Source: Lytechinus pictus (lineage: Eukaryota). Taken from it: 64,000 nucleotides of DNA. Each line of letters opens with the position of its first letter. The first letter of the stretch is position 1. The notes under the pieces are model-generated. The model was not told where the DNA came from. It worked only from the letters and a program-made list of their open reading frames with translations, and ran no database searches. The position numbers were made by a program, and so were the translations under genes. The DNA lies in contig NC_087250.1 of NCBI RefSeq assembly GCF_037042905.1, positions 23,004,001-23,068,000 on the forward strand. The letters are read 5' to 3'. Of the stretch, positions 1-64,000 are shown piece by piece.

Positions 1-344
1 TTTCATTAAAAATTATTTTACTCATCATTTTATAACAAGAAGCACTCTGTTGAAAAATAATCATAACCAAAAGAATCACATTTTGTAACCATTCTTTTAT
101 GTAATGACGCCAACAACAAAATTAATATTGTCTCCATTTCTTTTTGTATTTTGCAAGGAATCTTGGATGCTAAATCAGCCCTGATATTTGCAAATTAATA
201 ATCAAAACTTTCACTTTGCTCATCATTATGTTCTTTGTGAGTAACCCGAGGGTTAGTAAAAAGACATAGTTGGTTTTCTCAGAAGATAATAATGATTTCA
301 TTGTAGTCCATATATTGGACTTTTATGAAATAACAAGTAAAGGC

Positions 345-543
345 ATTAATAAGTAAGTAGGGCCTAAGTAAGTAAGTAAGTAGGTAAGTAAGAAAATAAG
401 TAAGTAAGTCAGTAAGTAAGTAATTAGTAAGTAAATAAGTCAGTCAGTAAGTAAAAAAGTAAGTAAGAAAGTTAAGTAAGTAAGAAAGTAAGTATTTCAG
501 TAAGTAAGTAATTAATTAAGTAAGTAAGTAAGTAAGTAAGTAA
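345..543. repeat. (TAAG)n microsatellite, degenerate
   Basis: Run of taag/aagt units with interruptions. Confidence 0.9.
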
Positions 544-1855
544 TATCGGTCCACATCAAAGAAGCGTTGCATGAAGAATCAAACCGATATTGGTTTATTC
601 AAGGGTGTTAGACCTCTATGCCAAATTGGTGTTAGCCTAACGCCACACTGTTGTTTTGAACAACAGCTTTCTGGTGTGGACCGGTAAAGATACACCAGGC
701 TGGTGTTAAGTTATCACCGGCGTTCGAGTATTCCACGCAGTCCTACTTCTGATAGGCATATGGCTAGTCAACAGCTGTCATTAACAGCGCTTCCCATTTG
801 ATAAATGCTTCATTTATATTATAATAAAGTATCTCGTGCCAAGACTGATTATTTAATCTTTCCAATTCTTTTTTACTGGGGATGCTGATTTGACAAGCAA
901 AAGATAAAACTAAAAATATTGTCACTACAAAATCAAAGGTCATTTGGTTACATTTCTATATTTGTTTCCACATATTCCAGAATTCCAGGAGGTGTTGCCC
1001 TGCCTTTGCACCCCCGCTCAGGGGCCGCGGAAGCGGGGGGGGGGGGGGGCAGGAGGGCTTTAGCCCCCTCCCCCCACACTTTTTTCCAAAAATGTGTACA
1101 GAAACGTAAAACTGACCATATGATTTTGATTTTTGGCTCAGCCCGGCCCCCCCCCCCACCTGCCACTTTCCAGAGCCATGTACGCTTCCACATCAATACC
1201 AGATAGTTTTCTGTAGTTTATCATTCGAGAAGCTAGCGTCTTTATGTTTGGATTTCCATAACTCATGAGTGGTCACTGATATACCGAATCACAACATATT
1301 TATATTTTAAAGCGAATATAAGTAATGATATGATGTTAAAGTGTCAGGGATGTGACCCTTGTGTAGTCGGAGTTTGTTCTAAAGAGTATAACATATCTCC
1401 ATAGTAAAAATATATATCACAACGTTTACAAACATTGAATGTAAAAATACATTTAATACAATTGCATATTCAAAAGCAATGTATAACCGAGATAAGTATA
1501 TTGTTTTGAAGAAAAAAATTGGTGAATCAATAATAGTAAATATTAAAAAAAATACTATTAATAATAATAATAATAATAATTTTGTATATAATATATATAT
1601 ATATATATACGATGAAATAACGAAGTATGTCCCTGTCACGGAAAGAAAATAATAATTGAGATGCGTTGCTACGCAACGCATCTCATCCGTATACTATATG
1701 ACATGCTTAGTATATGGCGCTAGAGCGCAATTTTTGTATGAATTTGTTGTGAATCAATATTTCACTTTCTGAAGAATTAAAGACGAAACTGGTTAAAGTG
1801 GAATATTTGAGCATTCTTTGACTATTCTTCATTTAGTTTGATTATTATATATATA

Positions 1856-2398
1856 TTTCAATTTCAATTTTTCAATTTCAATTTATTTCATTCATAAAAA
1901 CACATAAATATACATAGTAATAAACAAAATATCAATATAAGAATGTGGAGACAGCTTAGAAGAACCAAGTCTTATACAGTGCTGCCACCAAAATGTAAGC
2001 ACAAACAAACAAATATATAAATAAATATATAAATAAATTTGATTTGATTTGATTTATTGTTTTCTTCTGCATCCATAACATTCGTATTATACATTTTTCA
2101 TAACATAATAAACATAATATGCTAGCATTTTTTGCATGAATCATTAATAAAGAGTATTAAAAAGATAATTTCAGACAAAAATTATTAACTATATGATATT
2201 CACAATTGCAGGAGAAGGATTGTCATCATAAGCAGATTGCTTGAAAAAAATGACAATCCCAAACTTATACTAATAGAATTAATTAATACATTTATAAAGC
2301 AGAATGGGCATACATTTTCAAATACGAAACATGAATTCATGCAATTTTATAGTATGAAGATGAAGATGATAAAGCTAAGGGTGACGGTGATATGGTGT

Positions 2399-2429
<31 letters not shown>

Positions 2430-5400
2430 GGCCATGGAGATGATGCTGGTCATGATGAAGATATTGGTAATGACTAAATCGAAGGAGGAATAAATTCACG
2501 ATAAAAAGGATACGACACAGAAATTTTACTTCAAATATTCTGATAATAACATAGATTTAACGTTTGCCTTAAATGAGTGAAGAGACGAAGATTGTTTTAC
2601 AGGCTCTGGTAGAGAGTTCCACAAATCTGGACCATGGTGTCTTATGGATCTCTGCGCAATAAGCAATTTAGGGTTGATTAAATGGAAATTTGAAGAGTTA
2701 CGGGTAGGGTAAGAATGAATAGATGTATTCAGAGTATAAAAATTGTGGAATGAAGGTGGGAGCATGTTATTTACGTACTTAAACATAAGTAGTAAACTTT
2801 GAAGAGTATTTATAACAAATACTGTTAGAGTCTTTAGTTTATGGAATAATGGATTTGTGTGTGATAAATATTGGGAATCAGTACAGATTCGAATTGCTTT
2901 TTTCTGTAATAAGTATATTGTATTAATTTTAGTTTTTGCACATGTTGCCCAAACTATGTTGCAATATGATATATAAGGCAATATTAATGAATTGTAGAGT
3001 ATGACAAGAGTTGTATGTGGAATTATGTTTTTCATTTTGTAAAGTATACCAACGTTTCTAAAAATACTAGTAGTTATACAACGTACATGTTCATTCCAAT
3101 TTAAATTTTCATCTATTGTGACACCTAAAAACTTTGTTTCTCTTTTCCTTTTGAGAGGATTATTGTCTATATTTATATTGTAAGGAAATTCGTTATCATG
3201 TGAGTGTGTATGCTTGAAATATATAAAGTTTGTTTTATCTATATTGAGTGAAAGCTTATTACACTTAAACCACAAAGATAGTTTTGGTAATTCACGGTTA
3301 ATTATATCTACTAAAGTTTCTAAGCTATTATGTGAACAAAAAATGTTGGTGTCATCTGCAAATAATACATATGATAATAAAGGTGTTACAGAAGTCAAAT
3401 CATTGATATATATTAAAAAAAGTAAGGGGCCTAGGATTGATCCTTGTGGAACTCCGCATTGTATTAACTGAAAATCAGAAGGAATATTATTGTGAATTAC
3501 ATATTGTTTTCTATTGGACAAATAACTCTTAAACCAAGATAGTGTAATTCCGCGAATTCCAAAATTTTCAAGTTTTTAAAGTAATATCTGGTGGTCAAGA
3601 GTGTCAAAGGCTTTGCTTAAGTCCATGAATACGCCTATTATATGTTCTTTTTTTGCCATTGCATTTGTAATTTTATCGTATATTTGTATTAACGCCTGAT
3701 CAGTCGAATGTCCTTTCCTGAATCCATATTGGTTAGAATTTAGAAAATGAAAAGTATCTAGAAACTTATAAAGTCTATTGTAAATAATCTTCTCTAATAT
3801 TTTGGAAATGCTGGGAAGAATAGAAATAGGCCTGTAATTTGTTATTTCATGCGGATTGTCTTTTTTTAAAACAGGATTTACCTTTGCAATTTTTAGGGAA
3901 TCAGGACATATTCCGGTGCTAATCGACAGATTAAAAATATGACACAAAGGAGAGGCAATATAGTGTATGATCTGCTTAAGAAGGAAAGTACTAATTCTAT
4001 CAATTCCCTGTGATTTGCTTGATTTGAGATTTTTTTGTTATTTCAATTAATTCCTGAACATTTGTTGGGTTAAAGAATAAAGAAGAGTTAATGGGTGTGG
4101 GAAGAAATTTTCCAAAATTTTCATCAGTTCTGTCAAGTTTGTTTGCCAATGAGGGTCCTAAGTTAACAAAAAAGGAATTAAAGGTATCAGCTACATCTTC
4201 TGAATTTATCGCAACATCATGAGCTGTGAAATTATCTTTGGGTAATATTTTGGGTTTCTTGCCAATCAAATCATTTATAATCTCCCATGTTGCTTTCATG
4301 TTTGATTTGACTTTGTAAAGCTTCTCGGAATAAAATAATTTGCGAGAAGCTCGAATTGTATTAGTTAGTCTATTTCTATAAGTTTTGTATTTATTTTTGT
4401 TTTGAATAGAAGGGTTCTTTAAAAATGCCTTGTAAAGTTTATTACGGGTACGTATGGATCTTAAAATTGCTTTAGAAATCCATTGCATTTTTGCCTTCTT
4501 TCTTTTGACCAGTGGTATCAGAGGAAAATTTTTCTCGTAAAATGTCTGCAATTTATTGTTAAAATTTGTGTATGCAATGTTTGAATTAGACTCATGAAAT
4601 ACATCCAACCATTCTTCAATAGCAAGATCCCTTTTAAACGATTCAATGTTATTTTGAGATTCTTTTCTATACATTGTCGATTTGAGTATATTTTCTTTTG
4701 GAATATCATTATCGCAAAATGAAAAAACCGGCAAATGATCCGATATATCAGATATTAACAATCCGCTGGTAATATCTCTGTTTAATATATTTGAAAAAAT
4801 GTTGTCGATAAGTGTTGATGAATGGCTATCAATTCTAGTCGGTTTATCTATATGGGGATAATAGCCAAATGAATGCATTGTGTGTAGGAATAAATCATGT
4901 TCATTATTTTGGGATAACAGGTTGATGTTAAAATCACCCATTAAATATATTTGTTTCTCTTCTTTTCTAATAGTATGAAGGCACGTTTCAAGGTCTTCAC
5001 AAAATAAATTTACTTTATCATGAGGGGGTCTATAAATCAATCCAATAATTATATTTTTGCTTTTTGGCTTCGTGATTTCTATGAATAAAGTTTCACTCTG
5101 TTTTAATGATATTTCTTTCCTTACTTTGAATTGTAAATGTTCACTGATGTAAAATGCTACACCTCCTCCTCTTTGATCTTCCCGGTCACGCCTAATGAGA
5201 TTATAGTTTTCCAAACTGAATATGTTAGGTGAAGTATTGTGAAGCCATGTTTCCGTGACACCAATAATGGAAAATTTGAAATTGTTTAAAGTGAAAAGTA
5301 ATGATTCCAATGACTCAAAATTTTTGTTCAAACTACGAGCATTAATATGAAGCAAACTAAATTTATGTTCCATGTCTCTAAATCTAGAAGTAAAATCTTC

Positions 5401-5870
5401 GGTTGAGTAATAGTTATTATCAGATGATATATTGTTTGTATTGAAAATAGAAAAAATGTCCATGTCATTACTCAGGAGGATAATTTGATATTACCAAAAA
5501 CTTAAGATTATTGGTATGATATGTGATTTGTGTGTAAATTTTCTGTGTCATAACAGCAAGATGGTGGTAGTAATGGTGATGAGATGAAGAGAGGATGAAG
5601 TTGAAAAAAACTAATAAAGGATGAATGTGAAATCGAATTTGCTGTTGATGATTATGATGATGATGATGATGATGATGATGAAAATGATGACAATGATGAC
5701 AATGATGATGGAGGTGATGATTGGAGAATTGTAATCCTACAACCAGAACCTGATAATGAATATTCATAATCGAAATGTAATGAACACTCTCATTTCTGAG
5801 TGTCTCAGCCATGATTTGTATGCGAAGGAACCTTTTAAACACGAAGTATCAGTGGCACTGTAATAATAAA
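1856..5870 (-). mobile_element. CR1/L2-group non-LTR retrotransposon (APE endonuclease + RT), young but disabled
   Basis: ORF2 motifs in the 2526-5463 feature. 3' UTR ends (minus strand) in ggtggcagcactgtataagacttgg...gaaataaa followed by a (TTGAAA)n tail at ~1856-1885. The 5' boundary is uncertain. Confidence 0.88.
2526..5463 (-). pseudogene. LINE ORF2 (endonuclease-reverse transcriptase) with two lesions
   Basis: APE motifs HINARSL, GVTETWL, GGGVAFYI, IYRPP, GDFNINL, TLIDNIF, SDHLPVF (4000-5463). RT motifs NYRPISIL, QYGFR, DLSKAFDT (3576-3947) and GVPQGSILGPLLFLIYINDL, FADDT (2526-3521). Pieces are joined by a frameshift in a homopolymer near 4030 and an in-frame TAA at 3576-3578. Confidence 0.93.
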
Positions 5871-8594
5871 GATACAAAATAAAGGTTCGATCCTATCGAA
5901 TAAAAATATACATTTATATATATATTGATATAATTGGTCATCGACATCACGAAGTGTCTCAGAGGTCAGAGTCAATACAGAATCAAAGAATGATTTTAAT
6001 TTGTTAATTTCTAATGAGATGTCAATTGTTGAATATCTCGTAAAATTTCAGTCTTTTATTTTTCTTGATCGATCACTTGTGTTGGTATTCAAAAATAAAA
6101 AAAGTAAATTCTAAAAGCTAGAAATTAAACACAAGTTTCTCAAAATTGGTTCATGACCTCTGAAAACATAAGGATGGTTCGTGAAAAGGATGATAAATTA
6201 GCACATAATGTCATGTACAACCAAAGGGTGGTGCCATAATGGATATACTGCATGCGTGCTGGTATAATCACATAATGCATGGTTGCATAGGGCCTATACA
6301 CATAATGGCTGCATACAGGTTGATTCAGCAAAAGCTGGTGGATGTAAGAAAGGGAAAATTTCACAATGTCCAATAAATTTGCTACTATTGTCAATAAATG
6401 TCTGGACGATCAAATGATTATTATAAAAACTGCCCTGACCTGGCAACGGGTAATACATGGACAACGTGATGAGTTTATTCACCGATTAATAACAATGGAA
6501 CACCCCGTCACGTCACATGGCCACCGAGATAACAAGAAACATGTATAAATAGGTACGGTCCAGTAAACCGCCATAGGCACAGTTGATATTATCCGGGGAC
6601 AAAGCAATGAGGTGTCCCTAAACTCACTCATATAGTGAATTGCAGCAATCAGGAAGTTGATTACATAAAACATTTTTTTTTTTTTTTTTTTTCGTATTTC
6701 CCTTCCCTTTGTTTATCGATTTAGTCTAATTTTTCACTTGAGGCGCCAAAAACAAGATAAAATAAAATGTAACAATTCGAGCCTTCCAATTTAGAGTTCA
6801 CTTTTCCCGTAAAAGATTGATATCAGCTCACGGTGAATAAACTACATCCGCGTGTGCACCTTCACATTCTAGTTCTACAGCAATAATAAAAAATAAAAAA
6901 AACGAGATCCACAAAATACATCCACATGTCTTCATATTAGAGTCTCACAATATGTGATGAAATATGAAGTATACTAATGGTAGTCACTTCTTTAACAATT
7001 TCTGCAGAAATTTCGCATCTCCAATGCAGTATGAAAAAAAGAAAGATTCACATAGAGCTAGATTTAGCGTACACTTTCACAACTAGCTAAATGAATCCCA
7101 TGATATATTGAAATTGAAATTTAATTGTGGTGTTTACAAAGACAATATAATATATTCAATATTTTCCTTCTAGATAATCTAGAAATTATCGCATTTAACT
7201 GAAGCTCTATAAAGACTTACAGGTAGTTGTTTTCCCTCGAACAAAACACAACCACTGCATATTTTCATATTTTGTTGATTGAATCTAATAATGTATATTG
7301 AAACATAATTTGTATATTGAGGATAATCTTATATGTTTAATAAAAAATATCTGCAGAAAATGACAAATTTCAAATATTAGATCCACATAGAATTAGATAG
7401 ATGAAATACACACTGTATCTTCAATTCATTCAAATTGATTTGTTTACAAAATGTTTTTTCTCCATATTCTTCCATTATACTATCTATATGAATTGTGACA
7501 TTTAAAGTTTTTCTTTTCCCCAAACAACAAAACCACATAATATCAGCACATCTGGCTGAATGGATATCATAAGTGCATAGTAAGGTATGAAGATAATATT
7601 ATGTTTAGCAATCTCTGTAGAAATTGACAGGTTTTAAATAAAAGATTCACATACTAGTACAAGTCCTCACATTTTGGCGAATGCATCTCACAATATATAT
7701 TTTTTGTTTACTAATCATTGCAGAGATTTTTTTTTTAATTTGCTATAGGTGAAGGACTTATGAAGATTTGGATGTTGTTGTTTTGGTTTGTTTGGGGGAT
7801 AAATTACAACCTTTACATTATAGCTGAGTGTATGAATATTAAAATGTGTTTCGTTTACTAAACGATTTGGAAACAATGTTTATGTCAAAATATGGATTAT
7901 ATACTACCAGGCCTATAAGAATTCGATATTACAGATATTTGGTAGAGACACTAACACAAGGTTAGCTTCTTGTAAGCAATTCAAACAGCATACACCTGTG
8001 TATAAAGTCTGTAGGCCTATGACCGTGTTGGTGAGCTTTGATCCAACTAAGGCGTTTTGATTTTTACATAGGATATGAGTTACTAGAATTTGAAGAACAT
8101 TCCGGGAAAATTGTTTGTGCTTATCATTATATTATTATTTTAAGACAACTTTGCTCTAGTATTAGGTCAACAAGAATAATCGTGGGTTCTTACTCTTTAT
8201 TCTTGGTAACGCTTCCATTCTGTTGATTCTTTTGATTTGGTGTACAGGATAACTTTTGTGCCGGCAACAACTATTTTGGTTGAAAGGTATATATATATAT
8301 ATATATATAGCGCAAAAACTATTTCTATAATTCTATTGCGCTCCAAGCTTCCCACTTGCTGTACATACTACTGAGATTGATATAGGTTTTTAATTTGAAT
8401 TTGAATTTGTGTAAAGTTGTTGAATTCCTAATGTCGAGGGGAAGTTTGTACCATATAGTGTGCCTGATATAAGAAATGACCTATCTCCTATAACGTTCCT
8501 TTGTACGTCTTGTGTGGGGTATTAAATTGCAGTATGTATCTTGTGAGCTTTGAAGGTGATGGTCATGAGATCAGGGTTTTAATTTCAAGAGATC

Positions 8595-9152
8595 ATGACC
8601 CCGTCTTACGAAGAGGTACGATTGATCCGATCAATCGCAACTATGGAAAGCCAGCAAAGTCAACATATAAAATGCATGCTTGTTAAAAATAATACTAGAT
8701 ATAGATTGTATATCCATAAATTAATTGATTTCTTGACAATTTGGTGTGATCTCCTTTGTTTACAAAGGACAGTTTGCAAATTTCCTGCAGAAAAAGTTAT
8801 GACATTGATGTATTTCCATAGAGTTACGATTGATTGGATCAATTGGAACTTTTTGTAAAATGGGGCCCAGCTAGGGCCCGTCTTATGAAGAGTTGCGATT
8901 AATCTGATCAATCGCAACTAACGACGGCCAGCAACTTCAACATCTATATTGTGCATGTTTATTTAAAATATTTTGTAGCTATGATGTATATTCTCATGCA
9001 TTCTTTGTTTTCTTGAAATTTTACTGTGCTTCTCTTTGTATAAAGGACATTGTGCACATTTCCTGTAGAAAAAAATTATGGCATGATGGATTTCCATATA
9101 GTAGAGTTTTGGATTGATTGGATCAATCGTAACTCTTTGTAAGACGGGCCCC
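8595..9152. mobile_element. Two adjacent related MITEs with GGGCCC-type TIRs (Harbinger-like)
   Basis: ccgtcttacgaagag..acgattgatcc / attgattggatcaat TIR pairs at ~8597-8867 and ~8874-9151, meeting at ggggcccagctagggccc. Confidence 0.65.
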
Positions 9153-10007
9153 TGAGATATAACCTGGGGCCTGACCATTACCGGGGGGGGGGGGGGAGTC
9201 AAATATATATTTGTACACATGCGTGACCAAAAAAGGGGGCGTTTATAAAGGGGTACTTGTTTTTTCCAGTTTTGGACGCGGGCCACGCGTATAAAAACAC
9301 CACCGACTTTTTTCTTTAAAAAAGGCGGTTTTGAAAGACTGGTAAATGGTCAATCGCGGGGTCAAATTTAGGGTATGTTTTTTCCCCAAGCTTTTCCCCG
9401 GGGATTTTTCCTCCTCGTTTCTGTACATTGTATTCCGTTGTGGTATATTAACCCTAACTGCACTATAGGGGGCATGCAATACCCATGAATATAGTTTTGT
9501 ATATTTAAGCTTATTGTTAACAATCTATAAGTAGACAAAAATTGTTTAGGGGGGCACATTCTGGTGGCAACTTGTTCAGCGGCCAAAATGTGTTGATGAA
9601 GCCCGCGAAAAACTTGTTTAAGGGGTTATTTTGCACACAGAGAAAAAAAAACTCGTTTGCGGGATGTTTGGAAATAATTTATAGTCACGCATGTGTACAG
9701 CAATACATTTGAATGCGCCCCCCCCCCCCCCCGGAACCATTAAGACCTTTTTTATTCTTTGCCGGACACTGTAACCAGTGTAATTCCCCTAATAATGCAT
9801 GCATGGGGTGACTGGAGATAATTTAGAAAGACAATGATAAATACAATACAATGCAATGTAACGAAGATAAGTATTGTTTTGAAGAAAATATATGTGAATT
9901 AATACATATGAGGGTGTGTGTGTGTGCGTGTATGTGTAAATAAATTATGTAAAGCCCATATATAGAGATGGTTATCTATTAATCATATTAATCTATTTAT
10001 CTATTAA

Positions 10008-10267
10008 AGCAGGTCTTTGCGCTCATCCACTTCTGGCTTCCTTGTTATTCCAAAAGTTTCAAAAACCTAGGGGGAAAGATCATTTGCTTTTGCTTGCCCC
10101 ACTTTGTGGAATAGCCTTCCTGAAGACATAAAAAATGTACCTCTGTCGAAACTTTCAAAAATCTTCTAAAAACTTTTTTATTTAAATCTTAGCTCTTTAC
10201 GCGCCTTGAGCACTCTACAGAGTGGATTTGGCGCATTATAAGTCACATTATTATTATTATTATTATT
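10008..10267 (+). mobile_element. 3' fragment of an L2-group LINE with (ATT)n tail
   Basis: Near-identical to the reverse complement of 31597-31835. Ends cgccttgagcac...gcgcattataagtcac(att)n. Confidence 0.8.
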
Positions 10268-11100
10268 AATCTCTTGATAACTTGATATTTATCAATATTG
10301 ATATGTCGGCTATATGCGAGTTGCAAATAAGGAAATGATAATGACAAAAGTAAAGAAAATATTGAATCATCATGATTGTAATTTCCACGACCTTTCAGCA
10401 GAACGTGCAGAGATGACGATAAGGTGTGAAAGACCCTGCATTTTAGAAAAATAAATATTTCGCACAAAAATATTGTTCTAACGGAAAAGCGGCGGATGTT
10501 TGTTATTGATTTTTTTTTCTTCTGTGTGTGTGTTTACAAAAATGATGACATTGCCCTGCTATTGTCTCAAATACCCGTCCTTCAGCGTTGACAAAACGAT
10601 AGATTGAATGAGACACACACCCATAATAATTTTATTGTTGAAGTGTAATCATCGATAATTTGACGGGAAAATTCGTTGATCCAGTTTTGTCTTCCAAGAG
10701 AACAAAAGGATACGCCCCTTTCCCACGACACGCGAGTGTCGCTATAATCGAGTTGTTGATAAACTTCAGGATTGTTTAACTAATTTGTCACGATTTGCAA
10801 TGCCCATCAACCCTATTACATTGCAATTATCGTTTCTTGTTTTTAGAAATTGGATCTATTTAATTATGATTTTCTTTACCCAGCAGACCTGTGATTACTG
10901 TTTGAAAGAAATCATCATGACCATTTCTAATTTTGAAAGTACTTTTCTCCTCTGTCCGTGAAAGGGGTTTATGTTACGTAACAGAAACGTATTAAGATCT
11001 TCAATTAAAATCTATTTTTCAATCTGTCCGGCATAGAAAAAATATTAAAATATATATAGATTTGGAAAAACATGGGATTAGGTCAGGAGCCCCTGCCATG

Positions 11101-11248
11101 CACTGTAAAAAAATGAAGTGCTAATTTAGCACTTAAAGTGCTTTTATAGTGACTGCACTACGAGTGCTGATTTTCTAATTTGAATTTGAACTAGAAACTC
11201 AGCACTCGTATGTGCAGTCACTGTACAAGCACTTCATTTTTTACAGTG
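11101..11248. mobile_element. Palindromic MITE with CACTG termini
   Basis: cactgtaaaaaaatgaagtgct ... agcacttcattttttacagtg. Confidence 0.75.
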
Positions 11249-11886
11249 TGGAAGTTTTAAGAAAAACGACCACTGGACGGTGTAACTATACATTTGAATG
11301 ATCCGCGCCTTAAAATCCAAATAAACAGCAACAAATAAAGAGTATAGGTGTATGTGTCGATCTCTTGCACCATTTCAATGTGTGTGTGCGGGTGGGGGCA
11401 TCACGTTTTTTTTTCAGACGGTTCAGAAATAAAAACCGTGATTAACATCCCTGCACACCCCCACACACATTGAAATGATGCAAGAGATCGACGTTTTTTT
11501 TTTTTTTTTTTTTTTTTTTGGGGGGGGGGGGCAAAGGACATCGAAGATTTGAGGTCAGATGTTGTTTATTTGGGTTTATTTACGTCACTCTGGGACTGAC
11601 CCTTAACATCTGTCAGGAAGACGTGAGCAGCTATAGGACTCGAACCCCAGAGGTGTTGTGGCTTAGTGGATAAGTCTCCCAACTTTGAATCACAATTAGG
11701 TCCAGGGTAACCAGGCGTTATATCTACATTTGCCATGCACTCCCACCATGGCCTTGGATTCGAAGCCGTGGGATGCTAGCTGCGTGATGCATCACACCAA
11801 GCAACTCTGGAAGGTGTGACAAAATTGAGAAATGTAAAAAAAAAAAAAAAAGATATACATAATTATGATGTATAGAACCCTCCCCT

Positions 11887-13027
11887 CAGTGGCGTACCGT
11901 GGGTCACGGCATTGGGAGGGCACCATGCAGCAAAAACTTTGAGTCACTTAGTGAGCGCGCGAAGCGCGCTCAGTTGCTAGGTATACTGACCTAATAGAGA
12001 CATTTTAGGTACAGTGCATTAAACGGATATGTATGTCACTGATCAAATAATGCGAGCGCGAAGTGCGAGCTGAAAATTTTTGATATTCAGACCCAAAAAG
12101 GGATATTATAAGCAAATATTTGTAATCATGATACGTACCTGTCTCACTGAACAAACAATGCGAGCGCGAAGTGCGAGCTGAAACTTTTGTATATTTTGAC
12201 CCCAAACAGGGATATTTTAAGGACTATTTTTTAAGGAATCCATTAAGAGTATACATAGTCATCTTATGCGAGTGTCAAGCGCCTGTTGATTTTGTTTAAA
12301 TTACATCTAAACACACGAAGCACTTTTGTAGTCGTAATCATGATTGTCATACGCATCTCACTATAATCAAATATTGCGAGCGCGAATCGCGAGCTGAATA
12401 TTTAGGAAATTCAGATCTTAAGAGGGGCATTCTAAGGCTTGTTTGTAGGAATTTACTAAGACCATACGTATTTCACTGACCGAATGATGCGAGTGCGAAG
12501 CGCGAGCTGAATTTTTTTTATATTCAGATTTAACTTAGAAAAGGGGACATTTTAAGGACTGATATTAGAAATTCATGAAGAGCAGGCATATATCACCAAT
12601 CCACTAATGCGAACGTAAGCACGGACAGGAAATGTTTTATATTAAGACCTTAAAATAGGGCAATCACTTTAAGTAGTCATGAAAAGCAGCATATGTCACT
12701 ACATGAAACAATAATAACTCGAAATGCGAGGAAATATATTTGGTGTATATTGACTTGAAAACTGGAGGTTTTAGTACAGCAGGATAATATATCTCGTTAA
12801 ACAGACTATGCGACCACCAGGAACAATGAAGACATAGGCCCTGAACAAATTATGTTTCATAAAGTTGTGAAAAATGTTTTGTATGCAATATTACATAATT
12901 AATATTATAATGAATAATTTCTTTTTTCCCGCTGCGTTTCTCTTCCTTTCTCCTTTTCCCCGGTTATTTCCCTTTTTTGGTCAGCCGATTGGGAGGCACG
13001 TGCCCCCCCCCCGTAGTTACGCCACTG
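11887..13027 (+). mobile_element. Non-autonomous hAT element
   Basis: Termini cagtggcgta...tacgccactg with 8-bp TSD cctcccct (11879-11886 / 13028-13035). Internal ~110-bp subrepeats. Confidence 0.88.
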
Positions 13028-13361
13028 CCTCCCCTTTTTTTGCTTGTCAAATTTCTCGGCACCGAAATGACATAGCTTGATTTTTACTTTGATTTTGTTG
13101 GAAATGAAATTAATGAAAACCCTTTTTTTTTTTTGGAGGGGGGGGGGGGGTTAATTGTCAAACTACATCAGCACCCCCAGCATGCCCAGTCAAAAAATCG
13201 TTCCTATGGCACTGACTCCCACCCAGGTGTAGTAAATGGGTACCCTACCCGGTAGGTATAGGAATTCCTTGAATGCTCGAGCATCCGATCAGTCAGGAAA
13301 GCCGTGCTACAGCCGGCGGGGGTAATATGCAGCGCTTAGAAACATTTGTATTAAGCGCTAT

Positions 13362-14494
13362 CAGACGCGGCTCCAGGGAGGGGGGGGGGGGGGGTGGCTG
13401 ACAGTGCACTAACCCCCTGGAGGATTTAAAAAAGAGAGAGGCGAATTGACCTTAGATATAGGTGAAAACCTTTTTTCTTTTTTTTTGCGTGTTAATTTTT
13501 CCAACTGTAAAATGTGCCACTCGTTTTTAAAAATCCTGGATCTTACGTATAGCATCAGTGGCGTGACTACGGGAGGGGGGGGGGACATAGGGGGGCACGT
13601 GCCCCCCCCCCCCCATCGGCTGACCAAAAAAAAAACCGGGGAAAAGGAGAAAAAGAGGGAGAAAGGAAGAGGAAAGAAGTGGAAAAGAAGAAATTATTCA
13701 TTATAATGGTATATTATATTATAATCAAGTTATGTTATATCACATATATATTAAATAGGAAACATTTTTAACTTGATGAAAAATAATTTGCTCAGGGCCT
13801 ATATGTCTTCATTGTTCCTGGTGCTCGCATTATCTGTTTAACGAGATATATAAACCTGTAGACGAAAACCTCCCATTTTCAAGTCAATACACACCAAATA
13901 TATTATTTTTTGTGTAGTGACATATGCTTCTTTTTCATGACTACTTAAAGTGATTGACCCTTGATATAAAACATTTCATGTCCGTGATTACGTTCGCATC
14001 AGTGGATTGGTGAGATATGTCTGCTCTCCAAACAAGCTTTAAAATGCCACTCTTCAGGTCTGAATTTCCTAAATTTTCAGCTCGCGCTTCGCGCTCGCAA
14101 TATTTGATTAGTGAGATGCGTATGTTATTCATGATTATAATGACTACAAGTGCTTCATAATGTGTTTAAATGTAATTCCAACAAAATCATCAAGCGCTTG
14201 GCACTCGCATTAGATGACTATGGTGAGATGACTATGGTGATATATACTAGTACATGATTAAGGGATTCCTAAAATATTATTTGATTACTGAGATGCGTAT
14301 GTTATTCATGATTACAATGACTACAAGTGCTTCCTTAAAATGTCTCTTTTAGGTCAGTATACCTGACAACTGAGCGCGCTTTGCGCGCTCACTTAGTGAC
14401 TCTAAATTTTTGCTGGTGCCCCCAATGCCGTGACCCACGGTACGCCACTGTATAGCATCCCGTAAAATTTCAACTCCAGCTGGGTCCGCGCCTG
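13362..14494. mobile_element. Non-autonomous CAG-terminal element with 5-bp TSD (hAT5-like), hosting a nested hAT
   Basis: cagacgcggctccag...ctgggtccgcgcctg with TSD gctat (13357-13361 / 14495-14499). Confidence 0.7.
13556..14450 (-). mobile_element. Non-autonomous hAT element, same family as 11887-13027, inverted
   Basis: cagtggcgtg...tacgccactg with 8-bp TSD tatagcat on both sides. Internal sequence is reverse-complement homologous to 11887-13027. Confidence 0.88.
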
Positions 14495-14521
14495 GCTATA
14501 TAAAATGTTGCATAATATTAG

Positions 14522-15778
14522 CAGTGTAGTAAAATCACGCGAAATCGTCATTACGCAAACATGTAATAAAATGAGGTCACCACAGTGAATCGATAACAGC
14601 GAGAGCGCTGCACATTGCCAACGGTTCACAGAGATTTGCACGCAAACCTATGAAAAACAAGCGAGAGCGAACGATTCCACGAGCTCTTCCCCCCTCTTTC
14701 CCTTCCCGGCGATTTGTCCCAAAACATAAGGATTTCCGCAAACTACGATACTTTGTTTTTCAACTTTATTAGCATCCGATCTATCCATGCCGATTAGATT
14801 TTTACCGTGCCATTTTGTTATAAATTAGCAAAAGAACATGTACATCAGTTTTGCCAAGCTGAATAAAACGACTGGTAGGCGTTTATGACAGCCGTCATTC
14901 ACGTAAACTTTTGTATCCGATATGTGAACTTTCATTCCACATGTAGTGTACTGGTATGCACACAACGTCGTACTACTACTACAGTGATATTGAAGGTTTT
15001 TGCGTTAGTATCAATATTCAGAGGTGATAGCAACGGGAGCATATAAGATTGACATGTACAATAAAAACCAGTAAAACTATATAAAAATGATGAGTCCTTG
15101 ATGCAGTTCACTGACACAGTGAAGGAATTATCAGGATCATCACATCATCACTTATTACAAAACAGTTGAACATGATGAAATTATAACACTTACATGACTT
15201 GTCCAATATCACATGAATCATAATATCCCTTATTTTTCCTTTGGCTTTATAATGACTGTTGAGTGCAGAAAAGGGGAAAACGGTGACTATTTTAACTGGT
15301 ACTGGCTGGTTGTTCCCGTAGTCAGTTAGCGTGCATGTATTAGGCCTACATTCACTATGCCTGGTCAGAGAACAATTTCCCTCAATTCTCTCTAATCATG
15401 CTTATCATTACATGTATCATGCATACCCAAGGAGTGTTGGAAGCTCCTTGGTATACCTGGGAGATGGGGTTTGGTGTGTGCAAGGAGCTACTAACTGGTG
15501 TGGGCATGCAAGGAAATATACCTGAGGTATAGGCCTTAGTTTGTGTGTAAGTTCATTGGGCATGTTGGGTCGGCTCTTTGGTCAAGTGCGCCGGTGCTGT
15601 GTGCATCATCGCACGGTGCAAGCTTCTGTGTCAAATACGCGCGAAACGACTAATAACAGGCTACAAAAATCACTCGACCATGCTGCCGCTATGCGAATTC
15701 GGTGTGCGAAGATTACGTAACTTTCACCAAAATTAACGCTAAACCGTAATGACGATTTCGTGTTATTTTACTACACTG
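14522..15778. mobile_element. Non-autonomous DNA transposon, ~34-bp TIRs, 5-bp TSD (hAT5-like)
   Basis: cagtgtagtaaaatcacgcgaaatcgtcattacg ... cgtaatgacgatttcgtgttattttactacactg with TSD attag (14517-14521 / 15779-15783). Confidence 0.82.
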
Positions 15779-16235
15779 ATTAGGCCTATTATTACTCCCC
15801 AACCCCCAAGTATAGCTTGGATTCAGGTGAACGCCACAACGCCCAAATATTTATTTCCTTTCTTCTTCACTTAATTGATTCGAATATTAGTGCTAAAAAA
15901 GTGTTTAACGCAGGGCCGCAGAACGGTACACAAAATATGTGTGTGTTTGTGGAAAGGGGGGGGGGGGGGGGGGTGACCATACCAACAGAGTTACAATAAA
16001 TTGTCATTTTCACGTTTCTGTAACACGGTTTTTAAAAAAAGTGGGGGCGGGGAGGAAGCATTTCGCCCCCCCCCCCTCCACTTAGCGTTTAATAATATTG
16101 GTACCCTAACCAATAGGGTATATTTTGTCAGACTAAACCCATAAATATTCATGACAGAATATAACGTTATTCCCACTCATCGACCAGATGTGGCGAGATT
16201 GGTAAAACGAAACGCTATAATAAGTCTACTACAGA

Positions 16236-16394
16236 CTGGGGCCTGTTGCATAAACTTTTAACCTGAGAAAACTCTGGTAAAAACGGAAAACCAAGGTAAG
16301 TCTGATTTCTGCCATTGACTTTAACACAGGGCAAAAACTCCGGTAAAAGCAACCTGAGTTTTCTCAGGTAAAAGTTTTATGCACCGGGCCCCTG
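16236..16394. mobile_element. Short palindromic MITE (Harbinger-like)
   Basis: ctggggcctgttgcataaactttta.cctgagaaaactc ... gagttttctcaggtaaaagttttatgcaccgggcccctg. Confidence 0.7.
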
Positions 16395-16809
16395 GTCAAC
16401 CAAGAGAAGTCATTCGCATAAAAAAATAGCGCATTTTCGCAATGATCGACCACTACACAAACGTTTTCTACAACGCACAAATTCCTTTGATTGATAATGC
16501 AGGTCAAACCACAATGGACGGTTGAGAGGTTTTTGTGACGAAATTTGGTGGACCGGGACGCGGGTATGTGTTGAACTACCATCATAACTCCTGAAAGTGT
16601 ATGGATCTGATTCATGAAACAACACCAGTTTCGTTTTAGTCTAACACCTGATAGGTGTTTAAAACAGCATCGGTTAGATTCCAGATCGCTCCCCCCCCCC
16701 CGGGATCGTCCGACGATTCTGACCTGACGAAAAATTGCAAATATATCGATTGTCCAAAATCCAGAACGACACAACTGTTTTGATCTCTGCGTTCTAGAAT
16801 ACGTCTACG

Positions 16810-17563
16810 TATATAGTTACTGCGAAAGTGTTCTAATTAGCTTTGATGCAGGGGCATGGGCGGAAATTTCCCCCCAAAGGTAGGGGGGGGGGACCAGGGG
16901 CGGATCCAGGATTTTCAGGCAAAAAAAGGTTATTACCCACAATGTACACTGCAAAAACTCTGGTGTTGATTTAACACCAGCCCAGAATCTAAATATGTCC
17001 ATCACACCAGAGAAGTGTTAAACAACACCAGTTTGGTTTTGGTCTAACGCCAGAAAGGTGTTTATACAACACCAAATTGTATTAAAAATGAAAAAGGTTT
17101 GATTCCAAACTGGTGTTGTTTCAATACTTCTCTGGTGTGGACATATAGATGCCGGGCTGGTGGTAAATCAACACAGGAGTTTTTTTTGCAGTGTATAGTT
17201 ATACTGCGAAAGTGTTCTAATTATCTTTGGCGCAGGGGCATGGGCGGAAATTTCTCCCCAAAGGTATATGGGGGACCAGTGGCGGATCCAGGATTTTCAC
17301 CCTAAAAATTTGACAATAAAAAAACAAGGTTGTCACCCAATTGTACACTGCAAAATCTCCGGTGTTGATTAACACCAGCCCAGAATCTGAATATGTCCAC
17401 ACCAGAGAAGTATTGAAACAACACCAGTTTGGAATCAAACCGATGCTGTTTTAAACACCTATCTGGTGTTAGACTAAAACGAAACTGATGTTGTTTAACA
17501 CTTGGTGTGGACATATATAGATTCCGGGCTGGTGTTAAATCAACACCGGAGTTTTTGCAGTGT
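16810..17563. repeat. Tandem duplication (~385 bp), each copy ending in a CACTG-terminal MITE
   Basis: tactgcgaaagtgttctaatta...gcggatccaggattttc...tgta|cactgcaaaa occurs twice (16810-17193, 17194-17563). Confidence 0.85.
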
Positions 17564-17651
17564 AGGTCATTTCGTCATCTTTGAATGATGTACTTTGTTT
17601 TCCGTCATAAAAAGACTCTCAGTTTTTTAAATCAAGAATTTGTAGATTCAA

Positions 17652-18232
17652 AGGCCCGTATTCTGAAGTCAGGTTTAACTTATACCATGATCTAAGTCTG
17701 TGCTATGATTATGGGGGGCCAAAAATTCTAACATTCTGTTTATATTGTATGTTTCTTAAGTTTACTATTTTGTTTCCTTTTGCTTTCATAATGATGTAAA
17801 ATACTTCAGTTATCATTCCCCATACAATTTGGGTGTCATTATGAGTTAATAATACCTCGGTCAGATTTGCTCTACTGCGGCCGTAGATCAAATGTGACCG
17901 AGATATAAATAGACCGCGGTTTACTAATGCCATAGTCTAATTCATTGATGTTTATTCCCTTGGGGCATAGTAACGAGTTATTCCATTAACCTGTACCTAA
18001 CAATGGTATTTCAATACTTGGAATCCACTTTGCATATATTAGTTGTTGTTATGTAGGGCAAACCTCGGGCAAGCTTTCCGGTTGTTAGAGGCAACCTTTG
18101 TTAAACTGGTATGCATAAAATTTGAATATGTTAGTAAACCGGTCTATTGGATGTGTACTGTTAGGGATTTGTGCCCCAATTGGCTCTCCATAGTTAAACC
18201 AAAACTTTAAACCCGAGTTCAAAACACGGGCC
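17652..18232. mobile_element. MITE immediately upstream of the promoter
   Basis: aggcccgtattctgaagtcaggtttaa ... ttaaacccgagttcaaaacacgggcc. Confidence 0.65.
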
Positions 18233-18313
18233 ATTGTCTCAAAAACAGATATCCCTTTTCGTAAAGTGGGAGGAAATACGCTTTCCGCACACCATTTCCC
18301 CAAGTCATACCCG

Positions 18314-18522
18314 CAGCTATTGGCTAAACCTGTCCCTGATCCAGCAAATCATGATCAGCTATTGGCTACACCTGGTCCCGAACCAGCCAATCGCGATCGA
18401 CCGTGTGAACACTGATGGCAGTAACCCGCCAATCAGATGTCGAGTTAGCAAAAGTGGAGACACCTTTTCGCTTCCGTGGCATTGTTATATTATATACTAC
18501 TTATCACGGAATCTTTCAGTAC
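18314..18522 (+). promoter_or_regulatory. Putative Pol II promoter: four CCAAT boxes, TATA-like element, Inr-like TCAGT
   Basis: ATTGG at 18319 and 18361, CCAAT at 18387 and 18429, tatattatata at 18486-18496, tcagt at 18516-18520, ATG at 18608. Confidence 0.7.
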
Positions 18523-18607
18523 ACTGTTATCATCCTGAGAAACAACAGTGATAGATTGAAGCTGACTTTTCAAGTTCAGGAGTGAATCTCTCCGGATCAA
18601 AACGAGT

Positions 18608-18680
18608 ATGTGGAAGCTTGTTGGGCTTCTTGCCCTTGCGGCCGTGTTCGTCAACACGAATGCCAATATAATCAATATCG
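18608..18680 (+). CDS. Exon 1: signal peptide of a secreted/surface HYR-like + multi-Sushi protein
   Basis: MWKLVGLLALAAVFVNTNANIINI+1 nt (basic N-terminus, hydrophobic core, small-residue cleavage site). Perfect donor G/gtaagt, phase 1, matching exon 2. Linkage across the 18-kb intron is inferred. Confidence 0.82.
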
Positions 18681-19639
18681 GTAAGTAGTTTTTTTTAATC
18701 TAGATATCTTTATAAAAAAAAGTTTTCATCATGTCAAAAGTTAAAGTCATGGATTTTGCCTAGTATATGGGACAAAATTTAACACAATTATTTGGTACCC
18801 TTTTTACCCAATTTTTTGTGCATGCCCAGCAGTGATAGTTATGTTCAAGTTTACTTTACAATCAAACGCTAAATGCCAATGACCAATTAACATCTTCGTT
18901 GCTGCCCACTTTGTTTAAAACACTGACCAGGAACCAATCAGAGGAGTTGTTTGATATTTGCAATTCATCGAAATTGGAAAAAAGGGAGGGGGAAAAGGGG
19001 GACAAATTAAAAGGAGAGATGAAAAAAGAAGGAACTTGATGATCATTATTATCAACATTATTATTATCATTGTCTTTGTTATCATTATTATTACTATGAT
19101 AATAATAAGATCATATTTGCCATAATAATTGTAATAGGATATGATGTTCGACCGTAAATTATTGGGGGAGATATTAAAACAGGCCATCCCCCACATGAAA
19201 TAATGGAGGATAATAATACCCCCCCCCCCGAGATCGACACTCATGGAAGGAAGACGGAGAAGACTAGGAAAAAATAAGAATAAAGCACCGACTAATACTA
19301 AGAATTTATCATCAGTGCATTAATTCAAAAGTGCTATTGAATACATTCTTTAAAATGAAATTCTCTCAAGAAACCAAATTTTGTTCTGTATGCTTTACGC
19401 TTAAAGATTATTCCAATTTAAATTAATTACGCCTCGCATACATTTTGTAAATGTTTGTATTTGGACTTGTGGAACATAATGATTTGATTATTTTCTGTTT
19501 GTTGTAATTAGTTTGCGAGTTTGACTTTTTAAAAAGTATTTTCTAACATGTTTTTTATGAATATTTTAAAGTTGTGACAACATCTCTGCCTCTTATACAC
19601 AAACATTTGTATAAATGGTAGTTACTTACTAACCTTTGA

Positions 19640-21300
19640 TAATAACGTTATACTTAAAACTACAATTCCATAATTATAGTGTTGATCCTCTTGCTTACAT
19701 TTTTCAAATTGTCTTTAGCTCATGGACAGGACTGTAATACAGTTTCCTTATTCCATGAAAATTGCAAGAGTCATTCCTATTTTTAAGACAGGAGTTAGAT
19801 TGAATAATAACAATTATTGACCCATATCCCTACTAACATGTCTTTCTAGAATTCTGGGGAAAACTCGTTTATAGCTGAACAATTATTTTTTTGTGTGATA
19901 ATAACATTTTTTCAAATTTTTGATTTTTAATTTAGAAAAAATCCAGTACAATTCATGCCTTATCCTTTGTTGAAAAATTGGTCATGCTGTCGATAAATCT
20001 TCACATTATGGTGGGTATTTTACTGGACTTCTCCAAGGCATTCGAAACTATTAATCATGACATGCTACTCCATAAATTATCGCATTATGGCAAACGTGGA
20101 AAGGCCTTTGGAGTGGTTCAGGAATTACCTCTCTAACAGAAAACATTTTGTTTCTCGAAATAACAATTCCTCCGATTTATCTTATATTAATTGTGGTGTG
20201 CCGCAAGGAAGTATCCTGGGACCCTTTCGTTTATTTCATGTATAAATTATATTAAAAAAGCATCAAATATTTTATCTTTCATTTCTTTTGCTGATGACAC
20301 CAATCTATGTTTCTCTCACAATGATCTTCTTACACAGTCTTGTAAAAATAATAAACTCCGAATTAACTAAAATTTTGAATTGGATCAGAGCTTACAAATT
20401 ATCAATTAACCTTCATAAAACTAAATACATATTATATAGTAATACTATAGATTCGTTGCCTTTTGACATTTGTATTGAAGATTTAAGTGTGTCGTCAATA
20501 AAATTTTGAGTGTTCATGTCGATAACAAACTCTCCCGGAAATGCGATATTGATAATTAATTGCAAAACAATATTTCGTAATTCAGGAATCATAAACAGAT
20601 TAAAAACATTTATTTCTGTTGCTTCTCTACTTAAATTTATATTCTCTTAAATTACCACGTATCATCTATGGGATATTGTTTGGGGGCAGTACCCACCAAA
20701 ATTTACTGAACAAAATATTATTACAAAAGGAAGCTCTATTATTTCATTCTCACATCCCCGTTCTCACACTTATCCGCTTTTCCTTGATTATAAAAAAACA
20801 AGACTATTATACCAATTCCAGCTCTTATGTACATGGATAAGAATTACACTGTAAAAACTGTGGTGTTAAAACTGACACCAGTTGGTGTTAATGGAGGACC
20901 ACACCCTGAGGCCGGTGTTAAAATTACACCCTAGAGATTGAACATAACACCAAAGAGTGTAAATGTAACAACCAAAGGTGTTGTAATAACACATATGGGT
21001 GTAAAATTAACACCACTAATTTAATACCGGTGTAAAACGACTGGTGTGGTCCTCTATGTACACCGATTAACACCACATTTTTTGCTGTGATTCCTTTTGC
21101 ATTTCATGATATGTTTTTTTCCTTCAAAATAACAATTATCATATAGGTATCGGCTGCGAGACACGCCGATAACTTTCATCAGGCTATGCTAAGAACTCGT
21201 TTTGCTCAAAGTACTTATATTTTCACCGGCCAAGAATTTTGGAATCCCCCATAAAGATATTCAACAGGCCCCCTCCATCAACTCATGAAGAGAAAGCCAA
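19640..21300 (+). mobile_element. Highly decayed CR1-group LINE RT fragment
   Basis: Frameshifted motifs: KIARVIPIFK, DFSKAF, WFRNYLSNRK, CGVPQGSILGP, FADDT. Interrupted by a cactgtaaaaa...gctgtg MITE at ~20847-21089. Confidence 0.8.
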
Positions 21301-22739
21301 AACAATATTTGTGTTACTGTCTTACCGAATTAATTAGTTTGTATGTTTTTGTATCATCTAAGCAATCTATGAGCCACACTCTCAGTCTTTTATCCACGCG
21401 TTGCACTCGCCGTGTTCCCCCTCTCCAGTAGCGTACCTAGGATTTTCCACAGGGGGGGGGGCAAATTCGCCCGCCAAAAAATTTGACAAGCAAAAAAAAA
21501 GGTCCTCAACAGGATATAAAGGACATTTCGCACCAGAAAAAATTTGACAAGCAAAAAAAAAAAGGTCTTCAATCTCAAACTCGTCATCAGGGGGCAGTCC
21601 CCCCCCCCCCCCGTTGGTACGCTATAGTGCCCCTCTCTATTTCTCACCCTTTCTCTGTACATATTGCCGTTCTCTCCCCCCCCTCTGTCTGATCTCGCTC
21701 AGGCTTATCTTTGCCGACTCACTCTTTTCCTCTTGCCCCCCCCCCCCCTCCCTCCCCTGTCATGCATGTATTCTTCGTCATATCTTTGTTTTCTTGATGT
21801 AGGTCTATCATATGTTTGATTTGTATTTGTTGATGGAATGAAGATAACAGGGCTCTTGAACTTTCATGCAAAAAAATACATGTACTTTTATCACGGTCAA
21901 ACTGTGTAGGGCCTATATGACATTCAGAAATAAATAGATAAATAAATAAATGGATAAATAAAAATATTTCATGTCACTTTAAAGACTACACTGGGTGATT
22001 TCAAGTTCGGTGTTGAAATCTGGTGTTGGTGTTGGGACAACACCAACACCAGCTACAACACCGTACTTGAAATCACGCTGGTGTTGGGATTGACCTCGGA
22101 AAATATGACGTATTTCCGGCAGTTTGTGTTGAGCTCTGGTGTTGAATGTCGTCTGCTGAACCGAGCATTACAGCTGGTGTTGGGGCTCAGCAGCCTTTTC
22201 AAGCTCTCAACACCAACATCAAACACCGTACTTGAAATCACCCATTGTATTGCCTGTTTAATGAGATGCATATCTTGCTCAAGATGCTTATAATGGAGGT
22301 CAAAACATTCAGTTTAGAAGTCAATATACAAATCACATTTCAGCTCGGATGTCGAACCTTCATTATTTTGATTGATTTTAAAAAAGTGCTCAGTTAATGT
22401 CCCTTTCATACGTGACAATATCAACAATTTTCAACTCGCATAATATAAAATAGGAACTTAATTATCAGTGGCGGATCCAGGGAGGTGGCGCAGGGGGCGC
22501 GCGCCCCCCTAATATTTGAGCGGCGCCGAAGGCGCCGCTCAAAAAAAAAAAAAAAAGTAAAAGAAAGAAAAGGCGCTGCTTGAAAAAATAAAGGAAAGAA
22601 AAGAAAAGGCGCCGCTTAAAAAAATTATACACTGATATAATATTAGCAACAGTAAGGAAAGACTATCCCCCAGCAAAGCACAATCATATCATCTTCCTTA
22701 TCTTTTCTTTTAACTACCCTTTTCCCAACAACTCCGCCG

Positions 22740-24280
22740 GTTAATAATCAGCAATGCGCTGACTGCGTAATAACTGGCGCCAATCAAGAATAATCAGCGC
22801 CACCTTAATCTAAATCGGCGCCGGACAAGAATAATCAGCGCCATTTGGTTATAAATCGGCGCCAGTCGAGAAAAATCGGCACTACCAGAGTCTTAACCGG
22901 CGCCGATCAAGGATAATCTGCACCACCTAAATCTAAATCGGCACCAGATAAAAATAATCGGCGCCATCTGGTTATAAATCGGCGCCGGTACAGAAAAATC
23001 GACGCTGCTTGAGTTCGTAACCGGCGCCGATCAAGGATAATCAGCGCCACCTATATCTAAATCGGGTTGGACAAGAATAATCAGCGCCATCTGGTTATAA
23101 ATCGGCGCTGCCAGAGTCTTAAAGGGATGGTCCGGGCTGAAAATATTTATATCTTGATACATAGAGTAGAATTCACTGAGCAAAATGCCGAAAATTTCAT
23201 CAAAATCGGATAACAAATGATAAAGTTATCGAAGTTTAAAGTTTAGCAATATTTTGTGAAAACAGTCGTCATGAATATTCATTAGGTGGGCTGATGATGT
23301 CACATCCCCACTTTCCGTTTTCTTATGTTATTACATAAAATCATATTTTTTCATTATTTCATACTTGTGTGAATAATATGTCTCCCTTATAATGAAATAA
23401 GTTGCAGCAATAAATATCTAATGCACTAAATCAGTTGTCAATCCCATTTTTCTAGCTCTTGGAGGAAAACATTTGAATAAACCTAATTTCATATAATAAA
23501 ATACAAAAGAATAAGTGGGGATGTGACATCATCAGCCCACCTAATGAATATTCATGACCACTGTTTTCACAAAATATTGCTACACTTTAAAATTCAATAA
23601 CTTTGTTATTTGTTATCCGATTTTGATGAAATTTTCGACATTTTGCTCAGTGAATTCTACTCTATTTATTAAGCTATAAATACTTTCAGCCTGGACCATC
23701 CCTTTAACCGGCGCCGATCAAGAATAATCAGCTCCACCTAACTCTAAATCGGCGCCGGGCAAGAATAAACGGCGCCATCTGGTTATAAATCGGCGCCGGT
23801 TAAGAAAAAATCGGCGCTGCCTGAGTTCGTAACCGGCACCGTTCAAGGATAATCAGCGCCATAGCTATATCTAAATCGGGGCTGGTCAAGAATAATCAGC
23901 GCCATCTGGTTATAAATCGGCGCTGCCTGAGTCTTAACCGGCGCCGATCAAGAATAATCAGCTCCACCTAAATCTAAATCGGCGCCGGACAAGAATAATC
24001 AGCACCACCTGGTTAAAAATCGGCGCCAGTCAAGAATAATCGGCGCCTCCTGGTTCGAAATCGGCGCCAGTCAATTATGAATTATTGTCGCTGCCTGAAT
24101 CTTACGTGACGTCGGTAAAAATAATCAGCACTACTTGTTCTAAATCGGCGCCGGTCAAGAATAATCAGCGTCCCCTGGTTCCAATAAATAGGCGACGGTA
24201 GAATAATGAAGAAGGGCCTATTGCCAACCAAATCTAGATCGGCGCCGGTCAAGAATGATCAGCGGCACCTAGCTGGTTAT
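22740..24280. repeat. GGCGCC-rich minisatellite (~20-21-bp basic unit, ~41- and ~124-bp higher periods)
   Basis: Recurrent aagaataatcagcgccatctggttataaatcggcgccggt and variants. Confidence 0.9.
23123..23703. mobile_element. Kolobok-like MITE (TTAA TSD, purine 5' termini)
   Basis: ttaa|agggatggtccgggctg ... cagcctggaccatccct|ttaa. The empty site gagtcttaaccggcgccgatcaag is present in neighbouring minisatellite units (~22889, ~23929). Confidence 0.88.
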
Positions 24281-25879
24281 ACATTTTATTGTTGAATGGT
24301 CATAACAAAGCTTATCGCATGCCCTTACAGAGTGGACTGGGGCGGGGCAGTTGCCCACAGAATGACAGATGTCATGAAATCTTTAATTTATTTTAAAAAT
24401 CCCAGAATCATACAAAAGCGTAGAGCAAATCCTTTAATTTTGATCTTATTTTCCAATGCTTTAATAAAAAGAAAGTCAGTCACTTTTCTTCTTTACACAT
24501 TCCACATTGTGCCACCTCTATGGCCTTTAGTTTAAGACAGCTTCTATATAGTGTTTTATGAAGATGATTCGATATTTTAGCCCAAAACTTTGCTAAAACC
24601 CGTTGCTAGTACCGGGAGTGTATAATTACGCAACCAGTCGTATATTGAGATTGAGCTACACAACTCGTTCTTTATTTAAAATCGTGCTTAAATTATCCGC
24701 TTCTCAGATTGGAATATAAAAATTTTCAGCTCGCGCTTCGCGCTCGCATCATTTCTGTAGCAAAACCCCATGCTTTTCATGATTAAATAGGTGAATAGAA
24801 TGTCCCTTTTTCAGGACTAAACGTCAAAAGAACTCCCGCTTCGATTTGCAATAATCTTTTGCTGGATATAATCTTGTTCTTTATTACAAACGTCCATTAA
24901 ACTGTCATTTTTTTTCAGATCGAAATATCAAAATTTTAAGCTCGCGCTTCGCGCTCGCATCTATCGTTTTTTTTAGATACCCATCTTAATCATTGGTACC
25001 AAAATTGCATAGAATATCAAGCTTTCTGGTCAGAATATAAAGAAATTTTAGCTCGGCACTCGCATTATCTGTGTAGTGAGATATGTATCCTCCTCATGAG
25101 TTACTACAAACAGTCCTTAACAGGCACCTTTTTCCTGTTTTCAGGTCAGTATACTAAAAAAATTCAGCTCGCGCTTCGCGCTCACATTAATTTGTTGATG
25201 AGATATGTGTTTCTATCTTATGAGTCATATAAATATATATATATATATATATATGTGTATGCATATGTGTGTGTGTGTGTTTGTGTGAGTTTGTTTGTTT
25301 TGTGTGATATCGAGCGCCTTTGGAAAGTTGATTCATGATTTTGCCCCCCAAATCTTAAAAAAAGGATCGACGCCCCTGTGTATATATAAATATACATATA
25401 GTAAAAAAAAACTTGTATCTCTATTAATATACAAAAGTATTGGCCTCATCGCAATAAAAGGGTTAACACACGATATTTTGAAATCGCTCATAACATGCAT
25501 AATTTTGTGTTACTTTTTGCTTGTTTCTTTCTTTAATAAGTTTTTCAATCTCTCTCTATATATGTTTTAGAAAGGTTATATGTTTAAATTGATGTATATT
25601 TTCTGTTATAATGAGATACGAAGTGGACTTCAGGGAATGGTCGTACGCAGCAAGGGGGGGGGAGGGGGGGGGGCACATTCGCGGTCTGCTGTTGTGAAAA
25701 ACATTTTTTTTCCTTAACATTTCATGAAAACTATGAAAAATGTACAAATGTGAGATGTGCACCAAATTTTCGAGACTTGCCCCCCCCCCGGAAATATTAT
25801 CTGCGTGTGGTCATGCAAAATGGCATGACTGGAAATCCTACATTTTGAAAAGAGCATTTGACAGGTGTCACGCGCGTAA

Positions 25880-26294
25880 AGGCGACCGCACACCTTACGA
25901 CTGGTCTGCGACCCGATTTTGGAACAAATCGCATTTTGCTCATTTTCTGAAGATGTGAATGGAACATATCATTTATTTGAGGTTAAAATTAATTGAAATA
26001 ATAATATTATAACAATTTTGAATGATTGCAAGCCCTTGTTTTGGAGTAAAGTCCAAATTAGTTTCAAATCGTAGCCAATCGTAAGACTGCTATGACGTCA
26101 TTACGACTAGATATTAAATTCGCTTTTATTCTAAGAAGGATGATAGCATAGTCACAAATTTGATCATAGGTATTCGTACGATGATTTCAAACATTACACA
26201 GTAAGATATTCCAAGTCTCAATATTAGCATCAAATTTTATTACATTTTATTCTGAAATCGGGTCGCAGACCAGTCGTAAGGTGTGCGGTCGCCT
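25880..26294. mobile_element. PIF/Harbinger-like MITE
   Basis: taa|aggcgaccgcacaccttacgactggtctgcgacccgattt ... aaatcgggtcgcagaccagtcgtaaggtgtgcggtcgcct|taa; 40-bp perfect TIR, TAA TSD. Confidence 0.88.
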
Positions 26295-27296
26295 TAAAAC
26301 ATTCCCCATAGACTTGTGTCTTAAAATGGCACTTTTGAAAAATTCATAAAAAATAAATGTGAAATTAGAGGGTGGAATGTTTACTACCTTTGGATAGGAT
26401 ATATATCTGACATTCCATATCTGACCAGAGAAGGGTATCGTAGCCAGCTCATTTTAAAAATAAATCGCCATCTATGAAGATAACTATGATGGGATCAAAT
26501 TCATCAACTGAAACAGTAAAATAGCCCCAATTCTTCCGCCAGTCAAAAAATAGTTCCAAATCATTGCTATATCTTCCCAATTTGGGCAAAGGAAGTTCAG
26601 TAGTTACCATTTCTAGAATCAGTGTTAGATTTTGAATCATATTCATACACTTTGTCAATCAGCAATATCAAATTGAAAACATTCGAATGGGTTGGGTCGA
26701 ACGAATATCTTTAGCCCTCCTGATGTAATTAGGCTCATGGCGCCTGACAGGGTCAGACTTTACCCCTTTTTCAACATTTTCTTTTATGGCGCCGGTGAAG
26801 TGCAAAAATATGTGCGCCGCTCGGTAGTGCGCCCCCCCCCCCTTTCACCAAAAGCTGGATCCGCCTATGATTATTACCCATGCATCCTTTTTATGATGAC
26901 AAAATGTACTAGAAATGTCCTCTCTTCGTCACTATATATGCAATAAACGAGCTGATAATGTCATATCTCTTCCCATAATTATATTTTGATATTTTTATTA
27001 CCCACTACATATGATTTTTATAATTCATCAAATTATCCGTCATTTATTTTGTTACATTATAGCCCAAATGGATAAATGGCATTTTCTTGTATTAGATAAG
27101 ATATATTACTATACCCAAATTTAGAGGAATAATTACAAAGCAATATAGTGATATGAAGATGATTGCTATATATCTGTACAGTATATAGCAATCATCTCAA
27201 TATCGCTCCATATACTGTGCAGCTGGTATCGTCTAATATCCAAGAAGACGATGAAATTAATTTACTTTTTGGCTGATAAAAAGGCTCTTGGTATAT

Positions 27297-27880
27297 TTAT
27301 AGGACAAGTCCACCCCAACGAAAAGTTGATTCGAATAAAAAGAGAAAAATCCAAGAAACATAACTCTGAAAATTTCATCAAAATCGGAAAATTATGACAT
27401 TTTAAATTTTCGCTTAATTTCACAAAACAGTTATATGCACATCCTGATCGGTATGCAAATGAGGAAACTGATGACGTCACCCACTCACTATTTCTTTTGT
27501 ATTTTATTATATGAAATATGAAATATTCTAATTTTCTCCTCATTGTCAAGTGAAACAACGATTAGTTCCTCCCTGAACATGTGGAATTAGCATTGTTTAA
27601 TACTGTGTGGTTTAGTCAAGTTGGTCCTTATTGTCAAATCTGTAAAAAAAAAACACGAAATATTGTATAATTCAAACAATACAAAACAAAATAAATAGTG
27701 AGAGAGGGACATCATCGATTGTCTCATTTGCACGTGACCAAATTGTGCATATAACTATTTTGTGAAAAATAAGCGAAACTTAAAAATGTCATAACTTTCT
27801 TATTTTACATCCAATTTTGTTGAAATTTTCAGCTTTATGCTTCCATGATTTTTCTCTATTGATTCATATCTACATTTTTT
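27297..27880. mobile_element. Kolobok-like MITE lacking its right terminus
   Basis: Left end ttataggacaagtccaccccaac with an internal palindromic layout like 23123-23703. The expected ..ggggtggacttgtcct end is absent. Confidence 0.65.
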
Positions 27881-27984
27881 CCCTGCCAGCCCCACTTTGT
27901 GGAATAGCCTTCATGAAGACATAAAAAATGTACCTCTGTCGAAACTTTAATAATAATAATAATAATAATAGTACTACTACTACT

Positions 27985-28150
27985 CAGGGGCCGCGGAACC
28001 GGGGGGGCTTCAGCCCCCCCATTTTTTTCCAAAACCGTGTACAAAAACGTAAAAATGACCATATGATTGTGATTTTTAGCATGGTCAGCCCCCCCACTTT
28101 TGGCTCAGCCCCCCCCCCCCCCCACTTTGAAAACCGTTCCGCGGCCCCTG
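27985..28150. mobile_element. Short GC-terminal MITE inside the (TAA)n tract
   Basis: caggggccgcggaac ... gttccgcggcccctg. Related copy at ~1019-1185. Confidence 0.8.
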
Positions 28151-28206
28151 CGTATATACTACTAATAATAATGATACTGATAATAATAATAATAATAATA
28201 ATGATG

Positions 28207-28235
<29 letters not shown>

Positions 28236-28237
<2 letters not shown>

Positions 28238-31200
28238 GAAGAAGAAGAAGAGATAAAGATATGAATGTCATGGAATGTTATTATGAGAGCAGACCTGACC
28301 AGGAAAGAGGCTACATCAAGAGAATGTACAAGATCTGGCAAGAGAAGGGTCTTTTCCCAACATCAGAGCAAAGACTTGCAGATCAGGTACGTGTGATCAA
28401 AAGGAATGAGTTACTGACTGAAGTTGAGAGGGAAGGGATCAGACGAAATGTGTATGAACCTGTGAGAGATGAGCAGGAGGAAGTACTCAGACCGGGAAGA
28501 GAAGAGCAGACAGACGCAACAGCTCAATTTCAAACAGAATTGGATCCAACCACTAACAGATTGGATGAAGAGCAGGAAGAGATAAAGATGATATTATTGG
28601 AGATAAAAGAGGGGTTAACACAAGGAGAGCGCCCCACCCCTCCTAATCTGAAGGGAATACCAAGAGAGAAACTGCTGATAGAAACTCAGAAAGTCAACGA
28701 TGTTATGAAGTTTATCAGCTCAGACAGTATTGAGGATACCAACAATCTCATATATGCTGGAGCAGTTCTCGTAACAGAGAGGTTAGGTGTAAGAAAACAG
28801 GAGAACACAAGGAAGCACTGCCTACCACCATGGAAAAGGAGACTTGATAATCAGATAAAGGGATGGAGGACAGACCTATCAAGACTGACAGAGATAAACC
28901 TTGGCAAAGCAGATATCAATGATTTTAAGTACCTTGAGGAGAAGTACAGTATTAGAAGGAAAGGAAGGAAGATCGTCGTGGAGGAACTAAAACAAAGAAT
29001 AACAAGCACTACAGCAAAAGTAAAGAGGTACACCGATCGAGTGTCACAGTATAGACAGAATTCCTTGTTTGAGAACAACCAGAAGAGGTTCTACCAAGAA
29101 ATAAATGGAAAGATGAAAGACGAAGTTCCACCACCAGATCCAGCTGCAGCAATTGCCTTCTGGAGCAACATTTGGAGCCAACCACACAATCACAACCAAG
29201 AAGCTTTGTGGTTGAAAACGAAAGAGGAATGTGCAACTATAGTTGCACAGGATGATCTGACGATCAACAAAAGCAAGCTAGAAAAGATCATTCGGAAAAT
29301 GGCGCCATGGAAAGCTGCCGGTCCAGACGGTGTGCAAGCTTTCTGGGTTAAAAGGTTCACAAATCTTCATGAAAGGGTGAGCATGCAAATGAACGAGATT
29401 GTCGTGAATGGTAACCCCCCTGATTGGATGACAAAAGGAAGAACGGTTCTCATCCCAAAGGATCCTACCAAAGGCAACATCCCGTCAAACTACCGTCCAA
29501 TTACCTGCTTGCCGATTCTCTGGAAGGTACTGACTGGCATAATATCAGAAGAAATACATCAACACCTGGACGATCAAGACATACTACCATGGGAACAGAA
29601 GGGATCTAGAAAAGGAAGTAGAGGAACAAAAGAACAACTATGCATCGACAAAGGAATTATGAAAGACAGCAAGAAAAGAAAAACGAACCTCGCAATGGCA
29701 TGGATTGACTACAAGAAAGCATACGACATGGTTCCGCACTCTTGGATCATCGAGTCTATGGAAATGTTAGGGGTAGCAGACAATATCAGAAGGTTCCTCA
29801 TTACAAGTATGACGAGATGGAGAACTAAGTTGGAAAGTAATGGTGAAGTGCTTGGAGAGGTTGGTATCAAGAGAGGAATCTTTCAGGGAGATAGTCTATC
29901 TCCATTGCTGTTTGTGATGGCAATGACACCATTAACTAAGGTACTCAGAAGATCCAGGCTAGGATATGAGTTCAAGAGCAAGGCAAAAATCAACCATCTA
30001 TTATACATGGACGATTTGAAGCTGTTTGGTAAGACACGAAGTGACTTGGAGTCTCTCATCAACACTGTGCGGATCTTCAGCGAAGACATCGGTATGCAGT
30101 TTGGGTTGGATAAATGTGCAATGATTACTCTCATGAGAGGTAAGCCAGCCAATGACAACAACTTCCAGATGCCGAACGGAGAAGAGATCAGATCAATCGA
30201 AGACGGTGGTAGCTAGAAATATCTCGGAATATTAGAGGCAGATCAGTTGAAACATCAAGAAATGAAGAAGAAGATTGAGGCAGAGTATATCAGGAGAATT
30301 CGGAAGGTGCTCAAATCCAAACTAAATGCTGGAAACATGGTGAAGGCTGTTAACACTTGGGCAGTAGCCCTAGTGAGATATGCTGCTGGCATAGTTGAAT
30401 GGAACAAGCTTGAACTCGAAACCCTGGACAGGAAGACAAGGAAGTTGCTAACTATGCATGGGATGTTTCACCCAAAGTCTGATGTAGATAGACATATGTG
30501 TCAAGAGAGAAGGGAGGACGTGGTCTGGCTGGAATAGAGGAGACTGTAAGATATGAGGAACAAAGCCTATACTGCTATATTGAAGGCCAGATGGATACCA
30601 TCATGACGGCAGTCAAAGAGTCGATGAGGAAAGGAAAGGATGTGACAGCGAAACAGCTGAAGGCTGATCAAAGGAAAATGAGACTGGAAGGATGGAAAGA
30701 GAAGGTGATGCACGGGCAGCATTTAAGACAGACAGAGGAGTTTGCTGGCCCAGAGAGTTGGCAGTGGCTGAAACGAGGAAGTTTAAAGAAGGAGACGGAA
30801 AGTATGCTAGTTGCTGCTCAGGACCAAGCAATTAGAACAAATTACCGAAGAGCCAAAGTTGAAAAGGAGCATACATCTCCCTCATGTAGAATGTGTCATG
30901 ACAAAGACGAAACGGTGTCTCATCTGGTGAGTGAATGCAGCAAAATGGCACAGACAGAGTACAAAGGAAGGCACGACAGAGTAGCAGCTGCAGTTCATTG
31001 GGGTCTAGCCAAGAAGTACCATTTACCCCATGCGGAAAAATGGTACGAACATCGGGCAGAGCCTGTAGTAGAGAACGACGATGTAAAACTTTTATGGGAT
31101 TTTAATATCCAGACAGACAAGGTCATTGAAGCTAGACGACCAGACATCGTTCTCTTAAAGAAGAAGGAAAAGGAATGTCTCATCATAGATATTGCGATTC

Positions 31201-31572
31201 CGGGAGACTGCAGAGCTTGGCGTAAAGAGGAGGAAAAGATACAGAAGTATGACGATCTGGCATGGGAGCTGAGAAGGATATGGAAGGTGAAGACGAAGGT
31301 GGTACCAATAGTCATCGGAGCCTTAGGAACCGTGACAACAAGACACAGAAGCTTTCTGGCTGTTCTAGGAGTCGAGGTGTCCTTTGAAACGATACAGAAG
31401 GCAAGCTTGCTTGGAACAGCTCATATCTTACGGAAGGTCTTGAATTAGAAAGAGAAGTGAACAATGAGAAGAGGACCCATTTGATAGAATATAGAACAAT
31501 AACCCTAGATTTCTGGAAGAAGTCCGGTTGCTGTTTAATATACCAACATAACATCAAGTTGTGGACAATGGA
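28236..31572 (+). mobile_element. R4/Dong/Rex6-type non-LTR retrotransposon (RT + restriction-like endonuclease) in a (TAA)n tract, probably 5'-truncated
   Basis: Flanked by (TAA)n at 28160-28235 and 31573-31596. Short 3' UTR after the stop at 31448. Confidence 0.9.
28261..31448 (+). pseudogene. RLE retrotransposon ORF with two lesions
   Basis: VMECYY..RGYIKRM..W..EQRLADQ N-domain; RT motifs KAAGPDG, NYRPITCL, DYKKAYD, GIFQGDSLSP, YMDD; CCHC finger CRMC..ETVSHLVSEC; RHD, PD..D..K..KY endonuclease motifs. In-frame TAG at 30214-30216 and a frameshift near 30495. Confidence 0.93.
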
Positions 31573-31905
31573 AATAATAATAATAATAATAATAATGTGA
31601 CTTATAAAGCGCCAAATCCACTCTGTAGAGTGCTCAAGGCGCATAAAGAGCTAAGAGTAAAATAAGAAAGTTTTTAGAAGATTTTTGAAAGTTTCGACAG
31701 AGGTACATTTTTTATGTCTTCAGGAAGGCTATTCCACAAAGTGGGGCATGCGAAAGCAAATGATCTTTCACCCCAGGTTTTTGAAACTTTTGGAATAACA
31801 AGGAAGCCAGAAGCGGATGAGCGCAAAGACCTGCTTGGTCTGTAGTAATTGAAAAATGAAAGACTGTATTGTGGTGCTGATCCAAGAATACTATATATGA
31901 AAAGG
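31573..31905 (-). mobile_element. 3' fragment of an L2-group LINE; its (ATT)n tail is the TAA tract bordering the RLE element
   Basis: Encodes APQY..YRPSRSLRSS..LVIPK...GERSFAFACPTLWNSLP (L2-type ORF2 C-terminus). Same family as 10008-10267. Confidence 0.82.
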
Positions 31906-32122
31906 GTGACCAGAGAAAAAGGACCATCAAATAAATAAAAATGTGATTTTGGGTTTGGGCGGCCATTTTTTGGATTTTGGCCCGGCACACTTTTTTTTTC
32001 TCGGACAAAAAATATTGTCATTTCATGTTGAGATAAGCCAAAGGTAAAAGGAACACACTACAACCAAAAGCCCACTCCTAGTGCATGCTAGCTAGACGCG
32101 ATTGGTCGCTATGCGCATTTAA

Positions 32123-32703
32123 AGGGATGGTCCGGGCTGAAAATATTTATATCTCAATAAATAGAGTAAAATTCACAAAGCAAAATGCTGAAAATTTCAT
32201 CAAAATCGGATAACAAATAACAAAGTTATTGAATTTTAAAGCTTATCGTATTTTGTGAAAACAGTTATATGCACATCGTCATGAATATTCATTATAGGTG
32301 GGCTAATGATGTCACTTTCCGTTTTCTTATGTTATTACATAAAATCATAAATGTTTCATTTTTTCATACATGCGTAAATGATGTGTCACCATTATGATGA
32401 AATAAGTTGCGACAATGAATAACTAATGCACTTAATCAGTTCTCAATTAGTTGGTAATTTTTTTTTTTAATAAACCTATATAATTTCATATAATAAAATA
32501 CAAAAGAACAAGTGGAGATATGTCATCATCAGCCCACCTACTGAATATTCATAAAGACATGCCTAGAACTGTTTCACCGGAATAATGCACTTCTTCAATA
32601 ACTTTGTTATTTGTTATCCGATTTTGATCAAATTTTCAGCATTTTGCTCTGTGAATTTTACTCTATTTATTATGCTATAATATTTCCAGCCTGGACCATC
32701 CAC
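32123..32703. mobile_element. Kolobok-like MITE, same family as 23123-23703
   Basis: ttaa|agggatggtccgggctg ... cagcctggaccatccac|ttaa. Confidence 0.85.
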
Positions 32704-33274
32704 TTAAAGATACCATACGGTACCGGCATACGCGGTTTATCTGAAACTAAAATCCCTAAAATGTACTTATAATAATGGAGATCGGATCCGCGGAACGTTG
32801 AACAAGCCAACGCGAAACGGTTTCGAATAGTGGCATTGCGGATGGCAGAACTCAAAAGAGCATTTTTGAAGTGGGAAGTGACATTTTAGGTGAAAAATTT
32901 AAACCGAGCCCGAGGCCGAGGCGAGGCAGTCGGTCGACGACAGTCACCGGGGACATGCACCGGCTGCCAGTGAGTAGAACCATACTACCGGTACATGGTA
33001 TACCCAGTGGTTGTGTGTCCGGACGGGTTGGGTGTCCGGACACATGACTTTTACTCTCAATTTTGAAAAGTTTACAAGCAATGTCTTTAATTCTTTTTAG
33101 CACAGAATATAAGAAAATATTATAAAGAACAAATATTGATGGTGAAAAAAAACTATTCAACCTATATTTTTGGTTTATTCCCGAGATAAAAACGAGGCTT
33201 CATTTCTGTTATGTTAGTGTTACGTGTCCGGACACCCAACCCCCCATCCTACTATTATGAAGCTACGGCTACGG

Positions 33275-33770
33275 TAACCCAGGAAGCTTACCGTGTATTT
33301 GACCATAGTCACCGGACTAGGGTGATTTATGGTCTAAATATTTCTCCAAATGAATTGTGAAAACAGAAAGTATACAATTACCACGATTATATGGATGAAG
33401 GTCTAACGAGTGGCAGTTTCCTGACATCTGGGCACAAACTGGAACCTCAAAAAAACAAAAAGTTCTCTCCTTCTACCCCCGTCTCGATCGGCCATTTTTG
33501 TTAAAAATCGTAACAAAATGGCCGATCGAGACTGGGGTAGAGGAGAGAACTTTTCGTTTTTTTGAGGTTCCAGTCTGTGCCCAGATGTCAGGAAACTGCC
33601 ACTCGTTAGACCTTCATCCATATAATCGTGGTAATTGTATACTTTCTGTTTTCACAATTCATTTGGAGAAATATTTAGACCATAAATCACCCTAGTCCGG
33701 TGACTATGGTCAAATACACGGTAAGCTCCTGGGCTCCCGCCCGCTGCGCAGGCGGGAGCTCCCTGGGTTA
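33275..33770. mobile_element. Foldback element (near-perfect ~450-bp palindrome plus GC hairpin), 3-bp TSD, possibly Academ-like
   Basis: cgg|taacccagg ... cctgggtta|cgg. Arms ~33278-33502 and ~33509-33733 are almost exact reverse complements. Confidence 0.75.
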
Positions 33771-34240
33771 CGGCTACCGTCGAGTTTTTCGTTGACCCAC
33801 ACATAATTGCATAAACATTCATGTCATTGCCAGTGCAGTAATGAGGAGGTTGATAAAATGGACCTTGTCTTTCAAGTTTGACATGTTTGAGAAATATGTA
33901 CGTGCTGTAGTGTAAGTTAATGTTTTGTTAGGCCTACCACGGGCGAAGTTCGTGCAGGCTCCACTTCACTACCGCTCCACTACGCTCCACCTATACCCAG
34001 TTGTTGTGAGTCCGGACAGGTTGTGTGTCCGGACGATCAATTTTAGAAAGTCATTTGGAAAAATTTACAAGCGAAGTTTCATCAATTTTTAGTACAGAAT
34101 GTTAGGAAATATTATAGAGGACAAAATAGAAGATGATTACAACTATTGAATTCATATTTTTTGTGTAGGCCTAATCCAAAGAAAAAAAAGAAGGTTTCAA
34201 AAATATAATTAAAGTGTCCGGACACCGGACCCCCCATCCT

Positions 34241-34412
34241 AAAATTGGTGATTTTGGGCCAGTATCAATTTCCTCACACGTATTGCGGCCGATTTCAAAA
34301 CATCGCATGCGATCGGCAATTGCAGGCAGCGAGCGATCGCATGCGATGTTTTTAAATCGGCTGTGAGTATTACGTGTGAGGAAATTGATACTGGCCCAAA
34401 ATCACCAATTTT
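34241..34412. repeat. Short palindrome (~75-bp arms)
   Basis: aaaattggtgattttgggccagtatcaatttcctcacacgta ... tacgtgtgaggaaattgatactggcccaaaatcaccaatttt. Confidence 0.85.
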
Positions 34413-34666
34413 GAGGATAATCAGAGGATGGAAACGGAGTGAAATACGGGTGTAGAGTAAGATATTAAGCCATTCATCTTAATCCTTATATTTTTTTTCT
34501 ATAATTTTGGCGATAAACATGATTTCCATCCCACCTTTGTGACTCTGTATATCTGAAATGGTTCACGGTCCCAAAGTTCGGGTAGGTGGAGCGTAGTGTA
34601 GCGGTAGTGAAGTGGAGTGGAGCCTGCACGAACTTCGCCCGAGGTAATGTTAGGCCTAGATCTATA

Positions 34667-35484
34667 CAGTGCGTCCCAGAAAAAACGAAACCGAGATTTA
34701 TCGATGATTTATCATAACTTAAACACAAATACAATAGACAAGTGACCTACCATTGTAAAGCTTAGAATCTCCTCTTTCATCTGAAATTACTTAAATAATT
34801 TTTCATTCACGCATGAGTGAGCAAAAACAATTTGAAGAAAGGATACCAAAAACTCATTTGGCGGGGGGTATTTGAATTTCAAAAAGAAAATCACATGCCT
34901 AAAAAGTTCAATATCTGCTCTTTTATTTGATACCTTAATCACAGAAAATGGTCAAGAGGTAAAAAAGTTATGTCCCCTCGAAACAATGCTTGTATTTCCA
35001 TAATTTCATTAAATAAACGTGTTTTCACCAGTTTCCCACAGAAGCTATCGCATGGTAACAAAAGACTTAATGCATGGCTGATCGTCAACAAAACTGAGTG
35101 TCGAGGAGTTTGAACGCTAGCCTGTAAAACCTCTTCATTTTATGAAATTATTGAAATTCAAGCCTTATTTCAATTAACCAAAACTTTATTATTTCTTGAC
35201 CATTTTCTGTAATTGAGGTATCAAATTAAAGAGCAGATATTGAACTTTTTAAAAAGGTGGTTTTCTTTTTGAAACCCAGATACAGCCCGCCAAGCGACTT
35301 TTTGGTATCCCCTCTTCAAATTGTTTTTGCTCACTCATGCATGAATGAGAAACAATGTAAGTAGTATCAGATGAAAGAGGAGATTCTAAGCTTTACAATG
35401 GTAGGTCACTTATCTAATTTATTTGTGATTAAGTTATGATAAATCATCGATAAATCTCGGTTTCGTTTTTTCTGGGACGCACTG
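34667..35484. mobile_element. Tc1/mariner-type MITE with long TIRs
   Basis: ta|cagtgcgtcccagaaaaaacgaaaccgagattt ... aaatctcggtttcgttttttctgggacgcactg|ta; arms roughly 300 bp. Confidence 0.88.
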
Positions 35485-36655
35485 TATAGACCCTAAATAG
35501 TATTTTATCTATGAAAATGGAGAATCGAATGCAGGGCTGCATTCTCCATTTTCACAGATAAAAATTATTATAAGTCTAATAAGTCTAACATATTAACTCT
35601 ATTAATTAAAATAAGGACAGTCCACAGTACCACACACTAATTTTTTGTTTTTTACTCGCACCTAGCCAGGAGGCTCCTAGAGAGTAAAAATCATTTACCC
35701 TCATATGTTTACTCTCCACGGAGCCAGGGATTGCGTCCCATTCATGTGCGTGTTTACCACGAAAAAAACAAATTTTCGCCCCTGAGATTTCTACTTCTAA
35801 AACTAAGAAAAAGATCTAGCCCTATACCTAAATCATGTCAATGGGATACAACTTCATTTCCGACTTTTCTATGATATTGATTTTTTATTTAAAAAAAAAC
35901 AATTTATTAAAAAAACTAGAAAAATATTATGAAAAGATGGGGAAAACTTGCCACTGATTTCTTGATCTTGATCTTGATCTTGATTTCTCTGTCTTTCGCC
36001 AAGGCTACAGCAGGCATATCGCCCGCCAAAGCAACACAAAAATACATATACATTCGCATAAAGTAACATGAGCAGAGCTTTCGAATCCAATTTGAAGATT
36101 GGGAATGGCCCACAGAGATCGCCTCATTAATCATTGATATGTCCTATCAGTACATGTAATTTTGATGTGCTATTTTTTATTCTAATTTTATTCCTATGCT
36201 TCTTCAAAGTCAGAATATATGAGTAGGCCCTATTGACACAGATTTCAATAACTCCTTTTCTGAAGAATTTCATATTATATCAAAACAAAATTTCATAAAT
36301 AAAAGGATATGAGAGATTATGAGATACATATAGTTGAATTTGTCCAATTTATATTCCTTCTCGATCAAGTGAACTATCATGACGATCAGAGATTGTCGCT
36401 TGAACAAGTTTGATCGCCCCTCACACACAGCAAGCGAGCATGTTTCGTTTACATGTTGCTTCTCAAATATTTGTCCCATCGTAAATATTGCCACCTTTTT
36501 TATTTTTTCAAAATATATATTTTGAAAAATATTTTCAATCTCATCATAGAGACAAATCAGTATGTCTCAGCCATGTGGCGATGATGACTTTTAAAGATTT
36601 TATTCTCAGCTGCGATGTTGATTTTTTTTTCAAAAATATTTTTAATCTCGTACAG

Positions 36656-36895
36656 CTCCAGTCTGTCCCACGCTGTCACACGACGATCAGTTTTACTACA
36701 TCCTTGATGCATCCAAAGGATTCTACCCTGTCACATTGACACAATGGGAGGGACTTCAGGATATTGACGTCACATTGGAATGCAACATCGAAAACCGTGC
36801 TGGAGACACGCTTAAACTCACCCCTGGGCCTTGCATTATTACCTGTAGTGTGTCAGAATGTGACGAAGAGTTTAAGTATACCATAACGGTTATTG
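36656..36895 (+). CDS. Exon 2: divergent HYR (hyalin-repeat)/Ig-like beta-sandwich domain
   Basis: tacag/ ... G/gtaagt, 240 nt, phase 1-1, open. (A)PVCPTLSHDDQFYYILDASKGFYPVTLTQWEGLQDIDVTLECNIENRAGDTLKLTPGPCIITCSVSECDEEFKYTITVI. Exon is well supported; the HYR call rests on P-x-C-P, V..W, G..L..G and F-x-Y-T-I-T-V spacing only. Confidence 0.85.
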
Positions 36896-37199
36896 GTAAG
36901 TATACTGTGAAACGAAACGGCATGTCCGATTCTGTAAATTACAGGATAATCAGTCTTGACGTTTCGACGAGTGTGTTCTTGTCGTCTTTAGGAGGATGAG
37001 CAAAAGTTGTGCACCTCGACAGAGTGGCCTGCTTTTACAACTCTTGCTCATTCTCTGAAGACAATAAGAACACACCTGTTGAAACGTCAAGTTTGGGTTG
37101 TTCTTAAAAGAATACATGGTCCCTGTACATGGTGGTTAAGATTCATTTATTTCACATCTCTTTAAAGATAAACCAAAATACAAACAGAACAGATATTAA

Positions 37200-37784
37200 A
37201 GGGGAATGAAACCTTTGGAACAAGTAGGCTTGTGTCAAAGCAGAAAAAATCAAAGAATAAGAACAAAGAAAGTTTGAGAAAAATCTGACAAATGAGAAAG
37301 TTATGAGCATTTGAATATTGCAATCACTAATACTATGGAGATCCTCCCATTGGCAATGTGACAGGGTTGTGTGACGTCACATGTGAACAACTTTCCGTGA
37401 TGGACTATAAAATACCCCCCAAATGTCTCTTTTTGCCTTTTCTTATGGTATTCCAAACTCTTTATCCATGATGTATTCTTTGAAAATCTGTATTACATGC
37501 CCTCCTATAGAAAGAATACATGATCTACTGATAGATGTGATAAAAAGAGGCAATTAAAAGTGATATATATATACTAAAGTAATGAAGAGAGTTGTTCACA
37601 AGTGACATCACACATCTTTGTCGCATTGCCAATGTGAGGATCTCCATAGCATTAGTGATTGCAATATTCAAATGCTCATGACTTTCTCATTATTTGTCCG
37701 AATTTTCTCAAACTTTCGTCGATCTGTTTCTTTGATTTTTCTGTTTTCACACTAGCTATCTTGTTCCAAAGGTTTCATTCTCCT
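37200..37784. mobile_element. Kolobok-like MITE (second family)
   Basis: ttaa|aggggaatgaaacctttggaacaag ... cttgttccaaaggtttcattctcct|ttaa. Confidence 0.85.
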
Positions 37785-38278
37785 TTAAATGTTTAAAGTA
37801 TATGGTATAAAGACTTACATGTATTCTTGCAGCCTGCTACATAGGGTTGAACTTTTTTAATTCTTAAAAATGTATTTCTCAGTTTCATGAAATTTCCTTC
37901 TTTAGTATTCTTCTCGAGTCATATATTTGAGTCCACTGAATCTATTGTTTTCTGGTTTTGAGAGTAAATAGTGAGTCAAAGAATTGTGACTGGTAGTGCA
38001 TTTTTGGAATGTATTTTCTTAGATTTGCAATTATGACAAAAATAATTGTATACTAGTACTACATGTACCATTTGGGGTGGCCATTGGTTTTCTAAGTAGG
38101 CCTATATACCAGAAATTTTGTACTGATAAAAAAAAAATACTTCACCCTTGATATCAACTTGGGCTGTTAGTGTCACCACAAATACAAATAGGCCTACATG
38201 ATACCATTTTAGACTTTTGTAGTACTTAATTAATTTGTCACCCTGTACCATGTTATAACAGACATGCCAACCGTTCCC

Positions 38279-39105
38279 TTTTTGTCTCACCTGCATAGCA
38301 GTGTGAGACTATAGGCGCCACTTTTCCGACGGCGGCGGCGTCAACACCAAATCTTAACCGAAGGTTAAGTTTTTGAAATGACAGCATAACTTAGAAAGTA
38401 TATGGACCTAGTTCATGAAACTTGGCCATAAGGTTAATCAAGTATTACTGAACATCCTGCCTGAGTTTCATGTCACATGGCCAAGGTCAAAGGTCATTTA
38501 GGGTCAATGAACTTAGACCATGTTGGGGGAATCAACATCAAAATCTTAACCTAAGGTTAAGTTTTTTAAATGTCATCATAACTTAGAAAATATGTGGACT
38601 TAGTTCATGAAACTTGGACGAAAGGTTAGTCAAGTATCACTGAACATACTGCATGAGTTTCAGGTCACATGATCAAGGTCAAAGGTTATTTAGGGTCAAT
38701 GAACTTTGGCTGAATTTAGGGTTTCTGTTGAATTACCATCATAACTTTGAAAGTTTATGGATCTAGTTCATGAAACTTGGACATAAGAGTAATCAAGTAT
38801 CACTGAACATCCTGTGCACATTTCAGGTCACATGACCAAGGTCAAAGGTCAATGAACTTTGGCGGAATTGGGGGTATCTGTTGAATTACCATCATAACTT
38901 TGAAAGTTTATGGATCTGATTCATGAAACTTAGACATAAGAGTAATCAAGTATCACTGAACATCCTGTGCGAGTTTCAGGTCACATGATCAAGGTCAAAG
39001 GTCATGTAAGGTCAATGAACTTTGGCCATGTTGGGGGTATTTGTTGAATTACCATCATATATATATTGGTTCTTGTTCATAAAACATGGACATAAGAGTA
39101 ATACT
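38279..39105 (+). mobile_element. Interspersed repeat with internal ~120-180-bp subrepeats (Helentron/DINE-like layout)
   Basis: ttttgtctcac..gtgagacta hairpin, then (GGC)n, then tandem catgaaacttgg..aatcaagtatcactgaacatcctg..caaggtcaaaggtca units. Confidence 0.55.
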
Positions 39106-40568
39106 AGAATAGTACATCAGGGATAAAGTTTGGAAATCTGTTTTATTGTCTGCATTTGACTATTGTTTAGGCTACTGTCAAATACCAGTGATTATGAAGG
39201 CTCTATTAATCTTCAGCTTGGATGTGATAAAATGAATATTTTAAAAGGAATACATGAATAATCATCAAATCACAAATGCCTATGTTAGTGAATTTGAAAG
39301 CCACCTTCATGGTTTATCTCAAATGACCTTTTTCTGCTCGTGCGCAGTTTACAACCGCGAACAGGCTTATAATGTTGACAAAAGGGCATATGGCAGCCAT
39401 TTTGAATGTTGAAATACAGTATTTATCACCTAAATTACATAAGATATGATATATTTTGTTATAAATCATGTTTTCAGACAATATTTCACTCATGAAATAC
39501 ATCACCATTTGGCCAAGCAAAGCCAACTTCTGTTGAAATGATTTGTTCCCATTCACATTGTGCATAATACCGTAAGGGCCTGTAGCGGCCATTTTGACTT
39601 TCAAATAACAGTATTTATCACCTACATGTAACTGGCAGAATAAATGGTATATCTTAATAGAAATTATGCTTTCAGACAATATTTTACTCATATATCACTA
39701 TTACATGCATTTATGGTGCTCACTCCTGTGAATATTGGTTTCCCACTTTGCATTGTACATAATACAGTTAATGTCTATGGCGACCATTTTGAAAGTCAAA
39801 ATACAGTATCAAACTTGAAACCTGAATGATATATTTCGTTAGAAAATACGTTTTTAGACAGTATCCCATTAATTTATCACATATGCATTTTAGTGCTCTT
39901 GTGATTTCTTTGCTCCTCTTTCTCATTGCGCATAATACTTTTAGGGCCTTTGGCAGCCATTTTGAATATCAGTATTCAGTATTCCACTCATTTAATCTTA
40001 ATAATATGCATTTTAGTGATCACACTTGCAAATTTTTTGGCCCCCATTGCCATTTTACACAATACTGTTTGGGCCAGTGGTGGCTATTTTAGATATCAAA
40101 ATACAGCAATGTTCGCATATATGACATAATAAATGATATATCTCGTAAATGATGATGATTTGCACATATTACTTCGTTCATACATCTTGATTTTTTGCAG
40201 TTTAGTGCTCATTTTTGTGAAAATTGGTTTTCCCTATTCATATTGTACATAATAGAGTATACAAAGGCCTATGGCGGCCATTTTGAATATCAGGAAAATA
40301 AATATTTTGTCAAAAAAAAAATTTTCAGAGTATTTCAAACAATTTCATACTAGCCAATGTGCGAAAAATTTTATGATTTTCTTGGGTAATTTGCATATTT
40401 TGGCGGCCATATTGGATTTTGCCAATTTGCGGAAAATGCTCAAGGTTACACGAGTGGCATCATTCAGATTGTATGGAGGCTAATTCCATTTTACTAATTT
40501 TCCTGTATATTATATGCCTTGTGGTTCTGATAAGAAGTGCTTATAGTTATACCTATCATTATCATTAG

Positions 40569-40900
40569 GTGTGGAAGCGTTGTGGTGTAGCGGTTCTGAC
40601 TCTCGCCTTGTAATCAGACGGTCATGTGTTAGAATCCCACCATGGCCTAGCGTTCTTTGGCATGGGGTTAATCCACACTTTGTCACTCTCCACCCAGGTG
40701 TTAAATGGGTACCCGGTAGGATGCGAAAGCCTATGTAGTATGCCTAGCAATTGAGTCTTGGAACTCTTGTTGGAAAGCTCCCCAGGGAGTGGAGAAGGGT
40801 ATACATTGTATTTCGGCATGCAAGGATCCGATGACCGGGGTAATAATATGTCGTTCCGATGTATTAAGCGCTATATAAATGCAGAATATTATCATTATTA
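40569..40900 (+). mobile_element. tRNA-derived SINE with Deu/Nin-like core
   Basis: A box tggtgtagcgg, degenerate B box gttagaatccc, core ctccacccaggtgttaaatgggtacccgg, end taagcgctatataaatgc..(att)n. Confidence 0.82.
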
Positions 40901-40907
40901 TCTCCAG

Positions 40908-41135
40908 ATAAGACTTCTTGCAACGTCCCTGCTGAAGTCGCAAATGGCCAGGTGGACGGAGCTTCAACCGTCGTCCCCGTCGGCACTGAGGTTACTGTCA
41001 GTTGCAACACGAATTACGCACCGTCGGGAGGACCTGGTGTATGTACAAGAAGTGAAGTCTTCGCTGATAACCAAGGCGGGAGCACGGAAGTGGGTACCGA
41101 TGAGCCGAGTGTGGTCGGACTTGCAGAATGTAACG
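40908..41135 (+). CDS. Exon 3: atypical Sushi/CCP domain with long insertion
   Basis: tctccag/ ... G/gtaagt, 228 nt, phase 1-1. (D)KTSCNVPAEVANGQVDGASTVVPVGTEVTVSCNTNYAPSGGPGVCTRSEVFADNQGGSTEVGTDEPSVVGLAECN; four Cys in CCP spacing. Confidence 0.88.
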
Positions 41136-41839
41136 GTAAGTATAGTCAGAGATTCCCGGACACTTTGGCGATTTTTCAAAATGCTCCATTTTGCTCGTGG
41201 GGAAGGGCATCCAACAGGGTTGAGTAAGCGTACATTGGCATATGTGTATTACGTATGGAGAAAATACTAGGGGATTTGGGATAGGGCACAAGGACAGCGC
41301 ATGAAAATAGTTCCACCTTTGCCTAAACCGGAAACCTATAAAGTATATTAATTTCTGTTTTTGACCCCCCAATAATTGAAGAAAATAAAAATTTAAATGT
41401 AAAAATTGTCTATTTCTCCACCGATTCCCACATATGTTTTGTACACAACCAAAAATGGCGATACGCGAAGATTTGCTTACTCACCGCTGTAGGGCGCTTT
41501 TCCCGAGCGTTTCATTACGCGCTCTATGTACTGTCCAGTCTTCTCCTTTGGTATAGTGAATACCAGTTTGCCATGTATTCCCGAACGGGCATTTACGCAT
41601 CAGAAAATAATTTCAATTATGCTTTAAACTTTGCAACATTCTTCCAAATGGAATTATGATGATTGTTATTTGTGCTACATTTTATTTATCATGATTATTA
41701 TTACATGTATTATCTCTACTGTCATTTTTGTTGGTATTTTAATTTTTACAATTTTTATCATTTTTGCTTTAATATTCTTTATTTTTAATCAAATACCATT
41801 TTTGTGTGATTATCATCATCATTCTTTATTACCATTACT

Positions 41840-42410
41840 GTAGTCATTTACCATCATCATTATTATAGTACTTATATTGTTGATATCATTACCATCATCA
41901 TTATTATCTAGTACTTATGTAGTTTATATCATTACCATCATCATTATTATAGTACTTATGTAGTTGATATCATTACCATCATCATTATTAAAGTAATTAT
42001 ATCATTGGTATAATTACCATCATCATTATTATCTAGTACTTATGTAGTTGATATCATTACCATCATTATTATTATAGTACCTATGTAGTTGATATCATTA
42101 CCATCATCATTATTACAGTACTTATGTAGTTGATATCATTACCATCATCATTATTATTATTGTACTTATGTAGTTGATATCATTACCATCATCATTATTA
42201 TCTAGTACTTATATCATTGGTATAATTACCATCATCATTATTATATATCGTTGATATCATTATTATAGTACTTATATCATTGGTATAATTACCATCATCA
42301 TTATTATATATCGTTGATATCATTATTATTGTACTTATATCGTTAATATCATTACCATCATCATTATTATAGTACTTATGTAGTTGATTTCGTCACCATC
42401 ATTACTGTAG
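41840..42410. repeat. ~39-42-bp AT-rich minisatellite before exon 4
   Basis: atagtacttatgtagttgatatcattaccatcatcattatt units. Shorter copy at ~49560-49790 before exon 6. Confidence 0.9.
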
Positions 42411-42459
42411 TTCATATCACACCCGAATGAATATGCTATACTTTTCTCACATTGTTCAG

Positions 42460-42651
42460 AACTCAAATGTGGAAAGCCTGCAGAGGGCACGAACACAGTA
42501 GAAGTTTCCATCACTGAAGGGGCATTAAATGAAGATTACTTCTATGAGTGCCTTCCTAACTATATTGCGGATGGATCATTAGCAGCGTGGTGCAAGTTGA
42601 ATGCAAATGATGAAGCTGAATGGATCCCATCGCCTGCTCCTTCATGCAGTG
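42460..42651 (+). CDS. Exon 4: Sushi/CCP domain, type A
   Basis: ttcag/ ... G/gtaagg, 192 nt, phase 1-1. (E)LKCGKPAEGTNTVEVSITEGALNEDYFYECLPNYIADGSLAAWCKLNANDEAEWIPSPAPSCS. Confidence 0.92.
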
Positions 42652-42894
42652 GTAAGGCAGGGCTCCACTCTAACCCTTTTTTTCCCCTACTGGTCCAAAC
42701 TGTTTTTCCATTTTTTACTGGTTTGAACCTAAAATTTACTGGTCCCCAAATAAAAGAAAAACATGAAAAAAAACTAAGTTTATTGAATCCCCCGAACAGA
42801 GTTCATTTAGGATTTGTCACACTATTGATGATTGAAGTCTGTGTTCCTTTAAAAAGCTAATTTACGTTTGAAAACTCAACCTTCAGTTAATTAA

Positions 42895-43478
42895 AGGAGA
42901 ATGAAACTCTTGGAGCAAGTTAGCTTTTGTGAAAGCAGAAAAATCAAAGAATAAGATCAACAAAAGTTTGAGTAAAATAGAACAAGCAATAGAAGAGTTA
43001 TGAGCATTTGAATGTCGAGATCACTAAAGCTATGGAGATCCTCCCATTGGCAATGCGACCAAGATCTATGATGTCACAGATGAACAACTCTCCCCTTTTG
43101 GACACTGAAAATATACCCCGAAACATCTCTTTTTGCTCATTCTAATCATATGACAAACGATTCATCAATGATATAATGTTGTGAAACCTCTGTACTTGTC
43201 CTCTCATAAAGAGAACACCTCACCTTGTGACAGACTCTATAAAAGTGAGAATATAAGTGAAATAAGTACTAAAGTAATGAGGGAGTTGTACGTGTGTGAC
43301 ATCACAGATCTTGGTTGCATTGCCAATTGGAGGAACTACATGGCATTAGTGATCTCAATGTTAAAATGCTCATAACTTTCTTATTATTCATTCAATCTTC
43401 CTAAAACTTTCAACAATATGTTTCTTCGATTTTTCTCTTTGATATGGATTCAGCTGGTTTCAAGGGTTTCATTCTCCT
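42895..43478. mobile_element. Kolobok-like MITE, related to 37200-37784
   Basis: ttaa|aggagaatgaaactcttg ... caagggtttcattctcct|ttaa. Confidence 0.85.
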
Positions 43479-43538
43479 TTAAGAATTCAATACTTACCAC
43501 AGCAATACAGCATGGTCAAAGTTTATCGAGCCTGTATA

Positions 43539-46342
43539 GGGCGATTCCACACTAGAACTTCAAAAATATCATAAATTTCAACATGCTTTCAATAAGTCAT
43601 GAATGGTGAAATATTTTACTATAATACCTAAATGTTATGAAAATTATGAGTTTTAACCAAAAGTGAAGTCAGATATAGTTGTTTTTGGGGGGAAACAATG
43701 GAATTTTCAATATTCAATAATTTTGCTGATTAAATAGTCAAGTACAAACACTGCCTGAAACCATTATTGGAAAAACACGAGAAGATTGAAAATATTGCAG
43801 GTCAATGGAATAATGTATCATTAATAATTCCAAATAATATCTACAACCTTTTCATGATCCATAATAGGGGCTTCCTGATTTTTTTCCGAACCTATTTTTG
43901 GCAATGTCCCCTACGACACATGAAAAATGCAAAAGTTTTTCTTACAATTTCTCTATCTTTTACCCATGGATGATCGATTTATCCTATAAGGATCTAATTA
44001 CTGTTCTTCATTTTTCAATAATTGTCCTATTAAAAGTTGTCCCTTACGACTCACAATATAGACTGCATTTCATTGCAGGATTTGGATTCAGAAACTATAA
44101 ACAGTAGGCCTATTATGATCTAAGTAATTGATTTGACATTAAGTGAACTGAATAGGTACTTTTTTTTTATCTCTATAGAACATGAAATAGGTGATTCTAA
44201 CCATTTTAATTGACTTCATGTAGGCATATTCTTTTGTGAATCCCTTTAGCTATACTGGTGATTTTGTGAAATGCTATTGTGAAATTATTATAAGATGTTA
44301 AAAAAAATATTTACATATCAGTTATCTATTTGGACCTCCCTTGATGATCACTATTTTTCTTATATGCAGTATTGAAACTCCTTACTTTTCTCAAGTCGTT
44401 AAAAAAAATCTGGAAAATAAGACAAACCATGTTGTTCCAAAAAAATCTGGCCAAGACAAACCATATAGTTTCATGAAATGCAGAAAAGTTTGAAAAAGTA
44501 GAATCGCATTACTTTAGAATTTTTTTTTTTTGGTGGAATTACAAGTGACAGTTGTGACATATATCATCTATATATACATGTACATTTTATATGAAAAATC
44601 ATAACATTTTAGCCCCATAATTTACATAAACACAGTTTCATTCATTCATTGTTTAAATAGTGTATTGTAAACCATCACTTAATTTACTAAAATATAACTT
44701 CACACAAAACCTCAAGTTTTTTAGCTCGTAAAAATGCTGTGAACCATTGTACATTTCCCATCATAAAAAATGATGATATATTGCTCCTGATTGTATGTAT
44801 ATATATAACGGATAGATTTGGTTACTTAAATATATTGTCCTGAATTACTACGTAAGGCTTTTCATTAAAAAGGAAGAATCTAAGGGCAATGCTCCCCTTC
44901 TGATTGATAAAAAGTTAATTGTTTTATTCAGGCTGTCCAGTACAACGCGCAAGTGCCTGTTCAACACACAGTGTCCCGTACGACACATTATTTTGTTTAT
45001 GATATATTGACAGAAATATTCAGCCGATAGCGGTTTCTAACATAATGAATGTCTTTAGTTTGATAGGATTATCATTATCATCAGCCAAATAAAGTGATTG
45101 AAGAAGTCAAAGAGACATAAAATAAGAAAGTTTGGCTTCAATTTAGAGATGTCCCGTACAACACATTTTGAGTGTCCCGTACGCCACAATGTTCTCGAAA
45201 ATTTTAATTTGCTTTATTTATTCATAAATGTTCATTTTGCTTTCTTTCAGACATGTGTTTGTTCTTAGGTAATTCAATATCAATTTGAGTTCAGTTTTTA
45301 TGAAAATTATCTGTCCAACTCACAGACTCTATAGTACAAACTTGAGGTTTCTAAAAATGCCACTTTTTCTGCGTCCCGTACGACACATTACTATTTTAAC
45401 CCTAAATCTCCCGGGGTATTTTGATTCTTGTCATTCCCGGGGGGGGGGGGGGGGGCCATTATGTCCCCCTCTTAAAATCTCGGCCGCGGATTGCGTGATC
45501 ACAACGAAAATCTGCATAATGGTAGAGAATGACGTAATCTACGCAATTGCATTGGTAAATTTCACTGAATTCATATATTTTTATTTTATATGAATTAATT
45601 ATGCTAATTTATTCATGAAATCATACTTTATGCTCTGATTCACTAAATAAAGCTCCTAGAATGCTATATTTTGGTGAAGCATTCCTAACAATTATGAATG
45701 AAAAAAATTCTGGTACCAAGACAGATTTCTTATGTATTTTATTGTTTTTTTAATTTCTTATGTATTTCTTAGTTTTTTACTTTTTGTTTTTTTTATATTT
45801 TTTTCGATGGAAATTGTTCCAGACTTAATTCTGATCATAAACAAGGCAAAATTAGTTAAGTTTAATCAGTAAAAGTAGAAATAATGATACATTTATGAAT
45901 TTTGGCTAAATACACAATTTGCATTGGATTTGTACACGTTTATCACATTTATGAGCAATTTTGGGTCTGACATACACTTTCATAATGTTGCATAATGTCG
46001 TAACCACGTACCCGGGCGTCACAAATTTGGTCTCAAAATTTGCGCGAGACTTAAAAGTAAAAAGACAGTGAGCGGCGAGGTCAAAAATTTTGTGCAGCAG
46101 ATATATCGCGAAAATTGTCGAGGGGGGGGCATTATGGCCCCCCCCCCCCCCCCCCCGGGAGAATTAGGGTTAAATCTGTATTATACAGGATGTGAATTCA
46201 AGTCACGTTAAGTATTGGTTTTCCCAACACTCTGGTAGTACTTGATGATGACCTTAAGTTACTGGAATATTTTTTTGTTTTTCTTGTCGAAAAACTGTCA
46301 AATGTTCTCTAAATGTCCCGTACCACACGTATGGAATCACCC
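43539..46342. mobile_element. ~2.8-kb non-autonomous DNA element
   Basis: Termini gggcgattccacac / gtatggaatcaccc. Repeated tgtcccgtacgacac motifs. TSD unclear. Confidence 0.55.
45400..46169. mobile_element. piggyBac-like MITE nested in the 43539-46342 element
   Basis: ttaa|ccctaaatctccccgggg ... ccccgggagaattaggg|ttaa. Confidence 0.8.
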
Positions 46343-47111
46343 AATATTACATTTGTCCTTGCATGATCATATTTACTTGAAACTCATACAAAATAACTGG
46401 TGATACATGATTATTTTTATATCAAAGTTTCATGATATAAATCTGTAGATCCATACTTTCAAAGTTATGCATTTCCCCGTGCATTTCAAAAATGTAACTT
46501 TGGTTAAGATTTCAAATTGATACCACAAGGTCCACAACATGGTCAAAGTTCATTGACTGACCATTTGACCTCGATCATGTGAATCAAAGTACATGGTAAT
46601 GATGAATGAAAACATTTACGACATCCTGGTGTAACATTAACCTTACTGAAAAGCAAAGTTTGGGCCAAATCATTTGCAAAAAATAATCTGAAATTTAAAA
46701 TAAGTTTGAGTCAGGTATTTGTAGAAAAGACATAATATTGAATATAAATGATATTTTTCTTTAAAAAATGTTGATTCTTTCGATACCACTGGATTCTTTG
46801 ACCTCAGAAATGGAGGTTTAGGTGCAAAACTTATGATTCTAGGGCATTGAGAAGCCGAGATATTGCAAAAAAAAAACCTTTCACGGCGGCCATCTTGAAA
46901 AATTGAAGATGGCATCCATAGGGGTCGGTGCAAATGAAAACATTGTTTATCTGATAGCTCATACCATGATGTTTCAAAAAATGTTTAGTTTTCAATTTAG
47001 TTTTCAATTTATTATATTAATAATTATCATTGTCTTTATTGTTGATATCATTTTCATTATCAAATTATCTTCATACCCGATCGCATTTGCTTTATTTTTT
47101 AAATCGTGCAG

Positions 47112-47300
47112 AAATCAAATGCGGTGCGCCCTCATCTGTTGCAAACGCAGGAGATGTTACCATCGATGAAGGATCAATCGCTGACACTTACTCCCATTCG
47201 TGTAATGCTGGTTTTGCTGCGGATGGTGACTTGACTACCACCTGTAATCTTGATGATGGAGGAGACACAGCAAGCTGGTCTCCTGTGGGCAGTTGCGTCG
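47112..47300 (+). CDS. Exon 5: Sushi/CCP domain, type B
   Basis: tgcag/ ... G/gtaagg, 189 nt, phase 1-1. (E)IKCGAPSSVANAGDVTIDEGSIADTYSHSCNAGFAADGDLTTTCNLDDGGDTASWSPVGSCV. Confidence 0.92.
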
Positions 47301-47901
47301 GTAAGGATTTGTCACATTATCTTTCAAATTCAGAGGTTTGCTTTTTAAATTCTGTTTTGCGTTCCAAGTAAACATCATGCGTCAAAGAAACAGAAAAACA
47401 AAGAGAACATTTGTTGTGCGTACCATGTACATTAGTGATGTGTTTTTTGACATTAGGGGTGTTGCAAGAAAATATTTTCAATCAGTTGCAAATTTTCTGT
47501 TGCAATTTTACTATCAATGGGTCAATTTTATCTGTTGGAAATAACTGAGATTACATTCCTTGTTGCAAGAGGCACTTCAGAAATCAATCAGAAATTTACA
47601 TGACATACGATCGATTTAGGGACCACAAGTAAACTCGCAATTGATCCCAAGTTTCTTGCAATACCCCGATGGAAATAGATACATCATAACTCTTCTCTCT
47701 CTCTTTCACTCCCTTGCCTTGAAATAGCACTTGAATCCCTCAAAGTAGCTCTTCGGCTTCCTGAACACTTTTTGAATCACAGAACTTAAAGGTCAAGTCC
47801 ACCTCATTAAAATGTTGCTTTGGATCAAAAGAGAAAAATCAGACAAGAATAATGATGAAAATGGAAATGGAGGTTTAGGTGAAAAACTTATGATTCTAGG
47901 G

Positions 47902-49131
47902 CAGCCATTCTCATTTACTTTTTTTGAAGCTCCACATTTCTTGTTGAGAATCTGTAATGCTCCACTATCCATTACGCGAACCAGCAATGTATCAGCGGAG
48001 GGGGTCCAGAGGCCCCTGGTGGGGGTCGAGGGGGCAGAGCCCCCAGAAGTTTTGGAATATGAGGCCTTTTAAATTGCCCAGAGGGGCTCTAATTAATATC
48101 AACAGAAGAAATACAAATGCCAACAAACTACACAATATTAATATTCAAAGAAAAATGACTAGTGACTTTTTCACATCATACCAATTATTACCATTAGTTC
48201 AGACTGTTCTGCACCAGATCCATTGGCTGAAGCAAGTGGCGTAATGAGTAAAAAAAAAATGAGGGGGATAGATATGGCAGCTGAAGCAAAATTGTTGAAC
48301 TTTTCAATACAAAAATCTATATTTTCACATAATATAAGAAAGTAATACAATATTCCACTCTTTCCCTTTCTTTTTCTCCTTTTTTTTCTTGGCCGTGAAA
48401 CACTTGGGGGGCCCCAAACTCCACCCCCATCTGTACGCCAGTGGCTGAAGTTACGTTCCCCGATTTTGCAAGGGCTGAAAATTAGGCGTTGCACGCCCCA
48501 AACTGCCCCTCTCTCTCTACAACTCGCGTGCAGTATCATTCATTCAGTTCGTGTTAAGCAAGAGTGCATGCAGGCAATCACGGCAGGCAATACATCTGAG
48601 CATATTTCACTTTTACAACTTCGGATTTTAATCGGCTTTGGAGACAAGGTTTCTGCTTGTTATGTCCCAAATTCATAATCTTTTATGATCAGGATGTTCT
48701 TTGAATATCATATTATTTGATGTTTAACTCTAATAACCAAAACGTATACTCAGGAAATGCAAAATTTCTCGCCGTTGAAACAGAAATCCTACAAACAAGG
48801 CTTTCAAATCACTTGTGTGGCACATAAACTATGTACAGCATAGAATAAATAAAAAGGAGAACACCATCGATCCTCCATAATAGGGGTTATCGAGTGCTAA
48901 ATTGGACAAAATTTGAGGAAATCAATTAGCAATTAAGTGTCAAGTAAAGATTTTTGTTTTCTCTTTGCATTAAAATGATCACCAAATCCTTATTTCCAGG
49001 TTACTGGTAGTTACATTTTTTCTCCCCAATTTTTCCTTATTTTTACTTTTTTTTATACCGGCTCCCAAGCGCCACTCAGCAAGGGTCGGTGCGCCACAAG
49101 TGGCGCGTGCACCACCATTTGAGAATCCTTG
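47902..49131. mobile_element. Non-autonomous hAT element (with a nested short hAT MITE at ~48234-48443)
   Basis: cagccattctca ... tgagaatccttg with 8-bp TSD ttctaggg (47894-47901 / 49132-49139). The uninterrupted site is visible in the homologous repeat at ~46808-46990. Confidence 0.82.
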
Positions 49132-49833
49132 TTCTAGGGTATTTAGAAGCCAAGATATTGCAAAAAAAAACCTTTCACGGCGGCCATCTTGAAAAATCCA
49201 AGATGGCAGCTATGTAGGGGTCGGTGCAAATGAAGACATTGTTTATCTGATAGCTCATACCATGACGTTTCCAAAAATGTCTAGTTTTCAATTTCTCCAA
49301 AAACATCCAGTTAAATTACATAGTGAAACCTACTACATGTTTAACAGAGAACCTTCCCTGGTAATTTAATGGTGGTTTTGGGGTGGTTGGTCACATTTGG
49401 TGTACACATACTTTGTGTAATCATCAAAAAGACTACAACCTGTTTGACCTACAGCATCAGTGGTACTTTGTCTAATATCCTTTCAGTCCTTCCATTTCGT
49501 CTAATTCCAAGACGTTGTAATGGAACCGAATTTACGTTACAGCGATTTATCCAAACTTTATCATTACCATCATCATTATAGTACTTATATCGTTGATATC
49601 ATTACCATCATCATCATTATAGTACTTATATCGTTGATATCATTACCATCATCATTATTAAAGTACTTATGTAGTTGATATCATTACCATCATCATTATT
49701 ATAGTACTTATGTAGTTGATATCATTACCATCATCATTATTATAGTATTTATATCGTTGATTTTCGTCACCATCATCACTGTAGTTCATATCACACCCGA
49801 ATGAATATGCTATACTTTTCTCACATTGTTCAG

Positions 49834-50025
49834 AACTCAAATGTGGAAAGCCCGCAGAGGGCACGAACACAGTAGAAGTTTCCATCACTGAAGGGGCATT
49901 AAATGAAGATTTCTTCTACGAGTGCCTTCCTAACTATATTGCGGATGGATCATTAGCAGCGTGGTGCAAGTTGAATGCAAATGATGAAGCTGAATGGATC
50001 CCATCGCCTGCTCCTTCATGCAGTG
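49834..50025 (+). CDS. Exon 6: Sushi/CCP domain, type A' (duplicate of exon 4)
   Basis: 192 nt with the same splice sites. Three nt differences from exon 4 (two silent, one Y>F). Confidence 0.92.
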
Positions 50026-50543
50026 GTAAGGCAGGGCTCCACTCTAACCCTTTTTTCCCCTACTGGTCCAAACTGTTTTTCCATTTTTTACTGGTTTGAA
50101 CCTAAAATAAACTGGTCCCCAAATAAAAGAAAAACATGAAAAAAACTAAGTTTATTGTATCCCCCGAATTTTGAATTTTGAAGAATGGTAGAGGGCAATA
50201 GTAGCCGCCCCCCCACCCAACCCGGCTTGGATAGGGTTAAATTTTACTAGCCTCAACAAAATGAACTCACCAACACTTCTCTTCCTCTTCTTTGTGTTTT
50301 CAAATGCATAGAGACTTTATTTGTAATGTGTTATGCGCTATACAAAAACTGACCATTGTTATTATAGTTCATTGTATCATTGTCTTTAACATTATTGATA
50401 TTTTGTGATTATTGGCATTGCCATCATCCCTTATTATAATAATTTTCATTATTTTATTGATTTTCATTATTACTATTTTTATTGTTAATTTCATTTTCAT
50501 TGTTTTTCCTGATTGCATTTGGTGTATTTTTCACATTGTGCAG

Positions 50544-50735
50544 AAATCACATGCAGCAATCCCCCATCTGTTGAAAACGCAGACCTTGATTCCACTCCAG
50601 CAGGAACAATTGGTGAAGTTTTAAGTTATTCGTGTAACGATGGCTTCATTCCGGACGGTGACTTGTCTACGACCTGTAATCGTGATGATGGAGGAGACAC
50701 AGCAAGCTATTCTTCTGTGCCAGGCAAATGCGTCG
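50544..50735 (+). CDS. Exon 7: Sushi/CCP domain, type B' (array copy 1)
   Basis: tgcag/ ... G/gtaagg, 192 nt. (E)ITCSNPPSVENADLDSTPAGTIGEVLSYSCNDGFIPDGDLSTTCNRDDGGDTASYSSVPGKCV. Confidence 0.93.
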
Positions 50736-51780
50736 GTAAGGATTTGTCACATTATCTTTCAGATTGAGAGGTTTGCTTTTTAAATTCTGATTCGTGTTAC
50801 AAGTAAAAATCATGCGTAAAACAAACAAAAAACATGAACCATGTACATCAGTGGTCTGTTAATTGACATAGAAATAGATACATTTTAACTCCTCTCTCTC
50901 TCTCTCATTCTTTCTCTTGCTTTGAAATAACACTTGAATCCCCCAAATTGTATCAAATGAAGAGGAGTTGCAAACTATATGTATATAGCTCTCAGTCTTA
51001 TACCCTGTTTAGATCTGTCTCTCTCTCGCGTCACACTAAACAATCGTCTGGAACGAACACGGCATAAAATCAATTGTGAAACATTTCTGTTTTTTCATCT
51101 TTTCCAACAACTTTGTATTTTTCTAGTTTTATTTTTATCTTTTTTTGTCATAAATTTTCAATGTATCTCCTAGTTTATACATTTTCATCTTTCATTAATT
51201 CTTATGTGTATTTTGTTCTCTCCTTCCATTTTCATCTTGAAGATTTGTAACATATTTCTTTAATATGCTTTAACTCCCAAACAAACTCCCAAATTCCCTG
51301 GAAAAAAATCGATTCAGATACATGTAACAAAGTCAAAACAGCTCTTAAAACATACTTATTTAAATTGTACCTAGCCTCAACATAATGAACTCACCAACAC
51401 TTCTCTTCCTTTCCTTTGTTTTCTCAAGTGCATAGAGACTTATTTGTTCTGTGATATGCGCAATACAAAAACTGACCATTATTATTATTATTATTATTAT
51501 TAGTTGAATTTTGAAGAATGGGAGAGGGCAAGAGTAGTTCCCTTTCATGTAAATGTAAAATTAGAATGATTATTGTTATTTGTGCTACATTGTATTTATT
51601 ATGATTATTATTATTATCTCTACTCTAATTATCATTGGTATTATAATTTCACTATTTTGATAATTTTTTGCTAAAACTTTATTTTTAATCATTACCATTA
51701 TTGTGTGATTATCATCATCATCCTTTATTATCATCATTATTGTAGTCATTTTATCATTACCAGCATCATTATTATAGTAC

Positions 51781-52050
51781 TTGGGGCGTTGTGGTCTAGT
51801 GGTTAAGACTCTCGTCTTTCAATCTGAAGGACGTGGGTTCGATTCCAAGCTATGGCGTGTTTTCCTTCAGCAAGAAATTTATCCACATTGTGCTGCACTC
51901 AACCCAGGGTACCGGCAGGAAGCAATTCCTGAAAAAGCAGTGAGCACCGGAATCAGTAGACTATATGTAGCTTAGCCGGGGTGATATAGGAGCGCCTAGA
52001 GCACTTAGGAAGGTGGATATGTGCACTAAACAAATCCTATATTATTATTT
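51781..52050 (+). mobile_element. tRNA-derived SINE in the repeat unit (further copies start at 53409, 55036, 56677, 58300, 59929, 61558, 63187)
   Basis: A box tggtctagtgg, B box ggttcgattcc, core cactcaacccag..ggtaccggcagg, 3' end agcgcctagagcac..(att)n. Confidence 0.88.
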
Positions 52051-52158
52051 ATTTATAATTTTATTACTTATATCGTTGATATCATTTTCGTCATCATAAT
52101 CATTGTAGTTCATATCACACCCGAATGAATATGCTATGCTTTTTTTCACATTGTGCAG

Positions 52159-52350
52159 AACCCACATGCAGCAATCCCCCATCTGTTGAAAACGCAGACC
52201 TTGATTCCACTCCAGCAGGAACAATTGGTGAAGTTTTAAGTTATTCGTGTAACGATGGCTTCATTTCGGACGGTGACTTGTCTACGACCTGTAATCGTGA
52301 TGATGGAGGAGACACAGCAAGCTATTCTTCTGTGCCAGGCAAATGCGTCG
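52159..52350 (+). CDS. Exon 8: Sushi/CCP B' copy 2 (EPTC, ISDG variant)
   Basis: cag/ ... /gtaagg, 192 nt, open, phase 1-1. Confidence 0.93.
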
Positions 52351-53098
52351 GTAAGGATTTGTCACATTATCTTTCAGATTGAGAGGTTTGCTTTTTAAAT
52401 TCTGATTCGTGTTACAAGTAAAAATCATGCGTAAAACAAACAAAAAAACGTGAACCATGTACATCAGTGGTCTGTTAATTGACATACTGTAGAAATAGAT
52501 ACATTTTAACTCCTCTCTCTCTCATTCTTTCTTTCTCTTGCTTTGAAATAACACTTGAATCCCCCAAATTGTATCAAATGAAGAGGAGTTGCAAGCTACA
52601 TGTATATAGCTCTCAGTCTTATACCCTGTTTAGATCTGTCTCTCTCTCGCGTCACACTAAACAATCGTCTGGAACGAACACGGCATAAAATCAATTGTGA
52701 AACATTTCTGTTTTTTCATCTTTTCCAACAACTTTGTATTTTTCTAGTTTTTATTTTTATCTTTTTTTGTCATAAATTTTCAATGTATCTCCTAGTTTAT
52801 ACATTTTCATCTTTTATTAATTCTTATGTGTATTTTGTTCTCTCCTTCCATTTTCATCTTGAAGATTTGTAACATATTTCTTTAATATGCTTTAACTCCC
52901 AAACAAACTCCCAAATTCCCTGGAAAAAAATCGATTCAGATACATGTAACAAAGTCAAAACAGCTCTTAAAACATACTTATTTAAATTGTACCTAGCCTC
53001 AACATAATGAACTCACCAACACTTCTCTTCCTTTCCTTTGTTTTCTCAAGTGCATAGAGACTTATTTGTTCTGTGATATGCGCAATACAAAAACTGAC

Positions 53099-53130
<32 letters not shown>

Positions 53131-53787
53131 GTTGAATTTTGAAGAATGGGAGAGGGCAAGAGTAGTTCCCTTTCATGTAAATGTAAAATTAGAATGATTA
53201 TTGTTATTTGTGCTACATTGTATTTATTATGATTATTATTATTATCTCTACTCTAATTATCATTGGTATTATAATTTCACTATTTTGATAATTTTTTGCT
53301 AAAACTTTATTTTTAATCATTACCATTATTGTGTGATTATCATCATCATCCTTTATTATCATCATTATTGTAGTCATTTTATCATTACCAGCATCATTAT
53401 TATAGTACTTGGGGCGTTGTGGTCTAGTGGTTAAGACTCTCGTCTTTCAATCTGAAGGACGTGGGTTCGATTCCAAGCTATGGCGTGTTTTCCTTCAGCA
53501 AGAAATTTATCCACATTGTGCTGCACTCAACCCAGGGTACCGGCAGGAAGCAATTCCTGAAAAAGCAGTGAGCACCGGAATCAGTAGACTATATGTAGCT
53601 TAGCCGGGGTGATATAGGAGCGCCTAGAGCACTTAGGAAGGTGGATATGTGCACTATACAAATCCTATATTATTATTTATTTATAATTTTATTACTTATA
53701 TCGTTGATATCATTTTCGTCATCATAATCATTGTAGTTCATATCACACCCGAATGAATATGCTATGCTTTTTTTTCACATTGTGCAG

Positions 53788-53979
53788 AACCCACATGCAG
53801 CAATCCCCCATCTGTTGAAAACGCAGACCTTGATTCCACTCCAGCAGGAACAATTGGTGAAGTTTTAAGTTATTCGTGTAACGATGGCTTCATTCCGGAC
53901 GGTGACTTGTCTACGACCTGTAATCGTGATGATGGAGGAGACACAGCAAGCTATTCTTCTGTGCCAGGCAAATGCGTCG
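53788..53979 (+). CDS. Exon 9: Sushi/CCP B' copy 3
   Basis: cag/ ... /gtaagg, 192 nt, open, phase 1-1. Absent from the ORF track only because an extra intronic T removes the spurious upstream start. Confidence 0.93.
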
Positions 53980-54725
53980 GTAAGGATTTGTCACATTATC
54001 TTTCAGATTGAGAGGTTTGCTTTTTAAATTCTGATTCGTGTTACAAGTAAAAATCATGCGTAAAACAAACAAAAAACATGAACCATGTACATCAGTGGTC
54101 TGTTAATTGACATACTGTAGAAATAGATACATTTTAACTCCTCTCTCTCTCTCTCATCCTTTCTCTTGCTTTGAAATAACACTTGAATCCCCCAAATTGT
54201 ATCAAATGAAGAGGAGTTGCAAACTATATGTATATAGCTCTCAGTCTTATACCCTGTTTAGATCTGTCTCTCTCTTGCGTCACACTAAACAATCATCTGG
54301 AACGAACACGGCATAAAATCAATTGTGAAACATTTCTGTTTTTTCATCTTTTCCAACAACTTTGTATTTTTCTAGTTTTATTTTTATCTTTTTTTGTCAT
54401 AAATTTTCAATGTATCTCCTAGTTTATACATTTTCATCTTTCATTAATTCTTATGTGTATTTTGTTCTCTCCTTCCATTTTCATCTTGAAGATTTGTAAC
54501 ATATTTCTTTAATATGCTTTAACTCCCAAACAAACTCCCAAATTCCCTGGAAAAAAATCGATTCAGATACATGTAACAAAGTCAAAACAGCTCTTAAAAC
54601 ATACTTATTTAAATTGTACCTAGCCTCAACATAATGAACTCACCAACACTTCTCTTCCTTTCCTTTGTTTTCTCAAGTGCATAGAGACTTATTTGTTCTG
54701 TGATATGCGCAATACAAAAACTGAC

Positions 54726-54757
<32 letters not shown>

Positions 54758-55424
54758 GTTGAATTTTGAAGAATGGGAGAGGGCAAGAGTAGTTCCCTTT
54801 CATGTAAATGTAAAATTAGAATGATTATTGTTATTTGTGCTACATTGTATTTATTATGATTATTATTATTATCTCTACTCTAATTATCATTGGTATTATA
54901 ATTTCACTATTTTTATAATTTTTTGCTAAAACTTTATTTTTAATCATTACCATTATTGTGTGATTATCATCATCATCCTTTATTATCATCATTATTGTAG
55001 TCATTTTATCATTACCAGCATCATTATTATAGTATTTGGGGCGTTGTAGTCTAGTGGTTAAGACTCTCGTCTTTCAATCTGAAGGACGTGGGTTCGATTC
55101 CAAGCCATTGCATGTTTTCCTTCAGCAAGAAATTTATCCACATTGTGCTACACTCAACCCAGGGTACCGGCAGGAAGCAATTCCTGAAAAAGCAGTGAGC
55201 ACCGGAATCAGTAGACTATATGTAGCTTAGCCGGGGTGATATAGGAGCGCCTAGAGCACTTACATGTAGGAAGGTGGATATGTGCACTATACAAGTCCTA
55301 TATTATTATTTATTTATCATTTTATTACTTGTATCGTTGATATCATTTTCGTCATCATAATCATTGTAGTTCATATCACACCCGAATGAATATCATATGC
55401 TATGCTTTTATTCACATTGTGCAG

Positions 55425-55616
55425 AACCCACATGCAGCAATCCCCCATCTGTTGAAAACGCAGCCCTTGATTCCACTCTAGCAGGAACAATTGGTGAAGT
55501 TTTAAGTTATTCGTGTAACGATGGCTTCATTCCGGACGGTGACTTGTCTACGACCTGTAATCGTGATGATGGAGGAGACACAGCAAGCTATTCTTCTGTG
55601 CCAGGCAAATGCGTCG
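55425..55616 (+). CDS. Exon 10: Sushi/CCP B' copy 4 (NAALDSTL variant)
   Basis: cag/ ... /gtaagg, 192 nt, open, phase 1-1. Confidence 0.93.
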
Positions 55617-57059
55617 GTAAGGATTTGTCACATTATCTTTCAGATTGAGAGGTTTGCTTTTTAAATTCTGATTCGTGTTACAAGTAAAAATCATGCGTAA
55701 AAAAAACAAAAAAACGTGAACCATGTACATCAGTGGTCTGTTAATTGACATACTGTAGAAATAGATACATTTTAACTCCTCTCTCTCTCTCTCTCTCTCT
55801 TTCTTTCTCTTGCTTTGAAATAACACTTGAATCCCCCAAATTGTATCAAATGAAGAGGAGTTGCAAGCTACATGTTTATAGCTCTCAGTCTTATACCCCG
55901 TTTAGATCTGTCTCTCTCTCGCGTCACACTAAACAATCATCTGGAACGAACATGGCATGAAATCAATTGTGAAACATTTCTGTTTTTTCATCTTTTCCAA
56001 CAACTATGTATTTTTCTAGTTTTATTTTTATCTTTTTTTGTCTTAAATTTTCACTGTATCTCCTAGTTTATACATTTTCATCTTTTATTAATTCTTATGT
56101 GTATTTTGTTCTCTCATTCTGTTTTCATCTTGAAGATTTCTAACATATTTCTTTAATATGCTTTAACTCCCAAACAAACTCCCAAAATCCCTGGAAAAAA
56201 ATTGATTCAGATACATGTAACAAAGTCAAAACAGCTCTTAAAACATACTTATTTAAATTGTACCTAGCCTCAACATAATGAGCTCACCAACACTTCTCCT
56301 CCTTTCCTTTGTTTTCTCAAGTGCATAGAGACTTATTTGTTCTGTGATATGCGCAATACAAAAACTGACCATTTTTATTATTATTATTATTATTATTAGG
56401 TGAATTTTGAAGAATGGGAGAGGGCAATAGTAGTTCCCTTTCATGTAAATGTAAAATTAGAATGATTATTGTTATTTGTGCTACATTGTATTTATTATGA
56501 TTATTATTATTATCTCTACTCTAATTATCATTGGTATTATAATTTCACTATTTTGATAATTTTTTGCTAAAACTTTATTTTTAATCATTACCATTATTGT
56601 GTGATTATCATCATCATCCTTTATTATCATCATTATTGTAGTCATTTTATCATTACCAGCATCATTATTATAGTATTTGGGGCGTTGTAGTCTAGTGGTT
56701 AAGACTCTCGTCTTTCAATCTGAAGGACGTGGGTTCGATTCCAAGCCATTGCATGTTTTCCTTCAGCAAGAAATTTATCCACATTGTGCTACACTCAACC
56801 CAGGGTACCGGCAGGAAGCAATTCCTGAAAAAGCAGTGAGCACCGGAATCAGTAGACTATATGTAGCTTAGCCGGGGTGATATAGGAGCGCCTAGAGCAC
56901 TTAGGAAGGTGGATATGTGCACTATACAAGTCCTATATTATTATTTATTTATCATTTTATTACTTGTATCGTTGATATCATTTTCGTCATCATAATCATT
57001 GTAGTTCATATCACACCCGAATGAATATCATATGCTATGCTTTTATTCACATTGTGCAG

Positions 57060-57251
57060 AACCCACATGCAGCAATCCCCCATCTGTTGAAAACGCAGCC
57101 CTTGATTCCACTCCAGCAGGAACAATTGGTGAAGTTTTAAGTTATTCGTGTAACGATGGCTTCATTCCGGACGGTGACTTGACTACGACCTGTAATCGTG
57201 ATGATGGAGGAGACACAGCAAGCTATTCTTCTGTGCCAGGCAAATGCGTCG
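57060..57251 (+). CDS. Exon 11: Sushi/CCP B' copy 5 (NAAL, LTTT)
   Basis: cag/ ... /gtaagg, 192 nt, open, phase 1-1. Confidence 0.93.
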
Positions 57252-58682
57252 GTAAGGATTTGTCACATTATCTTTCAGATTGAGAGGTTTTCTTTTTAAA
57301 TTCTGATTCGTGTTACAAGTAAAAATCATGCGTAAAACAAACAAAAAAACGTGAACCATGTACATCAGTGGTCTGTTAATTGACATACTGTAGAAATAGA
57401 TACATTTTAACTCCTCTCTCTCTCATTCTTTCTTTTTCTTGCTTTGAAATAACACTTGAATCCCCCAAATTGTATCAAATTAAGAGGAGTTGCAAGCTAC
57501 ATGTATATAGCTCTCAGTCTTATACCCCGTTTAGATCTGTCTCTCTCTCGCGTCACACTAAACAATCATCTGGAACGAACATGGCATAAAATCAATTGTG
57601 AAACATTTCTGTTTTTTCATCTTTTCCAACAACTATGTATTTTTCTAGTTTTATTTTTATATTTTTTTTTCATAAATTTTCAATTTATCTCCTAGTTTAT
57701 ACATTTTCATCTTTTATTAATTCTTATGTGTATTTTGTTCTCTCCTTCCGTTTTCATCTTGAAGATTTCTAACGTATTTCTATAATATGCTTTAACTCCC
57801 AAACAAACTCCCAAAATCCCTGGAAAAAAATTGATTCAGATACATGTAACAAAGTCAAAACAGCTCTTAAAACATACTTATTTAAATTGTACCTAGCCTC
57901 AACATAATGAGCTCACCAACACTTCTCTTCCTTTCCTTTGTTTTCTCAAGTGCATAGAGACTTATTTGTTCTGTAATATGCGCAATACAAAAACTGACCA
58001 TTATTAGTATTTTTATTATTATTAGGTGAATTTTGAAGAATGGGAGAGGGCAAGAGTAGTTCCCTTTCATGTTAATGTAAAATTAGAATGATTATTGTTA
58101 TTTGTGCTACATTGTATTTATTATGATTATTATTATTATCTCTACTCTAATTATCATTGGTATTATAATTTCACTATTTTTATAATTTTTAGCTAAAACT
58201 TTATTTTTAATCATTACCATTATTGTGTGATTATCATCATCATCCTTTATCATCATTATTGTAGTCATTTTATCATTACCAGCATCATTATCATAGTACT
58301 TGGGGCATTGTGGTCTAGTGGTTAAGACTCTCGTCTTTCAATCTGAAGGACGTGGGTTCGATTCCAAGCTATGGCGTGTTTTCCTTCAGCAAGAAATTTA
58401 TCCACATTGTGCTGCACTCAACCCAGGGTACCGGCAGGAAGCAATTCCTGAAAAAGCAGTGAGCACTGGAATCAGTAGACTATATGTAGCTTTGCCGGGG
58501 TGATATAGGAGCGCCTAGAGCACTTAGGAAGGTGGATATGTGCACTATACAAATCCTATATTATTATTTATTTATCATTTTATTACTTATATCGTTGATA
58601 TCATTTTCGTCATCATAATCATTGTAGTTCATATCACACCCGAATGAATATCATATGCTATGCTTTTATTCACATTGTGCAG

Positions 58683-58874
58683 AACCCACATGCAGCAATC
58701 CCCCATCTGTTGAAAACGCAGCCCTTGATTCCACTCCAGCAGGAACAATTGGTGAAGTTTTAAGTTATTCGTGTAACGATGGCTTCATTCCGGACGGTGA
58801 CTTGACTACGACCTGTAATCGTGATGATGGAGGAGACACAGCAAGCTATTCTTCTGTGCCAGGCAAATGCGTCG
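58683..58874 (+). CDS. Exon 12: Sushi/CCP B' copy 6
   Basis: cag/ ... /gtaagg, 192 nt, open, phase 1-1. Confidence 0.93.
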
Positions 58875-60311
58875 GTAAGGATTTGTCACATTATCTTTCA
58901 GATTGAGAGGTTTGCTTTTTAAATTCTGATTCGTGTTACAAGTAAAAATCATGCGTAAAACAAACAAAAAAACGTGAACCATGTACATCAGTGGTCTGTT
59001 AATTGACATACTGTAGAAATAGATACATTTTAACTCCTCTCTCTCTCATTCTTTCTTTTTCTTGCTTTGAAATAACACTTGAATCCCCCAAATTGTATCA
59101 AATTAAGAGGAGTTGCAAGCTACATGTATATAGCTCTCAGTCTTATACCCCGTTTAGATCTGTCTCTCTCTCGCGTCACACTAAACAATCATCTGGAAAA
59201 AACATGGCATAAAATCAATTGTGAAACATTTCTGTTTTTTCATCTTTTCCAACAACTATGTATTTTTCTAGTTTTATTTTTATATTTTTTTTCATAAATT
59301 TTCAATTTATCTCCTAGTTTATACATTTTCATCTTTTATTAATTCTTATGTGTATTTTGTTCTCTCCTTCCGTTTTCATCTTGAAGATTTCTAACGTATT
59401 TCTATAATATGCTTTAACTCCCAAACAAACTCCCAAATTCCCTGGAAAAAAATTGATTCAGATACAATGTACATGTAACAAAGTCAAAACAGCTCTTAAA
59501 GCATACTTATTTAAATTGTACCTAGCCTCAACATAATGAACTCACCAACACTTCTCTTCCTTTCCTTTGTTTTCTCAAGTGCATAGAGACTTATTTGTTC
59601 TGTAATATGCGCAATACAAAAACTGACCATTATTAGTATTTTTATTATTATTAGGTGAATTTTGAAGAATGGGAGAGGGCAAGAGTAGTTCCCTTTCATG
59701 TTAATGTAAAATTAGAATGATTATTGTTATTTGTGCTACATTGTATTTATTATGATTATTATTATTATCTCTACTCTAATTATCATTGGTATTATAATTT
59801 CACTATTTTTATAATTTTTAGCTAAAACTTTATTTTTAATCATTACCATTATTGTGTGATTATCATCATCATCCTTTATCATCATTATTGTAGTCATTTT
59901 ATCATTACCAGCATCATTATCATAGTACTTGGGGCATTGTGGTCTAGTGGTTAAGACTCTCGTCTTTCAATCTGAAGGACGTGGGTTCGATTCCAAGCTA
60001 TGGCGTGTTTTCCTTCAGCAAGAAATTTATCCACATTGTGCTGCACTCAACCCAGGGTACCGGCAGGAAGCAATTCCTGAAAATGCAGTGAGCACTGGAA
60101 TCAGTAGACTATATGTAGCTTAGCCGGGGTGATATAGGAGCGCCTAGAGCACTTAGGAAGGTGGATATGTGCACTATACAAATCCTATATTATTATTTAT
60201 TTATCATTTTATTACTTATATCGTTGATATCATTTTCGTCATCATAATCATTGTAGTTCATATCACACCCGAATGAATATCATATGCTATGCTTTTATTC
60301 ACATTGTGCAG

Positions 60312-60503
60312 AACCCACATGCAGCAATCCCCCATCTGTTGAAAACGCAGCCCTTGATTCCACTCCAGCAGGAACAATTGGTGAAGTTTTAAGTTATTCG
60401 TGTAACGATGGCTTCATTCCAGACGGTGACTTGACTACGACCTGTAATCGTGATGATGGAGGAGACACAGCAAGCTATTCTTCTGTGCCAGGCAAATGCG
60501 TCG
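60312..60503 (+). CDS. Exon 13: Sushi/CCP B' copy 7 (silent CCA variant)
   Basis: cag/ ... /gtaagg, 192 nt, open, phase 1-1. Confidence 0.92.
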
Positions 60504-61940
60504 GTAAGGATTTGTCACATTATCTTTCAGATTGAGAGGTTTGCTTTTTAAATTCTGATTCGTGTTACAAGTAAAAATCATGCGTAAAACAAACAAAAAA
60601 ACGTGAACCATGTACATCAGTGGTCTGTTAATTGACATACTGTAGAAATAGATACATTTTAACTCCTCTCTCTCTCATTCTTTCTTTTTCTTGCTTTGAA
60701 ATAACACTTGAATCCCCCAAATTGTATCAAATTAAGAGGAGTTGCAAGCTACATGTATATAGCTCTCAGTCTTATACCCCGTTTAGATCTGTCTCTCTCT
60801 CGCGTCACACTAAACAATCATCTGGAAAAAACATGGCATAAAATCAATTGTGAAACATTTCTGTTTTTTCATCTTTTCCAACAACTATGTATTTTTCTAG
60901 TTTTATTTTTATATTTTTTTTCATAAATTTTCAATTTATCTCCTAGTTTATACATTTTCATCTTTTATTAATTCTTATGTGTATTTTGTTCTCTCCTTCC
61001 GTTTTCATCTTGAAGATTTCTAACGTATTTCTATAATATGCTTTAACTCCCAAACAAACTCCCAAATTCCCTGGAAAAAAATTGATTCAGATACAATGTA
61101 CATGTAACAAAGTCAAAACAGCTCTTAAAGCATACTTATTTAAATTGTACCTAGCCTCAACATAATGAACTCACCAACACTTCTCTTCCTTTCCTTTGTT
61201 TTCTCAAGTGCATAGAGACTTATTTGTTCTGTAATATGCGCAATACAAAAACTGACCATTATTAGTATTTTTATTATTATTAGGTGAATTTTGAAGAATG
61301 GGAGAGGGCAAGAGTAGTTCCCTTTCATGTTAATGTAAAATTAGAATGATTATTGTTATTTGTGCTACATTGTATTTATTATGATTATTATTATTATCTC
61401 TACTCTAATTATCATTGGTATTATAATTTCACTATTTTTATAATTTTTAGCTAAAACTTTATTTTTAATCATTACCATTATTGTGTGATTATCATCATCA
61501 TCCTTTATCATCATTATTGTAGTCATTTTATCATTACCAGCATCATTATCATAGTACTTGGGGCATTGTGGTCTAGTGGTTAAGACTCTCGTCTTTCAAT
61601 CTGAAGGACGTGGGTTCGATTCCAAGCTATGGCGTGTTTTCCTTCAGCAAGAAATTTATCCACATTGTGCTGCACTCAACCCAGGGTACCGGCAGGAAGC
61701 AATTCCTGAAAAAGCAGTGAGCACTGGAATCAGTAGACTATATGTAGCTTTGCCGGGGTGATATAGGAGCGCCTAGAGCACTTAGGAAGGTGGATATGTG
61801 CACTATACAAATCCTATATTATTATTTATTTATCATTTTATTACTTATATCGTTGATATCATTTTCGTCATCATAATCATTGTAGTTCATATCACACCCG
61901 AATGAATATCATATGCTATGCTTTTATTCACATTGTGCAG

Positions 61941-62132
61941 AACCCACATGCAGCAATCCCCCATCTGTTGAAAACGCAGCCCTTGATTCCACTCCAGCAG
62001 GAACAATTGGTGAAGTTTTAAGTTATTCGTGTAACGATGGCTTCATTCCGGACGGTGACTTGACTACGACCTGTAATCGTGATGATGGAGGAGACACAGC
62101 AAGCTATTCTTCTGTGCCAGGCAAATGCGTCG
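61941..62132 (+). CDS. Exon 14: Sushi/CCP B' copy 8
   Basis: cag/ ... /gtaagg, 192 nt, open, phase 1-1. Confidence 0.92.
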
Positions 62133-63569
62133 GTAAGGATTTGTCACATTATCTTTCAGATTGAGAGGTTTGCTTTTTAAATTCTGATTCGTGTTACAAG
62201 TAAAAATCATGCGTAAAACAAACAAAAAAACGTGAACCATGTACATCAGTGGTCTGTTAATTGACATACTGTAGAAATAGATACATTTTAACTCCTCTCT
62301 CTCTCATTCTTTCTTTTTCTTGCTTTGAAATAACACTTGAATCCCCCAAATTGTATCAAATTAAGAGGAGTTGCAAGCTACATGTATATAGCTCTCAGTC
62401 TTATACCCCGTTTAGATCTGTCTCTCTCTCGCGTCACACTAAACAATCATCTGGAAAAAACATGGCATAAAATCAATTGTGAAACATTTCTGTTTTTTCA
62501 TCTTTTCCAACAACTATGTATTTTTCTAGTTTTATTTTTATATTTTTTTTCATAAATTTTCAATTTATCTCCTAGTTTATACATTTTCATCTTTTATTAA
62601 TTCTTATGTGTATTTTGTTCTCTCCTTCCGTTTTCATCTTGAAGATTTCTAACGTATTTCTATAATATGCTTTAACTCCCAAACAAACTCCCAAATTCCC
62701 TGGAAAAAAATTGATTCAGATACAATGTACATGTAACAAAGTCAAAACAGCTCTTAAAGCATACTTATTTAAATTGTACCTAGCCTCAACATAATGAACT
62801 CACCAACACTTCTCTTCCTTTCCTTTGTTTTCTCAAGTGCATAGAGACTTATTTGTTCTGTAATATGCGCAATACAAAAACTGACCATTATTAGTATTTT
62901 TATTATTATTAGGTGAATTTTGAAGAATGGGAGAGGGCAAGAGTAGTTCCCTTTCATGTTAATGTAAAATTAGAATGATTATTGTTATTTGTGCTACATT
63001 GTATTTATTATGATTATTATTATTATCTCTACTCTAATTATCATTGGTATTATAATTTCACTATTTTTATAATTTTTAGCTAAAACTTTATTTTTAATCA
63101 TTACCATTATTGTGTGATTATCATCATCATCCTTTATCATCATTATTGTAGTCATTTTATCATTACCAGCATCATTATCATAGTACTTGGGGCATTGTGG
63201 TCTAGTGGTTAAGACTCTCGTCTTTCAATCTGAAGGACGTGGGTTCGATTCCAAGCTATGGCGTGTTTTCCTTCAGCAAGAAATTTATCCACATTGTGCT
63301 GCACTCAACCCAGGGTACCGGCAGGAAGCAATTCCTGAAAATGCAGTGAGCACTGGAATCAGTAGACTATATGTAGCTTAGCCGGGGTGATATAGGAGCG
63401 CCTAGAGCACTTAGGAAGGTGGATATGTGCACTATACAAATCCTATATTATTATTTATTTATCATTTTATTACTTATATCGTTGATATCATTTTCGTCAT
63501 CATAATCATTGTAGTTCATATCACACCCGAATGAATATCATATGCTATGCTTTTATTCACATTGTGCAG

Positions 63570-63761
63570 AACCCACATGCAGCAATCCCCCATCTGTTGA
63601 AAACGCAGCCCTTGATTCCACTCCAGCAGGAACAATTGGTGAAGTTTTAAGTTATTCGTGTAACGATGGCTTCATTCCAGACGGTGACTTGACTACGACC
63701 TGTAATCGTGATGATGGAGGAGACACAGCAAGCTATTCTTCTGTGCCAGGCAAATGCGTCG
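63570..63761 (+). CDS. Exon 15: Sushi/CCP B' copy 9 (silent CCA variant)
   Basis: cag/ ... /gtaagg, 192 nt, open, phase 1-1. Confidence 0.92.
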
Positions 63762-64000
63762 GTAAGGATTTGTCACATTATCTTTCAGATTGAGAGGTTT
63801 GCTTTTTAAATTCTGATTCGTGTTACAAGTAAAAATCATGCGTAAAACAAACAAAAAAACGTGAACCATGTACATCAGTGGTCTGTTAATTGACATACTG
63901 TAGAAATAGATACATTTTAACTCCTCTCTCTCTCATTCTTTCTTTTTCTTGCTTTGAAATAACACTTGAATCCCCCAAATTGTATCAAATTAAGAGGAGT

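Follow-up and report, generated by a model that had tools for sequence, protein, structure and literature searches.

The window analyzed here, a stretch of 64,000 nucleotides from Lytechinus pictus, contains a chain of 15 exons belonging to a gene for a multidomain protein of about 1,540 residues that is likely secreted and has a predicted N-terminal anchor. The reading that we favor, with moderate confidence, is that the protein acts as a secreted tether, in which a conserved lectin binding head is carried on an acidic Sushi spacer that is turned over by unequal crossover. Three conserved C-type lectin-like domains are the likely binding head, and 16 Sushi domains, forming an acidic stalk, would keep this head away from the anchor. 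The stalk itself was probably lengthened and homogenized via unequal crossover between exon-intron units. All internal exons correspond to one domain each and are of phase 1-1, so that adding or losing a unit leaves the reading frame intact and the stalk can drift.

Exon chain and gene layout

The 15 exons join in one frame to encode 947 amino acids with 0 stops, and the 14 introns between them begin and end as GTAAG...CAG in every case (14/14), as the preliminary description of this DNA had proposed. A search of the window for YAG followed by 180-249 nt open in phase 1-1, at least 4 Cys and GTAAG returned 15 matches on the + strand, consisting of 14 of the exons and one alternative acceptor; the same pattern had no match on the - strand or in any of 20 doublet shuffles. 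The portion of the protein encoded in the window is strongly acidic (148 acidic versus 32 basic residues). No tRNA or RNA family was matched in the window by ARAGORN and Rfam.

Table 1. Positions of gene features in the window
Feature	Position	Strand	Remarks
Exon 1 (E1), predicted signal peptide	18608..18680	+	24 codons, open; phase-1 GTAAGT donor
Exon 2 (E2), beta-rich 79-aa domain, 5 Cys	36656..36895	+	exact in XP_063956555.1
Exon 3 (E3), atypical Sushi/CCP with long insertion	40908..41135	+	Pfam Sushi match
Exon A, divergent CCP, 4 Cys	42460..42651	+	Sushi score below cut-off; A-type-to-B joint in RNA
Exon B, CCP	47112..47300	+	Sushi match; RNA joints on either side
Exon A'	49834..50025	+	recent copy of A, 3 nt apart, flanks also duplicated; B-to-A-type RNA joint
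B' tandem array	50544..64000	+	units of 1.63 kb (exon plus intron), a single B' CCP exon of 192 nt per unit; 9 in window
B'1-9, starts	50544, 52159, 53788, 55425, 57060, 58683, 60312, 61941, 63570	+	192 nt each
Intron leaving window	63762..64000	+	in XP_063956555.1, 3 more B', lectin exons and stop lie beyond
Candidate promoter	18319..18560	+	four CCAAT boxes (two per strand), TATA-like run ~120 nt before ATG; motif positions alone

RefSeq models and a Lytechinus relative

The gene had been described as hidden, but it is already represented in RefSeq by XP_063956555.1, which contains exact copies of 12 of the 15 exons (E2, E3, A' and B'1-9). This model lacks exon 1, A and B, the last two of which are supported by RNA. 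B' occurs in it 12 times, it includes three C-type lectin-like domains, and it has no membrane anchor. The lectin-like domains are C-terminal and located beyond the window, and are missing from the preliminary description. In two older models, XP_054756993.1 and XP_054756995.1, the gene is divided and other unit variants appear.

The earlier statement that no orthologue could be recognized is likewise superseded by the RefSeq model of a relative, XP_041466488.1, a second Lytechinus protein (presumably from L. variegatus, judging by its accession series) that displays the same domain order and includes the signal exon. Its first residues match exon 1 at 19/24 positions and are followed by E2, which places exon 1 in this gene as first proposed. 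Exon 2 is 73% and exon 3 92% identical to the relative. The stalk of XP_041466488.1 consists of A plus 7 identical B-type repeats, as opposed to A, B, A' and 12 B' at the locus, bearing out the suggestion that repeat number varies, here between species (12 versus 7). Exon B is the counterpart of the seven-fold repeat, with 77% identity, whereas the amplified repeats of the two species, B' and the XP_041466488.1 repeat, are identical at only 34/63 positions (54%). The three lectin domains are identical at 115/130, 118/128 and 122/134 positions (88-92%); this triad is the most conserved large block of the protein and likely its business end.

Protein searches revealed no relative outside Lytechinus, within their limited sensitivity, which accords with the earlier view of a lineage-specific protein. 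In word-index searches, exon 2 gave 1 match among 9 candidates (140-2000 aa), and the lectin region retrieved the query alone among 4892 proteins of 603-1920 aa and 2 of 3039 proteins of 30-602 aa. A comparison of exon 2 with 1.84 billion representatives gave 5 matches, all of them repeat proteins from one archaeon, from bacteria and from a fish, which were rejected because weak per-repeat scores sum up; that search also missed the known positive XP_041466488.1, and so its empty result says little about taxonomic range. No paper naming these accessions or describing the gene was found in a literature search of main texts in which subscription coverage was thin.

RNA evidence

Several of the joints that the exon chain predicts are present in spliced RNA. 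A head-to-tail B'-to-B' joint occurs in all four RNA runs examined: contigs carry it in X1 and X5, as do 6 stranded reads in X7 and 8 in X9, although head-to-tail joints do not prove that 12 copies reside within one mRNA. The A-B joint is found in X1, X5 and 2 reads of X7, and a B-to-A-type joint with GT..AG ends in X1, X5 and 1 read of X7. In X5, a loose end follows the B' donor and, translated by hand, reads into the lectin region over its first ten residues; splicing joins a B' exon to a C-type lectin exon that lies beyond the window. E1-E2, E2-E3 and E3-A fall outside the stretch compared, and the A'-B'1 joint is not among the joints listed (15 of 35).

Stranded depth in X7 (B' 16.5, A' 3.1 and B 1.15) is near the 12:2:1 ratio of exon types, albeit from few reads, while X9 (10.9, 0.3 and 0) is a poorer fit. 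Contig depths, which are not read as copy number, are 2427-3068 for B' versus 172 in X1 and 1932 versus 101 in X5. The A+B contig of X5 is a closed 381-nt loop beginning inside B. Separately, word shares of read sets were 0.18-0.23, with 0.20 expected from the exons alone; none of the listed sets is on record as RNA, and these shares are not counted as evidence.

Recombination within the B' array

The eight complete units of the array measure 1615-1637 bp each and, across their 28 pairs, differ at 1.2% of ungapped sites in exons and 1.9% in introns, confirming that the introns of these near-identical units are about as homogeneous as the exons. Units 6 and 8 are identical across 1629 bp and units 5-8 are 0-8 intron substitutions apart, while units 1-5 show indels of their own along with dozens of substitutions. 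In the four-gamete test, 221/1176 site pairs fail, with failures in 18/227 near pairs versus 203/949 far pairs, and the value for near pairs was matched in 0/2000 permutations. The units are recombinant mosaics, as the proposal of recombination between them predicted, and unequal crossover is their probable cause. Overall this is a young, concertedly evolving exon-intron array: within the locus, exons are 98.8% and introns 98.1% identical, as against 54% identity between species at the protein level. Among the nine B' copies, 6/7 variable exon positions alter a residue.

Domain identities

Four exons score above the Pfam Sushi (PF00084) cut-off of 20.7 bits: E3 (21.2 bits over profile positions 1-39, with a long insertion, in keeping with its original description as an atypical CCP), B (24.1 bits), and B'1 and B'5 (31 bits for B'). 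Exons A (16.1 bits, full profile covered) and A' (16 bits, 4 Cys) fall under it. In XP_063956555.1 there are 12 Sushi stretches. The C-terminal region belongs to PF00059, with 77 bits in XP_041466488.1 and 72 bits in XP_063956555.1, and each protein contains three W[IY]G motifs. Sequence matches in the PDB are to DEC-205 and mannose receptors for the lectin part and to CR1 and CD55 for the CCP part; the structure model of the lectin triad (pLDDT 36.1) is unusable. Pfam scans were run at E<=1 for XP_041466488.1 and E<=0.01 for XP_063956555.1.

The classic calcium-dependent sugar site of C-type lectins combines a long-loop EPN or QPD motif with WND. The lectin domains of this protein contain no EPN and no WND, and the lone QPD sits 45 residues ahead of the core motif of domain 1. 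EPN/QPD motifs are tied to sugar specificity (PMC514892). Heads of the present kind would bind a protein or glycan without using the classic calcium site. Cysteine counts are odd in the exon-2 domain (5), lectin domain 1 (7) and lectin domain 3 (11), so that disulfides could cross-link the protein into a coat or matrix outside the cell.

No transmembrane stretch is evident by hydropathy in XP_041466488.1 or XP_063956555.1, the highest 19-residue values after the signal being 1.58 and 1.16, respectively, and the C-terminus is basic and hydrophilic. From the original picture of a secreted poly-Sushi rod, the poly-Sushi composition, the splicing and the non-membrane character have held, and secretion and a rod-like shape are likely.

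The HYR label originally given to exon 2 is not supported. No Pfam family matches at E<=1, PF02494 (HYR) included; Atlas scores were below 0.9 on two occasions; and a PDB sequence search gave composition-level matches alone. The AlphaFold model (pLDDT 42.5) is unusable, and the fold search based on it is for this reason not counted; its best Z of 5.2 is not significant, many of the top titles being beta-sandwich proteins.

Alternative readings

The B' exon has diverged from B in an uneven manner. It carries Tyr at the position of B's Trp near the CCP end, and B-to-B' differences amount to 24/48 nt in codons 13-28 versus 16/102 nt in codons 29-63. This packing of change into one loop is not predicted by a neutral spacer and counts against the spacer reading. 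It could be that the repeats themselves are the binding units, and that an altered loop swept the array to provide species-specific multivalent recognition, of a gamete coat or of self and non-self, along lines suggested for VERL and EBR1. Each species has multiplied its own repeat, barely more than half identical to the other's; lineage-only differences number 18 positions in B', 4 in B and 6 in the relative; and in codons 13-28 pN is 20/36 and pS 4/11.7, with 12/100 sites differing in the intron behind the exon. Whole-exon dN/dS between B and B' is nevertheless about 1.0-1.1, a value that gives no support for positive selection on B' and can also arise from relaxed constraint, and the loop window was picked after inspection of the data. 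The upstream flank of B' is also more divergent, and a chimeric exon would thus explain the pattern too. Egg receptors of the VERL/EBR1 type carry ZP-N or, in EBR1, TSP, CUB and hyalin repeats; Pfam scans of XP_041466488.1 and XP_063956555.1 found none of these. Concerted repeat expansion is known in fertilization proteins (PMC8830517). On present evidence, binding by the repeats seems unlikely. A bolder form, which we hold to be distinctly unlikely, would make this a secreted recognition protein confined to Lytechinus. Exon-intron crossover would have carried a rapidly changed CCP surface loop through the whole stalk, independently in the two species, and three conserved non-canonical lectin heads would attach the protein to a gamete coat or body surface, amounting to a CCP counterpart of VERL/EBR1 with segregating length alleles in a laboratory model urchin.

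Conceivably, the protein could instead belong to the skeletal organic matrix, the acidic repeats binding calcium or mineral and the lectins assembling the matrix. Like urchin spicule matrix proteins, it would be secreted, acidic, repetitive and C-type lectin-bearing. The acidic repeats that accompany the C-type lectin in spicule matrix proteins are, however, rich in proline and glycine, in contrast to the four-cysteine CCP and three lectin domains found here, and a skeletal role appears quite improbable.

We give still less credence to a soluble immune protein whose lectin heads would tag microbes while the CCP stalk engages urchin C3, in the manner of factor H, CR1 or SpCRL/SpCRS. Chains of CR1, CD55 and factor H are matched by the CCP part (E 7e-7 to 9e-4), which points in this direction but reflects the generic CCP fold. 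Complement-binding CCP sites are usually basic, whereas the B' exon has 9 acidic versus 2 basic residues; the classic sugar site is missing; Pfam scans show no FIMAC or Kazal domain; and a regulator of conserved C3 would be expected in other urchins, where searches found none. Urchins do possess multi-CCP complement-related proteins (10.1101/2022.04.21.489004), and length alleles of CR1 arise by internal duplication (PMC2188435).

Least probable of all is that the long stalk is partly an illusion of assembly copy number, partial use of B' or circular RNA joints, as the closeness of units 5-8 (which assemblers can miscount), the split older models and the closed X5 loop might suggest, since the private indels and substitutions of units 1-5 indicate that several copies are real, the X7 depth ratio, if less so that of X9, agrees with the full array, and the relative's model also contains a homogeneous array.

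Comparison with known systems

The locus displays single-exon domain expansion under way, with its older A-B-A' alternation, apparently chimeric founder unit and 12-copy mosaic array. A congener has multiplied a different unit, and the pair therefore offers a compact test of neutral spacer arrays against the spread of selected surface changes, in a genus used in genetics and cross-fertilization work. The analysis also corrects the annotation: the signal exon is missing from the RefSeq model, as are two exons that are expressed, and the name given to it is misleading.

Both XP_063956555.1 and XP_041466488.1 were automatically named "SVEP1-like". SVEP1/polydom is also secreted and has a long run of CCPs, but its VWA, EGF and pentraxin domains are absent here by Pfam scan, and three C-type lectin-like domains close the present protein; the name arose as a by-product of annotation. 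Selectins, which consist of an N-terminal lectin, an EGF domain, CCPs that set the reach of the molecule and a transmembrane segment, resemble this gene in placing a lectin head on a CCP stalk with one exon per domain. They differ in that the heads here are C-terminal and three in number, with no EGF, membrane anchor or EPN/WND, and in that the repeats are near-identical. The S. purpuratus proteins SpCRL and SpCRS (10.1101/2022.04.21.489004), urchin mosaics with many single-exon CCPs as here, carry FIMAC, which Pfam scans do not detect in this protein; they were absent from homologue searches with exon 2 and the lectin region.

In CR1 (PMC2188435), too, a CCP array grew longer when coding sequence was duplicated along with intron sequence; what was copied there is a long homologous repeat of several CCPs, in a membrane protein whose ligands are known, whereas here the unit is one exon. 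The repeats of VERL and EBR1 are homogenized within species and different between species (PMC8830517), as here. They are of other domain types, and an egg-surface location and sperm ligands are known for VERL and EBR1. The mechanism is thus already known from VERL and CR1, while the architecture and the separate expansions in the two species are new.

The exon chain and the gene it belongs to

The window DNA is AT-rich, animal and laden with repeats, and its exon chain reads as the preliminary description had it: 15 exons (E1, E2, E3, A, B, the A copy A′, and nine array exons, B′1-9) join across 14 introns, all GTAAG...CAG, into 947 stop-free codons, every internal exon being in phase 1-1 and divisible by three. 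The corresponding pattern (YAG, 180-249 nt open in phase 1-1, at least four Cys, GTAAG) matches 15 times on the + strand, at 14 exons and one alternative acceptor, with no match on the - strand of the window or in 20 of 20 shuffles. The predicted Sushi (CCP) domains were borne out by Pfam for E3, B and both tested B′ copies, all above the cut-off; A and A′ reach 16 bits, under it, and exon 2 matched no Pfam family, HYR among those tried. Both AlphaFold runs, from 2-4 sequences, gave no usable model. In the window-coded part of the protein, acidic residues outnumber basic ones 148 to 32, and N-glycosylation sequons are absent.

Exon 2 retrieved a single protein, XP_041466488.1, from a Lytechinus that we take, from the accession series, to be L. 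variegatus. It opens with a signal peptide, followed by the exon-2 domain, E3 and A; then come seven B-type CCPs, all identical, and finally a set of three C-type lectin-like domains (the lectin triad). The lectin region of this relative as query led to L. pictus models including XP_063956555.1, which contains E2, E3, A′ and B′1-9 exactly and in window order, 12 B′ copies in all, and the lectin triad at its end. Thus, the gene once thought hidden was already annotated, incompletely and under an SVEP1-like name. The model is without exon 1, A and B; with these added, the protein has 1538 aa and 16 CCPs vs 9 CCPs in the relative. Past the signal region, hydropathy over 19 residues peaks at 1.58 in the relative and at 1.16 in XP_063956555.1, and both C-termini are basic and hydrophilic, so that no membrane anchor is predicted. 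Relatives outside Lytechinus were not found, by searches of which the most sensitive also missed a known positive.

Two older L. pictus models with near-consecutive accession numbers (P0002 and P0003) each comprise B′ and part of the lectin triad, overlapping in lectin domain 2; they could represent one gene split in two, another haplotype or a gene that was recently duplicated. The older model XP_054756993.1 carries different unit variants beside the lectin exon and differs at 8 of 215 lectin residues, a hint of a further haplotype that may instead be due to the assembly.

Origin of the tandem array

The array is as homogeneous as first described: its eight complete units measure 1615-1637 bp, and mismatches at ungapped sites over 28 unit pairs amount to 1.9% in introns and 1.2% in exons. 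Units 6 and 8 are identical, and divergence is greater in the first units. There are 49 informative sites, in 11 partitions that alternate along the unit, and the four-gamete test fails for 221 of 1176 site pairs (18/227 within 150 bp vs 203/949 farther apart), a contrast matched by 0 of 2000 permutations. This partition switching and the distance-dependent failures show the units to be recombinant mosaics.

The unit is also chimeric. Its exon and donor flank resemble B (81%), a piece from the middle corresponds to the A′-B′1 intron (88%), another piece the E3-A intron (81%), and the acceptor flank those of A and A′ (78-81%). We infer from these resemblances an ancestral A-B alternation, in which a crossover near an acceptor would have produced a B′-B′ unit that was later multiplied. 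An AT-rich 41-bp minisatellite, to which sequence before the B′ acceptors is also related, could have seeded such crossovers.

A SINE-like repeat of tRNA-like look was copied with the unit; neither ARAGORN nor Rfam gave a match. Its RNA coverage is very deep, mostly from reads that continue unlike the window and so likely derive from other genomic copies. The retrotransposon of intron 1, with its C-terminal nuclease-like part and TAA target, may be of R4/Dong type.

Features in and around the gene
Feature	Position	Strand	Remarks
Broken LINE	2529-5490	-	matches to endonuclease and reverse transcriptase
Motifs before start codon	18319-18560		four CCAAT boxes, TATA-like run, GATA motifs
GC-richer 41-bp minisatellite	22771-24181		intron 1; unrelated to the AT-rich one
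Inverted-repeat element	about 23117-23707		splits the GC-richer minisatellite
Non-LTR retrotransposon	28261-31450	+	intron 1, between TAA runs; RVT_1 and zf-RVT matches; one stop, one frameshift
Exon 2 acceptors	36656, 36662		in frame, 6 nt apart; upstream one fits both RefSeq models
AT-rich 41-bp minisatellite	41848-42402		13 copies, directly before A
AT-rich 41-bp minisatellite	49559-49778		5 copies, directly before A′
A+B contig	47111-50024		X1, X5
Exon-B variants	47181, 47188, 47269		common to X1 and X5 contigs
SINE-like repeat	51783-51908		B′ intron; equivalent place in each unit

Transcripts

The gene is real and expressed. RNA joints were examined in four of nine listed runs over 46900-52140, an interval that holds only B, A′ and B′1 and leaves the upstream joints E1-E2, E2-E3 and E3-A outside; X1 and X5 are given as contigs, and X7 and X9 as raw stranded reads, sampled to about 6 in 100. 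The expected splicing was seen for B′-B′, A-type-B, B-A-type and B′-lectin joints, and A′-B′1 was not among the 15 of 35 joints listed. B′ end is joined to B′ start in contigs of X1 and X5, six reads of X7 and eight of X9, the start having the four letters that open copies 2-9; the first mate of the X7 and X9 reads is always on the - strand, which by the usual stranded-library convention means + strand RNA. Such head-to-tail joints look the same for a linear array and for circles. A-type exons are joined to B in X1, X5 and two reads of X7 (none of X9), and B to an A-type exon, with GT..AG ends, in X1, X5 and one read of X7 (none of X9). In X5, a 255-nt loose end past a B′ donor translates by hand into ten residues, those with which the lectin region of P0003 and XP_063956555.1 begins.

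The A+B contig forms a 411-nt loop (381 nt plus a 30-nt overlap), starts inside B in X5 and has no branch; it fits A-B-A′, extra A-B repeats in other animals, or circular RNA. One of the three exon-B variants changes Ala to Gly, the residue of B′ and of the relative's repeat. Stranded depth in X7 is about 12:2:1 for B′, A-type and B, from few reads, and X9 is less clean.

Conservation between the two Lytechinus proteins

Interspecies identity is 88, 92 and 91% in the lectin domains, 92% in E3 and 86% in A, and falls to 77% in B, 73% in exon 2 and 54% in the amplified repeats. In a three-way comparison, 18 positions are unique to B′, 4 to B and 6 to the relative; B′ is therefore either a fast lineage or an older paralogue. 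Codons 13-28, a window chosen post hoc, hold half of the nucleotide differences between B and B′ (24 of 48 nt there, vs 16/102 in codons 29-63 and 12/100 in the intron behind). Because the window is post hoc, whole-exon dN/dS is about 1.0-1.1 and divergence extends into the upstream flank, selection, relaxation and a chimeric exon are all possible. The exon-2 domain and lectin domains 1 and 3 each contain an odd number of cysteines. EPN and WND are absent from the lectin domains, and the sole QPD lies outside the long loop; sugar specificity usually goes with an EPN or QPD motif (PMC514892).

Possible function and comparison with known systems

The architecture is unusual and the expansions are separate in the two species. 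The preferred reading, to which we give about even chances, is a tether: the conserved lectin triad would be its head, the stalk has turned over in unit type and copy number between the two congeners, and one end may cross-link. Since the exons are symmetric and each encodes one domain, every crossover would be frame-safe; frame safety of phase 1-1 modules under crossover is established.

The main rival, that the repeats themselves are the binding surface, as for VERL (PMC8830517), seems rather unlikely. The array evolves in a fashion similar to CR1 and VERL repeats, and the protein's features fall outside those tested for egg receptors. Skeletal-matrix (PMC5460417) and immune readings (10.1101/2022.04.21.489004 and PMC2188435) share what probability remains with a copy-number artefact; the features likewise fall outside those tested for spicule matrix proteins and for SpCRL/SpCRS. 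No literature on the gene was found in a search that covered neither subscription papers nor supplements. Despite the SVEP1-like name, the defining domains of SVEP1 are absent from XP_041466488.1 and XP_063956555.1. By the membership tests applied the protein is no selectin, though it would work in a comparable way, as a head of selectin type carried on a stalk, with the order reversed and the protein probably secreted.
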